This document shows positions 1 to 64,000 of a DNA stretch of 64,000 nt, piece by piece. Position 1 is the stretch's first letter, and every line of letters begins with the position of its first letter. The notes beneath the pieces were generated by a model. That model worked only from the letters and a program-made list of their open reading frames with translations. It had not been told where the DNA came from and did not search any database. The stretch is from Pseudomonadota bacterium (GTDB lineage: Bacteria > Pseudomonadota > Gammaproteobacteria > Burkholderiales > Burkholderiaceae_C): positions 24,504-88,503 of the forward strand of contig JAZJZJ010000110.1 in assembly GCA_040389925.1 (NCBI GenBank), written 5' to 3'. Made by a program: the position numbers and the translations under genes.

Positions 1-2
1 CG

Positions 3-626
3 CCGATCCGTTACCTGCCGCTCAGCCTGGGCTACTCGGCCACCGTGAACGACAAGCAAGGCTTCTGGCAGGTCGGCACCGGGTTCACGGCGGCGCTGCG
101 CGGGCTCACGAGCCGCGCGCAGGAGTTCGCCGACAAGCGCTACAACGCGCAGAGCAATTTCGCGATCGTCAAGTTCGACCTCGCGCGCACCCAGACCCTG
201 CCGCGTGATTTCTCGCTGTTCGCCAAGCTCGAAGGCCAGATCACCGGCCAGCCGCTGATCAGCAACGAGCAATTCGTCGCCGGCGGTGCCGACAGCGTAC
301 GCGGCTACCTCGAGGCCGCCGCGGTCGGCGACAACGCGCTGCGCGGATCGATCGAGCTGCGCAGCGGTGCGCTCGCACCCGAGCGCTGGAGCTGGCTGGG
401 CGGGCTGCGCGCGCACGTCTTCCTCGAAGGCGCGGCGCTGTGGCTGAAGTCGCCGCTGCCGGCGCAGCAGCAGCGTTTCGGCCTGCTCGGCACCGGCGTC
501 GGCCTGCGCGTGCAGGCGCGCGAGCACGCGAGCCTGGCGCTCGACGTTGGCTGGCCGCTGCGTGACGTCGGGCAAACGCACAAGGGCTCGGTGCGCTTGC
601 ACGCCAGCGGTCTGTTCGAGTTCTGA
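3..626 (+). CDS. TpsB/ShlB/FhaC-family two-partner secretion outer-membrane transporter, C-terminal part (5' end outside window)
   Basis: Frame is open from the window edge. It carries the Omp85/TpsB loop-6 motif (EQFVAGGADSVRGY), amphipathic beta strands and a terminal Phe (GLFEF). Confidence 0.9.
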   Translation, partial: PIRYLPLSLGYSATVNDKQGFWQVGTGFTAALRGLTSRAQEFADKRYNAQSNFAIVKFDLARTQTLPRDFSLFAKLEGQITGQPLISNEQFVAGGADSVRGYLEAAAVGDNALRGSIELRSGALAPERWSWLGGLRAHVFLEGAALWLKSPLPAQQQRFGLLGTGVGLRVQAREHASLALDVGWPLRDVGQTHKGSVRLHASGLFEF

Positions 627-639
627 CCCGACCACGCCC

Positions 640-2913
640 ATGTCCAGGTCTCGACAGGCCGCCCGCCCGGCCGTTGCGGCGGCACCCCTCGTGCGCCAGC
701 GTGCCGCGCCGGACCCGATCGACCGCCTGGTCGAAGCGCAGCGCTTGCTGGCGGCCGGCCAGGCCGCACCAGCCGAGGCCTTGCTGCGGACCGTGCTGGC
801 GCATACCGCGCTGCGGCCCGAGGCCTGTTGCCTGCTCGCGATCGCCGCGCTGATGACCGGCGGCGCGCCCGCGGCCTTGGCGCATGCGCGCGAGGCGGTG
901 GCGGCGAACCCCGACGAGCCGCGCTATCAATTCACGCTCGGCCGCGCGTTCAAGGCCACCGGCGACCTCGACGGCGCCGAAGCCGCCTACCGCCGGGCGC
1001 TGGCCGTGCAGCCCGACTACCTGGAGGCGAGGGTCAGCCTGGGCATCGTGCTGAAGACGCGTGGCGACGTGGACGCCGCGATCGCCCAGTACGACCAGGC
1101 GCTGGCCCGCGACCCGACCTTCGCCGCCGCGCATGCGAATCGCGCCAACGCGCTGAGCTTGCGCGCCGCGCTCGCGGCCGAAGCGCCGCTCGACGACGTG
1201 CCCGACGACGCGGTGATCGAAGCCCAGGCGCGCGCCGTGGCGCTCGACCCGCGCAATGCGCTGCTGCTGCGCAACCTCGGCGTGCTGCTGCTGCGCGCGC
1301 GGCGGCGCCTGGACGCCGCCGAGGCCTTCAACCGGGCGCTGGCCGTCGACCCGGCCGATGTCGAGACCTGCCTGCACCTCGGCCTCTGCCTGCGCGCGAT
1401 GGGCGACTCCAAACTGGCACGCACGCTGTACGAGAAGTGGCTCGGCATGAACGCCGCCAGCGCGCCGGTGATGCGCGCGCTCGCCGGCATCCTGACGCGC
1501 GACGGCCAGATCGACGCCGCCCGCCCGTGGGCCGAGCGGGCCGCCGCGCTCGACCTCGACCCCTACGCGCTGATGCAGCTCGGCAGCACGCTGATGCAGT
1601 CGCGCCGGCTGGATGAGGCGCTCGCGCAGTGCCGGCGTGCGGTTGATCTTTCCGGCGGCAAGGCCGACATCTACCCGACCTTGCTGCTCGGCACGACCTA
1701 CCTGGACGAAGACCCGCAAGCCGTCTTCGACGTCCACGCCGAGTTCGGCCGGCAGCTGCCGCCCGCCGTCGCATCGCGACCGCGCTGGCAGCCGCTCGCA
1801 CCGGGCCAGCGCCTGAAGGTGGGCTACGTGTCGGGCGACTTCGTGCGCCATTCGGTGTCGTACTTCATCGGCCCGCTGCTGGCGCATCACGACAAGAGCC
1901 GCTTCGAGGTGACCTGCTACCACAACCTCGCGTGGGGCGACGCGGTCACCGAGCGTTTCAAGTCCCTTGGCCACCACTGGGTCGAATGCGAGGGCCTGTC
2001 GGACGAGCACCTGCGCCGGCGCATCGAAGCCGACGGCATCCATATCCTGATCGACCTGTCGGGCCACACCACGAACTCGCGGATCTTCATGTTCGGGCGC
2101 GCCAGTGCGCCGGTGCAGATCAGCTACTTGGGCTACCCGACCGTCAGCGGCGTGCCGGCGATCGACTTCCGCATCACCGATCCGGTCATCGATCCCGGCG
2201 ACATGCCGCCGCTCGCATCCGAGCAACCGCTGCGGCTGGCGCGCACGATGTTCTGCTACCGGCCCGACGAGCACACCCCGATCGGCCCGCCGCCGGTGCG
2301 CCGCGCCGGCCACATCACCTTCGGTTCGTTCAACAACATCGCCAAGGTCAGCGACCACACCCTCGATCTGTGGGCGCAGGCGATGAACGCCGTGCCCGGC
2401 GCGCGCCTGCTGCTGAAGTCGTCGTCGATGGCGCAGGCCTCGAACCGCGCCAACATCGAGCGCTTCATGGCCGAGCGCGGGGTCGGCGCGGAGCGCCTGA
2501 GCCTGCAGGCGTGGATCGCGAGCAAGCACAGCCACCTGGCGCTGTACAACGAGGTCGACGTCGCGCTCGACCCGTTCCCGTACAACGGCGCCACCACCAC
2601 CTGCGAGGCGCTGTGGATGGGCGTGCCCGTGGTCACGCGGCGCGGGCGCACGCATACCTCGCGCATGGGTGCCTCGCTGCTGCTCGCGATCAGCCGCGCC
2701 GAGTGGGTGGCCGACAACGACGCCGACTACGTGGCCACGATCGCGCGCGTGGCCGGCGACGTGGAAGGGCTCGCCCGCTGGCGCCTGCAGGCGCGCAGCG
2801 CGCTGGCCGCGAGCCCGCTGTTCGACGAACGCGGATTCGCGCAGGCCTTCGAGGCGGTGCTGGCGCAGGCCTGGGCGCTGGCCGGCAGGCCCGGCCAGCC
2901 GGTGTCGGGCTAG
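640..2913 (+). CDS. TPR-containing GT41 protein O-glycosyltransferase, SPINDLY-like
   Basis: N-terminal TPRs, then VGYVSGDFVRHSV, DLSGHT, SYLGYPTVSG, FGSFNNIAK and DPFPYNGATTTCEALWMGVP. No signal peptide. Start placed at ATG 640, 13 nt after the tpsB stop. Confidence 0.92.
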   Translation: MSRSRQAARPAVAAAPLVRQRAAPDPIDRLVEAQRLLAAGQAAPAEALLRTVLAHTALRPEACCLLAIAALMTGGAPAALAHAREAVAANPDEPRYQFTLGRAFKATGDLDGAEAAYRRALAVQPDYLEARVSLGIVLKTRGDVDAAIAQYDQALARDPTFAAAHANRANALSLRAALAAEAPLDDVPDDAVIEAQARAVALDPRNALLLRNLGVLLLRARRRLDAAEAFNRALAVDPADVETCLHLGLCLRAMGDSKLARTLYEKWLGMNAASAPVMRALAGILTRDGQIDAARPWAERAAALDLDPYALMQLGSTLMQSRRLDEALAQCRRAVDLSGGKADIYPTLLLGTTYLDEDPQAVFDVHAEFGRQLPPAVASRPRWQPLAPGQRLKVGYVSGDFVRHSVSYFIGPLLAHHDKSRFEVTCYHNLAWGDAVTERFKSLGHHWVECEGLSDEHLRRRIEADGIHILIDLSGHTTNSRIFMFGRASAPVQISYLGYPTVSGVPAIDFRITDPVIDPGDMPPLASEQPLRLARTMFCYRPDEHTPIGPPPVRRAGHITFGSFNNIAKVSDHTLDLWAQAMNAVPGARLLLKSSSMAQASNRANIERFMAERGVGAERLSLQAWIASKHSHLALYNEVDVALDPFPYNGATTTCEALWMGVPVVTRRGRTHTSRMGASLLLAISRAEWVADNDADYVATIARVAGDVEGLARWRLQARSALAASPLFDERGFAQAFEAVLAQAWALAGRPGQPVSG

Positions 2914-3194
2914 TCCGAACGCATCATGGGTGCCGTCACCCGAACCGATCGAAGGTCACACCGTGTCGGTAGATTCAATCGGTCTTTTGGATCGTCGTCA
3001 CCGGGGCCGCTGCGGACTAGGCTGAAGTAGCCACCCACCGCAGCGCCCCGCACACCGTGGCGACACAGCGGACTTCTACAGTCGCACGCATCGGAAGGTT
3101 CCCGCTCAGGGAGGCACGCCGATGTGATCGGGCTCCGACGGTCGGGTGAATCGGCAATCGGGACCCTGCACAAGCGTTACGTGAACATCAACCC

Positions 3195-3200
3195 AGGAGA
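3195..3200 (+). promoter_or_regulatory. Ribosome binding site of the VPLPA-CTERM gene
   Basis: AGGAGA 9 nt upstream of ATG 3210. Confidence 0.7.
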
Positions 3201-3209
3201 GAACTCTCA

Positions 3210-4052
3210 ATGAAACTGAAACTCAAGATGCTCGCCGTCGCCGCGGCGATGGCCTCGATGGCCGGCGCGGCCCACGCCGACCTGACGGCTCCCGGCTCCG
3301 CCAACGGCAGCCTGGCGCTGGTCGCGTTCAACACGGTGACCGGCTCCTACTACATGCGCGACACCGGCTTTCTCCTCAACAGCTTCCTGCCCACCGGCGT
3401 GACCACGCTGTCGGGTGACGGCAGCGTTGCTGGCGACAAGACCCCGGCCGCCGGCCTGCTGCTCGACAAGACCAACACCGCCTCGTTCGCCGACGCGTCG
3501 TTCAGCGGCTGGCTCGCCGGCCAGACCTTTGCCGACGTAAAGTGGTTCGTGAACGCCGTTGACGCCGTCGGCACCACGACCGCGACGAACGTCAAGCGTT
3601 TCATCACCTCGTCGGCCAACGCCGACGAATTCGCCACCAACGGCAACCTCGACGGCTTCATCGCCAACGCGGGTGCGGGCAGCCTGACGACGCAGTTCGG
3701 CACGGGCGGCTTGTCGGTGACCGGTTCCGGTGCGCCCACCGCATGGGGCACCAACTTCACCCTTGGCGCCGATGGCCTTGCCGCGGTCGACCAAAGCGTG
3801 AGCCTGTTCTACTTCTCGCGCACGGTCGGCACGGGTTCGACCACCTTGGCGGCCAACAAGACGCAATTCGGCAACGCCACCGGTTTCGCCACCGTCACGC
3901 TCGCCTCCAGCGGCGACTTCACCTACAACCTGGCGGGCGAGGCTCCCGCCGCCGTGCCGGTGCCGGCCGCTGCCTGGCTGCTGGGCTCCGGCCTGGTGGG
4001 CATGGGCGGCTTCATGCGCCGCCGCAAGGCCGCGGCCGCCGCCCAGGCCTGA
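3210..4052 (+). CDS. VPLPA-CTERM (PEP-CTERM-like) sorted surface protein
   Basis: Sec signal ending AAHA, an A/G/S/T-rich body, and a C-terminal VPVPAAAWLLGSGLVGMGGFM-RRRK (motif, TM helix, basic tail). Confidence 0.93.
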   Translation: MKLKLKMLAVAAAMASMAGAAHADLTAPGSANGSLALVAFNTVTGSYYMRDTGFLLNSFLPTGVTTLSGDGSVAGDKTPAAGLLLDKTNTASFADASFSGWLAGQTFADVKWFVNAVDAVGTTTATNVKRFITSSANADEFATNGNLDGFIANAGAGSLTTQFGTGGLSVTGSGAPTAWGTNFTLGADGLAAVDQSVSLFYFSRTVGTGSTTLAANKTQFGNATGFATVTLASSGDFTYNLAGEAPAAVPVPAAAWLLGSGLVGMGGFMRRRKAAAAAQA

Positions 4053-4060
4053 TTCAACGC

Positions 4061-4081
4061 GGGCTGACTCCAGCCCTTTTT
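4061..4081 (+). terminator. Intrinsic terminator after the VPLPA-CTERM gene
   Basis: GGGCTG-ACTC-CAGCCC stem-loop followed by TTTTT. A second GC-rich hairpin lies at 4089-4112. Confidence 0.75.
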
Positions 4082-4168
4082 GTCCCACCCGCCGCGGCTT
4101 CCGCTGCGGCGGTCTGGGCGGAGCGTTGCCAGAAATTCTCGTTCACACGACTCACCCTCAGGACTCTC

Positions 4169-5608
4169 ATGAAACTCAGCAAAATCTCCCTCGGCGTTGC
4201 CGCCGCCTGCGGCATCGTCGCCGCCCCGGCCCATGCCCTGCTGGCCAGCAGCTACACCAACACCGGCGAGTTCGCCGGCGACACGATGAACATCCGCGTG
4301 TCGGGCGCCACCGCGCAAGACCCGGGCCTGTTGGCTTCGGCACTGCGGTATTGCACCGTCGGTTCGATGACGCGCTACTCGATCTCGAACAACTTCGTGT
4401 ACTTCTGCACCGCCGACACGACCAAGATCACGCCGCGTGCCGGCGCGACCAAGGTTGCGTTCTACAAGTACTCGGTTGGTGGCTCGGGCGCCGGTGTCGG
4501 CCTCGTGAACGCGGGTGCGGCGAACGTGCCCTTCCTCGACCTGACCAAGCTTGCTTCGTCCTGCGCCGGCACCTCGTCGACAGCCGACGTCGACGGCACG
4601 GGCGTGCTCTCCACGTTCCAGGACATCGCCTGCGCCGGCGCCAGCTCCGCGCTGACGACCAACGCCGTCAGCTACATCGGCCTGTCGGACGTCGAGCCGC
4701 AGTTCTTCGGCGCGGCCAGCACCTACAACAACCTGAAGGCCGAAGGCCTGGCCACCGTGATCTTCGGCCTGCCGGTCTCGAAGGTCGCGTACGAAGCGCT
4801 GCAGACCGCGCAGGGCATCACCCCGGGTGGCATCACCGAGGCGGACATGCCGTCGCTGTCGCAAGCGCAACTGACCTCGATGTTCACGCAGGAAGGCCAG
4901 TCCTGGTCCGGCCTGACCGGCGCTTCGCTGGCCGACGACACGATCTACGTCGCCCGCCGCGTCGACAGCTCGGGCACGCAAAAGACCTTCGAGGCGGTAA
5001 TTGCCCGCACCAGCAACGGCACCCCTGGCGCTCGCGAGTGCCAGTCGTCGGTCGAGGCCTTCGTCTCCGGTGTTGCCGCGCTCGACAACACCGCCGCCAA
5101 CCTCGTTTGCGACGGCTCGAACCTCGTCGTCAACGGCAGTGGCAGCGGCCAGGTCGCGGCTTGCCTGAACAAGCATCAGGATGGCGCCCGCGGTGCGATC
5201 GGCGTGCTGACGACCGAGACCAAGCAAGCCGCCGGCGGCAAGTTCCGCTTCGTGAAGATCAACGGCCTGGCTCCGACCCATGCCAACGTGGCCGGTGGCA
5301 AGTACACCCAGTACTCCGATGCCTCGCTGAATACCCGTATCGGCGCGACGCTGCCGACCGCCTCGGCGGCCGGCTACTCGAGCTTCCTGACCAAGCTGAA
5401 GTCGGACTTCTCCGACCCGGCCGTCATCGCGGTGATCAACGGCGGTGTGCAGACCTTCGGCCCGTCCGGCCTGATGGCGCTCGACGCTCTCGAGTCGCCG
5501 GTTCCGGCCGCCGACTACACCGGCGCCACCGGCCGCAACCCCTGGTCGCGTCTGGTCGGCGGTACCGACCTGAACAACTGCCAGACCGGCAAGGCTGCAG
5601 CGTTCTGA
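4169..5608 (+). CDS. Secreted PstS/DING-fold phosphate-binding-like protein
   Basis: Signal peptide MKLSKISLGVAAACGIVAAPAHA. PstS-like motifs occur in order: SGATA, GGSGAG, GLSDVEP, RRVDSSGTQ, GAIGVL. Start corrected to ATG 4169. Confidence 0.75.
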   Translation: MKLSKISLGVAAACGIVAAPAHALLASSYTNTGEFAGDTMNIRVSGATAQDPGLLASALRYCTVGSMTRYSISNNFVYFCTADTTKITPRAGATKVAFYKYSVGGSGAGVGLVNAGAANVPFLDLTKLASSCAGTSSTADVDGTGVLSTFQDIACAGASSALTTNAVSYIGLSDVEPQFFGAASTYNNLKAEGLATVIFGLPVSKVAYEALQTAQGITPGGITEADMPSLSQAQLTSMFTQEGQSWSGLTGASLADDTIYVARRVDSSGTQKTFEAVIARTSNGTPGARECQSSVEAFVSGVAALDNTAANLVCDGSNLVVNGSGSGQVAACLNKHQDGARGAIGVLTTETKQAAGGKFRFVKINGLAPTHANVAGGKYTQYSDASLNTRIGATLPTASAAGYSSFLTKLKSDFSDPAVIAVINGGVQTFGPSGLMALDALESPVPAADYTGATGRNPWSRLVGGTDLNNCQTGKAAAF

Positions 5609-5661
5609 TTTCGCTCGAGAGGCTGCCGCCGCGAGGCGGTGGCTTCCAGCGCGAAACCCGG

Positions 5662-5691
5662 GCCAGCGTCTCGCAAGAGCGCTGGCTTTTT
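5662..5691 (+). terminator. Intrinsic terminator between convergent genes
   Basis: GCCAGCG-T-CTC-GCAA-GAG-CGCTGGC followed by TTTTT, preceded by a GCGA-loop hairpin at 5621-5644. Confidence 0.75.
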
Positions 5692-5711
5692 CCTTTCGTG
5701 CGAAGCCTGAC

Positions 5712-7736
5712 TCAGGGCAATCGTTCGCAGGCGAACGGCGCCGGCGGCAAACCGTCGCGAGCGCGTTGGACCATCTGGCGATAGGCCGCCTCCAAGTGGC
5801 GCGTGTAGCGCGGCGTGTCGTAGAGCGGCGCGGTGCGCAAGTTGGTCGCGAGGCGCTCGCGCAGCCCGGCCAGCAGGCCCGGCTCGGTGGCCAAGCGGTA
5901 CGCGAGCGTTTCGTAGGCCTCGAACGACTCGGTCACCAGCTCCGGCAGCCCGACAGCGTGCAGAAGGCTCGCGCCCACCCGGCTGGGGAAGGTCGGCCCG
6001 GTGCAGGTCAGCACCGGCAGGCCGGCCCACAGCGCATCGCTGCCGGTGGTGTGCGCGTTGTACGGCCAGCTGTCGAGGAACAGGTCGGCCAGGCGCAGGC
6101 GAGCCAAGTGCTGCTCGTTGCCCAGCGGGCCGCCGAAGACGATGCGTGAGGCCTCGACGCCGCGCGCCGCGGCCTCACGGCGCAGGTTGTCCTGTGCTTC
6201 CGGGGCCTCGCTGTAGAGCATCAGCACGCTGCCGGGCACGCGCTGCAGCAGGCGCATCCAGATGTCGAACACCGCCGGGGTGATCTTGTAGACGTTGTTC
6301 ATGCAGCAGAACACGAAGCCGTGTTCTGGCAGACCGACCTGCGCGCGTCGGTGCGGCTCGGTGCCGACCCGGCGTTGGCGGTCGTTGGGCTGGTAGGCGT
6401 CGGGCAAATACACGACCTGCTCGGTGTAGTGGTGCCGGTCGGCCGGCGGGACCACGACCTCGTCGGCGATCAGGTAGTCGATGTACGGCATGCCGGTCGT
6501 GCCGGGAAAGCCGAGGTAGTTGACCTGGATCGCCGTCGGCCGCGCCGCGAACAGGTGGTGGCGCGCGCGCCCGAAGTAGCCGTTGAGGTTGACCAGGATG
6601 TCGATGCCGCGCTCGCGCACCGCGGCCACCGCTGCCGCGTTGGCCAGCCGGCGGATCGGTACGATCTCGGTCGCGGCTTCGATGCGGCGCCGCAAGCTGC
6701 TGCAGTCGCCCCAGCCGTTGTCGAACGCGACGATCTCGAAGCCCGCGCGGTCGTGCAGTTCCAGCACCTCGGTCAGCAGCACCGAGGTCGCCTGGTTGCG
6801 AAACTCGCCGGCCACGTAGCCGACGCGGATCTTCGGGCCGTGGCCGATCCTCGCTTTCGGCAGCGACGCAGATCGGTCCGGCAGGTAGGCGGTGGCGTAG
6901 TTGCGCGCGGCGCGCAGCAGCAGTTCGGGCGACGCGCAGTAGCCCTGCAGGCCGAACGGTTCGGCGGCGAGGTGACCCGCGCTCACGGCCGCTTCGATGC
7001 GCTGCTGCAGGTGATCGAGCGCGGTCCAGTCGGCGCCCAGCATCTTGGTGTGCATCAACCGGCCCGCGACGAGCGGCCGGTCGGGTTGCAGCTGCAGCAG
7101 GCGCTCGAACACCAGCGAGGCATCCTCGAAGTGGCGCTGGTCCTGCAGGGTCTGGCCGAACAGTTCGATCACGTCGAGCCGCGTCGGGTCGATCTGCAAC
7201 GCCCGCTGGAAGCTGGCCCCGGCTGCTTCGGGGCGGTCGAGGTGGCGCTGCATCACGCCGAGCGCGGCCCAGGCGTCGGCCGCGTCAGGGTGGTGCTGCA
7301 CGGCGTCCTGGAAGCCGGCCAGCGCCTCGTCGGCGCGGCCCTGCTCGTCGAGCGTGGTGGCCCGGTGCAGCCGCGCCATCAGCTGCAGCTGGGCGTCGCC
7401 CGGGTCGAGCGCGGCGGCGCGCTCGAAATGCGTGCCAGCCTCAGCGTTGAGCCCCTGCCGCCGCAGCGCTCGCGCCAAGTCCGCATGGGCCTGCGCGTGA
7501 TCCGGCTGCGCCGCCACGGCGGCGCGGAACCAGTGCACCGATTCGTCGCCTCGCTCCTGTTCGGCCGCGAGCGAGCCCAGGCCTCGCATCGCGTCAAGGC
7601 GGCCCGGCTGGCGCGCCAGCAGCGCGCGAAAACCGGCCTCGGCGTCCGACCAGGGACGGGCATCGTGCAGGCGCTGCGCGGCCCGCAGCGGGTCGAGTGC
7701 GCCGGTCGGCGGGGAAGGGGCGGCGGAAGTGGTCAT
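5712..7736 (-). CDS. TPR-containing GT41 O-GlcNAc transferase-like protein (OGT/SEC-like)
   Basis: TPRs, then DILVNLNGY, VNYLGFPGTTG, NNVYKIT and DSWPYNAHTTGSDALWAGLP. No signal peptide. Confidence 0.92.
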   Translation of the reverse strand: MTTSAAPSPPTGALDPLRAAQRLHDARPWSDAEAGFRALLARQPGRLDAMRGLGSLAAEQERGDESVHWFRAAVAAQPDHAQAHADLARALRRQGLNAEAGTHFERAAALDPGDAQLQLMARLHRATTLDEQGRADEALAGFQDAVQHHPDAADAWAALGVMQRHLDRPEAAGASFQRALQIDPTRLDVIELFGQTLQDQRHFEDASLVFERLLQLQPDRPLVAGRLMHTKMLGADWTALDHLQQRIEAAVSAGHLAAEPFGLQGYCASPELLLRAARNYATAYLPDRSASLPKARIGHGPKIRVGYVAGEFRNQATSVLLTEVLELHDRAGFEIVAFDNGWGDCSSLRRRIEAATEIVPIRRLANAAAVAAVRERGIDILVNLNGYFGRARHHLFAARPTAIQVNYLGFPGTTGMPYIDYLIADEVVVPPADRHHYTEQVVYLPDAYQPNDRQRRVGTEPHRRAQVGLPEHGFVFCCMNNVYKITPAVFDIWMRLLQRVPGSVLMLYSEAPEAQDNLRREAAARGVEASRIVFGGPLGNEQHLARLRLADLFLDSWPYNAHTTGSDALWAGLPVLTCTGPTFPSRVGASLLHAVGLPELVTESFEAYETLAYRLATEPGLLAGLRERLATNLRTAPLYDTPRYTRHLEAAYRQMVQRARDGLPPAPFACERLP

Positions 7737-7785
7737 CGCGGGTCGGGCCGCACGCCGTGGCGGCTTCAGAGGGGGCGGGCTGGCA

Positions 7786-7819
7786 CTTATAGCAAGCGCC
7801 CGAGACGGGGCCGTGACGG
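7786..7819 (-). promoter_or_regulatory. Candidate promoter of the second GT41 gene: tandem Pho-box-like repeat plus extended -10
   Basis: Minus strand reads CCGTCAC-GGCC-CCGTCTC, 10 nt, then TATAAG preceded by TGn. Confidence 0.3.
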
Positions 7820-7968
7820 TGCCCCAGCGCTGCGCCCGCGCGGCGTTTTTCTTTCGCGGGGGGCCCGTTCGGGGTGGTGCATTCGTGGCGGGTTGTCATC
7901 TTCGATCCAGAGAATGCCGGTTCACGCCGAGTGCTCGGCTTCACTTCCTGGCGCCGGCCCGTCCTTCC

Positions 7969-10900
7969 ATGAAAACCCGTTCTGCTCGTTCCCGTGTCGC
8001 TCCTCCGGCTCGCGATGAGGCTTGGCCGCAGCAGAGCAGTTGCAGCGTGCTGGTGCTGGCGGGCTTGGGCCTGCTGGGCCTGGCGCTGCCGCACGCAGTG
8101 CAGGCGCAGACCGCGGGCGCCGTGCTGCCCGCCAACACCGTGCCGGTGCTGCGCAGCGTGGTCAGCGGCCAGGCGGTGGTCAACGCGCCGGTGCTGGGGG
8201 CAGGGCGCTCGCTGCTGACGATCGACCAGAGCTCGCAGCGCGCCATCATCGACTGGCGTTCGTTCAACATCGGCAGTGCCGCCGAGGTGCAGTTCCGCCA
8301 GCCCAACAGCACGGCGTCGACCTTGAACCGGATCTACGACGCCAACCCGACGCTCATCCAGGGCAAGCTCACGGCCAATGGCCAGCTGCTGCTGATCAAC
8401 CAGAACGGCATCCTGTTCGACCGGGGTGCGCAGGTGAACACGCAATCGCTGGTGGCCTCGACGCTGAACCTGACGAACGAGCGTTTCCTGTCGGGTGTGC
8501 TCACCGATGGCGGCCTGACGAAGCCGGCGTTCGAGGGCGGCTACGACGCCGCCGGCAACACGCTGGCCGGGCGCCCCGACGGGACGCGCCCGGGCGACAT
8601 CGGCGTCGGTACCTTCGGCGCGGCGGATGCGGCGGCGCCGAAGCTCGCGGCCAACGCCGGCGGCTCGATCATGATTTTTGCGCCCCGCATCGACAACCAG
8701 AGCGGGCTGATCAGCGCACCCGATGGCCAGGTGATCCTGGCGGCCGGCGCCAAGGCCTACCTGGCGCTCAACGACGACACCAACGACATCACGCTGCGCG
8801 GCTACCGCGTCGAGGTCGAGGCGGTGCCGGACGGCCCGGCGCTGAACCTGAGCAACCTGATCCGCAATGCCGGCGAGATCAGCGCCGACCGCGGCAACGT
8901 GTCGCTGGCGGCGCTGGCCGTCAATCAGGAAGGCCGCGTCTCGGCCAAGACCGCGGTGCAGAGCAACGGCTCGATCTACCTGAAGGCGCGCACCAAGGAC
9001 GGCGCGCAGTCGGGTGCGGTGAGCTTCAAGGCCGGCAGCGTGACCGAGGTCGTGCCGGATGCGGCCGACACCAGCACCGTGGCCGACAGCCAGGACTACA
9101 CGCTCTACCGCGGCGTGATCGAGGTGACCGGCCGCACGATCGTCAACGAGGGCACGCTGCGCGTGCCGGGCGGGCGCATCGCGCTGACCGCCGCCGACGC
9201 CACCGACCCGACGGCGGCGCGCGTCTACCTCGGCGCCGGCAGCGAAACCAGCGTCGCCGGTGCCTGGGCCGATGTGGACTACAAGAAGAACCTGCAGACC
9301 TTCCGCGTCACCTCCAACGAGCTGAAGAACTCGCCCGACCAGAAGACCGGCATCCTGCGCGGCGCCACCGTGACCGTGGATCTGCGCGAGGCCAACAACA
9401 TCCTCGAACTCGATGGCTACCGCGACATCGTGGCGCGCACCGTGACCGAGAAGGCCGGCGCCGGCGGCGAGCTGCAGATCGCCTCCAGCGGCTCGGTGGT
9501 CCAGCGCAGCGGGGCCCTGATCGACGCCTCCGGCGGCGGCTACCGCTACAACGGCGGCACCGTCAACACCTCGCGCCTGCTCGGCGACGACGGCAAGATC
9601 TACGACATCGCCAGCGCGCCCGAGCTGCGCACCTACACCAGCCTGCTCGACAGCTTTCAGCGCACCGACGCACGCTGGGGCCAGACCACCACGATGGCCA
9701 ATCCGCTCGGCACCGTGGGCGCGTACCAGGCCGGTTATTCCGAGGGCTTGGCGGGCGGCTTGGTGGCGATCAACGCCAACGCCGGGCTGGTGCTGGACGG
9801 CACGCTGAAGGGCGGCGTGACGGTGGGTTCGCACCAGCTAGCGAGCGCAGCGCGCGGTGCGACCTTGCGCATCGGCGAGTACGTGCCGACAACCGGCAGC
9901 TTCGCGCAGGCGCAGCGCATCGGCAACCTCACCTGGAGCCAGCAGGCGACCGACATGCTGGGCGCCAGCTTCAACGCGAACACGGCGCTCAGCGAACTGC
10001 AACGCGACGCGGTGACGCTGGCTGCGGGCCAGGTGTTCGGTGCCGCGACCCCCTCGGCCGACGGCCGCGTCGAGTCCGGCTTCGGTACGGTCGAGCTGAA
10101 CGTGAACGGCCGCATCGTCGTGCCGTCCGAGGTCAGCATCGTGGCGGACGTCGGCGGCGCGCTGATCCTGCGCGCGCCGCAGATCGACATCGCGGGCGAC
10201 ATCCGCCTGCCGGCGGGCAATCTGTTGATCCGTCCGGTGCTGCCACAGAGCGAGCCGATCTCACCCGACCTCGTCAGCGCGATCGAGCGGGTAACCGTGC
10301 GCGCTGGCGCCGACCTGTCGACCGCGGGCACATGGATCAACAACGCCAACCGCGACGGGTCGTTCGTCGGCACGCCCACGCCCTCCGGGCGATTGAATGC
10401 GGACGCGAGCGCGACGGCGCTGGCGATCGACGGCGGCAACATCACGATCCAGATCGACGACCCGAACCATCAGACCCGCCTCGAACGTGGCGCCACGCTG
10501 GACGTGGGCGGCGGTGCGTCGATCGCCAGCAGCCAGCGCGTCAGCGGCGGCAAGGGCGGCAAGTTGGCGATCGGCAACGGCAGCGCGAGCCAGACCAGCT
10601 CGGACTGGATGCAGGCCGAGCTGCGCGGTTTCGCGCTCGCCAACGGCGGCGAGCTGAACCTGAGCTTGGCGCGTGCGGTGATCGATGCGGATGACGCGAA
10701 CGGCGTGCTGCCCGGCAACACCACGCGGCTCGAGGCCGGGCTGTTCTCGGACCGGGGCTTCTCGAAGATCGGCATCACGGCCACCGACGGGATCGACATC
10801 GTCGCCGGCACGCAGCTGCTCGTGCAGCAGAAGAACCTGCTCGTCGACCCGCTGGCCGCGGCGCAGCTGCCCACCGGCGGCGACCTGGCGTCGATCGCCG

Positions 10901-13900
10901 GCGTGCAGCTGCTGCCGGATTCGAAGCGCGCTGCGGCATCGCTCGCGCTCAACGCCAAGGCCGGCGGCCAGCCCGGGGCGGCGACGCTGACCCTGAACCG
11001 CGAAGCGTCGATCAGCGTCGACCCCAAGGGCGAGGTCGCGCTGTCGGCGGTGAACGGCCTGACGACCGACGGGCGCATCAATGCACCCGGCGGCAAGGTC
11101 GGCCTGACGCTGAACGGTCCGGTCGATCTGACGGCGCCTGACCTGCGCCTCGGCAGTGCGGCCGTGATCTCGACCGCCGGCGTCTTCGTGCCCACGCCCA
11201 ACGATCGCGGTCTGGTGCAGGGCACGCTCGTCAACGCCGGCGCCGTTACGCTCGACGCCAAGAACGCCGGCGTGCAGGTCGCGGCCGGCGCGCGCATCGA
11301 CGTGAGCGGCGTCAACCAGACCGTCGATGTCGCCACCTCCGGCGAGCAGCCGGCCCTCGCGCAGCAGACCCTCGAAGGGCAGGCCGGTGCGTTGATCGTC
11401 AAGTCGCAGGGCGGCGCCGCGTTCGACGGCGCACTGCTCGGTCACGGCGGTTCGGCCGGCGCGGCCGGCGGCAGTTTCGCGCTCGAATTGATGCGCCCCG
11501 ACGGCCAAGCCAGCTTGCCCGACGAGCGGCGCATCGTCGTCACCTCCGGCCGCAATCGGGTGCCCACCGAATCCGGGCTGGTGGACGCCACCGTCAACAT
11601 CGACGAGCTGACCGCGCGCGGGTTCGAGAAGCTGCGCCTGCAGTCGGAGAACCGGATCGAATTCCAGGGCTCCTCGACGCTCGCGTTCGAGCGCGGCATC
11701 CGCCTCGACGCGCCGCTGATCGAGGTGGCCGGCGACGCGCGCGTCGAGTTGCGCGCGTCGACGGTGTCGCTCGGGCAGTCACTGGGCGAGCGCCAGCTCG
11801 CGTCCGGCAGCGACGGCGACATCTGGCAGATCGCCGACGGCTCGGTCGCGCCCACGCTGGCGACCCGCGCTGGCGGCGGCGTGCTCGGGGTCAGCGCCGG
11901 CGCGGTGAACCTGTACGGCAGCCTCACCATCAACGGCACCAGCCTGACGCGCATCGAGAGCGACAGCGACATCCAGCTCATCGGGCGGCCGGTCACCTTC
12001 GCCTCCACGACCGGCGGGCAGCCGGTGTCACGGCAGATCGGCGCCCTCACCAGCGCCGGCAACATCGAGCTCGAAGCGGCGCAGGTCTACCCGGCCACGC
12101 GAACCGAGTACACGTTCTCGGTCAGGGACCAGCCCACAGGCACGCTCACTGACGGCGGCCTCATCTCGATGGCCAGCAACGGCAACGCGGCCGGCAGCGT
12201 TTACTCGGCCGCCGGCAAGCTGACGCTCGAGGCGCAGACCATCGTGCAGGCCGGCACGCTGAAGGCGCCGCTGGGAGAGATCGATCTGCGAGCCGGCAAG
12301 CTGCTCGAGCTGGCCGATGGCAGCCTGACCTCGGTTTCCGGCAACGGCCTCGACGTGCTCTATGGCACCACGCTGGCGGGCATTCTGTGGCGCTACACGG
12401 ACGGCAGCGCGACCACCGCGACGAGCCTCGATTCGGTCACCGAAGCGGGCAAGCACATCACGCTGAGTGCGCCGACGACGAACGTGCGCTCCGGCGCGAG
12501 CGTGGACCTCAGCGGCGGCGGCGATGTGCTTGCGGTCGAGTTCGTGCCGGGCAACGGCGGTGACACCGACATCACGTTGCGCGACAACACCTACGCGATC
12601 ATCCCCACGGCCAAACTGGCGGCGATGCCGTTCGACAGCCACACCCTGGCACTGAAGGACCCGGGCTTCGGCTTCGCGCTCGGCAGCGGGCGCGACACCG
12701 CGCTCTACGACAGCATCCGGATCGGCGCCGGCGCGGCCGTGCCGGCCGGCGAGTACACGCTGCTGCCGGCGCGCCACGCGCTGCTGGCCGATGCCTACCT
12801 GGTGGAACTGGCCACCGGCTCGGCCTACCGCAATCTCCAAGCCGGCCAGACCACGACGTTGGCCAACGGCGACGTGGTCGTCGCCGGCTTTCGCAGCGCG
12901 CGCGGCACGAGCGTGCGCGAATCGCAAAGCGTGGGCGTGATCGTCAGCGCCGGCGCGGCGGTGAAGCAGTCGTCCGACTACAACCTGAGCGGCGCTTCGT
13001 TCTTCGCCGACGCGGCCGCGCTCGAGCGCGTCGCCGCACCCCGCGCGCCCTGGGATGCCGGGCGGCTGTCGATCGAAAACGCGACGGCACTGACGCTCTC
13101 CGGCAGCTTCGAAACCGCGGCCGCAAGCTCGGCATCGAAGGCGGCCGGCCGCGCCGCGGAGATCGACATCGCCGGCGGCCGCATCGCGGTGGTCGATAGC
13201 GTCGGCGACGCGACCGTGGATGCGAGCTATCTGCAGATCGCCGGCGAGTCACTGTCGCGCCTGCAGGGCAGCGTGCTGCTCGGCGGCACGCGCAGCGACA
13301 CCGACACCGGCATCCGCATCAGCACCAGCGCCAGCGACGTGCTGGTCGCCAACAGCAGTGCCGGCGCCGTGCGCGTGCCCGAGCTGATGCTCGCGGCCAC
13401 CGACAGCATCGACATCCGCGCCGGCAGCGTGCTGGCCGGCACCGGCACCGCCGTGGGCAGCTCGCCGCAGGTCATCGGCAGCGAAGCCTCGGGCGCGCTC
13501 GTGCGCCTGAGCAACGGCGACCAGACGCGGCTGGATCGCGGCACGGCCAGCGCCGCCAGCGGCGTTGTCCGGATTGCGGACAGCGCCAGCCTGAGCGCCG
13601 ACAAATCCCTGCTGATCGATGCGACCCAATCCACCGAGTCGGCGGGCCAGTTGCGCGCCGGCGGGGCGCTCGGCGCCGGCGGCTCGCTGAGCCTGTCGTC
13701 GGTGCAGGTGAGTCTGGGTGACACCGCCAATGCGGCCGGCCCGCTCGCCGGGCTGGTGCTGTCGAACACCGATCTCGCGGCCTTCGGCGCGCTCGATGAA
13801 CTGGTGCTGCGCGGTTATGGCGCGATCGACCTGATCGGCAGCACCACCTTGGGCTCGGCGAGCCTCGGCCACCTGACCCTGGACACCCCGTTGCTGCAAG

Positions 13901-16900
13901 GCCGTGCCGGCGCCGACGGCCGCGCGCCGCAGGCCACGCTCGCGGCGCGCGAAATCGAACTCGCGAACCACAGCACGGCCAGCGCCGCAACGACCACCGG
14001 CACCGGCAGCTTGGGCGCGAACGCCGAACGCGTCGTGATCGGTGCCGGCGCGAAGGCCGTGTCCGGCTTCGCCAGCACGCAGCTGACGGCGCGCGACCAC
14101 GTGCTCAGCGAAGGCGAGGGCGCGCTGCGCGTGGCCGGTGCGCTGACACTGCAAGCCCCGCGCGTGCAGGCGCGCGGCGGATCGAAGCAGATCGTGAGTG
14201 CGGTGGACACCAGCCAGGCCGACACGCCCGTCTACGCGGCGTTGACCGTGGCCGGCGCGGCAGCTGCCGCAACGGCCGCAACCGATGCGATCGAACTGGG
14301 TGGACGGCTCACGCTGGAAGGCCGCAACGTCGCGGTGGCCACCACGGTGCAGGCGCGCTCGGGGCAGATCACCGTCGCCGCGCGCGGCGCCGACAGTGGC
14401 GACGGCGTCACGCTCGCCAGCGGCGCGCTGCTCGACGCCCGCGGGCAGGCGAAGGATTTCAACGGCAGCATCACCACGGCCGACGGCGGCACGGTGGCGC
14501 TGAACACCGCGACCGGCGCGGTGGCCGTGCAGGCGGGCGCGAAGGTCGATGTTTCGGCGGCGGTCGAAGGCGGCGCGGGCGGTCGGGTGACGGTTCAGGC
14601 GGCCGCGCTGGCGCTGGCCGGCGAACTGGCCGGCCGCGCCGGCGCGGGCGAGCGCTCCGGCTCGGTGGCCCTGGACCTCGGGGCACTCGCGAACTTCACG
14701 TCGCTGAACACCGCGCTGAACGCGGGCGGTTTTGCCGAGGAGCGGCAATTGCGCGTGCGCAGCGGCGACCTCGCGGTGGCTGCAACCGACAACGTCGCGG
14801 CACGCCGCGTCACGCTCGCCGCCGACACCGGGCGCATCGACGTGGCCGGCACGATCGGCCCCGGCGCCGCGGACGGCGGTGCGCGCGTCAATCTGTTCGC
14901 CGACACCGGCCTCGCACTGGCGGCCGGCAGCCGGATCCTCGCCAACGGCAGCAACGCAGGCGCGCGCGGCGGCGAGCTGCGCATCGCCACGCGCACCGGT
15001 GCGCTGGACTTCGACAGTGCCGCGACGATCGACGTTCGCGCCGGTGATGCCGGCGTGGCGGGCTCGGTGATCTTCGGCGTGGGCCGCGACGACAACAATG
15101 CGATGGGCGCGACCCGACTCGACGGCACGGTGAAGCGCTGGAGCGATGCCGGCCTGGCCGCGCGCAGCGCCGGCGTGGCGGGCGATCCGGCCGCGTCGGT
15201 GGACCTGGAAGCCACCCGCACTTACCGCGTGGGCAGCGGCGACGCCGTCGACATCGACACACTCGGCGCGGACCATGCGGCCTTCGTCGCTGTCGACAAT
15301 GCGGCGACGACCCGTGCGCTGCGCGACGAGACCGGCGCGCTCGCCGGCGCGCGCGTGCTCGGCGCGACCGAAGTGCAGAGCACCGGCAACCTGACGCTTG
15401 CGTCCGCGTGGGACCTGACGAACGCACAGTGGCTGGCGGCCGACCTGCCCGGCACCCTGACGCTTCGGGCAGCGGGCGACCTAACGCTGAGCCGATCGCT
15501 CGGCTCACCCAACGACGCCCTGCGCGCCGGCGACACCTGGAACCTGCGCTTGGTGGCCGGCGTCGATCTGGCTGCGGCGAACCCGCTCGCCACGCTGACG
15601 GCCGACCGCCTGCCGGCCGACACCGGCTCGCTCATGCTCACCGGCGCGAACGCCAAGCTGCGCACCGGCACCGGCCGCGACAACGTCGCGGCGACCATCT
15701 ACCCGGCTGGCCGCATCGGCGCGACCGATAGCGCGAATACCGACAGCGCCAGCTACGACCGCTGGGCGGTCGACGGCGGTGGCATTTCGATCACCGCGGG
15801 CGGCGAACTCGCCGCTGCCGACGGCGCCGGCCGCGACCTGTGGATCAACGAATGGCTGCGCCGGCCGCGCCAATCGAACGCGGCGTTCACGGCCCTGCAA
15901 CCGACCGACTGGTGGAGCCACCGGCCGCGCTTCCAGCAGGGCGTGGGCACGCTGGGCGGCGGCGACATCGACATCGCGGCGGGCGGCAGCGTCAGCAACC
16001 TGGCAGCGATGTTGCCGACCAGTGGCCGCACTTACCGTGACGACAACGGCGTGCGCCAGGTCGACGTGCAAGGCGGCGGCAACCTGAGCGTGCGCGCCGG
16101 CGAAGACGTGGTCGGCAGCTCGTTCCTGGTGGCGCGCGGCGCCGGCCGTGTCGAAGCGGCGGGCGACATCGGCACGACCAAGGCCACACAGTTGTACGTG
16201 ATGGGCGCGAGCAGCGGCGCGGTGCCCGAGGGCGCAAGCATCGATCTCGTGGCGGGGGGCGCGGTGGCGCTGCAGAGCGTCAGCAACCCGACGGCGATGT
16301 TCATCCCCAACAAGGATGCGAGCGACGCCGCGACCGGCCCGAGCTTCGGCACCCAGGGCAGCTTTTCGACCTTCTTCACCTATTCGGCGAGCAGCCGCGC
16401 CGGCGTGACCGCCAAGAGCGGCGATCTGGCGTACGAAGCGGTGCTTTCGGACGCCGGCACGTGGCGCACCTTCAACAGGGCGTCGCAGATCAACGCCGAG
16501 CGCACCCAGTTCTTCGGTGCGTTCCCGGCCAGTCTCGACTTCAGCGCCTTCAACGGCGACATCTCGGGTCCCTTGTTGTCGGATGCGATCACGACATTTC
16601 CATCGACCACTGCCCACGTGACGATGTTCGCCGGCGACTCGCTGGTCAACGTCGGCTTCTACAGTTCCGACCGCGACCCGGCCACGGTGATCACGCCGAC
16701 CACCAGCGTTGAACTCGCCAACATCGGCGCGCGCCAGATCGATGGTCGCGCGGGGCTGCAGCCGACCGCTGGCCAGGCGCGCATCGTGTCGCGGGAGGTC
16801 ACGAACCCCTACGCCTTCGAGCTTCAAGCCCTGAACGGCAGCATTCAGGCGAGCGAGAGCGCCACCGCGGTCGTCTTTACCGCGGCCGGCCGGGTGCGCG

Positions 16901-18525
16901 CCGGTGTCGACATCGTGGGTGCGAGTCTGCAATTGCAGAACCTCGAGCCGACCGACGTCACCGAGGTGCGTGCCGACACCGGCGACTTCCGCGCACCGAT
17001 CGGTATCGAGATCCGCGGCCCCGGACAGTTGCTGCTGCAAGCCGGCCGGAACATCGACCTCGGCACTGCATTGATCGCCGGAGGCGGGACGCAGGGCGGC
17101 ATCGGCGGCCTGGTGGCCACCGGCAACACGGCGAACCCGCAACTGGCGTACGACGAAAGCGCGCGTGTGACGCTCGTGGCCGGCGTCAAGGGCAAGGTCG
17201 ACCTGACGACGATGGACGGCGCGTACACCGAGATCATCGCGCTCAACGCGGTGTCGGCCGACATCATCGACCTGTACCGCCAGCTCGGCACCGAGCCCGA
17301 TGCGAGCGTCGTGCTGGCCGCCGCCGACGTGGCCGCGCTGGCGACGCGCGATCCGAGCTATGCCCGCTTCGCGTCGCTCGACACCAAGGCGCCGCGTGCG
17401 CTCGCGGCCTGGCAGGACGCGCTGCGCGTCAACAAGCTGCCGCTGGGTCCGACCGCCGACAGCGCCGCCGCAGCCGAGCTGTACCGCTTGCTGAACAGCG
17501 AAACCGATGTCGCCAGGTTGCAGGCGGCCGGCTCGGTGGCGACCCTGGCGGCCGGCCCCGGCGGGGCCGCCTACGGCGTCTACGTGGGCTTGGACCAGCG
17601 CTACCCCAGCGTCTTCACCGACTACCTGCAGCGTCGCAGCAAGGGCGCGCTGCCGACCGGCGTGACGCCGATCGTGTTCTCGAACGCATTGGCGGCGGTG
17701 GTGGCCGAGGTGGTGCCGACAGCCGCCATCTCTGGCGGCAACATCAGCAGCTACCAGACCTCGATCCAGACCTATGGCGGCAGCGCCATCGACCTGTGGG
17801 CACCGGGCGGCAACATCGTCGTCGGACTGACCACGCCGGGCGAGAAGACGGTGGGCGTGCTCACCAACGCCGGTGGCGCGATCCGCAGCGTGCTGTCGGG
17901 CGACTTCAACATCAACCAGGGCAAGCTGATCACGGCGCAGGGCGGCGATGTGTTGCTGCTCTCGTCGCAGGGCAGCATCGACGCCGGCCGCGGTGCCAAG
18001 ACCTCGCTGTCGACGCCGCCGCCGGTGCGTCAGCCGATCCTCGATGCCGAGGGCAACCAGATCGGGGTGCGCATCTCGGTCCCGGCCGGCGCGACCGGCA
18101 GCGGCATCCAGACCCTGAGCTCCGATCCCGACGGGCTGGGTCCGCTGCTCGCGCCGAAGGCCGGCGACGTGTACCTGTTCGCGCCCGCCGGATCGATCGA
18201 CGCGGGTGAAGCCGGCATTCGCTCCAGCGGCAACATCGTGCTGAACGCGCAGACGGTGCTGAACGCCAGCAACATCTCGTCGGCGGGCACCTCGGTCGGT
18301 GTGCCACTGGCCACGACCGGCAGCCTGGCCTCGTCGCTGGCCAGCGGCAGCACCACGACCAGCGGCTCGAAGGCGGCCGAAGACGCCGCCGGCAGTGCAT
18401 CCAAGGCAGCCCGCGCCGCCGCGGCCGCAGAGGGTTTGCAGAAGCCGACGATCCTGACGGTCGAGGTGCTCGGGTTCGGCGACAAGAATTGCAAGGAGCA
18501 GCAGAAGGACTGCTTCGCGAAGTAA
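7969..18525 (+). CDS. Giant filamentous haemagglutinin-like TpsA (3518 aa) with DUF3739-type C-terminus
   Basis: Signal peptide ending AVQA; TPS secretion domain (AIIDWRSFNIG, LNRI, LINQNGILF); long G/A/T/S beta-helix-type repeats; C-terminal IDAGRGAKT...APAGSIDAGEAGIR...VEVLGFG. Start corrected to ATG 7969. Confidence 0.93.
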   Translation: MKTRSARSRVAPPARDEAWPQQSSCSVLVLAGLGLLGLALPHAVQAQTAGAVLPANTVPVLRSVVSGQAVVNAPVLGAGRSLLTIDQSSQRAIIDWRSFNIGSAAEVQFRQPNSTASTLNRIYDANPTLIQGKLTANGQLLLINQNGILFDRGAQVNTQSLVASTLNLTNERFLSGVLTDGGLTKPAFEGGYDAAGNTLAGRPDGTRPGDIGVGTFGAADAAAPKLAANAGGSIMIFAPRIDNQSGLISAPDGQVILAAGAKAYLALNDDTNDITLRGYRVEVEAVPDGPALNLSNLIRNAGEISADRGNVSLAALAVNQEGRVSAKTAVQSNGSIYLKARTKDGAQSGAVSFKAGSVTEVVPDAADTSTVADSQDYTLYRGVIEVTGRTIVNEGTLRVPGGRIALTAADATDPTAARVYLGAGSETSVAGAWADVDYKKNLQTFRVTSNELKNSPDQKTGILRGATVTVDLREANNILELDGYRDIVARTVTEKAGAGGELQIASSGSVVQRSGALIDASGGGYRYNGGTVNTSRLLGDDGKIYDIASAPELRTYTSLLDSFQRTDARWGQTTTMANPLGTVGAYQAGYSEGLAGGLVAINANAGLVLDGTLKGGVTVGSHQLASAARGATLRIGEYVPTTGSFAQAQRIGNLTWSQQATDMLGASFNANTALSELQRDAVTLAAGQVFGAATPSADGRVESGFGTVELNVNGRIVVPSEVSIVADVGGALILRAPQIDIAGDIRLPAGNLLIRPVLPQSEPISPDLVSAIERVTVRAGADLSTAGTWINNANRDGSFVGTPTPSGRLNADASATALAIDGGNITIQIDDPNHQTRLERGATLDVGGGASIASSQRVSGGKGGKLAIGNGSASQTSSDWMQAELRGFALANGGELNLSLARAVIDADDANGVLPGNTTRLEAGLFSDRGFSKIGITATDGIDIVAGTQLLVQQKNLLVDPLAAAQLPTGGDLASIAGVQLLPDSKRAAASLALNAKAGGQPGAATLTLNREASISVDPKGEVALSAVNGLTTDGRINAPGGKVGLTLNGPVDLTAPDLRLGSAAVISTAGVFVPTPNDRGLVQGTLVNAGAVTLDAKNAGVQVAAGARIDVSGVNQTVDVATSGEQPALAQQTLEGQAGALIVKSQGGAAFDGALLGHGGSAGAAGGSFALELMRPDGQASLPDERRIVVTSGRNRVPTESGLVDATVNIDELTARGFEKLRLQSENRIEFQGSSTLAFERGIRLDAPLIEVAGDARVELRASTVSLGQSLGERQLASGSDGDIWQIADGSVAPTLATRAGGGVLGVSAGAVNLYGSLTINGTSLTRIESDSDIQLIGRPVTFASTTGGQPVSRQIGALTSAGNIELEAAQVYPATRTEYTFSVRDQPTGTLTDGGLISMASNGNAAGSVYSAAGKLTLEAQTIVQAGTLKAPLGEIDLRAGKLLELADGSLTSVSGNGLDVLYGTTLAGILWRYTDGSATTATSLDSVTEAGKHITLSAPTTNVRSGASVDLSGGGDVLAVEFVPGNGGDTDITLRDNTYAIIPTAKLAAMPFDSHTLALKDPGFGFALGSGRDTALYDSIRIGAGAAVPAGEYTLLPARHALLADAYLVELATGSAYRNLQAGQTTTLANGDVVVAGFRSARGTSVRESQSVGVIVSAGAAVKQSSDYNLSGASFFADAAALERVAAPRAPWDAGRLSIENATALTLSGSFETAAASSASKAAGRAAEIDIAGGRIAVVDSVGDATVDASYLQIAGESLSRLQGSVLLGGTRSDTDTGIRISTSASDVLVANSSAGAVRVPELMLAATDSIDIRAGSVLAGTGTAVGSSPQVIGSEASGALVRLSNGDQTRLDRGTASAASGVVRIADSASLSADKSLLIDATQSTESAGQLRAGGALGAGGSLSLSSVQVSLGDTANAAGPLAGLVLSNTDLAAFGALDELVLRGYGAIDLIGSTTLGSASLGHLTLDTPLLQGRAGADGRAPQATLAAREIELANHSTASAATTTGTGSLGANAERVVIGAGAKAVSGFASTQLTARDHVLSEGEGALRVAGALTLQAPRVQARGGSKQIVSAVDTSQADTPVYAALTVAGAAAAATAATDAIELGGRLTLEGRNVAVATTVQARSGQITVAARGADSGDGVTLASGALLDARGQAKDFNGSITTADGGTVALNTATGAVAVQAGAKVDVSAAVEGGAGGRVTVQAAALALAGELAGRAGAGERSGSVALDLGALANFTSLNTALNAGGFAEERQLRVRSGDLAVAATDNVAARRVTLAADTGRIDVAGTIGPGAADGGARVNLFADTGLALAAGSRILANGSNAGARGGELRIATRTGALDFDSAATIDVRAGDAGVAGSVIFGVGRDDNNAMGATRLDGTVKRWSDAGLAARSAGVAGDPAASVDLEATRTYRVGSGDAVDIDTLGADHAAFVAVDNAATTRALRDETGALAGARVLGATEVQSTGNLTLASAWDLTNAQWLAADLPGTLTLRAAGDLTLSRSLGSPNDALRAGDTWNLRLVAGVDLAAANPLATLTADRLPADTGSLMLTGANAKLRTGTGRDNVAATIYPAGRIGATDSANTDSASYDRWAVDGGGISITAGGELAAADGAGRDLWINEWLRRPRQSNAAFTALQPTDWWSHRPRFQQGVGTLGGGDIDIAAGGSVSNLAAMLPTSGRTYRDDNGVRQVDVQGGGNLSVRAGEDVVGSSFLVARGAGRVEAAGDIGTTKATQLYVMGASSGAVPEGASIDLVAGGAVALQSVSNPTAMFIPNKDASDAATGPSFGTQGSFSTFFTYSASSRAGVTAKSGDLAYEAVLSDAGTWRTFNRASQINAERTQFFGAFPASLDFSAFNGDISGPLLSDAITTFPSTTAHVTMFAGDSLVNVGFYSSDRDPATVITPTTSVELANIGARQIDGRAGLQPTAGQARIVSREVTNPYAFELQALNGSIQASESATAVVFTAAGRVRAGVDIVGASLQLQNLEPTDVTEVRADTGDFRAPIGIEIRGPGQLLLQAGRNIDLGTALIAGGGTQGGIGGLVATGNTANPQLAYDESARVTLVAGVKGKVDLTTMDGAYTEIIALNAVSADIIDLYRQLGTEPDASVVLAAADVAALATRDPSYARFASLDTKAPRALAAWQDALRVNKLPLGPTADSAAAAELYRLLNSETDVARLQAAGSVATLAAGPGGAAYGVYVGLDQRYPSVFTDYLQRRSKGALPTGVTPIVFSNALAAVVAEVVPTAAISGGNISSYQTSIQTYGGSAIDLWAPGGNIVVGLTTPGEKTVGVLTNAGGAIRSVLSGDFNINQGKLITAQGGDVLLLSSQGSIDAGRGAKTSLSTPPPVRQPILDAEGNQIGVRISVPAGATGSGIQTLSSDPDGLGPLLAPKAGDVYLFAPAGSIDAGEAGIRSSGNIVLNAQTVLNASNISSAGTSVGVPLATTGSLASSLASGSTTTSGSKAAEDAAGSASKAARAAAAAEGLQKPTILTVEVLGFGDKNCKEQQKDCFAK
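17263..17661 (+). repeat. Two tandem ~65-70 aa diverged helical repeats inside TpsA
   Basis: DLYRQLGTEPD..LAAADVAALA..Y..FASLD..LPLG versus ELYRLLNSETD..QAAGSVATLA..Y..YVGLD..LPTG. Confidence 0.65.
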
Positions 18526-18548
18526 TGCGCCGCGACCGCCGCCCCAGC

Positions 18549-19718
18549 ATGCGCATCCTCAACATCATTCACTCGGTCAATCCGGTCCATGGCGGTCCGG
18601 CCGAGGGGCTGCGCCAACTGATCGGCGCCAACGCGGGCCTCGGCCATCGCCACGAGGTCGTCACGCTCGATGCGCCAGGCGCGTCCTGGCTGGCCGACTT
18701 TCCCGCGCCGCTGCACCCCGTCGGCCCGGCGCACTGGAACTACGGCTACACGCCGCGCCTGGCGCCCTGGCTGAGGGCGCATGCGCAGGCGTTCGACGCG
18801 GTGATCGTGCACGGCCTGTGGCAGTACCAGAGCTTCGGCAGCTGGCGCGTGCTGCGTCGGCTCGGCGTGCCGTACTACGTGTTCTTCCACGGCATGCTCG
18901 ACCCCTGGTTCAAGCGCGAGTACCCGCTCAAGCACCTCAAGAAGTGGCTGTACTGGCCGTGGGCCGAGTACCGCGTGCTGCGCGACGCGCGCGCGGTGCT
19001 GTTCACCGCCGAAGAGGAATCGCGCCTCGCGCCACAGTCGTTCTGGCTCTACAAGGCGCGGCACGTGGTGGTCGGCTACGGCATGGCGCTGAATGACACG
19101 GCGCTCGCCGCCGATGCGCAAGCCTTCCACGCGGCCTTCCCGGACACGCGCGGCAAGCGCCTCGTGCTGTTCCTCGGCCGCATCCACCCGAAGAAGGGCT
19201 GCGACTTGCTGATCGACGCCTTTGCCGAAGTCGCCGGGCGCGATCCATCGCTGCACCTGGTGTTGGCCGGGCCGGACCAGGTCGGCTGGCGCAGCGCGCT
19301 GCACGAGCAGGCATCGCAGCGGGGTGTCGCGCAGCGCATCACTTGGTGCGGAATGCTCGCTGGCGAGCTCAAGTGGTCGGCCTACCGTGCCGCCGAGGTG
19401 TTCGCACTGCCATCGCATCAAGAGAACTTCGGCATTGTCGTGGCCGAGGCGTTGGCGCTCGGCCGGCCTGTGCTGATTTCGGACAAGGTCAACATCTGGC
19501 GCGAGATCGTGCAGGCGGAGGCCGGGTTTGCCGCAACCGATACGGTGGCCGGCACCGCGGACAGCCTGCGGCGCTGGTTGGATCTGGACGCCGCCCAGCG
19601 CGCTGCGATGGGATCGCGGGCCGTCGCCTGCTACCAGCAGAACTTCCACATGGCAGCGGCGGCGCAGCGGCTGGTCGACACCATCAGCGCACCGGCCGCC
19701 ATCGGCGCGAAGGTGTGA
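18549..19718 (+). CDS. GT4 glycosyltransferase
   Basis: MRILNII..GGP N-terminus, FLGRIHPKKG, and PSHQENFGIVVAEA. An alternative ATG at 18525 overlaps the tpsA stop (TAATG). Confidence 0.92.
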   Translation: MRILNIIHSVNPVHGGPAEGLRQLIGANAGLGHRHEVVTLDAPGASWLADFPAPLHPVGPAHWNYGYTPRLAPWLRAHAQAFDAVIVHGLWQYQSFGSWRVLRRLGVPYYVFFHGMLDPWFKREYPLKHLKKWLYWPWAEYRVLRDARAVLFTAEEESRLAPQSFWLYKARHVVVGYGMALNDTALAADAQAFHAAFPDTRGKRLVLFLGRIHPKKGCDLLIDAFAEVAGRDPSLHLVLAGPDQVGWRSALHEQASQRGVAQRITWCGMLAGELKWSAYRAAEVFALPSHQENFGIVVAEALALGRPVLISDKVNIWREIVQAEAGFAATDTVAGTADSLRRWLDLDAAQRAAMGSRAVACYQQNFHMAAAAQRLVDTISAPAAIGAKV

Positions 19719-19814
19719 GACCCGTTGCAGCCGGACTCGGGCTCGATTCACGCCCTTGAAACATAGGCTGTCTACGCTCCACGGTTCTGTACTGTCTATG
19801 GCACCGCGCTGGTC

Positions 19815-21566
19815 ATGAAAAAACTGATACTCCTCGGCCTCGCGCTGGCCTGCCTGCTCGGCGCCTCCCTGTCGCATGCGGCTTGGAATCCGGACTGGAA
19901 GCAGCGCAGCAAGATCGGCCTCAACACCGCTGCGGACGGCTTGGCGATCACCGCCGCGGTCGACTCGGCCGCGGTGCTCGTGCGTCTGCACACCGGCAAC
20001 TTCCAGTTCGTCGAGGCCAAGCCCGACGGCACCGACCTGCGCTTCGTCGCGGCCGACGACAAGACGCCGCTGAAGTACCACATCGAAAAGTTCGACGGCC
20101 TCAACGAACTGGCGCTGGTCTGGGTCCAGGTGCCCAAGCTCGCGCCCGGCGCCAAGAGCGACTTCGTCTGGCTGTACTACGGCAACCCTGCGGCCGCAGC
20201 CGGCGACGACGCCAAGGGCACGTACGACGCGGCGCAAGGCTTGGTCTACCACTTCGGCGAGCGTGAGGCGCTGCCGCAGGATGCGACCGCCAATGCGAAC
20301 CACGCGGTGCGCTCGACCGCCAAGTCGGTGGGTACCGGCCTGATCGGTGGCGGACTGGTCTTCGACGGCAGTGCGGAGCTGGTGCTACCGGCGACGCCGT
20401 CGCTGAAGTCCGCGACGAACGGGATGACGCTGTCGCTCTGGATCAAGCCGGCCGAAGGCGCCGACGCGGCGCTCTATGCGCAGACCGAAGGCGCCGGCGG
20501 ATTGCGCGTGTCGCTGCGCGGCGGCAAGCTGGTGGCGCAGTCGGGCGCGCTGACGGCCACCTCGGCCGCGCCGGTGAACCCGCTCGCGTGGCAGCACGTG
20601 GCGGTGGTCGCGAAGGACGGACTGACGCTCTACCTGAACGGCCAGGAAGTCGGCAAGGCCGCCGGCGTCGTGCCGGAGCTGGGCGGTGCTGCCGTGGTCG
20701 GCAAGGGTTTCAAGGGCGAGATCGACGAGCTTCAGGTGTCGACCACGGCCCGCCAGCCCGACTGGATCAAGGTGATCGCGCAATCGCAGGGGCAGGATCA
20801 GAAGCTGGTCGTGTATGGCCCCGCGGACGATGGCGCCGAAGCCGACGGCGGCCCGTCGTACCTGAAGATTCTGCTGAGCGCGGTGACCCTGGACGGCTGG
20901 ATTGTCATCGGCATCCTGATGGTGATGTTCGTGATCAGCGTCTACGTGATGATCGCGAAGGCCGCGTTCGTGCGCACCGCGGCGCGTGACAACGAGCGCT
21001 TCAAGGCCCAGTTCGAAAAGTTGTTCGACTCGATCGTCACCGGGCCGACCGGCGACGGCAATCCGGTGCGCGACGAGAAGGTCGCGGCGCGGCGCTTCAA
21101 GGGCTCGTCGCTGTACCGGCTTTACGCCGCCGGGGCGCACGAGCTGCGCAGCCGCTTCGAGGTCTATGCGAAGGCCGGGCGCGATCCGCTGCTCAGCGAC
21201 CAGTCGATCAACGCGATCCGTGCCACCGTCGACGCGCGCCTGGTGCGCGAGCAGCAGCGCCTGAACTCGCAGATGGTGCTGCTGACGATCTGCATCGCCG
21301 GCGGTCCGTTCCTCGGCCTGCTCGGCACGGTGGTCGGCGTGATGATCACCTTCGCGGCGATCGCGGCGGCCGGCGATGTGAACGTCAACGCGATCGCGCC
21401 CGGCATCGCGGCGGCGCTGGTGGCCACGGTGGCCGGCCTGGCGGTCGCGATTCCGGCGCTGTTCGGCTACAACTACCTGACCAGCAAGATCGGCGAGCTG
21501 ACCTCGGACATGCAGGTCTTCATCGACGAGCTGGTCACGCGCATCGCCGAGACCCACTCGGTCTGA
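19815..21566 (+). CDS. exbB: DUF2341/LamG-domain fused ExbB/MotA/TolQ proton channel
   Basis: Signal peptide; WNPDWKQRSKI..DGTDLRFVAADDKTPL (DUF2341-like); LamG-like WQHVAVV; C-terminal GPFLGLLGTVVGVM and PGIAAALVATVAGLAVAIPA. Confidence 0.9.
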   Translation: MKKLILLGLALACLLGASLSHAAWNPDWKQRSKIGLNTAADGLAITAAVDSAAVLVRLHTGNFQFVEAKPDGTDLRFVAADDKTPLKYHIEKFDGLNELALVWVQVPKLAPGAKSDFVWLYYGNPAAAAGDDAKGTYDAAQGLVYHFGEREALPQDATANANHAVRSTAKSVGTGLIGGGLVFDGSAELVLPATPSLKSATNGMTLSLWIKPAEGADAALYAQTEGAGGLRVSLRGGKLVAQSGALTATSAAPVNPLAWQHVAVVAKDGLTLYLNGQEVGKAAGVVPELGGAAVVGKGFKGEIDELQVSTTARQPDWIKVIAQSQGQDQKLVVYGPADDGAEADGGPSYLKILLSAVTLDGWIVIGILMVMFVISVYVMIAKAAFVRTAARDNERFKAQFEKLFDSIVTGPTGDGNPVRDEKVAARRFKGSSLYRLYAAGAHELRSRFEVYAKAGRDPLLSDQSINAIRATVDARLVREQQRLNSQMVLLTICIAGGPFLGLLGTVVGVMITFAAIAAAGDVNVNAIAPGIAAALVATVAGLAVAIPALFGYNYLTSKIGELTSDMQVFIDELVTRIAETHSV

Positions 21567-21576
21567 TGGGGCGGCC

Positions 21577-21981
21577 ATGAAACTCCAGAGCGCCAACAAG
21601 GCCTACGACGACATCAACGTCACGCCGATGCTCGACTTGGCCTACGTGCTGCTGGTGATCTTCATCATCATGACGACCGCGTCGGTGCAGGGCATCAAGG
21701 TCAACCTGCCGAAGGCCAGCGCCGCGCCCAGTCTGGCCAAGCCGCTGACCAAGGCCATCACGATCCGCGACGACGGCCAAGTGTTCCTCGACACCTACCC
21801 GGTGACGATGCGGGAGCTCGAAGACCGCCTGCGCCAGATGAAGGCCGTGAACCCGAGCTTCCCGGTCGTGATCAAGGGCGACGCGAAGGTCCACTACGAG
21901 AAGGTCGTCGACGTGCTCGACCTGATGGGCCGGCTCGACATCACCCAACTCGGCCTGGTCACCCAGCGCTTGGTGAAATAG
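21577..21981 (+). CDS. exbD: ExbD/TolR biopolymer transport protein
   Basis: DINVTPMLDLAYVLLVIFII TM with the conserved Asp, and VVIKGDAKVHY. Confidence 0.93.
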   Translation: MKLQSANKAYDDINVTPMLDLAYVLLVIFIIMTTASVQGIKVNLPKASAAPSLAKPLTKAITIRDDGQVFLDTYPVTMRELEDRLRQMKAVNPSFPVVIKGDAKVHYEKVVDVLDLMGRLDITQLGLVTQRLVK

Positions 21982-22007
21982 TGGCCGGCGCGCCCGGGAC
22001 TTGAGCC

Positions 22008-22700
22008 ATGGACGATGACGACGACGATGACGACGCGAGCGCCCGCGGCACCGGCCGGGTCAAGACGGTCGCGCTGTGGCTCGCGGGCATCGCCGGCATG
22101 GTCGCGGCGGTGCTGCTGCTGATGCAGTTCCTCGCGACACCACCGGGCAAGAAGTCGGGTGTGCATCAGATCGCGCTGATCAAGCAGCCGCCGCCCCCGC
22201 CGCCGCCGAAGCCGCCCGAAAAGCCGCCCGAGCCGCCCAAGGTCAAGGAAGAAGTCAAGATCGATGCGCCGAAGGACGAGCCCAAGCCCGAGCAGCCCAA
22301 GGCCGCCGACGAAAAGCCGGCCTCCGACAAACCCCTCGGGGTCGATGCCGATGGCAGCGCCGGTGCCGACGGCTTCGGCCTGGCCGCCAACCGTGGCGGC
22401 CGTGATCTGCTGACCACGGGGGGTGGTGGTGGCGGGGCGTACTACTCGGGTCTGCTGCAGCGCGAATTCTTCGAGGCGCTGGTGCGCAACCGCAAGCTGC
22501 TGAAAGACGAGTTCCGGGTCGTCGTCAGGGTCTGGATCGGCGACGACGGCCGGGTCCAGAAGGCCGACATCGTGAGCGGCTCCGGCAACCCGCAGTTCGA
22601 CGACCAGATCCAGCTGACCCTGCTCGAAATGAACCCGCTGAAGGACGTGCCGCCGCGATCGATGCGCCCGATGCAGCTGCGCCTGAGCAATCGTTCATGA
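22008..22700 (+). CDS. TonB/TolA-like energy transducer
   Basis: N-terminal TM anchor, Pro/Lys/Glu-rich linker (PPPPPPPKPPEKPPEPPK), and a TonB-C-like domain (VRVWIGDDGRV..SGSGNPQFD). Confidence 0.85.
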   Translation: MDDDDDDDDASARGTGRVKTVALWLAGIAGMVAAVLLLMQFLATPPGKKSGVHQIALIKQPPPPPPPKPPEKPPEPPKVKEEVKIDAPKDEPKPEQPKAADEKPASDKPLGVDADGSAGADGFGLAANRGGRDLLTTGGGGGGAYYSGLLQREFFEALVRNRKLLKDEFRVVVRVWIGDDGRVQKADIVSGSGNPQFDDQIQLTLLEMNPLKDVPPRSMRPMQLRLSNRS

Positions 22701-22731
22701 GCCCGCCCAATCCCTTGCCCTGTGCCACCCC

Positions 22732-24276
22732 ATGAAACCCACTTCCGTTCGCCTGACCCTGGCCTTGTCGCTGGCCGTCATGGCCTTTCCCGTCGCCGCG
22801 CAGGATCGCGACATCGACAAGGTCCGCGCCGCCACCGCCAAGCTGATCGGCTTGCTGGTGGACCAAGGCGTGCTGGCGCGCGACAAGGCCGAGGCGCTGC
22901 TCAACGACGTGGCGAAGCCGGTGACGGCGCCGGGTGCCGGTGCCACGCCCGCGGCCGCGAAAGGCGGTGCAGCGGCCGGCACGGTTCGGGTGCCTTACGT
23001 CCCGGAGTTCGTGCGCAAGGAACTGAAGGACGAGTTGCGCGCCGAGCTCGTGGCCCAGGCCGCACGCGAGGGCTGGGCCGCGCCGGGCGCCGTGCCCGAG
23101 TGGACCCGCGGCCTGTCGTGGGAAGGGGACCTGCGCACCCGCTACCAGTTCGACAACTTCGCGCCCAACAACGCGCCGGCGGTCAGCGTGACCGAGACCA
23201 ACCGCAACCGTGCGATCGGCCTGCTCAACACCACCGAAGACCGGCATCGTCTGCGGGCGCGCGCGCGCCTCGGACTGACCGCAGTCATCGACGACCACTG
23301 GTCGGCAGGTGTGCGCCTGACCACCGGCAACACGACCGATCCGATCTCGTCGAACCAGACCCTCGGCGTCTACAACAACCGCTACACCGCGGCCTTCGAC
23401 CGCGCCTACATCCGCTACCGCCTCGGCGATGACTTCAACGCGGTGGCCGGGCGTTTCGGCAACCCCTGGTTCGGCACCGATCTGCTGTGGGCCAACGACT
23501 TGGGTTTCGACGGTGTGGCCGCCCAGTGGACGCCGCGCGTGAACGACCGCATCCGCGGCTTCGTCACGATCGCCGGGATGCCGGTGCAGGAAGTCGAACT
23601 GGGGTCGGCCGACAAGTGGCTGCTGGGCGGGCAGGTCGGCGCCACGCTGGCCAGCTCGGCCAAGGGCATCGGCGCCAAGCTGGGGCTGGGCTACTTCCAG
23701 TACCGCAACCTGCTCGGGCAGTTGAGCCCGACCGGCTCGACCCTGAACGAATTCACCGCGCCCCAGTTCGCCCAGAAAGGCAACACCTACTACAACATCT
23801 CGTCCGACCCGGCCCGGCCGCTGCTGGCGCTGGCTTCCGAGTACCGGCTCGTCAACCTGACGGGCCAGATCGACTTCCCGGTGTTGGCCGACAAGCGCGT
23901 CGTGGTCGTGGGCGACTTCGTGCGCAACATCGGCTTCGACCGGGCCGCGGTGAGCGAGCGGGCCGGCGTCGACGTGAAGCCGATGACGACCGCCTACCAC
24001 GTGCGGGTCGGCTTCGGCAACGCCGAGGTCAAGGCGCGCCACGACTGGCAGGTGTTCATGGCCTACAAGCGGATCGAGCGCGATTCGATGCTCGACGCCT
24101 TCACCGACAGCGACTTCCGCCTCGGCGGCACCGATGCCAAGGGCTACATCCTGGGCGGCAGCTACGGCTTGGGCAAGAACACAGCGGCCTCGCTGCGCTT
24201 CTTCAGCGGCGATTCGATCGCGGGCGCGCCGCTGTCGATCGACGTGCTGCAGTTCGATCTGAACGTGCGCTTCTGA
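22732..24276 (+). CDS. Putative porin (Porin_5-like) with N-terminal periplasmic helical extension
   Basis: Signal peptide; LIGLLVDQGVL; VRVPYVPEFVR; GDLRTRY; DAFTDSDFRLGGTDAKGY; terminal FDLNVRF. Confidence 0.85.
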   Translation: MKPTSVRLTLALSLAVMAFPVAAQDRDIDKVRAATAKLIGLLVDQGVLARDKAEALLNDVAKPVTAPGAGATPAAAKGGAAAGTVRVPYVPEFVRKELKDELRAELVAQAAREGWAAPGAVPEWTRGLSWEGDLRTRYQFDNFAPNNAPAVSVTETNRNRAIGLLNTTEDRHRLRARARLGLTAVIDDHWSAGVRLTTGNTTDPISSNQTLGVYNNRYTAAFDRAYIRYRLGDDFNAVAGRFGNPWFGTDLLWANDLGFDGVAAQWTPRVNDRIRGFVTIAGMPVQEVELGSADKWLLGGQVGATLASSAKGIGAKLGLGYFQYRNLLGQLSPTGSTLNEFTAPQFAQKGNTYYNISSDPARPLLALASEYRLVNLTGQIDFPVLADKRVVVVGDFVRNIGFDRAAVSERAGVDVKPMTTAYHVRVGFGNAEVKARHDWQVFMAYKRIERDSMLDAFTDSDFRLGGTDAKGYILGGSYGLGKNTAASLRFFSGDSIAGAPLSIDVLQFDLNVRF

Positions 24277-24316
24277 GCTGCACCTTCCGAATCCCCCAGC
24301 CTCCCGGACACCGACC

Positions 24317-25003
24317 ATGGTTGATTCCCTCCTTCGCCGCGCATCCGCAGGGGCCTTGCCGCTGGCGCTGGCGCTCGCCCTGGGCAGCGCGACCGGTGGC
24401 GCCTGGGCGCAGGGCGCCGACAAGAGCGCCGAGAGGGCCGCGCGCCGCATGCAGCTCCAGATGCAGAACCTGCAGCAACAGGTGCAGGACGCCCAAGCCG
24501 CCAAGAGCAAGATCGAGACCGACAAAGCAACACTCGACAAACAAGTGCTGGACCAGGCGCAGCAGTTGGCGCGGCTGAAGGGCGCGTTGCCCCGGGCCAA
24601 CCAGCAGCTGACCGCAGCAGAGGCGGAGCGTGCCCGCTTGGCGGCCATGGTCGCCGCACTCGAAAAACAGCTCGCCGAGCAGAAGCGTGACGCCGATGAG
24701 GCGCTGGCGCTGAAGGGCCGCGAGCTGGTGCAGTTCACGAAGGCACGCGACGAGCAGCAGACGCAGCTGCAGCGCCGGCTCGACGATCAGCTCGGCCAGG
24801 TGGCCGAATGCAGCGTGAAGAACGACCGGCTGATCAAGCTGAGCGCGGAGTTGCTCGACCGCTATCGCACCAAGACCGCTTCCGATGCGCTGCGCCAGCG
24901 CGAGCCGGTACTCGGCTTCGGCGACGTGCAGATGTTCAACCTCGTCCAAGACTATCGCGACAAGACCGACGCCGAGCGCTTTTCCCCATCCATCAACAGG
25001 TGA
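24317..25003 (+). CDS. Exported coiled-coil protein of unknown function
   Basis: Signal peptide ending AWA, long Q/A/E/L heptads, and a C-terminal CSVKNDRL..REPVLG segment. Confidence 0.75.
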   Translation: MVDSLLRRASAGALPLALALALGSATGGAWAQGADKSAERAARRMQLQMQNLQQQVQDAQAAKSKIETDKATLDKQVLDQAQQLARLKGALPRANQQLTAAEAERARLAAMVAALEKQLAEQKRDADEALALKGRELVQFTKARDEQQTQLQRRLDDQLGQVAECSVKNDRLIKLSAELLDRYRTKTASDALRQREPVLGFGDVQMFNLVQDYRDKTDAERFSPSINR

Positions 25004-25014
25004 AGCCCACGAAA

Positions 25015-25689
25015 ATGACCTCCCATCGCGCACTGAAGTTCGTCCCGCGCCTGACCAGGATCACCGCGACGTTCAGCCTCAGTTTGCTAGCCGCCTGCTC
25101 CAGCATGTCCCTGCCGTTCTTCGAGAGCTCGGCACCTGCTGCAGGGCCCTACCCGGGACCGTCGCGAAACATGGGGGACCGCCTCGACGCCGTCCTGGTG
25201 ACCGACCCGGCCTACCTGATCGGCCCCGAAGACGCGCTCGAGATCGCGGTCTGGCGCGACGAGACCTTGAAGGCGGCGGCGCTGGTGCGTCCCGACGGCG
25301 GCATCTCGTTTCCGCTGGCAGGCGACTTCATCGTCGCGGGCAAGACCGCGTCGCAGGTGCGTGACGAACTCGTCAAGCGACTCGAGAAGTTCATCCCGGA
25401 GCCGGTGGTCACGGTCTCGGTGGTGCGGGTGGCGAGCTACCGCATCTACGTGCTGGGCCGTGTCAACAAGCCGGGCGACTTTCAGGTCGGGCGCAACATC
25501 GACGTGCTGCAGGCGCTGAGCATCGCCGGCGGCATGACGCCGTTCGCGTCGGAAGACGGCATCCGTGTCATTCGCAAGATCGACGGCAAGTCCGTCTCGA
25601 TCCCGTTCCAGTATTCCCGGGTGCGAAGGGGCGGGGATCTGTCGCAGAACATCACGCTGAAAAGCGGAGACGTGCTGCTGGTTCCATGA
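25015..25689 (+). CDS. Polysaccharide export lipoprotein (short Wza/OPX family)
   Basis: Lipobox LLAAC; YLIGPEDALEIAVW; VRPDGGISFPLAG; SLBB domain; LKSGDVLLVP. Confidence 0.92.
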   Translation: MTSHRALKFVPRLTRITATFSLSLLAACSSMSLPFFESSAPAAGPYPGPSRNMGDRLDAVLVTDPAYLIGPEDALEIAVWRDETLKAAALVRPDGGISFPLAGDFIVAGKTASQVRDELVKRLEKFIPEPVVTVSVVRVASYRIYVLGRVNKPGDFQVGRNIDVLQALSIAGGMTPFASEDGIRVIRKIDGKSVSIPFQYSRVRRGGDLSQNITLKSGDVLLVP

Positions 25690-26924
25690 GTCCGGCTCGC
25701 GTCGAGCGGCGCTGGCAGGCGCTGTGCGTCGCGACCCTGGGCCTGGCACCCATCGCGGCGCGGGCCGACCTGTGGTCGATCGAAAACAGCGCGAGTTCGC
25801 GGCTGGAATGGAATGACAACGCCGCGCTCGCTCACGCCTCGCCCGGCAGCGTGAACACGCTGTCCTTGTCCAACGCGCTCAACGCCTCGCGGCAACTGGA
25901 GAACTCGGTGACCCGCATGAAAGCCGATATCACCGCGCTGCGCCAGCAGGGTGCCGGCGGGCAGGACCGGATCGACGGCCAGCTGGCGCTGACGCAGTTG
26001 TTCAGCGACCCGTTGAACAGCCTGAACCTCGCCGCGCAGTACTCGCAGGACTTCAACGACGTGGTCCGGAGTGCCGATGTGACCGTGGGTCAGGGACGGC
26101 GCCGGACAACGCTGCTCTCGGCCGGCTGGTCGCGCGCATTGTCCGAGCGGCTGAGCGCGAGCACCCAGCTGTCGGTCGGGCGCACCGCCTACGGGCGGGC
26201 GTTGTCGGGCGCGGTCGGGTTCCGCGACACTGCGCTGTCGGGCGGGGTGTCGTATGCGTTGTCCGAGATCGCCAGCCTGAGCCTGCAGGCCAGCCGTTCC
26301 GGCTACCGCGCCGCCGACGACCGCAACCGCTCGACCACCGACGCCGTCAACCTGAGCCTGGCGGGGGCGATCTCCGACCGGTCCAGCGGCTCGGTGGGCC
26401 TCGGCGCTTACCGAACGGCGAGCGAAGCGCAGGGCGCACGCCTTGCCTGTCCGCTCGCCACCGCCTTGTGCGAGGCGGGCCTGGTGCCGTTCGTGATCGT
26501 CAGCGAGCGTTTCGCCAGCGCGCGCCGCGGCCTGCAGTTCAGTGCCGCGGTCCGCTACCAGCTCGATCCAACCACCGATGCATCGTTCAGCGTGGCGCGC
26601 CAGCAGCTGCCCAGCGGCGCCGGGGTGCTGGTACGCAACGACAGCTTGAGCGCGGGCATCAACCGCAGCTTCTCGCCGACGCTCTCGGGCGCGCTGAACT
26701 ATGCGCGCTCGCGCTCGACGCTTCACGAGAGTGCCGGCGCCGCGCGGCCCGGCCACCAGACGCTGTCGTTGTCATTGTCGAAACAGCTCGCGCCGGCGCT
26801 CAGCCTGCAGGCCGGCTACCAGCGCAGCGAGTCGGACTCTTCTGGCCATGGCGCCGGCGCACGGTCGAACAGCGTCAGTGTGACGCTGAAGTACGACTGG
26901 TCCCGGTTCGACGCGAGCCGCTGA
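25686..26924 (+). CDS. EPS-associated outer-membrane beta-barrel protein
   Basis: Signal peptide, Ser-rich alternating beta strands, terminal VTLKYDW strand. Overlaps the OPX stop (ATGA) and sits between the OPX and Wzc genes. Confidence 0.7.
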   Translation: MSPARVERRWQALCVATLGLAPIAARADLWSIENSASSRLEWNDNAALAHASPGSVNTLSLSNALNASRQLENSVTRMKADITALRQQGAGGQDRIDGQLALTQLFSDPLNSLNLAAQYSQDFNDVVRSADVTVGQGRRRTTLLSAGWSRALSERLSASTQLSVGRTAYGRALSGAVGFRDTALSGGVSYALSEIASLSLQASRSGYRAADDRNRSTTDAVNLSLAGAISDRSSGSVGLGAYRTASEAQGARLACPLATALCEAGLVPFVIVSERFASARRGLQFSAAVRYQLDPTTDASFSVARQQLPSGAGVLVRNDSLSAGINRSFSPTLSGALNYARSRSTLHESAGAARPGHQTLSLSLSKQLAPALSLQAGYQRSESDSSGHGAGARSNSVSVTLKYDWSRFDASR

Positions 26925-26975
26925 GCCCCGATCTTCGCCGCCCCCACCGAAACCTGCCCAACCCGAACCCACACC

Positions 26976-28772
26976 ATGTCAGCCGCCCCGCCGGACCTCT
27001 ACAACCCCGTCGACTCTCCCGCACAGGGCAAGACGCTGAACGACTACCTCGGCATCCTGCGCCGGCGCCGCGCGCTGTTGCTGGTGGTGTTCCTCGTGCT
27101 GTTGCTGATCGCCACCGTGGTGGCGGTGGCACTGCCGCCGGTGTACCGCTCGACAGCGACGATCCTGATCAAGGAGCAGGAGATCCCGCAGGAGTTCGTG
27201 CGCTCGACCGTGACCAGCTTCGCCGACGAACGCATCCAGGTCATCAGCCAGCAGGTCATGACCCGCTCGACCTTGCTCGACCTGGTCGACAAGTACGCCC
27301 TGTACGGCACCGCGCGGCAGCGCGAAACCAGCGAGGAAATCCTCGACCGGATGCGCCGCGACATCAAGCTGACGCCGATCAGCGCCGAAGTCACCGACCG
27401 GCGCAGCGGCTCGCCGGTCAAGACGACGATCGCGTTCAGCCTGTCCTATGACAGCGAGATTGCCGCCAACGCGCAGAAGATCGCCAACGAGCTGACCACG
27501 CTGTACCTGAACGAGAACGTCAAGAACCGGCAGCAGAAGGCGGCGGAAACAACCTCGTTCCTCGACGAGGAACTGGCCCGCGTCAGCGAGCACATCTCCG
27601 AACTCGAACAGGCGCTGTCGGCCTTCAAGCTGCGCAACCAGGGCCGGCTGCCGGAACTGAGCGTTTCCAACCAGGTTGGCAGCGAGCGCACCAATGGCGA
27701 GATCCAGCGGATCGAACGCGACATCATCTTCCTCGAAGAGCGCCGGATGTCGCTGCAGACCCAGCTGGCCGACACCAAGCCCGGCACGCCGGTGGCCGGC
27801 GCCGGCGGCGGCACCTTGCTCGAGCCGGAAGACCGCCTGAAGTCGCTGCAGCTGCAACTGACCAGCCTCACCGGCATCTACAGCGAAGATCACCCGGACG
27901 TCAAGCGACTGCGGCGCGAGATCGCGGTGCTGAAGGTCGAAACCGGCCTGCGCGACGACGCCGCCGACCGCGACGCGAAGCTGCTCGAACTGCAGGCACA
28001 GCTGTCGCTGCTGCGCCAGAAATACTCCGACGATCACCCCGATGTGGTGCAGCTCAAGCGTGCGTTCGCCGCGATCGACCGTGCGGTACGCACCGGCGCC
28101 GATGCACCGGACGGCAAGGGCGACAGCCTGCGCCGTGCCCGCAAGCCCGACAACCCGGTCTACATCAACCTGAAGTCCCAGATCGAAACCCTCGGCTCGC
28201 AGATCCAGTCGCTGCGCAGCGAGCGTGAGGAACTGCGCAGCAAGCTCGCGTTGCTCGACACCCGGGTCAGCCAGACCCCGGAGGTCGAGCGCGAGTACTT
28301 GGAGCTGGCCCGCGACATGGACAGTTCGCGCGCGAGCTTCCGCGAACTGCGCGACAAGCAGATGAAGGCCCAGATCGCCGAACAGCTCGAACGCGGCCGC
28401 AAGGCCGAACGGTTCACGCTGATCGAACCGCCGGTGTTTCCCGAGAAGCCGTACCGTCCGAATCGCCCGCTCATCCTGCTGATGGGGCTGGTGTTCGCGC
28501 TGGCGGGCAGTCTGGGCACCGTGGCGCTGCGCGAAGCGGTCGATCAGACGGTGCACAGCGCGCGCGACGTGGTGCGCGTGCTGCAGGTGCCGGTGCTGGC
28601 GGTGTGGCCGGCGCTGCCGAGCCCGCTGCGATTGCGACGCGCTTCGTCGCTGCGCCGGATCGTCGCCGTCGGCATCGTGGTGCTGATCGTGTGTGTCGTG
28701 ACCGGCCTGCACTTCTTTTACATGCCGATCGACGTGGCGTGGTACTCGATCCTGAGGCGCATCGCCAACTGA
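26976..28772 (+). CDS. Polysaccharide co-polymerase (Wzc/GumC membrane part)
   Basis: TM followed by LPPVYRSTATILI; coiled coils with two YS(E/D)DHPDV motifs; ERFTLIEPPVFPEKPYRPNR before the second TM. Confidence 0.92.
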   Translation: MSAAPPDLYNPVDSPAQGKTLNDYLGILRRRRALLLVVFLVLLLIATVVAVALPPVYRSTATILIKEQEIPQEFVRSTVTSFADERIQVISQQVMTRSTLLDLVDKYALYGTARQRETSEEILDRMRRDIKLTPISAEVTDRRSGSPVKTTIAFSLSYDSEIAANAQKIANELTTLYLNENVKNRQQKAAETTSFLDEELARVSEHISELEQALSAFKLRNQGRLPELSVSNQVGSERTNGEIQRIERDIIFLEERRMSLQTQLADTKPGTPVAGAGGGTLLEPEDRLKSLQLQLTSLTGIYSEDHPDVKRLRREIAVLKVETGLRDDAADRDAKLLELQAQLSLLRQKYSDDHPDVVQLKRAFAAIDRAVRTGADAPDGKGDSLRRARKPDNPVYINLKSQIETLGSQIQSLRSEREELRSKLALLDTRVSQTPEVEREYLELARDMDSSRASFRELRDKQMKAQIAEQLERGRKAERFTLIEPPVFPEKPYRPNRPLILLMGLVFALAGSLGTVALREAVDQTVHSARDVVRVLQVPVLAVWPALPSPLRLRRASSLRRIVAVGIVVLIVCVVTGLHFFYMPIDVAWYSILRRIAN

Positions 28773-28794
28773 ACGCCCAGCACGAAGGCAAACG

Positions 28795-29667
28795 ATGAAC
28801 TCGCTCAATGAACCCGATCCCGGCACGACCCACCCCACGCCACCGAACAGCGCCAAGGTGCACGTCGTGAAGCCGGCAGCAGCGCCCGGTGGTGACGCCG
28901 ACATGCGCCCCGAGCCGCTGCGCATCGAATACACCAGGACCCAGGTCATGGCGGACGCGCTGGTGCGCTTGCAGCGCAGCCACGGCGTGGTCAGGTCGGA
29001 CCGGTCGGCACTGGCCGAATCGTTCAAGATGCTGCGCAACCAGGTGCTGCAGCGCATGCGCGCCGATGGCCATCGGCTGCTGGCGGTGACCAGCCCGCGC
29101 CGCATCGAGGGCAAGTCGCTGACCGCGGTCAACCTGGCGCTGGCGATGGCGGCCGACTTCGACACCGCCGTGCTGCTGGTCGATGCCGACCTGAGCGGCC
29201 AGGGCCTGCAATCGATGTTCGGCCTCGATGGCGCGCGCGGGCTCGGCGACCACCTGATGCACGGCGCGCCGATTGCCGAGTTGCTGGTCAACCCGGGTGT
29301 GCCACGCTTTGTGCTGCTGCCAGCCGGACAGCAGGCGGTGTTGAATTCGGTCGAGCTGCTGGCGACGAAGGCCGCACAGCAGTCGGTGCTCGAAATGACA
29401 CAGCGCTATCAGGATCGCTACATCATCGTCGACCTGCCGCCGCTGCTGGATACCGCCGATGCGCTGGCGTTCCTGCCGCAGGTCGAGACCACCTTGGTGG
29501 TCGTCGAGGAACACGCGACATCGCTCCAGGATCTGGAAGACATGGCCGAGCTGCTGGCCCCGTTCAACCTGCTGGGCACGGTGATGAGCAAGGCCCGCGA
29601 AGCCGAGCCGGCGGCGCATGCGAATCAGCGGCCCTGGTACCGACGCTGGCTCCCGCGCAAGGCCTGA
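28795..29667 (+). CDS. CpsD/CapB-like BY-kinase ATPase domain
   Basis: AESFKMLRNQV; Walker A TSPRRIEGKS; LLVDADL; Walker B IIVDLPP. Confidence 0.9.
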   Translation: MNSLNEPDPGTTHPTPPNSAKVHVVKPAAAPGGDADMRPEPLRIEYTRTQVMADALVRLQRSHGVVRSDRSALAESFKMLRNQVLQRMRADGHRLLAVTSPRRIEGKSLTAVNLALAMAADFDTAVLLVDADLSGQGLQSMFGLDGARGLGDHLMHGAPIAELLVNPGVPRFVLLPAGQQAVLNSVELLATKAAQQSVLEMTQRYQDRYIIVDLPPLLDTADALAFLPQVETTLVVVEEHATSLQDLEDMAELLAPFNLLGTVMSKAREAEPAAHANQRPWYRRWLPRKA

Positions 29668-29838
29668 ACGCGCAAGCTCGCGAGCGGCCGAACGGGCCGG
29701 TCCGTTCGGGCTGATTCGCGCGCGCGGCGTGGCCGGCCTGCTGTCATCCGGGTGGCCGACACTCCGAATTCTTTGCCATGCTGATCGTTTCGATTGCGCG
29801 CCACACGGGGTGTGCTGCGATGGCTAGGGAGACCGTTG

Positions 29839-30039
29839 ATGACCAGCGTCGAGGAATTTGCCTTCATCTCTACCCAGCTCGCGTGGCTGGAGGAGCACCT
29901 TCGCGGGCGGGCCCCGGGCGCGCAGAACCCGCGCATGGATGGCGCGCTGGATGCACTGGCTTGTGCGCGCACCGTCATCGTCGAACTGGCCCAGATCGGC
30001 GCCGATGTCGATCGGCCCCGGGCCGCGCCTGTGCCCTGA
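29839..30039 (+). CDS. Small hypothetical protein (66 aa)
   Basis: ATG preceded by AGGGAG; plausible helical sequence; no recognisable motif. Confidence 0.4.
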   Translation: MTSVEEFAFISTQLAWLEEHLRGRAPGAQNPRMDGALDALACARTVIVELAQIGADVDRPRAAPVP

Positions 30040-30261
30040 GGAGCGTGAAGACGATCCTGGTGCTGTCGACAGCCGCGTGGCTGTTCGTCGGCGGTCTGGT
30101 GGCGCCGGGCTCGCGGCGCGGCTCGCCGGCTCACGCCGCCTGAGTCTCGACGGAGCGGCCTGCGAACTGCTCCGAAATGATCATCGCGCTCGCCGATCCG
30201 CTCGGCAGCGCGTCACACGAGCGCGGCAAGATCGCTTGTGTCCGGTCAAGGGAGCGCAGGT

Positions 30262-30606
30262 TTGAAACGCAGCAGGTCATTCGTGTGGGCGGCGGCACTC
30301 GGCTGCGTTGCCGCGCTCGCCAGCGCGCCGTTGCACGCCGCCGATCCGGGCCTGAAGTTCGTCGAATCGGACCGCCCGGTCCTGCCGCCGTTTGCGCTCG
30401 GCGCTGGCGTGGAGACTTCGTTCGCCGCGCTCGCCGGGCCGGCCAGCGCGGCCCTCGATGTGGCGGGCGGCCCCCGAGCCGCGACCGCGTCTGTGGCCGA
30501 GCCGGTGTCGGCAACCAGCCCGGTGCCCGAGCTGCAGATATGGTCCGCGCTGGCGGCCGGGCTCGGCCTGATGGTCTTCGTCGCCAGACGCCGGCGGCTG
30601 GACTGA
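30262..30606 (+). CDS. Small PEP-CTERM protein (114 aa)
   Basis: TTG start after AAGGGAG, signal ending PLHA, and C-terminal SPVPELQIWSALAAGLGLMVFVA-RRRR. Confidence 0.82.
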   Translation: MKRSRSFVWAAALGCVAALASAPLHAADPGLKFVESDRPVLPPFALGAGVETSFAALAGPASAALDVAGGPRAATASVAEPVSATSPVPELQIWSALAAGLGLMVFVARRRRLD

Positions 30607-30616
30607 GCCGGAGAAA

Positions 30617-33013
30617 CTACCGCTGCGCCAGCAGCAAGCGCGCTTCATCCAAGTTGGGCAACTTGGCCTTGCTGTCCAGTGCCTTCCTGAGGAATTCCTG
30701 GGCTCTGGTCACGTCGCCCTTCTTGTGCAATGCCAAACCGAGGTGCAGCGCGAGCAGCGGCGCATCGGGTGAGCGCTGCACCGCGCGTTCGAGAATCGGC
30801 GCGGCCTCGGCGTACTGGCCGAGCTTGTAGTGCGCCCAGCCCAGGCTGTCCAGATGGCCCGGGTTGTTCGATTCCTTGAAGCCGCGGGTCAGCGTGAGCG
30901 CACGTTCGAGGCTCGCCTTGTCGCCCTTGGTCTCGATCAGCAAATAGGCCAGGTTGTTGGCGTAGCCATCGTCGTCGGGGGCACGCGCGAGCAGGGCTTG
31001 ATACAGCGCGATGGCTTCGTCGTTGCGCCCGGCACGCGCCAGCCATTGGGCGCGGGTGCCGGGAAGCGACAGGTCGGCGGGAATCGCCTTCTCGCCCTGC
31101 TCGAGCGCGGCGATCGCGGCGCCGAGGTTGCCGCGCAGTGCCAGCACGCGCCCCAGGCTCTGGTAGCCGGCGGCAACCGTGGGTGCGAATTCGATCATCT
31201 TGCGATACGCCTGTTCGGCCAGCGCCAGATCGGCGCGCGCCACCGCCACGTCACCGCGCAACTGGTACGGCAGCACGTTCTTCGGGTCGCGCTTGGCCAG
31301 CGCGTCGATCCGTGCGTTGGCTTCGTCGAAGCGGCGCTGTGCGATCAGGATGCCGATGCCCGACAGGATCGGCCCGGCAACGTCGGGCACCATCTGGCTC
31401 GCCGCGTCGTATTCCTTGAGCGCGGCGTCGTACTTCTTCTGGTCGGAGTAGAGCTGCCCGAGCTTCAGGGCGCCAGTGGGGTCCTTCGGGAACAGCGTTT
31501 TCAGCGACGCAAGGGTCTTCTCCGCGCCGGCGGAGTCCTTCTGTGCCAGCGCCAACTGGGCCTTGAGCTCGTAGGCGCGCAGGTTCTTCGGCGCCGCCTT
31601 GAGCGCGCTGTCGATCTCGGCGGAGGCCGCCTTGTAGTCCTTCGTGTCGGCCATGTCGGCGGCCAGCAGCAGGCGCAACTCGGCGTTGTCGGGCTTGAAC
31701 TTGACCGCATCGACGAGCACCTCGCGGGCGAGCTGGGGCTCGGCCGTCTGGCGATGCGCCTGCGCCAGCAGGCCAGCGACCTCGGGCGATCCGGGCTGGT
31801 CTTTGGCGGCGGCGCGCAGATCGATGATGGCGTTGCGCGCGTCGCCGTCGGCCAGCAGCATGCGGCCGCGCAACACCAGCGCCGTGGCGTCGCGCGGGCT
31901 CGCCGCCAGCACCTCGTTGATCAGCGTGCGGGCTTCGGCGACCTTGCCATTGGCCAGCCGGTCGGCGGCCAGCTGGCTGCGCGCGCTCAGGCCGCTCGGC
32001 GTGTCCTTGTCAATGGCGATGGTTTCCTGGAGCACACGGCGGGCGTCAGCCGTTCGCCCCGAAGCGCGGTACAGGTTGACCAATCCGAGACGCAGCCTCG
32101 CGTCCTTCGGTTTGGCGGCGATCGCGGCGAGGAACTCCTTCTCGGCGACGTCCCGGCCCCGGCGCGACGCCAGAAAATCGAGCAGCACCAGGGTGCGCGC
32201 GCTGTCGTCGGGCTGGGCGCGGATGGCGGCGCGCAGCACCGCTTCGGCCGGGTCGAGCTCGTTGCGGCGCGTGTGATGGATCGCCCACGCGCTCCAGAGA
32301 TCGGCGTTCTTGGGCGCCTGCTCGGTGGTCCGGCGGAAGTAGTCGACGGCCTTCGTTTGCAGTGCCGGATCGGTGCCGCTGGCGGCGATCTGGGCCGCCA
32401 CCTGCAACAAACTCAGGTTCTTCGGGTTGCTCTTCAACGCCGCCTCGATCACCGTCAGCGCGCCGTTCGCGTTGTCCTGCGCGGCGTACAGGCCGGCCAG
32501 CAGCATGCTGGTTTCGACCGGCGCCTCCTTTTGCCCGTCGATCACTGCCCTGGCCTGCGCGATCGCTCCTGCCACATCGCCTGCGCGCGCCGCCAACGCC
32601 GCCTTCATCGTGTGTGCGCCGACGTGGTTCGCATCCGCACCAAGCGCCTCGGCGACCGCCTTCTCCGACTTGCCGACATCACCGGCCATCATGTAGACGC
32701 GGGCCAGCCCGACCTTGGCGTCGACATGGCCAGGCTCGAGCTCCACGGCTTTCGAGAAGCTCCCGAACGCGCGCTGGAGCTCGCGCCGGTTCTCGGCGAT
32801 CTGGCCCGAGAGGAAGTAGGCCTGGGCATTTTTCGGGTCGATCTGGAGCACGTTGCGCACCTCGACATGGGCCTTGTCGAGGTCGGCAACGCGCAGGTAC
32901 GCGGCGCCCTTGTCCAGGCCCGACTGGACCCGGTCCGCCTTGCTGCTGCACGCGGCCAGCAGCACCAACGTGGCACAGAGCGCGAGGGCCCGGAGTGTTT
33001 GACGAAGCTTCAT
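30617..33013 (-). CDS. Exosortase-associated TPR lipoprotein (PrsT-like)
   Basis: Lipobox LLAAC, TPRs throughout, C-terminal ANNLAYLL..LDSLGWAHYKLG. Lies directly downstream of the exosortase gene. Confidence 0.88.
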   Translation of the reverse strand: MKLRQTLRALALCATLVLLAACSSKADRVQSGLDKGAAYLRVADLDKAHVEVRNVLQIDPKNAQAYFLSGQIAENRRELQRAFGSFSKAVELEPGHVDAKVGLARVYMMAGDVGKSEKAVAEALGADANHVGAHTMKAALAARAGDVAGAIAQARAVIDGQKEAPVETSMLLAGLYAAQDNANGALTVIEAALKSNPKNLSLLQVAAQIAASGTDPALQTKAVDYFRRTTEQAPKNADLWSAWAIHHTRRNELDPAEAVLRAAIRAQPDDSARTLVLLDFLASRRGRDVAEKEFLAAIAAKPKDARLRLGLVNLYRASGRTADARRVLQETIAIDKDTPSGLSARSQLAADRLANGKVAEARTLINEVLAASPRDATALVLRGRMLLADGDARNAIIDLRAAAKDQPGSPEVAGLLAQAHRQTAEPQLAREVLVDAVKFKPDNAELRLLLAADMADTKDYKAASAEIDSALKAAPKNLRAYELKAQLALAQKDSAGAEKTLASLKTLFPKDPTGALKLGQLYSDQKKYDAALKEYDAASQMVPDVAGPILSGIGILIAQRRFDEANARIDALAKRDPKNVLPYQLRGDVAVARADLALAEQAYRKMIEFAPTVAAGYQSLGRVLALRGNLGAAIAALEQGEKAIPADLSLPGTRAQWLARAGRNDEAIALYQALLARAPDDDGYANNLAYLLIETKGDKASLERALTLTRGFKESNNPGHLDSLGWAHYKLGQYAEAAPILERAVQRSPDAPLLALHLGLALHKKGDVTRAQEFLRKALDSKAKLPNLDEARLLLAQR

Positions 33014-33033
33014 GGTGAATTGCTCTTCAGGGG

Positions 33034-34644
33034 TCAGTCGGGCACATGGTCCGGCAGGCGCGGGGCGATGGTGCCCAGGAAGGCCGTCAGGCGGCGCTCG
33101 GCGCGCTCGACGCCTTCAGCCGGCAGGATCGGCGTGACCAGCCGCACCAGCGCGCCATCGGAACGGTCGCGGGCGATGCCGTCCCGAAGGATGAACCACT
33201 TGACCGCGACCTCGCTGGTCATCACCCGGCCGCGTTGCCGGAACCAGTAGTAGACGAGCTGACGCTGCTCGCCCTTCTGGATGATGGCCCGGTTGACGGT
33301 CATCGACGCTGCGGTGGCTGTGGTGGCCGGGTTCGGTGCGGACAGGGTCAGCGGCGCCTCGTCGAACTGGGTGATTTCCCAACCGCCGCCCGGAATGCAG
33401 GTGCGCGGCGAATGGGTCGATTGGCCACCGCTCTGGGTGGCGTAGTAGGCGGTATAGAAGTTGACCCACGGCTCGCCCGGCCGGGCGTAGTTCGCGATCA
33501 TGTAGTCGTCGAGCGCCAAGGTCGCGAGCACATCGCGTTCGAGGTGGTCGGCGCGGCCGGCCCAGCCGCCGGGCAGGCTCATCGGGAACTGCGCGAACGG
33601 CGTTCGCTGCGGCCGGATCTGCTCGCGTGCCGGAGCCCACGCGAGCGCTGCGCCAACGGCGGCGAACATCAGGCTGCCGACCAGCATCGGAGTCGAGAAG
33701 CGGCGCAAGCTGACGCGCGCCCCCTTGGCGATCGGCTCCGGGTATTCGAGACCAAAGGCGGTGCGCAATGATTCGGACCGACCACCGATGCGTGCGAGCA
33801 GGCTCATCTCGCCGATCAGCAAGACGATGCACAGCATGAACATGAACCAGCCCTCGAAGTCGTGCAGCAGGCCTTCGGCCATCGCGCTGCCCCAGTACTC
33901 AACCGTGATGCCGATCAGACCGATGCGCAGGCTGTTGATGCCGATGGTCAGCGGAATCGTCGACAGCACGATCAGCGCGCGCTTCCACCATGCACCCTTG
34001 AAGAAGTAGGCGGCCAGGAAGCCGAGCACCATCAGCGGGAACAGGTAGCGCAAGCCGCTGCAGGCCTCGACCACCTGCAGCTTGTAGCTGCCGAGGTCGA
34101 TCACGTTGCCTTCGAGAAAGACGCTGATGTCGAACAGGCGGATCAGGGCGACGCCGATCTCCGACGACACCAACTGCAGTTGCTCCGACAGCTCGCGCAG
34201 CAGAAACTGCGGCAACGGGATCATGAACAACAGGATCGCCAGCGGGACCGCGATGATCCGCGTGCCGCGCCAGCCGATCAGACACACCGACAAGCCGACC
34301 AGCGCGACGATGAAACCGTACTGGCTGAACAGCCGAATCGCGCTGAACTCGCCGATCGCACCCAGCGCCAGCGCGACCCCGACCAGCAGCAGGCCGGTGT
34401 ACGAACCCTGGAGCTCGAACTGGCGCAGCCGATCGCTCTTCTGCCAGATCAGGAAGGCCGAGACCACGGGAATGAAGTAGCCGTAGCTGTACTCCTCGAC
34501 CATCTCCCAGTTCGCCACCATGAAGCGCAGACCGGGGAGAAAGGCCGCGATCACCGCGACCCCGGCGAAGCCGATGGCGAGCCACTGCGTCGCCGCAATC
34601 TTCCACACGGGTGCGGGGTGCTGCGAGACCAATCCTGTTGACAT
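33034..34644 (-). CDS. xrtD: Exosortase D (VPLPA-CTERM type) fused to an EpsI domain
   Basis: Multi-TM protein with EEYSYG, EGNVIDLG, VVEACSGLRYLFPL (Cys), NSLRI (Arg) and LHDFEGW (His). The C-terminal EpsI part has HSPRTCIPGGGW, YYWFRQRGR and DGALVRL. Confidence 0.9.
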   Translation of the reverse strand: MSTGLVSQHPAPVWKIAATQWLAIGFAGVAVIAAFLPGLRFMVANWEMVEEYSYGYFIPVVSAFLIWQKSDRLRQFELQGSYTGLLLVGVALALGAIGEFSAIRLFSQYGFIVALVGLSVCLIGWRGTRIIAVPLAILLFMIPLPQFLLRELSEQLQLVSSEIGVALIRLFDISVFLEGNVIDLGSYKLQVVEACSGLRYLFPLMVLGFLAAYFFKGAWWKRALIVLSTIPLTIGINSLRIGLIGITVEYWGSAMAEGLLHDFEGWFMFMLCIVLLIGEMSLLARIGGRSESLRTAFGLEYPEPIAKGARVSLRRFSTPMLVGSLMFAAVGAALAWAPAREQIRPQRTPFAQFPMSLPGGWAGRADHLERDVLATLALDDYMIANYARPGEPWVNFYTAYYATQSGGQSTHSPRTCIPGGGWEITQFDEAPLTLSAPNPATTATAASMTVNRAIIQKGEQRQLVYYWFRQRGRVMTSEVAVKWFILRDGIARDRSDGALVRLVTPILPAEGVERAERRLTAFLGTIAPRLPDHVPD

Positions 34645-34706
34645 ACGGCGCTACGTTCGTGATCACATGCCACTGCGCATGCCGCCAAAAGCTTAGCGGT
34701 GCTTTG

Positions 34707-34753
34707 TGACATCGGCATGGCGCCGCCGCCGCCGGGGTCGCTTGCCGATGTCA
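34707..34753. repeat. Perfect 11-bp inverted repeat in a divergent intergenic region
   Basis: TGACATCGGCA (34707-34717) and TGCCGATGTCA (34743-34753), 25-nt spacer. Confidence 0.7.
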
Positions 34754-34852
34754 AGCCGCCGACACATTCCGCAACTAGTCTGCAAGCTCGACCAGCACCT
34801 TCTTCCAGGTGACTGCGTGCGTCTTTCAGCTTCGATCTCGCCCCCAGTTCCC

Positions 34853-35404
34853 ATGCCCTCAAACGCACCGGTCGCCGACCCCTACCTCATGCCGAGCACG
34901 CCGTTCGGCAACCGCGCCGCGCGCGCGCTTTGGGGCCTCACCCACTTGCTGCTGGTGCGTTTCTCGCCACGCCCGTGCCATGCGTGGCGCGCCATCGTGC
35001 TGCGCGGGTTCGGAGCCACGCTGGGCGCGCACTGCCACATCTACCCGGCCGCGCGCATCTGGGCGCCGTGGAACCTGGTCTGCGAAGACGCGGTGGGCAT
35101 CGCCGATGGCGCGGTGATCTACAACCCGCTGCCGATCCGGCTGGGTTCGCACAGCGTCGTCTCGCAGGACGCCTACCTGTGCGGCGCGACGCACGACATC
35201 GACGACGCGGCGTTTCCGATGCACAGCGCGCCCATCACGATCGGCCGCTACGCGTGGATTTGCGCGCGTGCCGTCGTGTGCGCGGGGATCAACGTGGGCG
35301 ATGGGGCCGTGCTCGGGCTGGCCGGCGTGGCGACCCGCGACCTCGAACCCTGGACCGTCTACGCCGGGGTGCCGGCGCGTGCGCTGCGCAAGCGGAGCCA
35401 TTGA
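34853..35404 (+). CDS. WcaF-like hexapeptide-repeat acetyltransferase
   Basis: LRGFGATLG..IWAPWNL, SQDAYLCGATHD, and VYAGVPA. Confidence 0.9.
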   Translation: MPSNAPVADPYLMPSTPFGNRAARALWGLTHLLLVRFSPRPCHAWRAIVLRGFGATLGAHCHIYPAARIWAPWNLVCEDAVGIADGAVIYNPLPIRLGSHSVVSQDAYLCGATHDIDDAAFPMHSAPITIGRYAWICARAVVCAGINVGDGAVLGLAGVATRDLEPWTVYAGVPARALRKRSH

Positions 35405-36060
35405 TGAGTCCGGACCGTCCGATGACCGACCAACTGCGCAACAACGCCGGAGGCGGCCCGCCGTGGCTGCACCATGGTCCGCGCGCCATCCACACCCACA
35501 TCACCCGCCCGGTCGTGCAGCAGCTCGCCAAGGCCGAAGCGCACCGCGTGCTCGACCTCGGCTGTGGCAACGGCTGGTTCACCGGCGCGCTCGACAGTTG
35601 CGGCTTCGAGGTGACCGGCGTCGATCACGACGAGGCGAGCGTGCGCTTCGCCCGGGAGCAGCACCCGGGCCTGCGATTCCGGCAGGTCGACGCGATGGGT
35701 CCGCTCGACCCGGGCCTGATGCGGCGCTTCGACGCAGTCGTCGCGATCGATGTGATCGACCACGTGCCGCTGCCGCGCCGGCTGGTCGAGGCTGCCCTGG
35801 CGATGCTGAAGCCGGGCGGCTTGCTGGTCATCACCTCGCCCTTTCACGGCTACTCGAAGAACCTCGCGCTGGCGCTGGCCGGTCGCTTCGATTCGCGCTG
35901 GGAATCGACGCTGGACCACGGCCGCATGAAGTTCTTTTCGCGCTCGACCCTGACCGCGTTGTTATCCGAATTCGAGCTGCGCGAGCTGCACTTCGAGGCG
36001 GTGGGCCGGATCCCGATCTTCGCGCGATCGATGCTGATATCAGCGCACGCGCCGGCGTGA
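35404..36060 (+). CDS. Class I SAM-dependent methyltransferase
   Basis: RVLDLGCGNG, LKPGGLLVITSPFHGYSKNLAL. The ATG overlaps the upstream stop (TGATG). Confidence 0.88.
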   Translation: MSPDRPMTDQLRNNAGGGPPWLHHGPRAIHTHITRPVVQQLAKAEAHRVLDLGCGNGWFTGALDSCGFEVTGVDHDEASVRFAREQHPGLRFRQVDAMGPLDPGLMRRFDAVVAIDVIDHVPLPRRLVEAALAMLKPGGLLVITSPFHGYSKNLALALAGRFDSRWESTLDHGRMKFFSRSTLTALLSEFELRELHFEAVGRIPIFARSMLISAHAPA

Positions 36061-36079
36061 GCTCGCCGAGCCACCGCGG

Positions 36080-38530
36080 TCACTCGACGCGGTGCAGAAC
36101 AATGCTGCTGCCGGTCGCGCCCGAGCCCGTCATCTCGACCACATCCGCCCAGCCGTCGATGCGCCAGCGGTGCACGCCGCCATGCGTCGACTCGTCGTTG
36201 TGATACAGGTACAGGCGTGAACCGTCGCGGACCAGGGTCGGACTGAAGGCGTTGCCGCTCAGGCCGGCCTGCGATGGCGACGCAGGGCGGGTCGATGGCT
36301 GCCCGAACTGACCCAGGAACAGCCCGCTCTCGTCGAAGTGCATGAACTGGTTGGCCTGCCCGATCTTGCCGGTCTGCAGATCCTTGTAGAACTCGCCGTG
36401 GAACCCGTAGACGATGTGGCGTCCGCTGGTCCAGACCGAGTTGCCACCGTAGGTGATCGAGCGATCGATCGCCTTGGTCTGGAAGCTGCCCTTGGCGTCC
36501 AGCGGGCCGCTCGGGCTGGCTTGCCAGAGCCAGCCGCTGCCACCCGGCGCCGCAGCGCCGAGATGAAAGCCTTCGTTGCCGGTGACCGACTGGTCGAAGA
36601 AGACGATCTTGCCCGATCCGGTCGTCGGGAATCGCGGGGGCATGCCGCTGAATGCGCCGCGGTAGAAGGGTGAGCCTGGGAGTATCGGTACCGTCGCCAG
36701 TTTGACCGGTTCGGCCGACCACACGGGGTCGTTGGCGTTGTCGAAGCCGGACAGTGCCAGGCGCATCACCGATTGCGTGCCAGGCCCCGTCATGGCGTAG
36801 CCGAGGTCGCCGTTCTCGTACAAGACCTTGGCTGTCGTTCGCGGTGCGGCCGGAGCCAGCACCTTCACCGGGCGCAGCGGGCCCGACGCCGGCAACTCGA
36901 CGACCACCTGCCGGCCCTGTGCCGCCACGATGCCGTAGGTGCGGCCGTTGGACAGCGTCTCCACCGAGGTGAAGCCACCGAATGCGCCGTTGAAGGCGCG
37001 GTCGTCGACCAGCGAGGCCGGCAGGCCCGCGAGCCAGTTGCGGGCCAGCGTCCACGATCGACCCGGCAGCAGCGGGGCCGCGTTGTCGACATCGAACTCG
37101 AGAAAATTGGCGAACACGCGACGCGGGTGGCCATGGTCAAGCGTCGATGTGTAGACAGCGGGGAGGTAGGCCAGTTGCGCGTCGCTTTGCGCTGGTGGCT
37201 TGGCATCCGTGCGGAACCTCAGCATGCGATTGTTGCAGTAGTCGACGACCCACAGCGTCGCGTCGGCAGCCACCGCGATCGCGGTTTGTTCGCGCCCCTC
37301 GCGGGCCCGGAAGCACAGTTTGTCGGGGGCCACGAGCGGATCGTTCGCGTAGCCCCCGCGCCGGCCGATCACCCCAACAACTCGTCCCCGGCGGTCGAAG
37401 CGCTTGACCTGCTGGCTCGGCCCGCCGTCGGCAACCCAGACCGTGTCGTCGTCCACCGGACTTGTCGCCAGCGCCACCGGTCGGTCCAGGCTGCCGAGCG
37501 TCGCCGCGATCCTCGGGATGCGGTCCAGATCCGTGTAGCGCAACACGGTGTTGCCGGAGATAACCCACAGGTCACCGGCGGGTGTCATCGCCAGTTGATT
37601 GAGGGCCTTCGCGGCCAGGGGAACGGCGATCTCGCGCATCGGTTCGCCGCTGGTCTTGTCGAACAAGCGGATCAGGTTTTGCGCGCCATGGGCCACCGCA
37701 AGCACGCGGCCGTGACGCTGCACCGCCAGCCCGGTAGGCGTCTGTGACGCGTCGGTCTGCAAGTCGGCAACGCCCTGGTATGCATGACCCTCGTAGCACT
37801 GGCTGGTGTTCGGTCGAACGTTCAGGCACACCGATCGGCCAGCCGGGAACGCAACCGGCTTTGCACTCTGCAGATCGAAGGCGCCGATGAAGCTGGTGCG
37901 TGACAGCCCGCCGGTGTTGGCCCAGTACAGCCGCGTGGTGTCGGCCGCGATCATCGAGTACGCGGTGAAAGGATCGGTCGACGCGAACGGCTGGATGTCG
38001 TGTTGCGGTGCCGACAACAAGAACCCATGCAGCCCGGGCTGCCCTTCGTTGTAGCCGACCGCGTAGTAGGCACGCGTGCCCACGATGGCCACATCGGTCG
38101 GTGGTGCGAAAGACTTGTGCACTTGCGGCCCTCCGAAGTCGAGGGAGCTGTTGCCGATCACGCCCTCCCAGACGTGGCTCAGCTGATGGTGCACCAGCTT
38201 GATCTGGTAGTGGCCTTCGGCGACAAGGCTCCCGCTATCGTCGCGCTCGTCCCATGTCTTCTCGTGCTCGCCGCGCGCCAGCGCTTCGGAGCGCCACAGC
38301 GTGCGAATCAGCTGTCCCTGGTCGTTGTAGACGCCCGCGCTCGTCGTCGCGGGGCGCGGCAACAGGAAGCGCCACTGCGTCAGGCGGGGCGCCGCGGCCG
38401 AGGGGGTGGCAAGCGTCGGGTCGGGGGCCGCACTGCCGTCCTGCGCGATCGCTGTGTTGGCCGACGCCAGCAGCGCGGCCCAAGCAAGCACCCAGCACCG
38501 TGCCGGAAGGTGCGACCTGAATGCGTGCAT
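36080..38530 (-). CDS. Secreted protein with FlgD-type Ig domain and NHL-like beta-propeller
   Basis: Signal ending AIA; TSAGVYNDQGQLIRTLW..WDERDDSG (FlgD Ig-like); repeated WVAD/WVVD propeller blades. Confidence 0.72.
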   Translation of the reverse strand: MHAFRSHLPARCWVLAWAALLASANTAIAQDGSAAPDPTLATPSAAAPRLTQWRFLLPRPATTSAGVYNDQGQLIRTLWRSEALARGEHEKTWDERDDSGSLVAEGHYQIKLVHHQLSHVWEGVIGNSSLDFGGPQVHKSFAPPTDVAIVGTRAYYAVGYNEGQPGLHGFLLSAPQHDIQPFASTDPFTAYSMIAADTTRLYWANTGGLSRTSFIGAFDLQSAKPVAFPAGRSVCLNVRPNTSQCYEGHAYQGVADLQTDASQTPTGLAVQRHGRVLAVAHGAQNLIRLFDKTSGEPMREIAVPLAAKALNQLAMTPAGDLWVISGNTVLRYTDLDRIPRIAATLGSLDRPVALATSPVDDDTVWVADGGPSQQVKRFDRRGRVVGVIGRRGGYANDPLVAPDKLCFRAREGREQTAIAVAADATLWVVDYCNNRMLRFRTDAKPPAQSDAQLAYLPAVYTSTLDHGHPRRVFANFLEFDVDNAAPLLPGRSWTLARNWLAGLPASLVDDRAFNGAFGGFTSVETLSNGRTYGIVAAQGRQVVVELPASGPLRPVKVLAPAAPRTTAKVLYENGDLGYAMTGPGTQSVMRLALSGFDNANDPVWSAEPVKLATVPILPGSPFYRGAFSGMPPRFPTTGSGKIVFFDQSVTGNEGFHLGAAAPGGSGWLWQASPSGPLDAKGSFQTKAIDRSITYGGNSVWTSGRHIVYGFHGEFYKDLQTGKIGQANQFMHFDESGLFLGQFGQPSTRPASPSQAGLSGNAFSPTLVRDGSRLYLYHNDESTHGGVHRWRIDGWADVVEMTGSGATGSSIVLHRVE

Positions 38531-39822
38531 CAAGCCCGTTTCCCGGCCACGCGCAGGCCGGCCAGCATTTGGCGCGCCTTGGTCGTGTAATTGCTCCAGC
38601 CGAACTCGCAGGCGCGCAGCGCGGCCTGGCGTCCCATCTCGACGCGCAGCTCGGGGCGCCGATAAAGGTGTTCGAGCCGATCGCAGACGGCGTCTTCGTC
38701 GCGCTCGGGAATCACGAAACCGTCGATGCCGTCGCGCACGATGTCGGCCGGGCCGTTGGCGGTCACGATCACCGGCAGGCCGCAGGCCATTGCTTCGAGC
38801 ACCACCAGGGGCATGCCCTCGATCAGGGTCGGGAACACGAAGGCGTCGGCCTCCCGGTACATCGCCGCCAGCGCGGGTCGAGTCTGGTGCGCGACATGCC
38901 TGAACAGGTCGGCATGAGGTCGCAGCGGGGCGTCGCCGCCCACCAGGCTGCCCACCAGCGTGAGCCGGGTGTCGTGCCGCGCGAACTTGCGATAGCCGCG
39001 CAGCAGGTAGGACAGGCCCTTGCGCTGTGTCAGCTGGCCTGCATAGATCACGTCGAAGCCGTCGGATCGGGTCCGGGCGGGACCCGGGGTGAAGGTCTGC
39101 AGGTCCACGCCGTACGGAACGACCTGCATCCTGGCGCGATCGACGCCTTGCGCCACGAAGCTGTCGCTCGCGTACGTCGAGCCCACGAGCACCGCGTCGG
39201 CGGTCCGGATCTCTTCGTCCAGGCGCTCTTCGTGGCCGGCCGGCCAGTCGTCGAAGTCCGGCCAGGTGATCGCGAATTCGGGCTCGCGCTCATTCTCTTC
39301 GAGCCGGACCCTGCGCCGCTGGCGGTGGTGGGCGACCGGGTAGTTGAGCACCGTGGAGCGCCCGCCCAGGGCCTTGGCCGCTTCGAATGCCGGCAGTGCG
39401 AAACCTTCATAGGCAACGACACATTCGGCGTGCTCCAGGTGGCGACAGGCCGTGCGCGCAACCGCGTCGCGCACCGACATGTAGAGCCGGTGGCTCAGGC
39501 GGTGGCGCGTGGCGGGTGGCAGCGCGTGCAGGCGCCCGATCGCGGCGGCGCACATGTCGGGCAACACGCCCGCTTCGTGGGTCAATGCGGCGAGGGTGGG
39601 GTCGCTCATGCGGCGCCGGCCGAACGTGCCGCTGTACAGGTGCCCGGCCAGCGGCAACGTCGCCAGTGCGCGCTCCCAGCCGCGCCCCTTGTTCACATAG
39701 GGCCGCACGTAGGCCTCGAGGGCGAAGCTGCCGGCCAGCGCCAGCGCCAACTGGTTCAGTTCGGGCGAGTTGAAGTTGACGACGAGCGTGCGTGGTTCTG
39801 GAGCGTCGAGCATCCCGCTCAT
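38530..39822 (-). CDS. GT4 glycosyltransferase
   Basis: YAGQLTQRKG and FVFPTLIEGMPLVVLEAMACGLP. Start placed at ATG 39822. Confidence 0.9.
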   Translation of the reverse strand: MSGMLDAPEPRTLVVNFNSPELNQLALALAGSFALEAYVRPYVNKGRGWERALATLPLAGHLYSGTFGRRRMSDPTLAALTHEAGVLPDMCAAAIGRLHALPPATRHRLSHRLYMSVRDAVARTACRHLEHAECVVAYEGFALPAFEAAKALGGRSTVLNYPVAHHRQRRRVRLEENEREPEFAITWPDFDDWPAGHEERLDEEIRTADAVLVGSTYASDSFVAQGVDRARMQVVPYGVDLQTFTPGPARTRSDGFDVIYAGQLTQRKGLSYLLRGYRKFARHDTRLTLVGSLVGGDAPLRPHADLFRHVAHQTRPALAAMYREADAFVFPTLIEGMPLVVLEAMACGLPVIVTANGPADIVRDGIDGFVIPERDEDAVCDRLEHLYRRPELRVEMGRQAALRACEFGWSNYTTKARQMLAGLRVAGKRA

Positions 39823-39889
39823 CGTAGTCAGGCTTTGTGACTGTTCGACACGCGTGACGAGGTTCGCCGAGCCGATATGTGTTGACGCC

Positions 39890-39901
39890 ATATTGCAATA
39901 T
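39890..39901. promoter_or_regulatory. AT-rich perfect palindrome, candidate operator
   Basis: ATATTGCAATAT in the divergent region between two GT4-led gene runs. Confidence 0.5.
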
Positions 39902-40088
39902 TTGGTGGCTACATTGGCTCGGCGTGATCGACATCGCATCGATGCGGATCATCAGTTTGCGGCGCCGCGACTGTGCCGCTCGCGGCGCTGCTGCGGTGCT
40001 GCTCCACAACACACATCAGGGAAGAAGAGGAAGGGCGCAGTTCATCGGTGCGCGGGCTCGACCCGTGCGTCGCGAAGGCGGCCGTGCC

Positions 40089-41120
40089 ATGAATGTCCTG
40101 TTTTGCTCGGTCCCATTTCGCCCATCGATCGGCGGCATCGAAACGGTCTCCGCGCTGCTGGCCGAGCGCTTCCAGCGTGCCGGGCACAGCGTGGTCGTGG
40201 TGACCCAAACCGCCAGCCCCGCCATCGACGCCGATGTCTTTCGGGTCGTGCGGCAACCCACGGCCGCGCAGCTGTTCGAGCTGGTGCGGCGCGCCGATGT
40301 CGTGTTTCACAACAACATCAGCCTGCGCTTCGCGTGGCCCCAGTTGCTACTGCGTCGGCCGTGGGTGGTGGCGCACCACACCTGGATTCCGCGCGTCGGG
40401 TGGGCCGCGCGCATCAAGCGCCGGGTGCTGCGGCTTGCGAGCCATGTCGCGGTGAGTCGCGCCATCGCCGAGAGCCTGCCGGTGCCCAGCATCGTCGTGC
40501 CCAATCCGTATGCCGACGACTTGTTCGTCCCCGTCGCTGGCGTGCCGCGTCGCGCTGAACTGGTGTTCGTCGGGCGCTTGGTCAGCGACAAGGGTGTCGA
40601 GCTCCTGCTCGATGCGCTGGCGCTGCTGGCGCAACGCGGCCGACGCATCGGCCTGACGTTGATCGGCGACGGCCCCGAAGCGCCGGCCTTGCGCCGCCAC
40701 GCCGAGGCGTCGGGCATTGCCGACCTGGTCGACTTCGCCGGTCGCCGCGTCGGGGCGGAGCTGGTCGCGGCGCTCAGCGCCCACCAAGTGCTGGTTGTGC
40801 CGTCGGTGTGGGAAGAGCCCTTCGGCGTCGTCGCACTCGAAGCGATGGGCTGCGGCTGTGTGCCGCTGGTGGCGCGCAGTGGCGGCTTGCCCGACGCGGT
40901 CGGCGCCTGTGGCCTGGTCGTGCCGCGCGGCGACCGCGAAGCGCTCGCGAACGGGATCGCCGAGCTGATCGGGAACGCCACGGCGCTCGAGCGCTACCGG
41001 GCCGGCGCGGCCGCCCACCTGGAACGCCACAGCCGCGACCGGGTCGCGCGCGACTACCTGCAGGTCATCGCCGATGCCCACCGCACGCATGCCACGCAGA
41101 GCACAGCGCGCGTCGCCTGA
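40089..41120 (+). CDS. GT4 glycosyltransferase
   Basis: PSIGGIET, FVGRLVSDKG, and PSVWEEPFGVVALEAM. Confidence 0.92.
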   Translation: MNVLFCSVPFRPSIGGIETVSALLAERFQRAGHSVVVVTQTASPAIDADVFRVVRQPTAAQLFELVRRADVVFHNNISLRFAWPQLLLRRPWVVAHHTWIPRVGWAARIKRRVLRLASHVAVSRAIAESLPVPSIVVPNPYADDLFVPVAGVPRRAELVFVGRLVSDKGVELLLDALALLAQRGRRIGLTLIGDGPEAPALRRHAEASGIADLVDFAGRRVGAELVAALSAHQVLVVPSVWEEPFGVVALEAMGCGCVPLVARSGGLPDAVGACGLVVPRGDREALANGIAELIGNATALERYRAGAAAHLERHSRDRVARDYLQVIADAHRTHATQSTARVA

Positions 41121-41127
41121 TGCGGCC

Positions 41128-42636
41128 ATGACGCCCGCCGCGCGCGCGCCGCGCCTCGGTGCTGCGCCGCTCGGTGGCGTCAATGAGCACGCGCGCCGGC
41201 GGCTGGTCGCGCTGGTACTTGTCATCTACTTGCTCGCGATCTTCGAGGGCTCGATCCGGAAGTACGTGGTGCCGCAATTCGGCCAGTACGTTTTCTTCAT
41301 CCGGGATCCCTTCCTGATCTATGTCTACGTGCTGGCCACGCGCTTCGGCTTCTGGCCCCGCAACAACGGCTTGTTCAGGACCAGCCTGTTCATGTGCGGG
41401 TTCGGCCTGTTGCTCTTCGTGCTGCAGACCGGCATCGGGGGTGCCAGCGATACCCGGATCGTCCTGGGCGTCAACGGCTGGCGCAGCTACTGCCTGTACG
41501 TGCCGCTGGCATTCCTGATCGGCGAGCAGTTCAGGGCCGCCGACCTGGCTCGTTTTGCAAAGCTCACGCTTCTGCTGGCGGTGCCGATCGCCGTGCTGGT
41601 GAGCGTGCAGTTCGCGTCGCCGCCGGGCGCGGCCGTCAATGTCGGTGTTGCGGCCGAAGAAGAGCTTCAGTTCAAGAGTGTCGGCCTCGATCGGGAGCAC
41701 ATTCGGACCACCGGCCCGTTCACGTCGAACGTCGGCCAGCAGCAATTCGTGACGACCGCTTGCGCGTTCCTGCTCGCGCTGCTCCTGCTGCCTGCGTCCC
41801 GACGCGGGGTCGGCGTGACCCCGTTGATGGTCGCAGCCGCCGCAATCCTGACCTGCGTGGCGCTCGGCGGCAGCCGCGGCACCACGCTGCAGTGCGCGAT
41901 GAACGTCGGGTTCGCGCTGGTGATCGGCTTGATCGGTCGCGGTGCGGCGTTGAAGGCCAAGGCGCTGGCGCTTCCGCTGTCGCTGTCCGCAGCGGCGATC
42001 GTGCTGTATCCGATCGTCTTTCCCACGGGTTTCATGACCTTCATGGCGCGGTGGGAGGGTGCCGCCCGCTCCGAGGCCGCCTTCGAAGGCGGCGTATTCG
42101 GCCGCGCGCTGTACGGTTTCATCGATTTCGTCCGGCTGGTCGACGTGGTTCCGGCGCTGGGCTATGGGTTGGGGTACGGCAGCAATGCGAGCATCACGCT
42201 GCGCGCCGAGGTGGATGGGGTGATGCCGGGCTTTCTCGCCGAAACGGACTTCTCGCGCCACATGGTCGACCTCGGCCCGGCGTTCGGCCTGTGCTACATC
42301 GCGTTTCGCGTTGCGCTGGTGATCTGGCTGGCGCGTCGAGTGCTGACGGCCACCCGCAGCGTGGCCGACCCGCTGCCGATGATGTTGTTCGCGTATGCCG
42401 GATTCGTCTTGCTCTCCGGGCAGATCACCGGGAACGGGACGGTCAACATCTACGGCTGGCTGTTCGCGGGGTTTTGCATGGCAGCCACCCGCGTCGCGCT
42501 GGTTTCGGCACGCGCACCCGCCGTGCCACTGGTCAGGGCACCAGCACCCACCCGGCGGCGTTTGCCGGCACGGCGTTCCCAACCGAATCGTTCCTCGACA
42601 CCACACGGCTTCGGCACGCCCAAGGCTGGTCGCTGA
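41128..42636 (+). CDS. Probable Wzy-type polysaccharide polymerase / ligase-like membrane protein
   Basis: About 11-12 TM segments, R-x-x-G-P-F loop, GGSRG, and GYGLGYG in a large loop, within a GT cluster. Confidence 0.7.
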
Positions 42637-42677
42637 GGGTCAATCCTTCCTTCCTCGAATTCAAGAATGAGCATGCA

Positions 42678-43619
<942 letters not shown>

Positions 43620-43629
43620 GCCCGGATCG

Positions 43630-44553
43630 ATGGACTTGCTGCACAAGCGCGCCGAACCGGCCAAGGCGCCCGAACCGATCGTCAGCCACGAGGGCGCGGC
43701 CGCGCGTGCGCCACTGCCCGGGCGCCTTGGCGTGATCGTGCTGACGCACAACTCCGCCAACGTGATCGAGCGCACTGTGCGCGCGGCGCTCGAACTCAGC
43801 CGCTCCGTGTTCGTTGTCGATTCGGGCTCCAGCGACGACACCGTCGCGCTGATCACTGCGCTCGGTTGTCACGTGGTGCATCGCCCGTTCAAGCACTACG
43901 CCGACCAACGCAACTGGGCCATCGACGAGTTCGGTCACCGCACCGAGTGGCAGCTCCACCTCGATGCCGATGAGGTGCTGGATGCACTGGCGATCGCCGA
44001 AATCAGACGCGTGCTGGCGGCCCCGAACGGTGCGACCGGATTCATCTTCAGGCGCCGCACCTACTTTCTCGGGCGCGCGCTGCGATTCGGGGGCAACGAC
44101 AACTTCCACCTGCGGCTGTTCAAGTCGGGCACCGCGCGCTGCGAAGACCGGCTCTACGACCAGCACTTCGTCTCCGACCGGCCCGGGGTGCGAGTGGGCG
44201 GCCTGCTGCACGACATGAACGTCGGCAGCCTGACCGAATGGACCGCGCGCCACAACCGCTGGAGCGACATGGAAGCGGCCGAGCTGCTGCGGCCGAACGC
44301 CGCCGGCGCCGGCCAGATCAAGGCTCGCCTGTCAAGCGACCCGCGCGAGCGTCGGCGGCTCTACAAGGGTCGCTACTACGAGGCGCCGCCGATCCTGCGG
44401 GCGATGTTGCTGTTCGTCTACCGATACCTGCTGCAGGGCGGCTTTCTGGACGGGCGCGCGGGCTTCTTCTACGCGTTCTTCCAGGTGCTGTGGTTTCGCA
44501 TGCTGGTGGACGCCAAGCTGCATGAGCAGCAACTTCAGGGTCCCCTGCCGTGA
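43630..44553 (+). CDS. GT2 glycosyltransferase
   Basis: VVDSGSSDDT, QRNWA, LDADE (DxD), and GGFLDGRAG. Confidence 0.92.
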   Translation: MDLLHKRAEPAKAPEPIVSHEGAAARAPLPGRLGVIVLTHNSANVIERTVRAALELSRSVFVVDSGSSDDTVALITALGCHVVHRPFKHYADQRNWAIDEFGHRTEWQLHLDADEVLDALAIAEIRRVLAAPNGATGFIFRRRTYFLGRALRFGGNDNFHLRLFKSGTARCEDRLYDQHFVSDRPGVRVGGLLHDMNVGSLTEWTARHNRWSDMEAAELLRPNAAGAGQIKARLSSDPRERRRLYKGRYYEAPPILRAMLLFVYRYLLQGGFLDGRAGFFYAFFQVLWFRMLVDAKLHEQQLQGPLP

Positions 44554-45830
44554 GCGCTCTGATCACGCGCTCGCGGCTGGCGCGGCTGGCCAGCTATGTC
44601 TCGGCGCAGATGGTGGTTCAACTTGTCGGCTTCGTGGCGGGCATCGTGCTGGTACGCCAGATGGAACAGACCCAGTACGGCTACTACGCGTTGGCGATCA
44701 GCATGGTCGGCGTGGCGAACGTGTTGCTGGACCTGGGATTGGGCACTGCCGTTCTCGCGATCGGCGGCAGGTCGACGGGAGCATCGAATCGCCTCGCCGG
44801 ACTGGTCGGCGATGCCTTCTCATTTCAGCGCCAGCTGGCAGTTGGCGGCACCGTCGTGCTGTTGCCGGTGTTTGCGGCCATGTTCGCAGGGCAGGGCATG
44901 ACGACGGCGAATGTGATCGCCCTGTCGCTGCTGGCGATCACGTGCAGCGTCTTCAATGCACGCAATCAGGTCGCACTGTCTGTCGTCCGGCTGCAAGGGA
45001 ACCTAGCGCTCCAGCAGCGTCTGGAAATCGCTGTCAACGTGGGCAAGCTCCTCCTGGTGCTGGCTGCGGCGCTGGTCTACATCGACTCGCGCGTCGCCGT
45101 CGCTGTGAACCTTGTCGCGGCAGTGGTGATGTGTGTTCTTCTGCACAACTACCTGACGAGTCACATCGGTGCGTCGGGACAGGCTGCGCATGAGCACGAC
45201 GGGCCGCTGCGCAGTTTCGTGCGGCAGCAGGCACCCAATTCGCTGTACTACTGCGCCAGCGGGCAAATCGCGATCTGGCTTGTCGGCCTGCAAGGCCACA
45301 CCGACCGGGTCGCTGAAGTCGGCGCACTCGGTCGCCTTGCGCTGGTCTTCACGCTGATCGGCGCCGTGGTCGCTGCATTGGTGCAGCCTTACTTCGCACG
45401 GGCGACTGCGCGCCGGGAACTCATCGGCGGTTTCCTGGCGCTGAACGGATTCTTCGGTCTGCTGACGGCCCTGCTCACCGGCTTCGCGGCCGTTCTGCCG
45501 GGTGTGATGCTGTGGATCCTCGGACCTCGCTACGACACATTGACGCGGGAGCTGATCTGGATGGTGCTTTCGGCGTCGCTTGCGGCGTGGTCGGGGGCGG
45601 TCTATTCCGTCGGCGCGGCGCGTGGATGGGTGGTGCCGAGTTATCTCGTCCTGACATTGGGAATCGGCACTCTGGCCACGGCGGTTTGGCTCATCGATGT
45701 CTCTACCGTCATCGGCAGTTTCATGATGAACACTGCATCCGCTGCCGTCGCGACCTTGCTCGTGATGGTTTTCGTGGGCGGCAAGCTGCGCCGTCTGACT
45801 CGTACAGGCTCGGAAGGAGGCAAGCCGTGA
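44550..45830 (+). CDS. Wzx-like flippase
   Basis: About 12 TM segments, QYGYYALA..LLDLGL pattern. GTG start overlaps the GT2 stop. Confidence 0.78.
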   Translation: MSALITRSRLARLASYVSAQMVVQLVGFVAGIVLVRQMEQTQYGYYALAISMVGVANVLLDLGLGTAVLAIGGRSTGASNRLAGLVGDAFSFQRQLAVGGTVVLLPVFAAMFAGQGMTTANVIALSLLAITCSVFNARNQVALSVVRLQGNLALQQRLEIAVNVGKLLLVLAAALVYIDSRVAVAVNLVAAVVMCVLLHNYLTSHIGASGQAAHEHDGPLRSFVRQQAPNSLYYCASGQIAIWLVGLQGHTDRVAEVGALGRLALVFTLIGAVVAALVQPYFARATARRELIGGFLALNGFFGLLTALLTGFAAVLPGVMLWILGPRYDTLTRELIWMVLSASLAAWSGAVYSVGAARGWVVPSYLVLTLGIGTLATAVWLIDVSTVIGSFMMNTASAAVATLLVMVFVGGKLRRLTRTGSEGGKP

Positions 45831-46822
45831 GAATGCCGGATGCGTCAATGGCGAGCGTCGGACGATCGGCACCTGACCGTGTCGATGGTCCGTGCCCGGC
45901 GTGCGGGGCACTCGATGTCGAGACCGTGGAGCTTTGGCCGTTGCGCGAGCAACACCTCGCGTACTGCAGCGGCAATGCAGAAGTCGCCCGATTGCTCGAG
46001 CAACACCATGGTCATCCCATCGACGCCTACAGGATGCTGCAATGCAGCTGCTGCCGTCTGGAGTTTGCTCACCCCCCGCTGGCGCCCTCGGTCGAATGGT
46101 ATTCGGCGCTCTACACGCACCTCGATCTTTACCCGACGCAGCGATGGGAGTATGCGGTCGTGGCCGATGCGCTGGCACCGGCCGACGCGGTCGTCGACTA
46201 CGGCTGTGGCAGCGGGAACTTTCTCTTGTCGGTTCGGGAACGAGTTCGCCATACCTTCGGCTTCGACTTCTCGTCCGAAGGCGTCGCACAGGCCCGGCGC
46301 CAGGGTCTGGACGTGAGCTTGATGGACCTTGATGGCGGCGTCGAAGGTGCGGGGCTTCCAGTCGCCGCAGATCATGTGACGGCGTTCCATGTGCTCGAAC
46401 ATCTGACGCAGCCGCAAACCTTGTTCCGCTTCGCCAGCCGTGTGGCGAGACCGTCGGCACGGCTCTGGATTGCCGTGCCCAGCGACCGCCGCGCATCCCG
46501 GGTCTACGGCGAGCCCGATGCACTCGATGCGCCACCGCACCACCTGACGCGTTGGAGCGAATCCGCGCTGCGCGAGATCGGGCTGCGCTGCGGCTGGACG
46601 CTGGTCCGTCACGAATACGAACCGCTGTCGGAAAGTCTGCAGGTCTGGGAGGCCACGCGGCGATCGCCGCTGTACGGTCTGGTCGATCCGCCGAGCCGGC
46701 CTTTGCGGTGGCTGTATCGACGCACGCTCGCCGCCGGTGTCTGGGCCGGCGGGCGTCATCGCCGCACCAACGCCAGCGGCTTTTCAATGCTTGCCTGTTT
46801 TGCCCGCGTCGGAAGTTCATGA
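45827..46822 (+). CDS. Class I SAM-dependent methyltransferase with N-terminal Cys cluster
   Basis: GTG after AAGGAGG; CPAC..CSCC; VVDYGCGSG; FHVLEH; PPHH. Confidence 0.85.
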   Translation: MRMPDASMASVGRSAPDRVDGPCPACGALDVETVELWPLREQHLAYCSGNAEVARLLEQHHGHPIDAYRMLQCSCCRLEFAHPPLAPSVEWYSALYTHLDLYPTQRWEYAVVADALAPADAVVDYGCGSGNFLLSVRERVRHTFGFDFSSEGVAQARRQGLDVSLMDLDGGVEGAGLPVAADHVTAFHVLEHLTQPQTLFRFASRVARPSARLWIAVPSDRRASRVYGEPDALDAPPHHLTRWSESALREIGLRCGWTLVRHEYEPLSESLQVWEATRRSPLYGLVDPPSRPLRWLYRRTLAAGVWAGGRHRRTNASGFSMLACFARVGSS

Positions 46823-47784
46823 ACAGCGCCATTTGTACCCTCTTCGAAGGCAGCTACCACTATGGGGTGGCAGCGTTGGCGAACTCGCTGCACGGTGCAG
46901 GATTTCGGGGTTGCCTGTACGCCGGCTACCGCGGTGCGCTGCCCGCATGGGCGCGCGCGGCGCGGCCCTTGCCCGTGCCACCTTGGGCAGGAGCTTCGGT
47001 TTTGGAACTCGAGGGCAGCCTGAGCGTCGTCTTCCTGCCGCTGACCACCGAGTACCACCTCACCAACTACAAGCCCGAGTTCATGCTCGCGCTGCTCGAT
47101 GGCCCCGCGCGTGAAAGCGACGCCTTGTTCTATCTCGACCCCGACATCTGCGTCGTCGAACGCTGGCGCTACTTCGAAGACTGGGTCGGTTGCGGTGTCG
47201 CGTTGTGCGAGGACTTGAACTCGCCGCTGCCCGAACACCACCCACGCCGAGTGGGTTGGCGACGCTACTACGAGCCGCGGGGCCTGGCGCTGCACTTCCG
47301 CGCGGCCGAGTACGTCAACGGCGGCTTCGTCGGCGTGCGCACCCGGGACCGCTTGTTCCTCGACGCCTGGAAGCGGGCGATGGACCTGATGGCCGAGGAG
47401 ATCGGCTCGCTCGCGGCCGCCAAGGTCGGCCTCGGGCAGGCCTTCAAGTCGACCGGCTTCGCTGGCTGCTTCGACTGCAGCGACCAGGATGCGCTCAACG
47501 TGGCCGTCGAGGCCTGCGACGTCGCCGTGAGTGTGATCGGCCAGGAAGCGATGGCATTCAAGCCAGGCTCGGCGCTGCTGCCGCATGCGGTCGGGGCGGG
47601 CAAGCCGTGGCAGCGCACCTACCTGCGCGCGGCGCTGAGGGGGGTCGCCCCACGCCTGGCGGACAAGGCGTTCTGGGCCAACGCCGAAGCGCCCATCTCC
47701 GCCATTGGCAACCTGAAAACGGCCCTCAAACGCTTGGACATCGCCGCCGGCGCCGCGATCGGGCGCTTTCTGCGGCGTACCTGA
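46819..47784 (+). CDS. GT-A fold nucleotide-sugar transferase-like protein
   Basis: GVAALANSL, YKP, FYLDPDI (DxD), YVNGGF, DQDALN, a pattern resembling GT8-like enzymes. Confidence 0.65.
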   Translation: MNSAICTLFEGSYHYGVAALANSLHGAGFRGCLYAGYRGALPAWARAARPLPVPPWAGASVLELEGSLSVVFLPLTTEYHLTNYKPEFMLALLDGPARESDALFYLDPDICVVERWRYFEDWVGCGVALCEDLNSPLPEHHPRRVGWRRYYEPRGLALHFRAAEYVNGGFVGVRTRDRLFLDAWKRAMDLMAEEIGSLAAAKVGLGQAFKSTGFAGCFDCSDQDALNVAVEACDVAVSVIGQEAMAFKPGSALLPHAVGAGKPWQRTYLRAALRGVAPRLADKAFWANAEAPISAIGNLKTALKRLDIAAGAAIGRFLRRT

Positions 47785-47797
47785 CAAGGAGAACCAC

Positions 47798-48601
47798 ATG
47801 CAACGCCCCCTGATGATGCGGATGACACCTGTGGGCCTGAGGACGCGGCTGTTCTACCACCTCTATCGGCACCGGCGCGAACGGTTCGCAGGTCTGTTCC
47901 AAGCGGCGCGTCTGCACTACGCGCCGCAGGTTTCGATGCGACTCATGCCGACGGACGAAGGGCATGGCTGCATCGCCTTGACGGGCGTCTACGAGTTGGA
48001 CGTGACGCGGCGGCTCGTCGCGGCGGCCCGCGGCGGCGGAACCCTCGTCGATGTCGGAGCCAACTATGGGTACTACAGCTTGCTTTGGGCCGCGCAACGT
48101 CCCGCCAATCGAGTCGTCGCGTTCGAAGCGTCCCCGAGAAACTTTGCGCACATCGAAGGGAACATCTCCCGCAACGGCCTTGGCAGCCGGATCGAACTTC
48201 ACCGGGTCGCAATCGGCCGCAACGCCGGCAGCCTGCAATTCGATGTCGGGCCACAGGACCAGAGCGGATGGGGCGGCTTGGCCACCTCCGCATCGTCCCG
48301 CTCGGTCGAGGTACAGGTCTTGCGGCTGGACGAGCTCTGGAGCACGCCAGACGACATCGACGTCCTGAAGATCGATGTTGAGGGAGCAGATACATGGGTG
48401 CTTCAGGGTGCGGAGCAACTGCTGAGGGCAAAGCGCATCAAGGCGATCTTCTACGAGCAGAACATTGGTCGAATGCGGGAGCTGAATATTGGCAGGTCGG
48501 AGGCAGGCGACTTTCTCCGGAAGATGTCGTATGCGGTCGAGCCGCTGACCAACCCGACCAAGGACCTCGTTGAGTACTGGGCCTACCCCGACAAAAGGTG
48601 A
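47798..48601 (+). CDS. FkbM-family methyltransferase
   Basis: VDVGANYGYYS, VAFEASP, and LKIDVEGAD. Confidence 0.92.
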   Translation: MQRPLMMRMTPVGLRTRLFYHLYRHRRERFAGLFQAARLHYAPQVSMRLMPTDEGHGCIALTGVYELDVTRRLVAAARGGGTLVDVGANYGYYSLLWAAQRPANRVVAFEASPRNFAHIEGNISRNGLGSRIELHRVAIGRNAGSLQFDVGPQDQSGWGGLATSASSRSVEVQVLRLDELWSTPDDIDVLKIDVEGADTWVLQGAEQLLRAKRIKAIFYEQNIGRMRELNIGRSEAGDFLRKMSYAVEPLTNPTKDLVEYWAYPDKR

Positions 48602-48656
48602 ACGATTGACACGGCAATGGGCCGGAGTGGTTCTGCCGAACTGAACGATTCAACCC

Positions 48657-49880
48657 ATGAACCTCGTGCTCTTCACCCACCCCGACTTCCTCGGCTCGCA
48701 GAGTCAGCCCCGCTTTGCGCGCATGCTGCTTGAGGCGTACCGGGAACGCGGGCACCTTGCCGAGCTGCGCCAACCGGCGCCGTGGCTGCGTGTCAGGCTG
48801 GCGCGTGGTGCGCTCGCCAAGTGGGCGGGTTACGTCGACCAGTACCTCGTCTTTCCGCTGGCGCTGCGGCGGCGCTTGGCCGGCGACCCTGCCGACACGC
48901 TCTACGTGTTCTGCGACCAGGCCCTCGGCCCTTGGGTGCCGCGGGTGGCACACCGGCCGCACGTGGTGCACTGCCACGACCTGCTGGCGCTGCGGTCGGC
49001 ACTCGGCCTCGTGCCCGAGAACCCGACCTCGGCCACGGGGCGCCTCTACCAGCGCTACATCCGTGCCGGCTTTCGGCGTGCCAGGCATTTCATCTCGATC
49101 TCGGACCGTTCGCGCGACGACCTGCACCGCTACGGCGGGGTCGCCGCCGTCACCTCCGAGGTCGTCTACAACGGCCTGAACCACGCCTACAGGCCGCTCT
49201 CCGCAGACGAGGCCACCCTCGCGCTGAGACAAGCCGGCGTGCCAGCGCCCGAAGGCGCCTTCCTGCTCCATGTCGGCGGCGGGCAGTGGTACAAGAACAG
49301 CGCCGGCGTGGTGGCCCTGTATGACGCGCTGGCCCGCGGTCTGCAGGCCGCAGGCTGCGCGGTACCGGCGCTGTGGCTGGTGAGCCCTGAACCCGGCCCG
49401 GCCTTGCGCGAGCAGCTCGCTGCGCTGCCGGCGGCATGCCGGGTTCGCTTCCTTTCGGCGCTGCCTGCGCCGGCCCTGCAGGCGCTGTATTCCACCGCGC
49501 AGGCCCTGCTGTTCCCCAGCCTCGCCGAAGGCTTCGGCTGGCCCATCGCCGAAGGCCTGGCCTGCGGTTGCACCGTGGTCACTACCGGCGAGGCGCCGAT
49601 GACCGAAGTGGGTGGTGACCACGCCCACTACCTGCCACGCCGACGTGCTGACGAAGCGCTAATCGCCTGGGCCGAGAACGGCGCCGCGCTGCTGATGCGC
49701 CTGCTCGAACGCCCGGCCGAAGAGCGGCAGCTTGCTGCCGAGGCCGGGCGCCGCTGGGCCGAACGATTCGACGCCGCACGGGCCATTGACCGCTATCTCC
49801 AGATCTACGCGCAGGTGCTGGCGCATGAGCATGATGGCGCCGCGCGGCCAGCTTCACCCCCAAAGAGGGTCCGACAATGA
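48657..49880 (+). CDS. GT4 glycosyltransferase
   Basis: HCHDLLALRS, LHVGGGQWYKN, and FPSLAEGFGWPIAE. Confidence 0.9.
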   Translation: MNLVLFTHPDFLGSQSQPRFARMLLEAYRERGHLAELRQPAPWLRVRLARGALAKWAGYVDQYLVFPLALRRRLAGDPADTLYVFCDQALGPWVPRVAHRPHVVHCHDLLALRSALGLVPENPTSATGRLYQRYIRAGFRRARHFISISDRSRDDLHRYGGVAAVTSEVVYNGLNHAYRPLSADEATLALRQAGVPAPEGAFLLHVGGGQWYKNSAGVVALYDALARGLQAAGCAVPALWLVSPEPGPALREQLAALPAACRVRFLSALPAPALQALYSTAQALLFPSLAEGFGWPIAEGLACGCTVVTTGEAPMTEVGGDHAHYLPRRRADEALIAWAENGAALLMRLLERPAEERQLAAEAGRRWAERFDAARAIDRYLQIYAQVLAHEHDGAARPASPPKRVRQ

Positions 49881-51451
49881 GTCAAGAGCCAACCAACGAC
49901 GGCATGCCGCCGCCACTGCCCGGCATCTTGCCGAGCGCGTCCCGCCGCGCGGCGTTGCAGCAGTTGATCGCGGCGGTCGGCGCGGCCAGTGGGCTCAGCG
50001 CTTGCGGCGGCGGCTCCAGCGCAGAATCGCCCGCCCCTCCCGTACCGGCACCGCCGGCGCCCGCACCGGCATCTCCGGCACCGTCGCCTGCGCCGTCACC
50101 GCCAGCGCCAGCGCCCGCTCCGCTCGATGCTGTCGGGCGCCTGAAGAAGGCGATGAACTCGGGCGTGGCGCTCACGGTCAGCGATACCCCGATGACGGTG
50201 ACGCAGGGCGTCACGAACCGGGCCGAACCGTCACAGGGGCTCTCGGCCGTCATCCTGCCGACGCCCCTGGGACCCAGCGTGAACCCCAATCCGGACTCGC
50301 TGGCCAACCTGCCGCGACTGTGGGGCCGCCGGCGCGACATCTGGAGTCTCAGCGCGTCGGGTTACGCCGGCACGTCGATCGCCAACCAAGGGTGGGTCAG
50401 GGCCGTGAAAGTGGCCCACGTCGCGCAGATGCAGGCGACCACCGGCGTATGCGGATTGCACTTCATCTTCGACGGCCAGTCCTTCGACGTGTTTTTTGGT
50501 GGCAATGCGGTACAGGTCACGGTGGTGGCGGACGGCAAGTACATGGCACCGCGCCACATCACGAGCAACCTGTCGGGCGGCGTCGCGGGCGCGCCGTTCA
50601 CGGCCTACGACACCTACGTGCGTTTCGACTTCGGCAGCGCCGCGGTGCGCCATGTCTCGTTCTACGGCCGGGCGACCTTTGGCCCCTGCGCCATCGCCGT
50701 GGGCTCCGGCGACACCCTTCAGCCGTGGGATCGTTCCGACGAGCCTTCGATGTGCGTGATGGGCGATTCGTATGCGCAAGTGCGTTCGGCGAACTGGGGG
50801 GTCAGCGGCCTGTACTGGGAGGCCGCCTCGATGCTGGGCATTCCGCACCTGGACGCGAACGGCGTCGGCGGCACCGGCTATGCGCCCAACAACGCCAACC
50901 CGGACACCCGCAACCCGGTCAATGCCTTCGGCGCGCGGCTGGCCGACAGCGTGGCGGCGGTGCCCGATCTGTTCATCACGGCCGGTGGCATCAACGACAA
51001 CAACGGTGGTGCGGCCCTGCCGCTCTATGCCACCGACGCCGATGCGAAACTGGGATTCGACACGGCCGTGGCGAACTACTTCCGTGACCTGCGGGTCGCC
51101 CTCCCGGGGTCGGTGCTCGCGGCCATCGGCCCGTGGCAGCCCAACGTCGCCTTCTACCCCGCGGTGGCGCTGGCCAAGGCCGACACCATCCGGGCGAGCC
51201 TGCAGGCGGTGGCCGGGCCGTGGGTGTTCATCGACAACCTGCGCGGCGGCTGGGTCAACAGCAACGGCGCCAGCGCCCCCGCCACCGGTGCGGCCTGGCA
51301 GACCGGGACCGGGCGGCAGGGCACCCCCAGGGGCGACGGCAACGGCGACCTGTATCTCTCGCCAGACGGCACGCACCCCAACGAGGCGGGCACCACGTAT
51401 CTGGCCGAGCAACTGGCGGCGAATCTGCGCGCTGCCGTGCTGGCCCTGTAG
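49877..51451 (+). CDS. Tat-exported SGNH/GDSL hydrolase lipoprotein
   Basis: SRRAAL twin-Arg, lipobox LSAC-GGG, Pro/Ala linker, and SGNH blocks GDSY, GGTG, GIND, DGTHP. Confidence 0.85.
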   Translation: MSQEPTNDGMPPPLPGILPSASRRAALQQLIAAVGAASGLSACGGGSSAESPAPPVPAPPAPAPASPAPSPAPSPPAPAPAPLDAVGRLKKAMNSGVALTVSDTPMTVTQGVTNRAEPSQGLSAVILPTPLGPSVNPNPDSLANLPRLWGRRRDIWSLSASGYAGTSIANQGWVRAVKVAHVAQMQATTGVCGLHFIFDGQSFDVFFGGNAVQVTVVADGKYMAPRHITSNLSGGVAGAPFTAYDTYVRFDFGSAAVRHVSFYGRATFGPCAIAVGSGDTLQPWDRSDEPSMCVMGDSYAQVRSANWGVSGLYWEAASMLGIPHLDANGVGGTGYAPNNANPDTRNPVNAFGARLADSVAAVPDLFITAGGINDNNGGAALPLYATDADAKLGFDTAVANYFRDLRVALPGSVLAAIGPWQPNVAFYPAVALAKADTIRASLQAVAGPWVFIDNLRGGWVNSNGASAPATGAAWQTGTGRQGTPRGDGNGDLYLSPDGTHPNEAGTTYLAEQLAANLRAAVLAL

Positions 51452-51518
51452 GCCCTTGCAGCCACGCAGGCCCGATCGGCGCACCGTCGCCGAGCCTGAA
51501 ACACAACCTTTGCGCTTC

Positions 51519-53474
51519 ATGCCCAGCACCGTCTACAGCTTCGACGTCTTCGACACCGTGCTGACCCGCGTGTATGCGGTGCCGGACGACGTGCACCTGC
51601 ACGTGGCGGAGATCGCCACCGCGCGCGGCCTCACCCCCGCGCCGGGGCCGGTCGTGCACGCACGACGGCACGCCGAAACCCTGGCCTGGCGACGGGCAGG
51701 CCACAGTCGGGCGGTGCAGATCGAAACCGTCTACTGCATCGTCGGTGAACTGCTCGGCTGGCCGGATGCGCAGGGCACGCAGCTGATGCAGGCCGAGATC
51801 GAGCTGGAATTGTCCGGCGTGCGGCCAGTGCCCGACATGGCCGCCGAACTGCGCTCGCGCCGGCTCGAAGGTGCGCGCGTCTGCTTCGTCTCGGACATGC
51901 ACCTGCGGGGCACCCATGTGCGCCGCATGCTCGAAGCCTGCGGCCTGATGCAAGCGCATGACCGGTTGTTCGTTTCGTCGGATCACGGCATGTCCAAGCG
52001 CAGCGGCGGGCGCCTGTACCGGCATGCGGCGCGCGAGCTCGGCGTTCGCCCCTGGCAGCTGCGCCACTGCGGCGACGATTGGCGCGCCGATGTGCGCATG
52101 GCCCGGCTGCGCCTGGTGCCGGCAGCACACCGCCCGGCTGCGCGGCTGAACCGCTTCGAGCAGGGCGTGCTGGCAAAGCTGGCACCCGATGACTGGCGCG
52201 AGCGCAGTGCCGTCTCGGCATCGAAGTTCGTGCGCCTGGAGCCGCCGGCCGGCAACGAAAGCCGCGCGCGCTGGGACCTGCTGGGCTCGACCGTCGCGCC
52301 CTTCGTCACGGGCTATGCGCTGTGGTTGATCGAACAGGCTCGACTGGGCGGCATTCGGGCGCTGTTCTTCATGGCCCGCGACATGCAGATCGTCTGCGAA
52401 GTGGCTGCGGCACTGGTGCGCGCCAAGGGGCTGGCGCTCGAGTGCGTGTACATCCATGCCTCGCGCGCCGCGTGGCAGCCCGCTGCCTACACCGGCGACA
52501 CTGACTTCGACCTGTTCTGGCTGACCGACCAGCCCGACAGCAGCGACCCGCTGGAAGCGCTGGGCCGGCTGCTCGACGAATTCGCGATCGCGGCGCTGCA
52601 GGCCGCCGGTTTGCTTCGCCGCGAGCCCGCGGAAAGCCGGCGCCAGACCGTGGCGCGGTGGCTGAAAGAGCCCGCCGTGGCCGAGGCCGTGGCGCAAGAA
52701 GTTGCGCGCCGCCGTGGCTTGCTGGTGGGCTACCTGGGGCAGCGCGGCTACACGCCCGACGGCCGCTCCGCGCTGGTCGACGCCGGTTGGCGCGGCAGCT
52801 TGCAAAAGTGCCTGGCGCGTGCCTATGGCGCGAGCGGAATCCGCCCGGTGATTCCGGCGTTCTACATCGGCCTGCGGCACCGCGTGTCGCTGGAGGACGG
52901 CTGCAGCATGCACAGCTACCTGCCCGACGGCGAGGTCGAGCGACTGGGCTATTCGCTGGTGTCGCTGGTCGAAGGTTTTCTCACCGCGAACCATGGCACG
53001 ACGCTTGGCTACCACGCCACGCCCGAAGGCGGGCTCGATGCCACACTGGCGGGCAGCCCGCCAGCGGAGATCGCCTGCCAATGGGCCGAAGTGCGTGGGG
53101 CCTGTGTGGCCCACGCCGGCGAACTCGCCGGTCTGCCCGCCCTCAACGCCGATACACCACAGGTGAGCCGCGCGCTCGCCGAACCACTGCTGATGCTCTG
53201 TGGTGACCCCGCACCTCAAGAAGCCGCAGCACTGCGGAGCTGGCTGTTTGACGCGGGCCGCGCGACGCCGCTTCGTAAGCCCTTGGTGGCCCGTCTGTCG
53301 GCAACCGACTTCGCGAAGCTGTTGCTCGCCAGGCTGCGGCGGACCGCCGAGGCCGATGTGTACTTGTCGGGGCCCTGGCTGCGGGGTTCGCTGGCGTTGG
53401 CAAGTCCGCTGGCCCGCGGGCTGGCGCACTGGCTTCTATCCGCCGCCCGAGTCAAACAAAGCGGGGTGCGCTGA
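51519..53474 (+). CDS. HAD phosphatase plus PRTase-like dual-domain protein, probable ribofuranosyltransferase
   Basis: SFDVFDT, FVSDM, K and HCGD HAD motifs in the N-terminal third; FMARD and LVDAGWRGSLQ in the C-terminal part. Confidence 0.72.
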   Translation: MPSTVYSFDVFDTVLTRVYAVPDDVHLHVAEIATARGLTPAPGPVVHARRHAETLAWRRAGHSRAVQIETVYCIVGELLGWPDAQGTQLMQAEIELELSGVRPVPDMAAELRSRRLEGARVCFVSDMHLRGTHVRRMLEACGLMQAHDRLFVSSDHGMSKRSGGRLYRHAARELGVRPWQLRHCGDDWRADVRMARLRLVPAAHRPAARLNRFEQGVLAKLAPDDWRERSAVSASKFVRLEPPAGNESRARWDLLGSTVAPFVTGYALWLIEQARLGGIRALFFMARDMQIVCEVAAALVRAKGLALECVYIHASRAAWQPAAYTGDTDFDLFWLTDQPDSSDPLEALGRLLDEFAIAALQAAGLLRREPAESRRQTVARWLKEPAVAEAVAQEVARRRGLLVGYLGQRGYTPDGRSALVDAGWRGSLQKCLARAYGASGIRPVIPAFYIGLRHRVSLEDGCSMHSYLPDGEVERLGYSLVSLVEGFLTANHGTTLGYHATPEGGLDATLAGSPPAEIACQWAEVRGACVAHAGELAGLPALNADTPQVSRALAEPLLMLCGDPAPQEAAALRSWLFDAGRATPLRKPLVARLSATDFAKLLLARLRRTAEADVYLSGPWLRGSLALASPLARGLAHWLLSAARVKQSGVR

Positions 53475-53515
53475 AACGCAACCTGGCAGTCATGCGCCGC
53501 AGGGGTTGTGTGGCA

Positions 53516-54499
53516 TCACGCGTCAGTGCGCCGAAGCTCAGCGAGTATCGACGGACCGAGCGCTGCGGCCGGCGGCGTCGGCGCCAGGCGTGACAGCGCA
53601 AGCGCCCAGACATTGGCCGTGCGGCGAACGGCCGTCATGCCGGGGCCGACCCGGTGCAACGGCATCCGGCCGCCGGTGAGTGAACGCAATGCGCCGATGA
53701 AACCGGCACGTCGAAAGTGATACAGCTGTTCCGGGGCCAGGTGCTCGGCTGTCACGGACTGCAGATGCAACGGCGCCACTTCCTGCAGATGCGCGAACGC
53801 GGCTGGCCGCCAGCGCAACGGATGATGCGGCGGCGCGTTCATCGGGTCGTGAATGGCCGAGCCCACAAAGGCATCGTTGTTCGGCACGGACAGGAACAGC
53901 CGACCGCCCGGCCGCAACACTCGTGCGGCTTCACGGACCAGAGCGGCGGGCTGCGCAACGTGCTCCAGAACCTCAAAGAGCGTCAGGAAATCAGCGCTGC
54001 CGTCTGGCAGCGATTCAAGCGCGTCTTGGGTCACGTGCAGGCCTTGCAGGCGCGCGCGCCGAACGGCCTCCGGGTTGAACTCGAGTCCGCGCTTTTTCTG
54101 GCCAGGCACGCGACGCAGAAAGTGGCCGTCACCGCAGCCCACGTCTATGAGGTCCGGCTCTGCAGGAAGGCGCCGCACGGTCTCGTCGAATTCCCAGCGC
54201 GAGGGGGTGTAGTAGCCGGGCGTCCGCGCAAGCGATGCGTAGAACGCTGAGGAGCCGGTCACCATCGGCGAGAAGAAGTCCAGTCGACAAGCATTGCAAT
54301 GCCGCCATGACAACGACTGCAGACCGGTGGGGAATTCGTCGAGCACGCCGATGCCGAACTGCCGCCGGTACTCGCTGTCGATGTCGGCGACGCGAACACT
54401 CTCGACCTGCCGCGTGTCGATGGACACGCACAGCGGGCACGCTGCTTCCGCGACCGGGTTGCGGACTTCAGTCAGGTTCAGGCTGGGGACCGAAGACAT
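53516..54499 (-). CDS. Class I SAM-dependent methyltransferase with N-terminal Cys cluster
   Basis: CPLC..CNAC, IDVGCGDG, FEVLEH, PPHH. Start placed at ATG 54499. Confidence 0.85.
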   Translation of the reverse strand: MSSVPSLNLTEVRNPVAEAACPLCVSIDTRQVESVRVADIDSEYRRQFGIGVLDEFPTGLQSLSWRHCNACRLDFFSPMVTGSSAFYASLARTPGYYTPSRWEFDETVRRLPAEPDLIDVGCGDGHFLRRVPGQKKRGLEFNPEAVRRARLQGLHVTQDALESLPDGSADFLTLFEVLEHVAQPAALVREAARVLRPGGRLFLSVPNNDAFVGSAIHDPMNAPPHHPLRWRPAAFAHLQEVAPLHLQSVTAEHLAPEQLYHFRRAGFIGALRSLTGGRMPLHRVGPGMTAVRRTANVWALALSRLAPTPPAAALGPSILAELRRTDA

Positions 54500-54665
54500 G
54501 CTGGAAGGTCTGAAAAGGCGAAGGGTGTTTTCGGGGATACGTGCGCCTACATGGCCGCGAAGCTTCGTGCAGCCACGCGATCGGCCCACGTCCGGAAGAC
54601 GGCCCGCAAGACATGTGGCTCCGCAGCATAGGAGCACTGCATGACCGCGGCATGAAGCGCGCTGC

Positions 54666-56633
54666 CTACAACCCCAGCGCCGAGCCCGCCTTTCTAATCA
54701 GCAAGCGTGAGCCCGCTGCCGTGAGATGCGTTTGATCGAAGGCCGTTGCCTGAAGTTGACCGCGCTCCTGCAACGACACCAGGCAGCCCAGCGGATTGCA
54801 CAGCGCCTTCATGGGCGAGACGTAAGCAGCGCCGCGCGCCAGAGCCAGGCCTTCGACTCGGGGGTCGACCTCGGTCCCGTGGATGTCCAGGGCGGCGGCA
54901 TTGCGTTCGGGCAGGGCGTCCGAGGCGCCCCAGGCCCGCAGCAAGATGCGCGGCGGCGCAACGTGCCAGCGCGGCAAGGGCCCGACCACCACGATGTCCT
55001 GCACGCCACGCGCCCGCAGCCCGGCGATGGCCTGGCGCAGCACGTCGTCCGGCGACGGTTGCCCGGAGGCATCGCCGGCGGCACCCCAGTTCGCCGCCAA
55101 CACCACCTTGGAAGGACGCAGCGCGGCAATGCGGTCCAGCACGAAGGCGCTGACTTCCCGGCAGTGCGGGTTGTCGCGCACCGGCGCGTTCCAGCCGGGC
55201 GGACAGGCGGCGGCCGTGAACTGGGCGAGCCGGTAGCCGCGTGGCGACTGGGCCGCCTCGGCGCGCAAGCCCGGGTACAGCGCCGCAGCGTGCGAGTCGC
55301 CCCACAGCACCAGCAACGGTCGGGCCGGCGATTCGGCATCGACACAGTCTTCGGTGAATGCGGCCGGCCTCTGCTCAGAACGCAGGAAACAACGCTCGAC
55401 CCGATAGCTGGCGTAGTCGGCATGCACATCCACTTCGGCCACGGCGCGCAGCTCGGCGGGGTAGCGGCTCAACCGGCCGTCGGACGCGACCAGCCACGCG
55501 CCGGCACCTGCCACCAGCACCAGCGCGGCCGTGAGCAGGCGCGGCGCATGCCGGGCCAGCGTGCCGAAGCGAAACGGTTTTTCCACTGCGAAGTGGGTTG
55601 CCACAGCCAACCCAACGCTGCCGCACAGCAGCATCACCTGCTGTTGCCAGTCGAGCCGCACGTCCAGCAGCAGCGGCATGGTCAGCAGCGGCCAATGCCA
55701 GAGGTACAGCGGGTAGCTGATGCGGCCATAGAAGGTCAGCACCGGGTGCTGCAGCACGACCCGGTTGACCCAGGCTTCGTTGCCCGCGGCAATGAGCAGC
55801 AGCGTGGCCAGCGTGGGGAACAGCGCCCACCAGCCGGGAAAATGGTCGGTCTTGTCGATGAACCACAGCGCCGAGGCCAGCAGAACCACGCCGGCGGTGG
55901 CAAGCAGGTCCGGCAGATGGCGCTGCCACCACGCGGCCTGCGGCCACAGCCGCCGGCCAGCGTCCACCACGCCGCCGCCGGGGCCGCGCTGCAAGTAGGC
56001 CAGCAGCACACCCACCAGCAGCTCCCAGAAGCGCGTGACCGGCAGGTAGAACACGCCCTTGGGTTTGCTGTCGACAAAGGCCACATTCAGCGCGAACGAG
56101 GCCAGTGCCGCCGCCAGCACCCAACCCGCACCATTGCGCCATGTCTTGAACAGCAGTGGCAAGGCCAGTGGCCACAACAGGTAAAACTGCTCTTCGATCC
56201 CCAGCGACCACAGATGCAGCAGCAGCTTGCGCCCCGAGGCCACGTCGAAGTAACCGCCCTCGCGCCAGAGCAGCAGGTTGGAGACGAAAGCGGCGCCGCC
56301 GGCCACGTGCTCGCCGATGGCCCTGGCGTCGCTGGGGACCGCCCAGAACGCCGCGAAACCCAGGCAGGCCAGCAGCACCACCAGAAGCGACGGCAGAAGC
56401 CGGCGCAAGCGAGCCGCATAAAAGCCCGCGATGCTGAAGCTGCCGGCCTCCAGCTCGCGCAGCGTGATCGACGAAATCAGGTACCCCGACAGCACGAAGA
56501 ACACGTCGACGCCGATGAAGCCGCCGCGCAGCGCATCGGGCACGCTGTGCACCGCGAACACCGACAGCACGGCAATGCCGCGCAGCCCTTCGATGTCGGC
56601 CCGGTATCCGGCCGGCACGGTGGAGGTCCGCAT
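54666..56633 (-). CDS. OafA/YrhL-type O-acyltransferase (AT3 plus SGNH)
   Basis: YRADIEGLRG, GVDVFFVLSGYL, HLWSLGIEEQFY, SYPLYLWHWP; SGNH part WGDSHA..DQTH. Confidence 0.93.
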   Translation of the reverse strand: MRTSTVPAGYRADIEGLRGIAVLSVFAVHSVPDALRGGFIGVDVFFVLSGYLISSITLRELEAGSFSIAGFYAARLRRLLPSLLVVLLACLGFAAFWAVPSDARAIGEHVAGGAAFVSNLLLWREGGYFDVASGRKLLLHLWSLGIEEQFYLLWPLALPLLFKTWRNGAGWVLAAALASFALNVAFVDSKPKGVFYLPVTRFWELLVGVLLAYLQRGPGGGVVDAGRRLWPQAAWWQRHLPDLLATAGVVLLASALWFIDKTDHFPGWWALFPTLATLLLIAAGNEAWVNRVVLQHPVLTFYGRISYPLYLWHWPLLTMPLLLDVRLDWQQQVMLLCGSVGLAVATHFAVEKPFRFGTLARHAPRLLTAALVLVAGAGAWLVASDGRLSRYPAELRAVAEVDVHADYASYRVERCFLRSEQRPAAFTEDCVDAESPARPLLVLWGDSHAAALYPGLRAEAAQSPRGYRLAQFTAAACPPGWNAPVRDNPHCREVSAFVLDRIAALRPSKVVLAANWGAAGDASGQPSPDDVLRQAIAGLRARGVQDIVVVGPLPRWHVAPPRILLRAWGASDALPERNAAALDIHGTEVDPRVEGLALARGAAYVSPMKALCNPLGCLVSLQERGQLQATAFDQTHLTAAGSRLLIRKAGSALGL

Positions 56634-56700
56634 GTTCAAGCTGCGCTGCATGCAGGGCCGGCCGCCCGGGCATGGCGCTGGCACTCACGCCTTGGGCGAA

Positions 56701-56725
56701 GTTCAATGGGCATCGGTTCAATGGG
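56701..56725. repeat. 10-bp direct repeat upstream of the AT3-SGNH gene
   Basis: GTTCAATGGG at 56701-56710 and 56716-56725. Confidence 0.55.
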
Positions 56726-56867
56726 GCCTGAGCGATTGAGGCGGGCAATTCCGCCATCGAACGAAGGCCGGGTTTGCGCCTGTCGACTGACGAAGCTGCG
56801 TGAAAGTCGCCGAGACTAACCCCGGCAGGTTTCACGACTGTGGCAATTCGCCGGCCGCCCGAAGCGG

Positions 56868-57965
56868 TCAGGACATGCGCCGCACCGAGCTCCCGAAGCG
56901 GATCGGCTTTTCGAGCAAGTCGTAGGTCAGCGCCGCGAGCACCACACTGCCGATCAGGATCATCACCCGAACTTCGTTGGTTAGCGGGATGCCCATCAGC
57001 ACCGGGACGCTGAGCAGCGGCCCATGCCACAGACAAAGCGGGTAGCTGACGGCACCGTAAAACCGCAGGATCGATTGCGACAGGATGTGTCGGTTGACCC
57101 AGGCCCCGGGCCCGGCGGCCAGCAGCGCGAAGCTGCCCAGCGTCGGCAGCAGCGCCCACCAGCGGGGCAAACGATCGGTCGTGTCGGCCAGCCACACGGC
57201 TCCCATCAGCAGCAACAGGCCGATGACCGCGAGCGCGTCGGCCAGGTGCCGGCGCGATCCTGTCGGCACGCGCCCACGGAGCCAGGCCACCGGTTCACCG
57301 CCGCGGTACGGGGTCAGGCAGGCGAGCAGCGCGCCCACCATCAATTCCCAGAACGGCGTGGAGGACGACAGGAAGAAGTCGGCGGTCGGTTCATCAGCGA
57401 CGACAACGATGTTCAACAGAAGCCAGGTCAGCAGGCTCGCGCAGATGATCCACGGCGCCCAGCGCCGGCGCTTGAACAGGAATACCGCCGCGAGCGGCCA
57501 CACAAGGTAGAACATCGCCTCGATACCGAGCGATCGCAGATGCAGCAGCGGCTTCGCTTCGAGGATGAGACCGAAATGGCCTGTCTCCTTCGGCCACCCG
57601 ATGCTCGGGAACAACAGCGCTCTGAACACGAGCCACGCGAACAGCACCAGGCACAGCGCCGGGAAGATGCGCAGGGCGCGGCGCTTGTAGAACTCCATGT
57701 AGCTGAACCGCCCCGCCTCGAGCGACCGGAACAGGACGCCGGTGATCAGAAAGCCCGACAGGACGAAGAAGATGTCGACCCCGATGAAACCACCTCGGAT
57801 CCACTGCGGAAACGAGTGCACCGCCAGCACCGACAACACCGCGATCCCGCGCAGTCCTTCGATGTCGGGCCGGTACCCAGCGTGCGCTTGCAGCGTCGAC
57901 GCCTGTTTGCGGCCGTCCGGTGACGGCCCGGTTCGATCTCCGGAAAGGGGCAGGACGCTGCTCAT
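56868..57965 (-). CDS. Degenerate AT3 acyltransferase paralog without SGNH domain (possible decaying gene)
   Basis: Aligns with the neighbouring AT3 but has an in-frame gap of about 19 aa and altered motifs (HLRSLGIEAMFY, CLWHGP). It stops just after EKPIRFG. Confidence 0.75.
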   Translation of the reverse strand: MSSVLPLSGDRTGPSPDGRKQASTLQAHAGYRPDIEGLRGIAVLSVLAVHSFPQWIRGGFIGVDIFFVLSGFLITGVLFRSLEAGRFSYMEFYKRRALRIFPALCLVLFAWLVFRALLFPSIGWPKETGHFGLILEAKPLLHLRSLGIEAMFYLVWPLAAVFLFKRRRWAPWIICASLLTWLLLNIVVVADEPTADFFLSSSTPFWELMVGALLACLTPYRGGEPVAWLRGRVPTGSRRHLADALAVIGLLLLMGAVWLADTTDRLPRWWALLPTLGSFALLAAGPGAWVNRHILSQSILRFYGAVSYPLCLWHGPLLSVPVLMGIPLTNEVRVMILIGSVVLAALTYDLLEKPIRFGSSVRRMS

Positions 57966-58103
57966 CGGTGGCTTGTGGATCGGGGGAAAGCGCCGCACCC
58001 TCGGCAGGGCTTGCAGCATCGGGCCCCGCGTTGATACTTCCACTCACACTCTAGGGGTCAGGCAAGTCAACTCGTGCCGCGTGGCGGGCGCACCGAATGG
58101 CCC

Positions 58104-59195
58104 CTACGGACCGGCCCCGGCGGGTGGCTGCGCGGCAGTCGCCAGCGCCAACAGGTCCCGCGCTTGGTCGGTCAGCCGGTGGTCGGCGTACCAGCCCAGC
58201 AGTCTTGCGGCGATTGCTTCGCGCGAGGCCGGCAAGTCGGCCGCGCCGGCCAGCGCCGGCAGGCTCAGGTAGTGCCCGCCCATGACCAGCCGGTCGGTGT
58301 CAGGCCCGGGCCGGCGCGTGTCGAGCACGACACAACCGTGGGCCGCGTAGGCCGCGAACACGCCGGATTTGCCGAGAAACTGCGACGGGTAGTCGAGCAG
58401 CCCGAAACGCGCTGCCTGCAGCAGGCGGCCCAAGTCTGGCGCTTCGAGCCGCCCGACATGGCGACGCGGGATCGTGGTCGGACCTCCTGTTGATCGAGGA
58501 CCGTTGCCGACCTCGATCAGTTCCTCGATGCCGAGCCGGCGCAGCGTGGCCTCGTGCCCGCGCAGTTCGTCGAAGACCCGCTGGCGGGTCGGCGCCGATC
58601 CGAACACGACCGCCGTCGATTGCCTGCCGCCCGTGGCCGGCGAGACGCCGGGCTCGCCGACGTTCGAGAACACCGGCCGGACCCGGATCGGCGTCGCCGG
58701 CTCGACCACCCGCGCGAGCCAGCGCGCGTGTTGCTCGGTGTTCGTCCACAGCGCGTCGGCCATCCGGGCCAGGCGGGCGGCGATCAGCGCCTGCCAACGC
58801 GACAGCCAGAACGCCGAGCGCCACGGCGGGCCTGACGCGAACAGCTCGTGAAAAACCACGACCAGGCGCAGCCCTTCGCGACGCTGCGCGCGCACGGCGC
58901 GCAGCGCGTGCAACTCGGCGAGCAGCCAGAAGCACAGGCCGCGCTGCGCGTAGCCATAGCCCGAAAAATGCAGCACCAGTGCGCACGGCTGCGAGGCCTG
59001 CATGCCGCACTCGGCAATGCGCTCGGCCAGCGAGTGCTGGCCCGCGAGTTCCCTGGACAAGGCGATGACATGGGAGCTGACTCCCTGCGCCTCCCACTCG
59101 GCCTTCAGGCACTGCAGGTAGTCGAACACGCCGCCGCGGCCGGGTGGCGCGAGTTGGACCAGCACGGGTGGGGCGGGCAGGGGCTCAAGGTGCAT
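58104..59195 (-). CDS. Divergent GT-B/GT4-like glycosyltransferase
   Basis: GGVFDY, HFSGYGY, VFHEL, PVFSNVGE, and KSGVFAAYAAHG. Confidence 0.65.
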   Translation of the reverse strand: MHLEPLPAPPVLVQLAPPGRGGVFDYLQCLKAEWEAQGVSSHVIALSRELAGQHSLAERIAECGMQASQPCALVLHFSGYGYAQRGLCFWLLAELHALRAVRAQRREGLRLVVVFHELFASGPPWRSAFWLSRWQALIAARLARMADALWTNTEQHARWLARVVEPATPIRVRPVFSNVGEPGVSPATGGRQSTAVVFGSAPTRQRVFDELRGHEATLRRLGIEELIEVGNGPRSTGGPTTIPRRHVGRLEAPDLGRLLQAARFGLLDYPSQFLGKSGVFAAYAAHGCVVLDTRRPGPDTDRLVMGGHYLSLPALAGAADLPASREAIAARLLGWYADHRLTDQARDLLALATAAQPPAGAGP

Positions 59196-60138
59196 CGGAT
59201 GCCTTCGGGAGGAATCCGGCGAGTCGGACCGCGACCGCCGCCGAGTGGGTCTTCTGGCAGGCCTCGTTCAGGTGCGACAGCGTGTCGAAAAAACAGTCGA
59301 GCGGGTAGCGCGACTGGCCGGGGAGCACCAGGAAACCCTGTCCCTGCGCCGCGTAGAACTGGCGCAGACGTTCGATCTCGCGCGGCGCCACCACCACCGA
59401 GTCGGGCACGGTTGGCAACCCGCCGACGACGACGATGCCGTCTTGCCGGGCCTGGTGCAAGAAGGCTTCGATCACGCGGATCGCATCCGAGTCGAACGGC
59501 ACGCTGATGGCGCCGAATGTGCTGCTCCGAAGAAAGGCCGCGTATTGCTGGCCGAGCAGGGCGGTGTGGCCGCTCTCATCGCCCTGCGGCGTCAGGCTCT
59601 CGGTGCTGCTGCGGCGCCGAAAGCCTCGGCGCTCCAGCGCCATCTCGGCCAAGCCGTGGATCAGGAACGGCAGGTCGAACGAGCCGTAGGCGGCGGCGAT
59701 GCGCCTGGCGTCGAGCGACCACAGGATGTCGCGGTGGCTGTGCACCAGCAGCGCATTCTGCAGGCCGCCATGCATCTCGGCGTTCGAGAAACCGTACTGG
59801 CTGTACTCGAGCGGCATGTAGACCAGGTCGCCGGCACGCAGCAGCGGGCGCCATTGCGCGAGCTGGAAGTCGATCCCGATGCCCACGCCGATCGACGCGT
59901 TGACACAGGGCCGACCCAGCGCCGCGCTGAGCATGTCGCAGCGGTGGCTGAAACGCCCGTTGCTGCCCGCAAAAATCACGATCTTCGGCGAGCCGATCTG
60001 GCGTGCGTAGGCCAGCTTGTAGTCCAGGCTCTTCTGGATCTCGCCGACCACCAGCGGGCGGTGCACGACCGAGAACACCGCGATGAACAGCGCGATCGAC
60101 AGCGCGAGGAGGCCGACGAGTGCGAGCAGCCGTTTCAC
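59185..60138 (-). CDS. Membrane-anchored SGNH-like partner of the MBOAT protein (AlgJ/DltD-like role)
   Basis: N-terminal TM, AGSN block, and C-terminal FFDTLSHLN (DxxxH). Follows the MBOAT gene. Confidence 0.7.
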   Translation of the reverse strand: MKRLLALVGLLALSIALFIAVFSVVHRPLVVGEIQKSLDYKLAYARQIGSPKIVIFAGSNGRFSHRCDMLSAALGRPCVNASIGVGIGIDFQLAQWRPLLRAGDLVYMPLEYSQYGFSNAEMHGGLQNALLVHSHRDILWSLDARRIAAAYGSFDLPFLIHGLAEMALERRGFRRRSSTESLTPQGDESGHTALLGQQYAAFLRSSTFGAISVPFDSDAIRVIEAFLHQARQDGIVVVGGLPTVPDSVVVAPREIERLRQFYAAQGQGFLVLPGQSRYPLDCFFDTLSHLNEACQKTHSAAVAVRLAGFLPKASDAP

Positions 60139-60156
60139 GGTTCGTCGCCCCTCAAC

Positions 60157-61677
60157 TCAGAACTGGAAGTACAGGAACTCGGAGGCGCGGCCGTACAGCA
60201 CACGCTGCAAGGCGAGCGCGGCGCAGGGCACGACCAGCGCATAGCGCCAACGCATGCGCAGCTCGAGCAGCGTCGGGGCGCCGAGCGCGATGGCCAGGCC
60301 GAGCATCAGCATCAGCACCATCTCGACGCAGCCCATGACCGTGCCGTCGGCCAGGTACTGAACCTTGCCGACACCATCGGCCACATGGCCGAGCACCGGC
60401 ACGAACGCGATGATCTGGTCGGGCAGCTGGGCGCCGTGCTGGCCGGCCATGCTGCGCAGAATGGCCAGCGCCGTGTTCAGGTCGGCCGCACGGAAGAACA
60501 CCCACGCCACCACGACGGCGAGGAAGGTGGCGAGCCACGCGACAGGCGCCAGGACCGCGGCCAGCCCCGCGTGGGCGTTGCCCGGGCACCAGCGCTCGAC
60601 CCCGCGCCGCCAGGCGTGGAAACCCATCAGGTACAGGCCGTGCAACCCGCCCCAGACCACGAAGGTCCAGCCCGCGCCATGCCACAGGCCGCCGAGCAGC
60701 ATCGTCAGCATCAGGTTGGATTGCTGGCGCGCGAGGCCCAGCCGGTTGCCGCCGAGCGGGATGTAGAGGTAGTCGCGCAAGAAGCGCGACAAGGTCATGT
60801 GCCAACGCCGCCAGAACTCGGCAATGTTGCGCGCCTTGTAGGGCGAGTGGAAATTCATCGGCAGGCGCACCCCGATCATCAGCGCCAGCCCGATCGCCAT
60901 GTCCGAGTAGCCGGAGAAATCGAAGTAGATCTGCAGCGTGTACGAGAGCGCGGCCCCCCAGCCCTCGAACAGGCTGAGCGTGTGGCTGCCGGCGGCTGCG
61001 AAGCCGGGGCTCGCGTAGCCGCCGAAGGCGTCGGCGAGCACGGTCTTCTTGAACAGGCCGAGGATGAAGATGACCAGGCCATCGGCCAGCCGCGCCGCGT
61101 TGAAACGGAAGATGTCGGCGCGCGCGAACTGCGGCATCATTTCCCGGTGGTGCAGGATCGGGCCGGCGATCAAGTGCGGGAAGTAGGTGACGAACAGGCC
61201 GTAGCGCACCGGGCTGAAGTCCGCCGCCTTGCGCTGGTACACATCGACCAGGAAGGCGATCTGCGTGAACGTGAAGAACGAGATGCCCAGCGGCAGTTCG
61301 ACGCCGGGCCAGCGTTGCGCCGAGCCGGCGAGCTGCGCGACGCTGTCGACGATGAAGCCGGCATATTTGAACCACACCAGCACCCCAAGGTTGATCGCGA
61401 TTGCGCCGATGAGCCAGGCCTTCGGCGACCACAGGGCGGACTGACCTCGCGTTGCACCGAGGCTCGACGCGGCGATCCGGCGCCCCGCCAGGAAGTTGAA
61501 CCCGATCGAGGCCAGCATCACCGGCACCCAACCGATGTTCCACCAGCCGTAGAAGACGACCGATGCCGCACTCAGCCACGCCAGCGCCGCAGACGCGCTG
61601 CGCCGCGCCGCCAGGAAGAACCCGAGCAGCGTGGCGGGCAGAAAGACGAAGATGAACTCCGGCGAGTTGAAGAGCAT
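60157..61677 (-). CDS. MBOAT O-acyltransferase (AlgI-like)
   Basis: MLFNSPEF, LPLGISFFTF, QIYFDFSGYSDMA, FWRRWHMTLS, GLWHGAGW, and EFLYFQF. Confidence 0.95.
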   Translation of the reverse strand: MLFNSPEFIFVFLPATLLGFFLAARRSASAALAWLSAASVVFYGWWNIGWVPVMLASIGFNFLAGRRIAASSLGATRGQSALWSPKAWLIGAIAINLGVLVWFKYAGFIVDSVAQLAGSAQRWPGVELPLGISFFTFTQIAFLVDVYQRKAADFSPVRYGLFVTYFPHLIAGPILHHREMMPQFARADIFRFNAARLADGLVIFILGLFKKTVLADAFGGYASPGFAAAGSHTLSLFEGWGAALSYTLQIYFDFSGYSDMAIGLALMIGVRLPMNFHSPYKARNIAEFWRRWHMTLSRFLRDYLYIPLGGNRLGLARQQSNLMLTMLLGGLWHGAGWTFVVWGGLHGLYLMGFHAWRRGVERWCPGNAHAGLAAVLAPVAWLATFLAVVVAWVFFRAADLNTALAILRSMAGQHGAQLPDQIIAFVPVLGHVADGVGKVQYLADGTVMGCVEMVLMLMLGLAIALGAPTLLELRMRWRYALVVPCAALALQRVLYGRASEFLYFQF

Positions 61678-61747
61678 GCGCTGCCTTGGTCAACGCAGGG
61701 GTCGCGGCCCATGGCGCGCGATCCCTGGTGCCCGGGTCCAATTCAGT

Positions 61748-63352
61748 TCATTGCGCCGAGCTCGTGTACTTCAGGCTCTGCGCTGTGCTCGCATCGAACG
61801 AGAACACCTTGGCACCGGTTTCCTGCACCGCCCCGCCGGATGAGCGGGCGGCGAACCCGGTCATGAAGCTTCCCGGGCCGCCCATCGTGCTGGCGAAGAC
61901 GAAGTCGCTGCCGAAGTCGATCGAGCCGGGCAGGGTGCCCAAGGGGGTGGCGGTTCGGGCGGCGGTGTCGTAGCCCACCAGCGTAGCGTCGCTGAAGGCC
62001 TTGGAGCCGTAGCCGTTGGCAAAGACGAAGCGCGTGCGGTTTTCGCTCAGGTTGAAGTTGACGCTGCCGGCTTCGGCCACGGCCATTGGAAAGCCGCCGG
62101 TGCTGGTGGCGTAGACGATGTTGCCCCCCTCATCGATCATCTCGATCGCGTAGGTGATCGCGGCCGAGCCGATGTTCGTGACCCGCCACAACTGGTGCAC
62201 ATCGCTCGCGCTGGTCTGCACTGTGGTGAGCGTGGAGCTGGACGTGATCGCCAGCGGCTTGACGGGCACGCCGACGGTCTTGCTGATCGCCAGCAGACGG
62301 TTGTCGGCAGCGCCGATCACCGTGGCGTACAGCTGCGTGCCGGCCATGCTCGCGATGCTCAGCAAGCCGGACCCGCTGGCCAAGACGGTTGCGGAGGGTG
62401 CCACCCGGCTGATCTTGAGCACCGTCCAGCTCGATGCCGTGGTCGACCCGCTGTTGCGGAAGACATAGTGGTTGGCGGCGTCGAAGCCGATGCTGGTCCA
62501 GCCGCCCCCGCCGGTGCTCGCAGCACTCAGGCGGCTTTCGGTCGGCGCGGTGCCGCTCGGGAAGTCGAGCACGCTGAGCTGGGTGCCATCGTCGACCAGC
62601 ACCGAGCGGTAGGTCGCGGCGACGACCCCGGTCAGAGCTGGTTCGGTGTCGGTGCGGGTGACCACCGTGGTGCCAGGGCTTGGGCCCCAGAAGAACACGG
62701 TCTTCGGATAGATCCAGCCGCGCGGCGCCAGCGTGGCGACATCGCGGAACACGCCCAGCGGCACGGCGCTGCTGATCGGCGTGAACGTGAGCCCGCCGCT
62801 GGCGGTCAAGCTGACCTCGGCCCGACCGTCGTCCGCCGTGGTGCATGACCCATCGGCGCCCGCGGTCGAGACGATGTAGCGCGAATTCTCCGGCGCGGCA
62901 TAGTCATTCGCCTCGATCACGAAGCTGCAGGCCGACGTGGACTGCGCCCGTTGCACCCGGGACAACGGCACGGTCCCATTGGCCTGCATCGGCACGCGCC
63001 GCACATCGCCGCCGACGATGTAGAGCAACGCGTAGGGCTGGAGCGAATCGACCTTCGACCCGGCGACGTCGACGCTGCCGCTGGCAACCAGCTTGGCGTC
63101 GCTGACCACCGAGTTGCTGACCTCGATCACCCATTCCGTGCCCGGCGTGGCAGGGTGCAGCAACGAGAGCCCGTACTTCAGGTTGTCGGTCGGCCCCTGG
63201 GCCTTGAGCAACCAAGCGAACGCGCCCGAGGTGGGCGCCGCCGCCGGGGCGCTGCCCGATGTGCCCGCCTCGCCGCCACCGCCGCCGCAGGCGGCGAGGC
63301 CGAGCAGGGCGGTGGCCAGGACGCACAGTCGCGTTGTTTGTTTCGATGTCAT
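61748..63352 (-). CDS. Ser/Thr-rich lipoprotein of unknown function
   Basis: Lipobox LAAC followed by GGGGG and an A/P linker, then a beta-rich body. Start corrected to ATG 63352. Confidence 0.78.
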   Translation of the reverse strand: MTSKQTTRLCVLATALLGLAACGGGGGEAGTSGSAPAAAPTSGAFAWLLKAQGPTDNLKYGLSLLHPATPGTEWVIEVSNSVVSDAKLVASGSVDVAGSKVDSLQPYALLYIVGGDVRRVPMQANGTVPLSRVQRAQSTSACSFVIEANDYAAPENSRYIVSTAGADGSCTTADDGRAEVSLTASGGLTFTPISSAVPLGVFRDVATLAPRGWIYPKTVFFWGPSPGTTVVTRTDTEPALTGVVAATYRSVLVDDGTQLSVLDFPSGTAPTESRLSAASTGGGGWTSIGFDAANHYVFRNSGSTTASSWTVLKISRVAPSATVLASGSGLLSIASMAGTQLYATVIGAADNRLLAISKTVGVPVKPLAITSSSTLTTVQTSASDVHQLWRVTNIGSAAITYAIEMIDEGGNIVYATSTGGFPMAVAEAGSVNFNLSENRTRFVFANGYGSKAFSDATLVGYDTAARTATPLGTLPGSIDFGSDFVFASTMGGPGSFMTGFAARSSGGAVQETGAKVFSFDASTAQSLKYTSSAQ

Positions 63353-63453
63353 GTTCGTGCTCCGGTGGCATTGCCGATTACTGGGTTTGATCGGGTCCGT
63401 TGCCCGCACGCCTGGCCGCGTTACGGCGGAAGGGGTGGCAGGCGGGGCCGGGT

Positions 63454-63999
63454 TCAGGGGGGTGACGAGGCGAGCCGACGCTGCAGCGCGGCATAGCTGC
63501 CGAGCACGTTGGGGACGTAGGCGAGCGTCTCGGCATACGGCGGCACGCGTTGCCGGTGGCGCCAGACGGCGCTGGCGCCGGCGTTGTAGGCGGCCAGGGC
63601 GAGCGTGGTGTCCTGCCCGAACTGGTCCAGCAGCATGCGCAGGTGGCGCGCACCGGCGACGATGTTCTGGCGTGGATCGAAGGGGTCGGTCACGCCGTAG
63701 TCGCGTGCGGTCGGCGGCATCAACTGCATCAGGCCCATCGCGCCACGGGGCGATACCGCACGCCGCGCGTAGCCCGACTCGGCACCGATGATGGCGTGCA
63801 GCAGCGCCGGATCCAGGCGTTGTGCCGCGGCCGCCGTTGCCACGATCTCGGCCAGATCGCCGCGCTGGCGGGCGAACCGGTCGGCGAGCACGGTCGCGGC
63901 CCGAGGGGGCACTGCGCCACGCGAGTCGGATGCGCTGCCGACGACCAGGCGCACCGCTTGGCCGGCCTCGCGAGCGGGGCGGTCGCTGAGATGGATCGC
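63454..63999 (-). CDS. Soluble lytic transglycosylase (SLT domain), 5' end outside window
   Basis: AIIGAESG, GAMGLMQLMP, ALAAYNAG, ETLAYV. The frame stays open to the window edge. Confidence 0.92.
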   Translation of the reverse strand, partial: AIHLSDRPAREAGQAVRLVVGSASDSRGAVPPRAATVLADRFARQRGDLAEIVATAAAAQRLDPALLHAIIGAESGYARRAVSPRGAMGLMQLMPPTARDYGVTDPFDPRQNIVAGARHLRMLLDQFGQDTTLALAAYNAGASAVWRHRQRVPPYAETLAYVPNVLGSYAALQRRLASSPP

Positions 64000-64000
64000 A

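What the first reader, a model, noticed from the sequence alone, without database searches (positions are those of the whole stretch)
3..34644. Candidate undescribed envelope system: GT41 protein glycosylation + TPS giant adhesin + receptor-less Ton motor + exosortase D + EPS export in one locus
Seen: tpsB, two TPR-GT41 enzymes, a VPLPA-CTERM protein, a PstS-fold protein, a 3518-aa TpsA, ExbB/ExbD/TonB/porin/coiled-coil, OPX/barrel/Wzc/kinase, a PEP-CTERM protein, a TPR lipoprotein and XrtD, with no housekeeping gene among them. Known separately: Haemophilus hmw1ABC (TpsA, TpsB and a GT41 enzyme); the P. aeruginosa lapAB-pdtAB-exbB2-exbD2 region (DING proteins, TPS and a Ton set); exosortase/EPS loci linked to floc formation. 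Inference: here they build one glycoprotein-polysaccharide surface layer or matrix. I know of no description of the combined system, but cannot search the literature.
Basis: partly seen in the sequence, partly recalled or inferred. Interest (0 to 1): 0.9.

Follow-up and report, generated by a model that had tools for sequence, protein, structure and literature searches.

The report
Motor-linked surface matrix assembly locus
This gene cluster recurs in many freshwater and soil Proteobacteria and joins a giant secreted protein, a proton-driven envelope motor set and a porin predicted to carry an inward stalk to tail-tagged surface proteins and polysaccharide export genes, so it likely builds one protein-plus-sugar coat or floc matrix and would give a long-unexplained Pseudomonas motor operon a testable job.

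Summary
The genes are real. In 80 tpsB loci, 59 carry the PstS-fold gene and 50 a CTERM gene. Porin_5 co-occurs with XrtD in 11 of 22 genomes, expected 2.1. An exosortase lies within 55 kb of the porin in 14 of 50 genomes. Against tight coupling: none of 20 family neighbourhoods holds XrtD or GT41. The GT41s are SPINDLY- and OGT-type, not HMW1C, and follow XrtD rather than the motor. The porin model matches the tether porin OmpM best (Z 26.4): no classical receptor, but a likely outer-membrane partner. The TPS-Ton-porin core is known but unexplained in P. aeruginosa; its tie to exosortase cargo was not found in print. The scan noted a similar operon once on another genome. New variant of a known kind; function inferred.

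The parts
3..626 (+). TpsB (ShlB/FhaC-type outer-membrane transporter), C-terminal part; the gene starts upstream of the window
   Evidence: PF03865, PF01103; full 538-aa ORF on contig C110
640..2913 (+). TPR-GT41a, SPINDLY-like protein O-glycosyltransferase, no signal peptide seen
   Evidence: PF13844; best PDB hit SPINDLY, E 2e-108
3054..3128 (+). Conserved non-coding element before the CTERM gene; distant relatives hold c-di-GMP-I riboswitches at this place
   Evidence: pattern matches in close relatives; no Rfam match here; 1 of 17 predicted pairs compensatory
3210..4052 (+). PepA-like VPLPA-CTERM protein, likely XrtD cargo
   Evidence: TIGR03370 over cut-off, NF033554 weak; family alignment A1
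4169..5608 (+). Secreted PstS-fold protein with insertions and 9 Cys; phosphate-ligand positions invariant
   Evidence: A2, PDB profile hits, AF2 model and Foldseek E 3e-10
5712..7736 (-). TPR-GT41b, OGT/XcOGT-like; Gln where OGT has its His
   Evidence: PF13844; alignment to OGT; 29% identical to GT41a
7969..18525 (+). TpsA, 3518 aa, N-terminal TPS domain and C-terminal DUF3739; no toxin domain found
   Evidence: PF05860, PF12545, TIGR01901
18549..19718 (+).
   Evidence: PF00534, PF13579; between tpsA and exbB in 5 of the relatives
19815..21566 (+). ExbB with periplasmic DUF2341 and LamG domains
   Evidence: PF01618, PF10102, PF13385
21577..21981 (+). ExbD with a membrane Asp (D20)
   Evidence: PF02472
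22008..22700 (+). TonB/TolA-like protein: membrane helix without conserved His, Pro-rich spacer, Gly-rich linker, short C-terminal domain
   Evidence: PF13103; A3; His in 3 of 36
22732..24276 (+). Porin_5: predicted plug-less beta-barrel with N-terminal periplasmic helices and a conserved VRVPY motif; OmpM-like
   Evidence: PF16930; AF2; OmpM1 top in Foldseek and VIA, Z 26.4, rmsd 2.8, 306 aligned
24317..25003 (+). Secreted coiled-coil protein (position of PA0697)
   Evidence: no family; follows the porin in most loci
25015..25689 (+). OPX polysaccharide export protein
   Evidence: PF02563, TIGR03027 under cut-off
25686..26924 (+). Outer-membrane beta-barrel of the EPS cluster
   Evidence: weak TIGR03016, weak PF13505
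26976..28772 (+). Polysaccharide co-polymerase (Wzc membrane part)
   Evidence: TIGR03007 over cut-off
28795..29667 (+). Tyrosine autokinase (Wzc cytoplasmic part)
   Evidence: TIGR03018 under cut-off, TIGR01007
30238..30606 (+). Short CTERM-like protein with a degenerate VPEL tag
   Evidence: weak PEP-CTERM family hits; relatives have a VPLPA protein here
30617..33013 (-). PrsT-like TPR lipoprotein
   Evidence: TIGR02917 299.9 bits against 312.2; lipobox visible in the sequence
33034..34644 (-). Exosortase XrtD fused to an EpsI domain; C195, R240 and H261 present
   Evidence: TIGR04152 570.9 against 400; only exosortase found in this 77%-complete genome
34853..61677 (.). Polysaccharide synthesis and modification genes (WcaF-like acetyltransferase, GT4, GT2, methyl- and acyltransferases), the likely source of the exported EPS
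   Evidence: Pfam and NCBIfam hits; not studied further

Best explanation
The locus encodes a two-partner-secreted giant protein, an ExbB-ExbD-TonB-like motor set, a porin predicted to carry a periplasmic stalk, exosortase-tagged proteins with their exosortase, and a polysaccharide export chain, and it likely assembles one protein-plus-polysaccharide surface matrix (floc or biofilm coat). Proposed steps. (1) EpsA here, and c-di-GMP riboswitches in some relatives, would switch it on for surface life (genes shown, control inferred). (2) The PepA-like CTERM protein and the PstS-fold protein, a fixed gene pair, leave through Sec; XrtD would clip the VPVPA tail, and the neighbouring T2SS-like set would carry the pair across the outer membrane, as Hxc does for LapA in P. 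aeruginosa (inferred by analogy). (3) TpsB secretes TpsA as a long adhesin or scaffold (from family knowledge). (4) The motor likely acts not on an iron-type receptor but on the periplasmic helices of the OmpM-like porin, directly or through the coiled-coil protein, to tether the envelope or to energise release and placement of the surface proteins (least certain step, about 0.35). (5) OPX, PCP and the kinase export the polysaccharide that the surface proteins would bind to the cell. (6) The two GT41s are a clade-level add-on that would O-glycosylate the cargo in the cytoplasm before export.
For: Gene content. One + strand run from tpsA to the kinase with gaps of at most 96 nt. Family sample: an exosortase in 19 of 20 genomes with a full porin against 91 of the other 180. 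Class sample: Porin_5 with XrtD in 11 of 22, expected 2.1, p 3e-7; by family 9 of 18 against 17 of 191, p 4e-5. In the genomes of the first 50 of the 80 loci, XrtD lies within 55 kb of the porin in 7 and another exosortase within 36 kb in 7 more. The core thus pairs with exosortase-EPS clusters of different types, and the cargo tail is VPEP in some loci and VP[LVI]P in others. c-di-GMP-I riboswitches sit before the CTERM gene in 9 of 14 loci scanned, of which 7 were picked for the motif; the pattern was in 8 of 41 upstream regions. [quoted passage not shown] Porin fold.
Against: In 20 family-level porin neighbourhoods XrtD, PCP and GT41 were in 0 and OPX in 1 (some cut by contig ends). 11 of 22 porin genomes lack XrtD and 22 of 33 XrtD genomes lack the porin. 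A PUMA3-type version without a PepA-like or PstS-like gene nearby exists (Cupriavidus). Genomes are kin and vary in size, so the p values overstate. Profiles A1 and A2 were built from the 40 porin neighbourhoods, so counts there are partly circular. The TonB-like helix lacks the His used for coupling in TonB/TolA (3 of 36; the role of the His is recalled). The CTERM protein is below the PepA cut-off (26.6 against 80). The element before the CTERM gene here is not an Rfam riboswitch. No expression, localisation or binding data were obtained.
Confidence: 0.55

Rival explanations
1. A surface phosphate-scavenging organelle: the PstS-fold protein is displayed on a TpsA scaffold and hands phosphate to the motor-energised porin, and the EPS and exosortase genes are only neighbours.
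For: Phosphate-ligand positions are invariant in 19 of 19 family members (ligand roles recalled from E. coli PstS). The phosphate porin OprP is the second VIA match (Z 21.5, rmsd 3.2, 291 aligned). The P. aeruginosa counterpart is expressed under phosphate starvation (PMC7035377, passages).
Against: No Pho-box-like site above chance in the window (7 matches against 12.1 expected, none before the CTERM gene) and 0 of 41 upstream regions fit the pattern used. EpsA or c-di-GMP riboswitches sit upstream instead. No ABC permease was found among the neighbouring ORFs scanned. It does not explain the fixed CTERM partner.
Confidence: 0.2
2. Separate surface modules (TPS-Ton-porin operon; XrtD-EPS cluster; GT41s) gathered in one island by shared regulation and horizontal transfer, with no common product.
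For: The modules lie apart in most family-level genomes. Distribution is patchy: 21 of 200 in the family, and not found in the one same-genus genome. The core occurs on plasmids (12 records). A relaxase-like gene lies at the contig start (named from recall). The other three GT41s of this genome sit in a pilin-glycosylation region.
Against: A CTERM cargo gene lies inside the core operon in 50 of 80 loci. The core adjoins exosortase-EPS clusters of two types in unrelated families. The coiled-coil gene ends 11 nt before OPX.
Confidence: 0.2
3. A surface-motility or fibre-retraction machine like the Myxococcus Agl-Glt system, in which the motor drags an outer-membrane adhesin over a slime track.
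For: A motor, a TolA/TonB-like linker, an outer-membrane barrel, an adhesin and EPS genes lie in one locus; the ExbB carries extra periplasmic domains of unknown function (PMC12505986, passages).
Against: No Glt-family hit over cut-off, only TPR cross-hits. No cytoskeletal or GTPase partner in the locus. Many carriers are not known gliders (recalled).
Confidence: 0.05

Closest known systems
P. aeruginosa PUMA3/sigma-VreI regulon: hxc T2SS, lapA, pdtA-pdtB, exbB2-exbD2-tonB4, PA0696-PA0699
   Same: T2SS, a secreted LapA (DING/PstS-fold, fold recalled), TPS pair, ExbB/ExbD/TonB, putative porin and a following signal-peptide protein in similar order. The Ton set is called 'still uncharacterized' (PMC7035377, passages), and the TPS-ExbBD-PA0696 neighbourhood was noted as conserved (PMC2729926, passages). 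A locus of this type in Cupriavidus is 36-63% identical in TpsB, ExbB, ExbD and porin.
   Different: Here EpsA replaces vreAIR, no Pho box was found, YbjN and the PPIase are absent, the T2SS is a different GspG-rich set, the PstS-fold protein is a larger Cys-rich family, and a PEP-CTERM cargo, an exosortase, EPS export and GT41s are attached. PAO1 proteins were not compared directly.
PEP-CTERM/exosortase floc systems (EpsH/XrtB, XrtA-PrsT-PepA; XrtD with VPLPA-CTERM)
   Same: Exosortase, PrsT-like lipoprotein, Wzc-type EPS export, a PepA-like cargo and EpsA. Haft 2006 proposed passage through the outer membrane by an unknown route (PMC1569441, passages).
   Different: No TPS, Ton set, porin or PstS-fold partner appears in the passages seen.
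OmpM tether porins (Veillonella OmpM1)
   Same: Best structural match of the barrel (Foldseek E 3.5e-16; VIA Z 26.4, next 21.5); both have N-terminal periplasmic helices.
   Different: OmpM is defined by an SLH domain and reported absent from Gracilicutes (PMC10628300, passages). No SLH hit was found here, and the gene sits in a motor operon.
Haemophilus hmw1ABC
   Same: TpsA, TpsB and a GT41 enzyme are encoded together (system recalled).
   Different: The enzymes here are TPR-bearing SPINDLY/OGT types, not HMW1C N-glycosyltransferases, and GT41 is missing from 66 of 80 tpsB loci.

Membership tests
Two-partner secretion (type Vb) | TpsA with signal peptide and N-terminal TPS domain | tested here: met
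   PF05860 77.6 bits against 33.5; TIGR01901
Two-partner secretion (type Vb) | Adjacent TpsB of the ShlB/FhaC family | tested here: met
   PF03865 over cut-off; homologues annotated ShlB/FhaC or POTRA in RefSeq
HMW1ABC | HMW1C-type N-glycosyltransferase | tested here: not met
   NF049992 23 bits against 1000; best PDB hits SPINDLY and OGT
HMW1ABC | TpsA enriched in N-X-S/T sequons | tested here: not met
   27 seen, 21.7 expected from composition
Classical Ton system | ExbB and ExbD with the membrane Asp | tested here: met
   PF01618, PF02472; D20 (role recalled)
Classical Ton system | TonB membrane helix with conserved His | tested here: not met
   His in or at the helix in 3 of 36 family members
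Classical Ton system | Cognate plugged TonB-dependent receptor in the locus | tested here: not met
   No receptor family among the 41 ORFs scanned; the porin model has no plug domain
Classical Ton system | TonB C-terminal domain binds an outer-membrane partner | tested here: inconclusive
   See Tried and rejected
OmpM | Porin-type barrel with a periplasmic helical stalk | tested here: met
   AF2 model pLDDT 77.9; VIA Z 26.4, rmsd 2.8, 306 aligned; parts of the N-terminus are low-confidence
OmpM | N-terminal SLH domain binding the cell wall | tested here: inconclusive
   No Pfam SLH hit at E up to 1; the N-terminal part was not folded and searched alone
OmpM | Homotrimer with a triple coiled coil | not tested
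   Three copies exceed the size limit of the complex tool
PUMA3/sigma-VreI regulon | tpsAB, exbB, exbD, tonB, putative porin and a following secreted protein in one cluster | tested here: met
   Window order against the gene lists
PUMA3/sigma-VreI regulon | vreAIR ECF system with PhoB control, YbjN and PPIase genes | tested here: not met
   EpsA instead; no Pho-box excess; OPX follows the coiled coil
XrtD/VPLPA-CTERM system | Exosortase over the TIGR04152 cut-off with the Cys-Arg-His triad | tested here: met
   570.9 against 400; C195, R240, H261 (triad recalled)
XrtD/VPLPA-CTERM system | Nearby VPLPA-CTERM substrates | tested here: met
   TIGR03370 over cut-off; two more VPxP tails upstream of the window
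PepA (NF033554) | Score over the equivalog cut-off of 80 | tested here: not met
   26.6 bits; 16 of 21 family members match weakly, best E 1.3e-8
PstS/DING | Phosphate-binding-protein fold and ligand residues | tested here: met
   Foldseek E 3e-10; S/T48, S106, D174, R264, S268, G269, T270 conserved in 19 of 19
PstS/DING | DINGGG mature N-terminus (DING) or adjacent pstCAB (PstS) | tested here: not met
   Neither in alignment A2 nor among the neighbours; features recalled
c-di-GMP-I riboswitch | Rfam score over gathering for the element at 3054-3128 | tested here: not met
   No match at E up to 1, while relatives' elements pass

The most novel reading that the evidence does not exclude
The TPS + ExbB/ExbD/TonB-like + OmpM-like porin + coiled-coil set is an unrecognised energised envelope machine, conserved across Proteobacteria, that is the missing outer-membrane step of exosortase sorting. 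The motor pulls on a stalked porin that has no precedent as a Ton partner, and so places a PEP-CTERM/PstS-fold protein pair and a giant adhesin as an ordered surface layer that anchors EPS.
Probability: 0.25. Interest if true: 0.88.

Novelty: new variant of a known kind. Interest (0 to 1): 0.64.

Why it matters
Two questions are open in the papers seen: what the exbB2-exbD2-tonB4-PA0696/7 set of P. aeruginosa does, and how PEP-CTERM proteins reach and bind the surface after exosortase cleavage. This locus ties the two together in genomes, names a fixed cargo pair and a candidate motor partner (an OmpM-like porin in Proteobacteria, where OmpM is reported absent), and points to cultured carriers: Aquabacterium olei, and Methylobacillus gramineus and Methylovulum psychrotolerans. 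That makes both questions directly testable and bears on floc and biofilm formation in water-treatment and freshwater bacteria.

Tried and rejected
Complex prediction of the porin (residues 24-514) with the TonB-like C-terminal part (110-230): no verdict, score 0.04 against a mark of 0.32; it is no evidence either way. Expression: no RNA holder listed for 2900-9900; codon-adaptation analysis was not completed, and rplE was not found in this 77%-complete genome, so the abundance of the CTERM/PstS pair is open. Pho box and sigma-54 patterns (consensus recalled): not above chance in the window and 0 of 41 upstream regions. The conserved element at 3054-3128 as a riboswitch: no Rfam match, 1 of 17 pairs compensatory; the own-genome RF01051 search found none, but its control did not ring either. 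hmw1C analogy rejected. A GT41-porin link vanished after stratifying by XrtD: 3 of 11 against 38 of 305, p 0.16; 8 of 11 against 13 of 22, p 0.36. Sequence searches of solved structures with the porin and the CTERM family found nothing significant. The Atlas gave only Porin_5 clusters for the porin and unnamed clusters for the coiled coil. No TonB-receptor fold ranked near the top of the porin's structure searches. Rows left out before counts: G183 (porin fragments only) was counted among the porin-negative genomes in the family test; G332 (partial) and G138 (already in the family set) were left out of the 20 class neighbourhoods; G416 was not scored for GT41; 30 of the 80 tpsB loci were not searched genome-wide. 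Literature: ten searches found no paper describing PEP-CTERM or exosortase genes together with the TPS-ExbB/D-TonB-porin set. The library lacks most subscription papers, among them the Zoogloea PepA and PdtAB primary papers, which I did not see. No supplements were read; Fig. S5 of PMC2729926 may bear on the neighbourhood claim.
Full report
Observation. The window is G000:C110:24504-88503. Named homologues of its porin are from Rhizobacter, Methylibium and other Burkholderiales. The locus also continues upstream of the window with gspF, gspE, gspD, two gspG-like genes, EpsA (TIGR03020 211 bits, cut-off 170) and two more VPxP-tailed proteins. From tpsA to the kinase the genes form one + strand run with gaps of at most 96 nt. 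The genome holds one copy each of Porin_5, this TpsA/TpsB, the PepA-like and the PstS-like gene, one exosortase (77% complete) and five GT41 genes. The other three GT41s lie beside two PglL/Wzy_C ligases.

What is conserved. In 200 family genomes Porin_5 was found in 21, 20 of them full-length. Their neighbourhoods hold ExbD in 20, ExbB 19, TpsA 18, TpsB 16, a PstS-like gene 15, EpsA 15, a PepA-like CTERM gene 13 and GspD 9, but OPX in 1 and PCP, XrtD and GT41 in 0; several are cut by contig ends. An exosortase somewhere in the genome was found in 19 of these 20, against 91 of the other 180. In 350 class genomes Porin_5 was in 22, XrtD in 33, both in 11 (expected 2.1; one-sided Fisher p 3e-7; by family 9 of 18 against 17 of 191, p 4e-5). 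Twenty class neighbourhoods hold TpsA in 19, ExbB 19, TpsB 18, PstS-like 15, PepA-like 13, PCP 5, OPX 4, XrtD 4 and GT41 2. The two profiles were built from these loci, so those counts are partly circular. Kin are not independent and small genomes lack everything, so the p values overstate.

A largely independent set, the best 80 of 569 tpsB loci from GTDB, gave TpsA 63, PstS-like 59, any CTERM 50, PepA-like 42, EpsA 41, GspD 28 and GT41 14 within 10 kb. The usual order is gspD, gspG, gspG, epsA, CTERM, PstS-like, tpsB, tpsA. In the genomes of the first 50 of these loci, Porin_5 was found in 47 and XrtD over cut-off in 19. XrtD lies within 55 kb of the porin in 7 genomes, and a different exosortase within 36 kb in 7 more. 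Six relatives repeat the window's order from the porin to XrtD and WcaF, one of them from tpsB onward; in four others the porin is followed within about 10 kb by OPX and another exosortase. The core therefore pairs with exosortase-EPS clusters of more than one type. Aquabacterium olei carries CTERM, PstS-like, tpsB, tpsA, exbB, two exbD, tonB, porin and coiled coil on a plasmid. Cupriavidus carries the P. aeruginosa-type version with Hxc-like T2SS, PPIase and YbjN and no PepA-like or PstS-like gene in the stretch read.

GT41. GT41a is closest to SPINDLY and GT41b to OGT/XcOGT; they are 29% identical. The HMW1C-type model scores 23 against 1000, and TpsA has no sequon excess. GT41 is in 21 of 33 XrtD genomes against 41 of 316 others, but shows no link to the porin once XrtD is held fixed. 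Among 42 PepA-like genes, 10 of 16 with VP[LVI]P tails have a GT41 neighbour, against 1 of 25 with VPE/IPE tails; the ten are close kin. Here the two GT41 genes flank the CTERM/PstS pair, which makes that pair the likelier substrate (inference).

The proteins. The PstS-like family folds as a phosphate-binding protein and keeps every ligand position in 19 of 19 members. The CTERM partners form one divergent family that matches PepA weakly in 16 of 21. The porin model (pLDDT 77.9) is a plug-less barrel with N-terminal helices. Both structure searches put the tether porin OmpM1 first (E 3.5e-16; Z 26.4, rmsd 2.8, 306 aligned; next OprP at Z 21.5). No SLH domain was detected, so it resembles OmpM in shape but is not filed as one. 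A VRVPY motif before its last periplasmic helix is conserved in about 80-107 of 122 sequences per column and is a candidate motor contact (inference). The TonB-like protein lacks the membrane His in 33 of 36 members. The porin family is wide: 432 clusters at 50% identity with E up to 1e-30.

Regulation. No Pho box or sigma-54 pattern was found. The window has a shorter conserved element there that Rfam does not recognise. In Methylophaga, c-di-GMP riboswitches precede VPLPA- and PEP-CTERM genes among EPS genes (PMC12530212, passages).

Mechanism and rivals. Best reading (0.55): one surface-matrix assembly locus in which XrtD and the T2SS-like set deliver a CTERM/PstS-fold pair, TpsB delivers TpsA, the motor works on the stalked porin, and OPX/PCP export the polysaccharide. 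Gene content, conservation and predicted folds are shown; every functional step is inferred. Rivals are a phosphate-scavenging organelle (0.2), independent modules in one island (0.2) and a motility machine (0.05).

What is known. The TPS-ExbBD-TonB-porin block is described in P. aeruginosa as an uncharacterised part of the sigma-VreI regulon (PMC7035377, passages) and was noted as a conserved neighbourhood in 2009 (PMC2729926, passages). PEP-CTERM and prsT genes are tied to flocs (PMC9850573, abstract and first part), and the exosortase to EPS structure (PMC13751637, passages); outer-membrane passage was left open in PMC1569441 (passages). DUF2341 on ExbB is listed as of unknown function (PMC12505986, passages). 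OmpM is reported absent from Gracilicutes (PMC10628300, passages). PMC10765051 and PMC8929069 (passages) do not describe this cluster. Ten searches found no account of the combined system; subscription papers and supplements were not seen.

Verdict. A real, widely conserved locus and a new variant of a known but unexplained kind. Interest 0.64.

Noticed in passing
L081:7554-16500 (upstream of the window): T2SS-like set with a TPR-extended secretin and two GspG-like pilins, followed by EpsA; GspD lies within 10 kb of 28 of 80 tpsB loci. It may be a dedicated T2SS subtype for exosortase cargo.
   Followed up: partly
G000:C110:6425-11541 (upstream of the window): Genes resembling UDP-glucose dehydrogenase, GDP-mannose dehydratase, GDP-fucose synthase and a WcaI-like GT4 (named from recall of the sequences); GDP-fucose would suit both the EPS and the SPINDLY-like GT41a.
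   Followed up: no
G000:C110:36-1493: Relaxase-like and mobilisation-like ORFs at the contig start (named from recall), hinting that the region is a mobile island.
   Followed up: no
L121:2437-14562: Three more TPR-GT41 genes beside two PglL/Wzy_C O-oligosaccharyltransferase genes, a likely pilin-glycosylation region.
   Followed up: partly
window:3054-3128: Conserved non-coding element with a GGAAG motif and hairpin, shared with close relatives, at the place where distant relatives have c-di-GMP-I or c-di-GMP-I-GGC riboswitches; possibly a degenerate aptamer or a promoter/operator.
   Followed up: partly
L152:7056-7150, L154:5924-6013, L161:6652-6727, L200:6507-6590: c-di-GMP-I-GGC variant riboswitches directly upstream of the PepA-like gene, which gives that variant class a consistent gene context.
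   Followed up: no
L179:11695-11774: A c-di-GMP-I riboswitch between tpsB and tpsA in a Methylomonas locus.
   Followed up: no
window:5712-7736: GT41b has Gln where OGT has the His of its NHP motif; activity or donor may differ.
   Followed up: no
window:19881-20900: The periplasmic LamG part of ExbB matches PDB 4qvs, named an S-layer domain-containing protein, at E 1.5e-4.
   Followed up: no
G000:C28:67448-69882: A second OPX/PCP export pair, plus about ten classical VPEP/IPEP-CTERM genes elsewhere in the genome, although only XrtD was found; a second exosortase may be unassembled.
   Followed up: no
window:36080-38533 and 49877-51451: Two uncharacterised proteins inside the EPS gene run: an 817-aa FlgD-Ig-domain protein and a 524-aa GDSL-like protein.
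   Followed up: no
L002, L005, L006, L222 and others: Many loci carry two exbD genes in tandem, whereas the window has one.
   Followed up: no

Follow-up and report, generated by a model that had tools for sequence, protein, structure and literature searches.

The two TPR-bearing GT41 proteins, GT41a and GT41b, encoded at one end of the window (the whole 64,000-nucleotide stretch of DNA analysed) are best explained as an accessory system for the cytoplasmic O-glycosylation of exported proteins of the same gene cassette, with a GDP-fucose-type donor for GT41a and a small UDP-sugar for GT41b; we give this explanation about an even chance of being correct. Soluble TPR-GT41 enzymes were probably added to a widespread secretion cassette and would attach single sugars to Ser/Thr residues of its exported proteins while these are still in the cytoplasm. 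The donors, likely GDP-fucose or a similar GDP-6-deoxyhexose for GT41a and likely a UDP-sugar smaller than GlcNAc for GT41b, are proposed from published structure-derived signatures; protein acceptors are suggested by the TPRs, the conserved TPR asparagines of GT41a and the precedent of the family, and the pre-export timing by topology. For GT41a we favour the VPLPA-CTERM protein as acceptor, since this neighbour stays in place when the surroundings are rearranged; TpsA and the PstS-like protein may be acceptors too. As each enzyme type occurs without the other, the two likely act independently, and both are dispensable for the cassette. A narrower version, which we hold only tentatively, would make GT41a a bacterial SPINDLY-type protein O-fucosyltransferase acting in the cytoplasm, ahead of Sec export, on an exosortase-sorted VPLPA-CTERM surface protein as its native substrate and perhaps also on TpsA, and GT41b the representative of a new GT41 subfamily, of Glu/Gln type and gated by Tyr, that uses another UDP-sugar, the two forming a bacterial SPY/SEC counterpart that dresses biofilm-matrix proteins.

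The window opens with the 3' end of tpsB (positions 1–626, forward strand; Pfam ShlB; full gene on contig C110), encoding an outer-membrane transporter of the ShlB/FhaC family, followed after a gap of 13 bases, and so likely in the same operon, by GT41a (640–2913, forward; 757 aa). A conserved tandem promoter-like motif (two copies of GWCAY-N10-12-TAnnnT; 2955–3082, forward) lies 5' of the VPLPA-CTERM gene (3210–4052, forward; 280 aa), whose product has a signal-like N-terminus and a weak PepA-family match. Regulation here points to an EpsA-type LuxR protein. A terminator-like hairpin with a T run (4061–4076, forward), a consensus match only and of a kind found three times in the region against 3.7 times in shuffles, precedes the PstS-like gene (4169–5608, forward; 479 aa), which encodes a secreted protein in which cysteines are conserved and the motif RRVDSSGT occurs. 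GT41b (5712–7736, reverse; 674 aa) stands head-to-head with tpsA (7969–18525, forward; 3518 aa; TPS domain and DUF3739), and genes for DUF2341-ExbB, ExbD, a TonB-like protein, Porin_5 and a coiled-coil protein (19815–25003, forward) complete the core cassette, which comprises type II secretion, PEP-CTERM, PstS-like, tpsBA and exbBD-tonB-porin genes and is widespread without GT41. The more distant xrtD (33034–34644, reverse), for a VPLPA-CTERM-specific exosortase (TIGR04152, 570.9 bits, cut-off 400), is surrounded by an exopolysaccharide locus with wza, a chain-length determinant, a tyrosine kinase, prsT and glycosyl- and acyltransferases. All genes and motifs of the preliminary description were found in place, and its view that neither GT41 carries a signal peptide agrees with a simple hydropathy scan, in which GT41a and GT41b (1.23 and 0.52) had no N-terminal hydrophobic stretch; the VPLPA-CTERM and PstS-like proteins reached 1.99 and 2.33.

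In both enzymes the TPRs lie N-terminal to the catalytic domain, and PF13844 is matched with 168 bits by GT41a and 263 bits by GT41b (cut-off 25). The best solved relative of GT41a, which carries DLSGHT at residue 472 and YNGATTTCEALW at 648, is AtSPY (279 bits; human OGT, 153 bits). Its D400, H404, S405, V406, N565, N566 and K569 correspond to AtSPY D491, H495, S496, V497, N661, N662 and K665, and its K593, H632, L635, Y648, A651, T652 and E656 to K689, H728, A731, Y744, T747, T748 and E752. By the K689/A731/Y744 signature, taken from section 7 of PMC10027727, a GDP-fucose-type assignment is supported at the level of sequence: the guanine-binding Lys (K689) was found in 27/27 copies, the A731 position was non-Arg in all 27 (Ala in only one; Leu here), and the Y744 position of the fucose pocket held Tyr in 24 and Phe in three. 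The H495/S496/V497 equivalents occur in all 26 complete copies, and TPR residues Asn167 and Asn212 are invariant (25/25). This signature favours the O-fucose type proposed earlier for this enzyme, as do two genes some 15 kb upstream of GT41a, gmd and an fcl-like gene. Among the fucose contacts S496, V497, I592, K665 and T747, GT41a keeps Ser, Val and Lys and has Leu at I592 and Ala at T747, the latter in 27/27 copies; since T747A lowers plant SPY activity to 10% (PMC10027727), its sugar may differ from L-fucose. Compared with SPINDLY (AtSPY and TgSPY, protein O-fucosyltransferases of GT41), GT41a has the same TPR plus GT41 build and the residues listed above, apart from a larger non-Arg residue at A731 and Ala at T747, but its TPRs are fewer and its Asn ladder is less dense, and it is bacterial and encoded beside exported-protein genes, whereas SPY targets are nuclear or cytosolic.

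GT41b (NLNGY at 383, YNAHTTGSDALW at 559) is nearest by sequence to XcOGT (Xanthomonas XCC0866; 270 bits), which also ranks first among the OGT structures matched by its predicted model. It retains K484, H543, R546, H562, T563, T564 and D567, whereas E311 and Q315 replace Asp554 and His558 of human OGT, a difference that sets it apart also from XcOGT and plant SEC. The Gln site is presumably His218 in XcOGT. Y559 stands at the position of C917, the Cys making room for the N-acetyl group in human OGT, and this Tyr and the uridine-type Arg are common to GT41b and XcOGT. Among cassette copies, the uridine-recognition pair (Arg at R904, non-Lys at L866) and the Tyr are each found in 23/23, the catalytic Lys, His-Thr and Asp in 21/21, and Gln at the His558 position in 21/23, with His in two nested duplicates. 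That GT41b merely binds, with weak catalysis or none, and leaves GT41a as the sole sugar transferase is very unlikely. In favour of this reading, human OGT, TgSPY and AtSPY all need His558 to be active, the corresponding Phe mutant of the fly enzyme retains 3% activity, Gln is seldom found at the site (13 of 262 motifs in a set of 150 representatives), and 7 of 29 loci are without GT41b. Against it, the donor-binding residues are all invariant, the Glu/Gln pair is maintained across a wider clade, and His is back in nested duplicates (loci L015, L018 and L076), which suggests tuning of a live site.

Both published SPY structure studies report a steric conflict between the N-acetyl group and a Tyr in place of Cys917, so that this Tyr and the Gln at His558 make the O-GlcNAc activity previously assigned to GT41b unlikely; judged from these residues, it likely uses a sugar other than N-acetylglucosamine. 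A scheme in which GT41a adds O-fucose and GT41b O-GlcNAc, mainly to TpsA and in the style of HMW1C on HMW1, is accordingly quite unlikely. It would fit the higher score of GT41b on human OGT than on SPY (232 against 155 bits), the head-to-head arrangement of GT41b with tpsA or tpsB-tpsA in opposite-strand loci, a 9-kb insertion in locus L026 that leaves GT41b with tpsBA, and the fact that XcOGT, which also has the Tyr, can bind UDP-GlcNAc and put label on a single plant protein. However, among 28 other family genomes in which a TpsA with DUF3739 occurs (some on short contigs), only two have a GT41 gene within 20 kb of it, and neither enzyme is HMW1C-like. HMW1C modifies a TpsA in the cytoplasm (PMC5422565), and the three-gene systems of this type (hmw1ABC, etpBAC) share with the present locus a GT41-family enzyme of the cytoplasm whose gene accompanies tpsA and tpsB, but HMW1C N-glycosylates Asn sequons with hexoses. 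The analogy does not extend to family membership: the NGTferase (N-glucosyltransferase) model gave 23 bits for GT41b (cut-off 1000) and no match for GT41a, GT41b scored 24 bits with the nearest solved chain labelled Adhesin, and N-X-S/T observed/expected counts in two-enzyme loci (88/88, 133/128, 171/146) were not above those of GT41-less loci.

In GT41 trees without a reference SPY sequence, the two proteins fall into separate, cassette-linked clades, as expected from the earlier recognition of two subtypes. The loci compared come from related genomes, and their counts are not independent events. In 26 of 28 loci GT41a is found upstream of the VPLPA-CTERM/PstS-like pair, at a distance of two genes at most; the gene preceding it is tpsB in some loci and prsT in others, and it still stands at the VPLPA gene under no fewer than three upstream arrangements. 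Judged from spacing, GT41a shares a transcript with tpsB or prsT; the VPLPA gene, preceded by a promoter motif of its own, is not included in it. GT41a-anchored searches placed in the cassette all five clade members with flanking DNA from metagenomes and all six matches of at least 56% among 400 family genomes. Of 29 loci, 22 carry GT41b, five have GT41a alone and two have neither. The bracketing of two secreted genes by convergent GT41s holds in 18 of the 22, but tpsB stands on the opposite side of the block in nine loci, and of the dedicated two-sugar pathway put forward in the preliminary description, the conserved link to the cassette stands and the obligatory pair does not. Rubrivivax rivuli KYPY4 (L029) is a named strain with both GT41 genes. 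Other GT41s of these genomes adjoin flagellin or pilin genes, and the flagellin-linked ones fall outside both cassette clades. That the enzymes modify cytoplasmic, regulatory proteins, as plant SPY and SEC do, with a cassette link due only to shared regulation or history, is highly improbable: SPY and OGT targets are intracellular and a neighbour shared by a whole clade can be passed on without any functional tie, but GT41a persists at the VPLPA gene through the rearrangements above, and bacterial GT41s here repeatedly adjoin surface-protein genes.

The candidate acceptor VPLPA-CTERM protein exceeds the TIGR03370 cut-off (26.7 bits against 25.35), and its tail co-occurs with XrtD in this genome, both models being above cut-off. 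The PstS-like protein had no Pfam match and a weak one to TIGR02136; its predicted model (pLDDT 86.9) has a PstS fold by Foldseek (best E 1.9e-10), with PstS proteins first and DING proteins lower. Ser and Thr make up 19.6% of the former and 19.4% of the latter, exceeded by only 13 and 15 of the 2,854 predicted proteins of at least 200 aa in the same genome, so the earlier description of both as Ser/Thr-rich is apt; it fails as a pointer to substrates, since Ser/Thr content and N-X-S/T counts are the same in the only two close GT41-less loci. It is improbable that the acceptors are the pilin-like subunits (pseudopilins) encoded in the neighbouring type II secretion genes. In Synechococcus elongatus, glycosylation of PilA depends on the TPR-GT41 protein Ogt (PMC9306852), three further GT41s of the present genome flank pilA, a pseudopilin-like gene lies directly 3' of GT41a in L037 and L089, and such genes occur in 5/5 genomes tested; but cassettes without GT41 retain them too, and in prsT-type loci they are more diverged in sequence (38–43%) and separated by tens of kb or placed on a different contig, with GT41a remaining by the VPLPA gene.

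The fcl-like gene (identity at least 54%) was found in 28 of 31 related genomes and not in G380, a fragmented assembly that has GT41a; as it often adjoins xrtD, the fucose could serve polysaccharide alone. That one or both GT41s build a glycan (an exopolysaccharide repeat, a lipid-linked oligosaccharide or a second sugar on a first one), with no direct transfer to protein, is unlikely, though several observations agree with it. The cassette is fused to the XrtD exopolysaccharide locus in most genomes (xrtD above cut-off in 26 of 34), prsT precedes GT41a in seven loci, both GT41-less loci are also without xrtD and have a VPEP tail, FkbM methyltransferase genes adjoin GT41s in four loci, and GT41b is without the peptide-binding His and Asn motifs (0.13 Asn-ladder motifs per protein against 1.79 for GT41a). 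At the same time, a complete chromosome (L038) retains GT41a beside the cassette, whereas xrtD and Wzz orthologues were not found there and the putative polymerase had no match in a search without its own positive control; Gln-type GT41b relatives stand alone in three genomes without a GT41a-clade match; and the characterised GT41 activities in the literature cited are transfers to protein, plus the hexose-on-hexose extension by HMW1C.

The closest working precedent for protein glycosylation by the cassette enzymes is Synechococcus Ogt, a cytoplasmic TPR-GT41 with a surface-protein target and an effect on biofilm (PMC9306852), but there one enzyme with reported use of UDP-GlcNAc acts on a pilin, whereas here two subtypes occur and no major pilin is encoded in the locus. 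The hxc-PA0688-pdtAB-exbB2-exbD2-PA0695-PA0696 region of Pseudomonas aeruginosa, compared by gene content only, likewise has type II secretion genes, a small secreted phosphate-related protein, tpsA/tpsB, exbB, exbD, a tonB homologue and further secreted proteins, and the gene table consulted contains no glycosyltransferase or PEP-CTERM gene (PMC2729926); it has an ECF sigma factor in place of the EpsA-type protein indicated here. PEP-CTERM/exosortase systems of the XrtD/VPLPA-CTERM type have in common with the locus the VPLPA tail, xrtD, prsT, EpsA and exopolysaccharide genes, and cytoplasmic GT41s are not tied to such proteins in the portions of the literature covered, although PepA of floc-forming bacteria has several processed or modified forms, with glycosylation suggested (PMC9850573). 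Flagellin glycosylation islands with GT41 and FkbM (PMC4875605) and Caulobacter FlmG (PMC7591256) offer TPR-bearing cytoplasmic transferases, methyltransferases and an adjoining exported-substrate gene, but flagellin uses the flagellar export route and the candidates here have Sec-type signal peptides.

The locus offers enzymes with named candidate substrates, variants in which the genes are naturally lost, a read-out by fucose lectin and a named strain. It also makes testable the suggested glycosylation of PEP-CTERM proteins of floc-formers. To our knowledge, the native substrate of the two solved bacterial OGT-like enzymes is not known, and none was revealed in vitro for XcOGT and TtOGT. SPY-like genes are common in bacteria and very few are characterised (PMC10027727). 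Should the GT41s only help to build polysaccharide, the GT41 enzyme repertoire would be widened instead. If protein O-glycosylation is their role, a bacterial SPINDLY-type enzyme would gain a testable natural target in environmental Burkholderiales, and a soluble bacterial O-fucosyltransferase would be useful in glycoengineering.

The two TPR-GT41 genes lie between tpsB, which ends at 626, and tpsA (7969-18525, forward strand), a single-copy gene. GT41a, the SPINDLY (SPY)-like enzyme (640-2913), is followed on the forward strand by the gene for a VPLPA-CTERM protein (3210-4052) and that for a secreted PstS-like protein (4169-5608), and GT41b, the XcOGT-like enzyme (5712-7736), is encoded on the reverse strand; all of the motifs named for them in the preliminary description were found. 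Downstream of tpsA are a GT4 gene, genes for DUF2341-ExbB, ExbD and a TonB-like protein, and Porin_5, after which comes an exopolysaccharide locus that includes prsT as well as xrtD, the VPLPA-CTERM-specific exosortase gene. On the same contig, approximately 13-18 kb upstream of the window (L001:1826-6942), the type II secretion genes are preceded by ugd, gmd, an fcl-like gene (479.8 bits, slightly below the 500 cut-off of its model) and a WcaI-like glycosyltransferase gene; an EpsA-type regulator is also encoded upstream. A second fcl type directly adjoins xrtD in many relatives. An ORF at the beginning of this contig (L002:513-1493) has a putatively relaxase-like start, which may belong to an integrated mobile element.

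Both enzymes proved to be conserved components of this arrangement. Among 31 loci gathered via the PstS-like protein, mainly from Rhizobacter, Rubrivivax, Methylibium and other Burkholderiales, GT41a was located no more than two genes from the VPLPA gene in 26 of the 28 with upstream DNA (22 directly adjacent, three with GT41b and one with a pseudopilin gene in between) and was missing from two; for two of the three truncated loci, the same adjacency was recovered on other contigs. The upstream neighbour of GT41a varied (tpsB in 14 cases, prsT in seven, an FkbM gene in two, another gene in one and a contig end in two). GT41b was present in 22/29 loci; 18 of these have it in the opposite orientation, and in the other four it lies upstream with the same orientation. 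In a quick tree of 76 rows (IQ-TREE and FastTree were used, both without plant or animal reference sequences), GT41a (29 rows, SH-aLRT 100) and GT41b (23 rows, 98) formed separate clades, neither of which included the GT41s linked to flagellin or pilin genes in these genomes; thus, the original distinction of two GT41 subtypes holds. When the search was anchored on the enzymes instead (79 metagenome loci), all five GT41a-clade members with flanking DNA resided in the cassette, and in 400 family genomes, with at most four candidates per genome scored, 6/6 GT41a matches of at least 56% and 5/5 GT41b matches of at least 64% were cassette copies. These counts demonstrate conservation, not independent origins, because the genomes are kin. 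The feature is real and conserved: two dedicated, distinct TPR-GT41 lineages are grafted on a secretion cassette.

Several other GT41 neighbourhoods were encountered. PEP-CTERM genes occurred near distant SPY-like GT41s in 5/73 other metagenome loci (L095, L110, L130, L133 and L148), too few to count as added linkage, since some genomes contain many PEP-CTERM genes. The marine metagenome contigs L148 and L110, in loci unrelated to the cassette, carry VPLPA-type CTERM genes among SPY-like GT41 genes and, respectively, TPR-sulfotransferase and methyltransferase genes. Within the collected loci, an FkbM-family methyltransferase gene is inserted beside the GT41s in L018, L021, L033 and L034, and a small class I methyltransferase gene in L057 (3147-3659), an arrangement that hints at sugar methylation in certain lineages. 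On contig C93 of the window's own genome (L004:5437-17274), pilA and two PglL-like O-oligosaccharyltransferase genes are flanked by three more GT41 genes of the SPY side, and L069 shows a similar layout; the motifs of these three are unlike those of GT41a, with His-Pro-Val and Gln or Lys at the position of SPY K689.

Among solved structures, GT41a scored highest against Arabidopsis SPY (279 bits), followed by TtOGT (225), human OGT (153) and XcOGT (108). The donor-specificity positions singled out in the accessible text of Kumar et al. (PMC10027727) are K689/A731/Y744 in SPY versus L866/R904/C917 in human OGT, with mixed patterns in prokaryotic enzymes. Mapped through the printed alignments, GT41a carries Lys/Leu/Tyr at these positions; all 27 relatives have Lys at the first, a non-Arg residue at the second and Tyr or Phe at the third, and Ala at the T747 position is common to all relatives. 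GT41a retains invariant TPR asparagines, whereas Asn-ladder motifs are nearly absent from GT41b.

GT41b scored highest against XcOGT (270 bits; human OGT 232, SPY 155), and its predicted structure is likewise closest to XcOGT. Its mixed pattern at L866/R904/C917, Tyr/Arg/Tyr, reads as putative uridine-type base recognition combined with a narrow sugar pocket. Zhu et al. (PMC9715652) single out the Y744/C917 position, occupied by Tyr in XcOGT, and doubt that UDP-GlcNAc serves this enzyme well as a donor. In addition, Glu and Gln replace D554 and H558 of human OGT in 21/23 cassette copies, the remaining donor-binding residues being invariant in all 21 aligned copies; excerpts of two studies describe His558 as important for activity (PMC7949088, PMC4703063). 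The O-GlcNAc transfer initially proposed for GT41b is thus not supported, given the Tyr at the C917 position and the Gln at the His558 position. Gln at the His558 position is uncommon (13 of 262 motifs from 150 representatives, in a broad profile search used for this tally only, whose matches are mostly multi-domain fusions), and Glu/Gln relatives of GT41b also stand alone in four genomes. His is back (EFRNHAV) in duplicates nested within the GT41b clade (L015:7094-9010, L018:3580-5508 and L076:1724-3760), a natural pair from which to learn what Gln does. UDP-xylose is not supported as the donor: the uxs-like gene (42678-43619), named by likeness with no specific model passed, was found in 23/31 related genomes and not found in six GT41b-bearing ones, one of them approximately 95% complete, although incomplete assemblies could hide it.

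Ser/Thr richness of the two bracketed proteins was borne out (top 0.5% of the genome), but as a sign of a substrate it failed, since it was equal in GT41-less loci (21.1% versus 20.6% for the VPLPA protein, 18.5% versus 19.1% for its PstS-like neighbour) and likewise high in 10/11 unlinked PEP-CTERM proteins of the same genome (14.7-23%). N-X-S/T sequons were not enriched and were the same with or without GT41; neither enzyme is HMW1C-like, and the analogy with HMW1C first drawn is not supported. Gene order favours the VPLPA/PstS-like pair as the substrate of GT41a; a pseudopilin may be an acceptor, and the products of two VPLPA-like-tail genes just 5' of the pseudopilin gene and tpsB (L001:17123-18357), one with a choice-of-anchor E domain, are possible further candidates. 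Earlier studies describe cytoplasmic glycosylation of exported PilA by Synechococcus Ogt of the same family (PMC9306852), HMW1 modification by HMW1C in the cytoplasm (PMC5422565), flagellin islands containing GT41 and FkbM genes (PMC4875605) and the further precedent of FlmG (PMC7591256); these precedents support the view that enzymes of this family glycosylate exported proteins in the cytoplasm. PepA occurs in several forms, with glycosylation suggested (PMC9850573), excerpts of the first PEP-CTERM publication make no connection to a GT41 (PMC1569441), and XcOGT and TtOGT are presented without native substrates (PMC2556091, PMC4683255).

The PstS-like protein is predicted to have a PstS fold; members of its family, for which Pfam gave no match, share several invariant cysteines. 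Its gene directly follows a PEP-CTERM gene even in distant cassettes (L051, L160), which suggests a surface role with the PEP-CTERM protein rather than ABC transport.

Two forward-strand copies of the promoter-like motif GWCAY-N10-12-TAnnnT, each preceded by a CTAG-containing box, lie 5' of the VPLPA gene (2955-2975 and 3062-3082). The motif was present there in 29/31 cases, the set from which it was derived, and also 5' of the EpsA-type gene (11/12), an Arc-like gene (7/7), xrtD (6/7) and wcaF (4/7), with fewer than one expected for each. It was not found 5' of GT41a (0/25), GT41b (0/20) or tpsB (0/24), and a sigma-70 scan gave no site. Judged by spacing, transcription of GT41a is tied to tpsB or prsT and that of GT41b to tpsA or tpsBA.

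The core cassette exists without GT41a and GT41b, and the pathway is accessory. Loci L019 and L020 lack both enzymes, carry a VPEP tail and have no xrtD above the cut-off; the cassette on Aquabacterium olei plasmid pTB101 comprises type II secretion, LuxR, PEP-CTERM, PstS-like homologue, tpsBA, exbBD, tonB and porin genes with no annotated GT41, and a GT41 gene lies within 20 kb in only 2/28 other family genomes with DUF3739. Compared by gene content alone, the core is like the Pseudomonas aeruginosa hxc-pdtAB-exbB2D2 region, as far as described in the accessible text of PMC2729926. In the complete chromosome L038, GT41a is still beside the cassette, gmd-fcl is located elsewhere, and no xrtD or Wzz orthologue was found; hence, GT41a follows the secreted proteins rather than the polysaccharide machinery. 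Both enzymes are retained in two more genomes in which xrtD was not detected, one of them, perhaps incompletely assembled, with the locus-type uxs.

In the mechanism considered most likely, the exported proteins of the cassette would be O-glycosylated in the cytoplasm, with a GDP-fucose-type donor used by GT41a and a small UDP-sugar by GT41b, a proposal whose chances we regard as about even. No published description of this GT41-bearing cassette was found in a literature search covering few subscription papers. The value of the finding is that bacterial SPY-type O-fucosylation and PEP-CTERM glycosylation are made directly testable.
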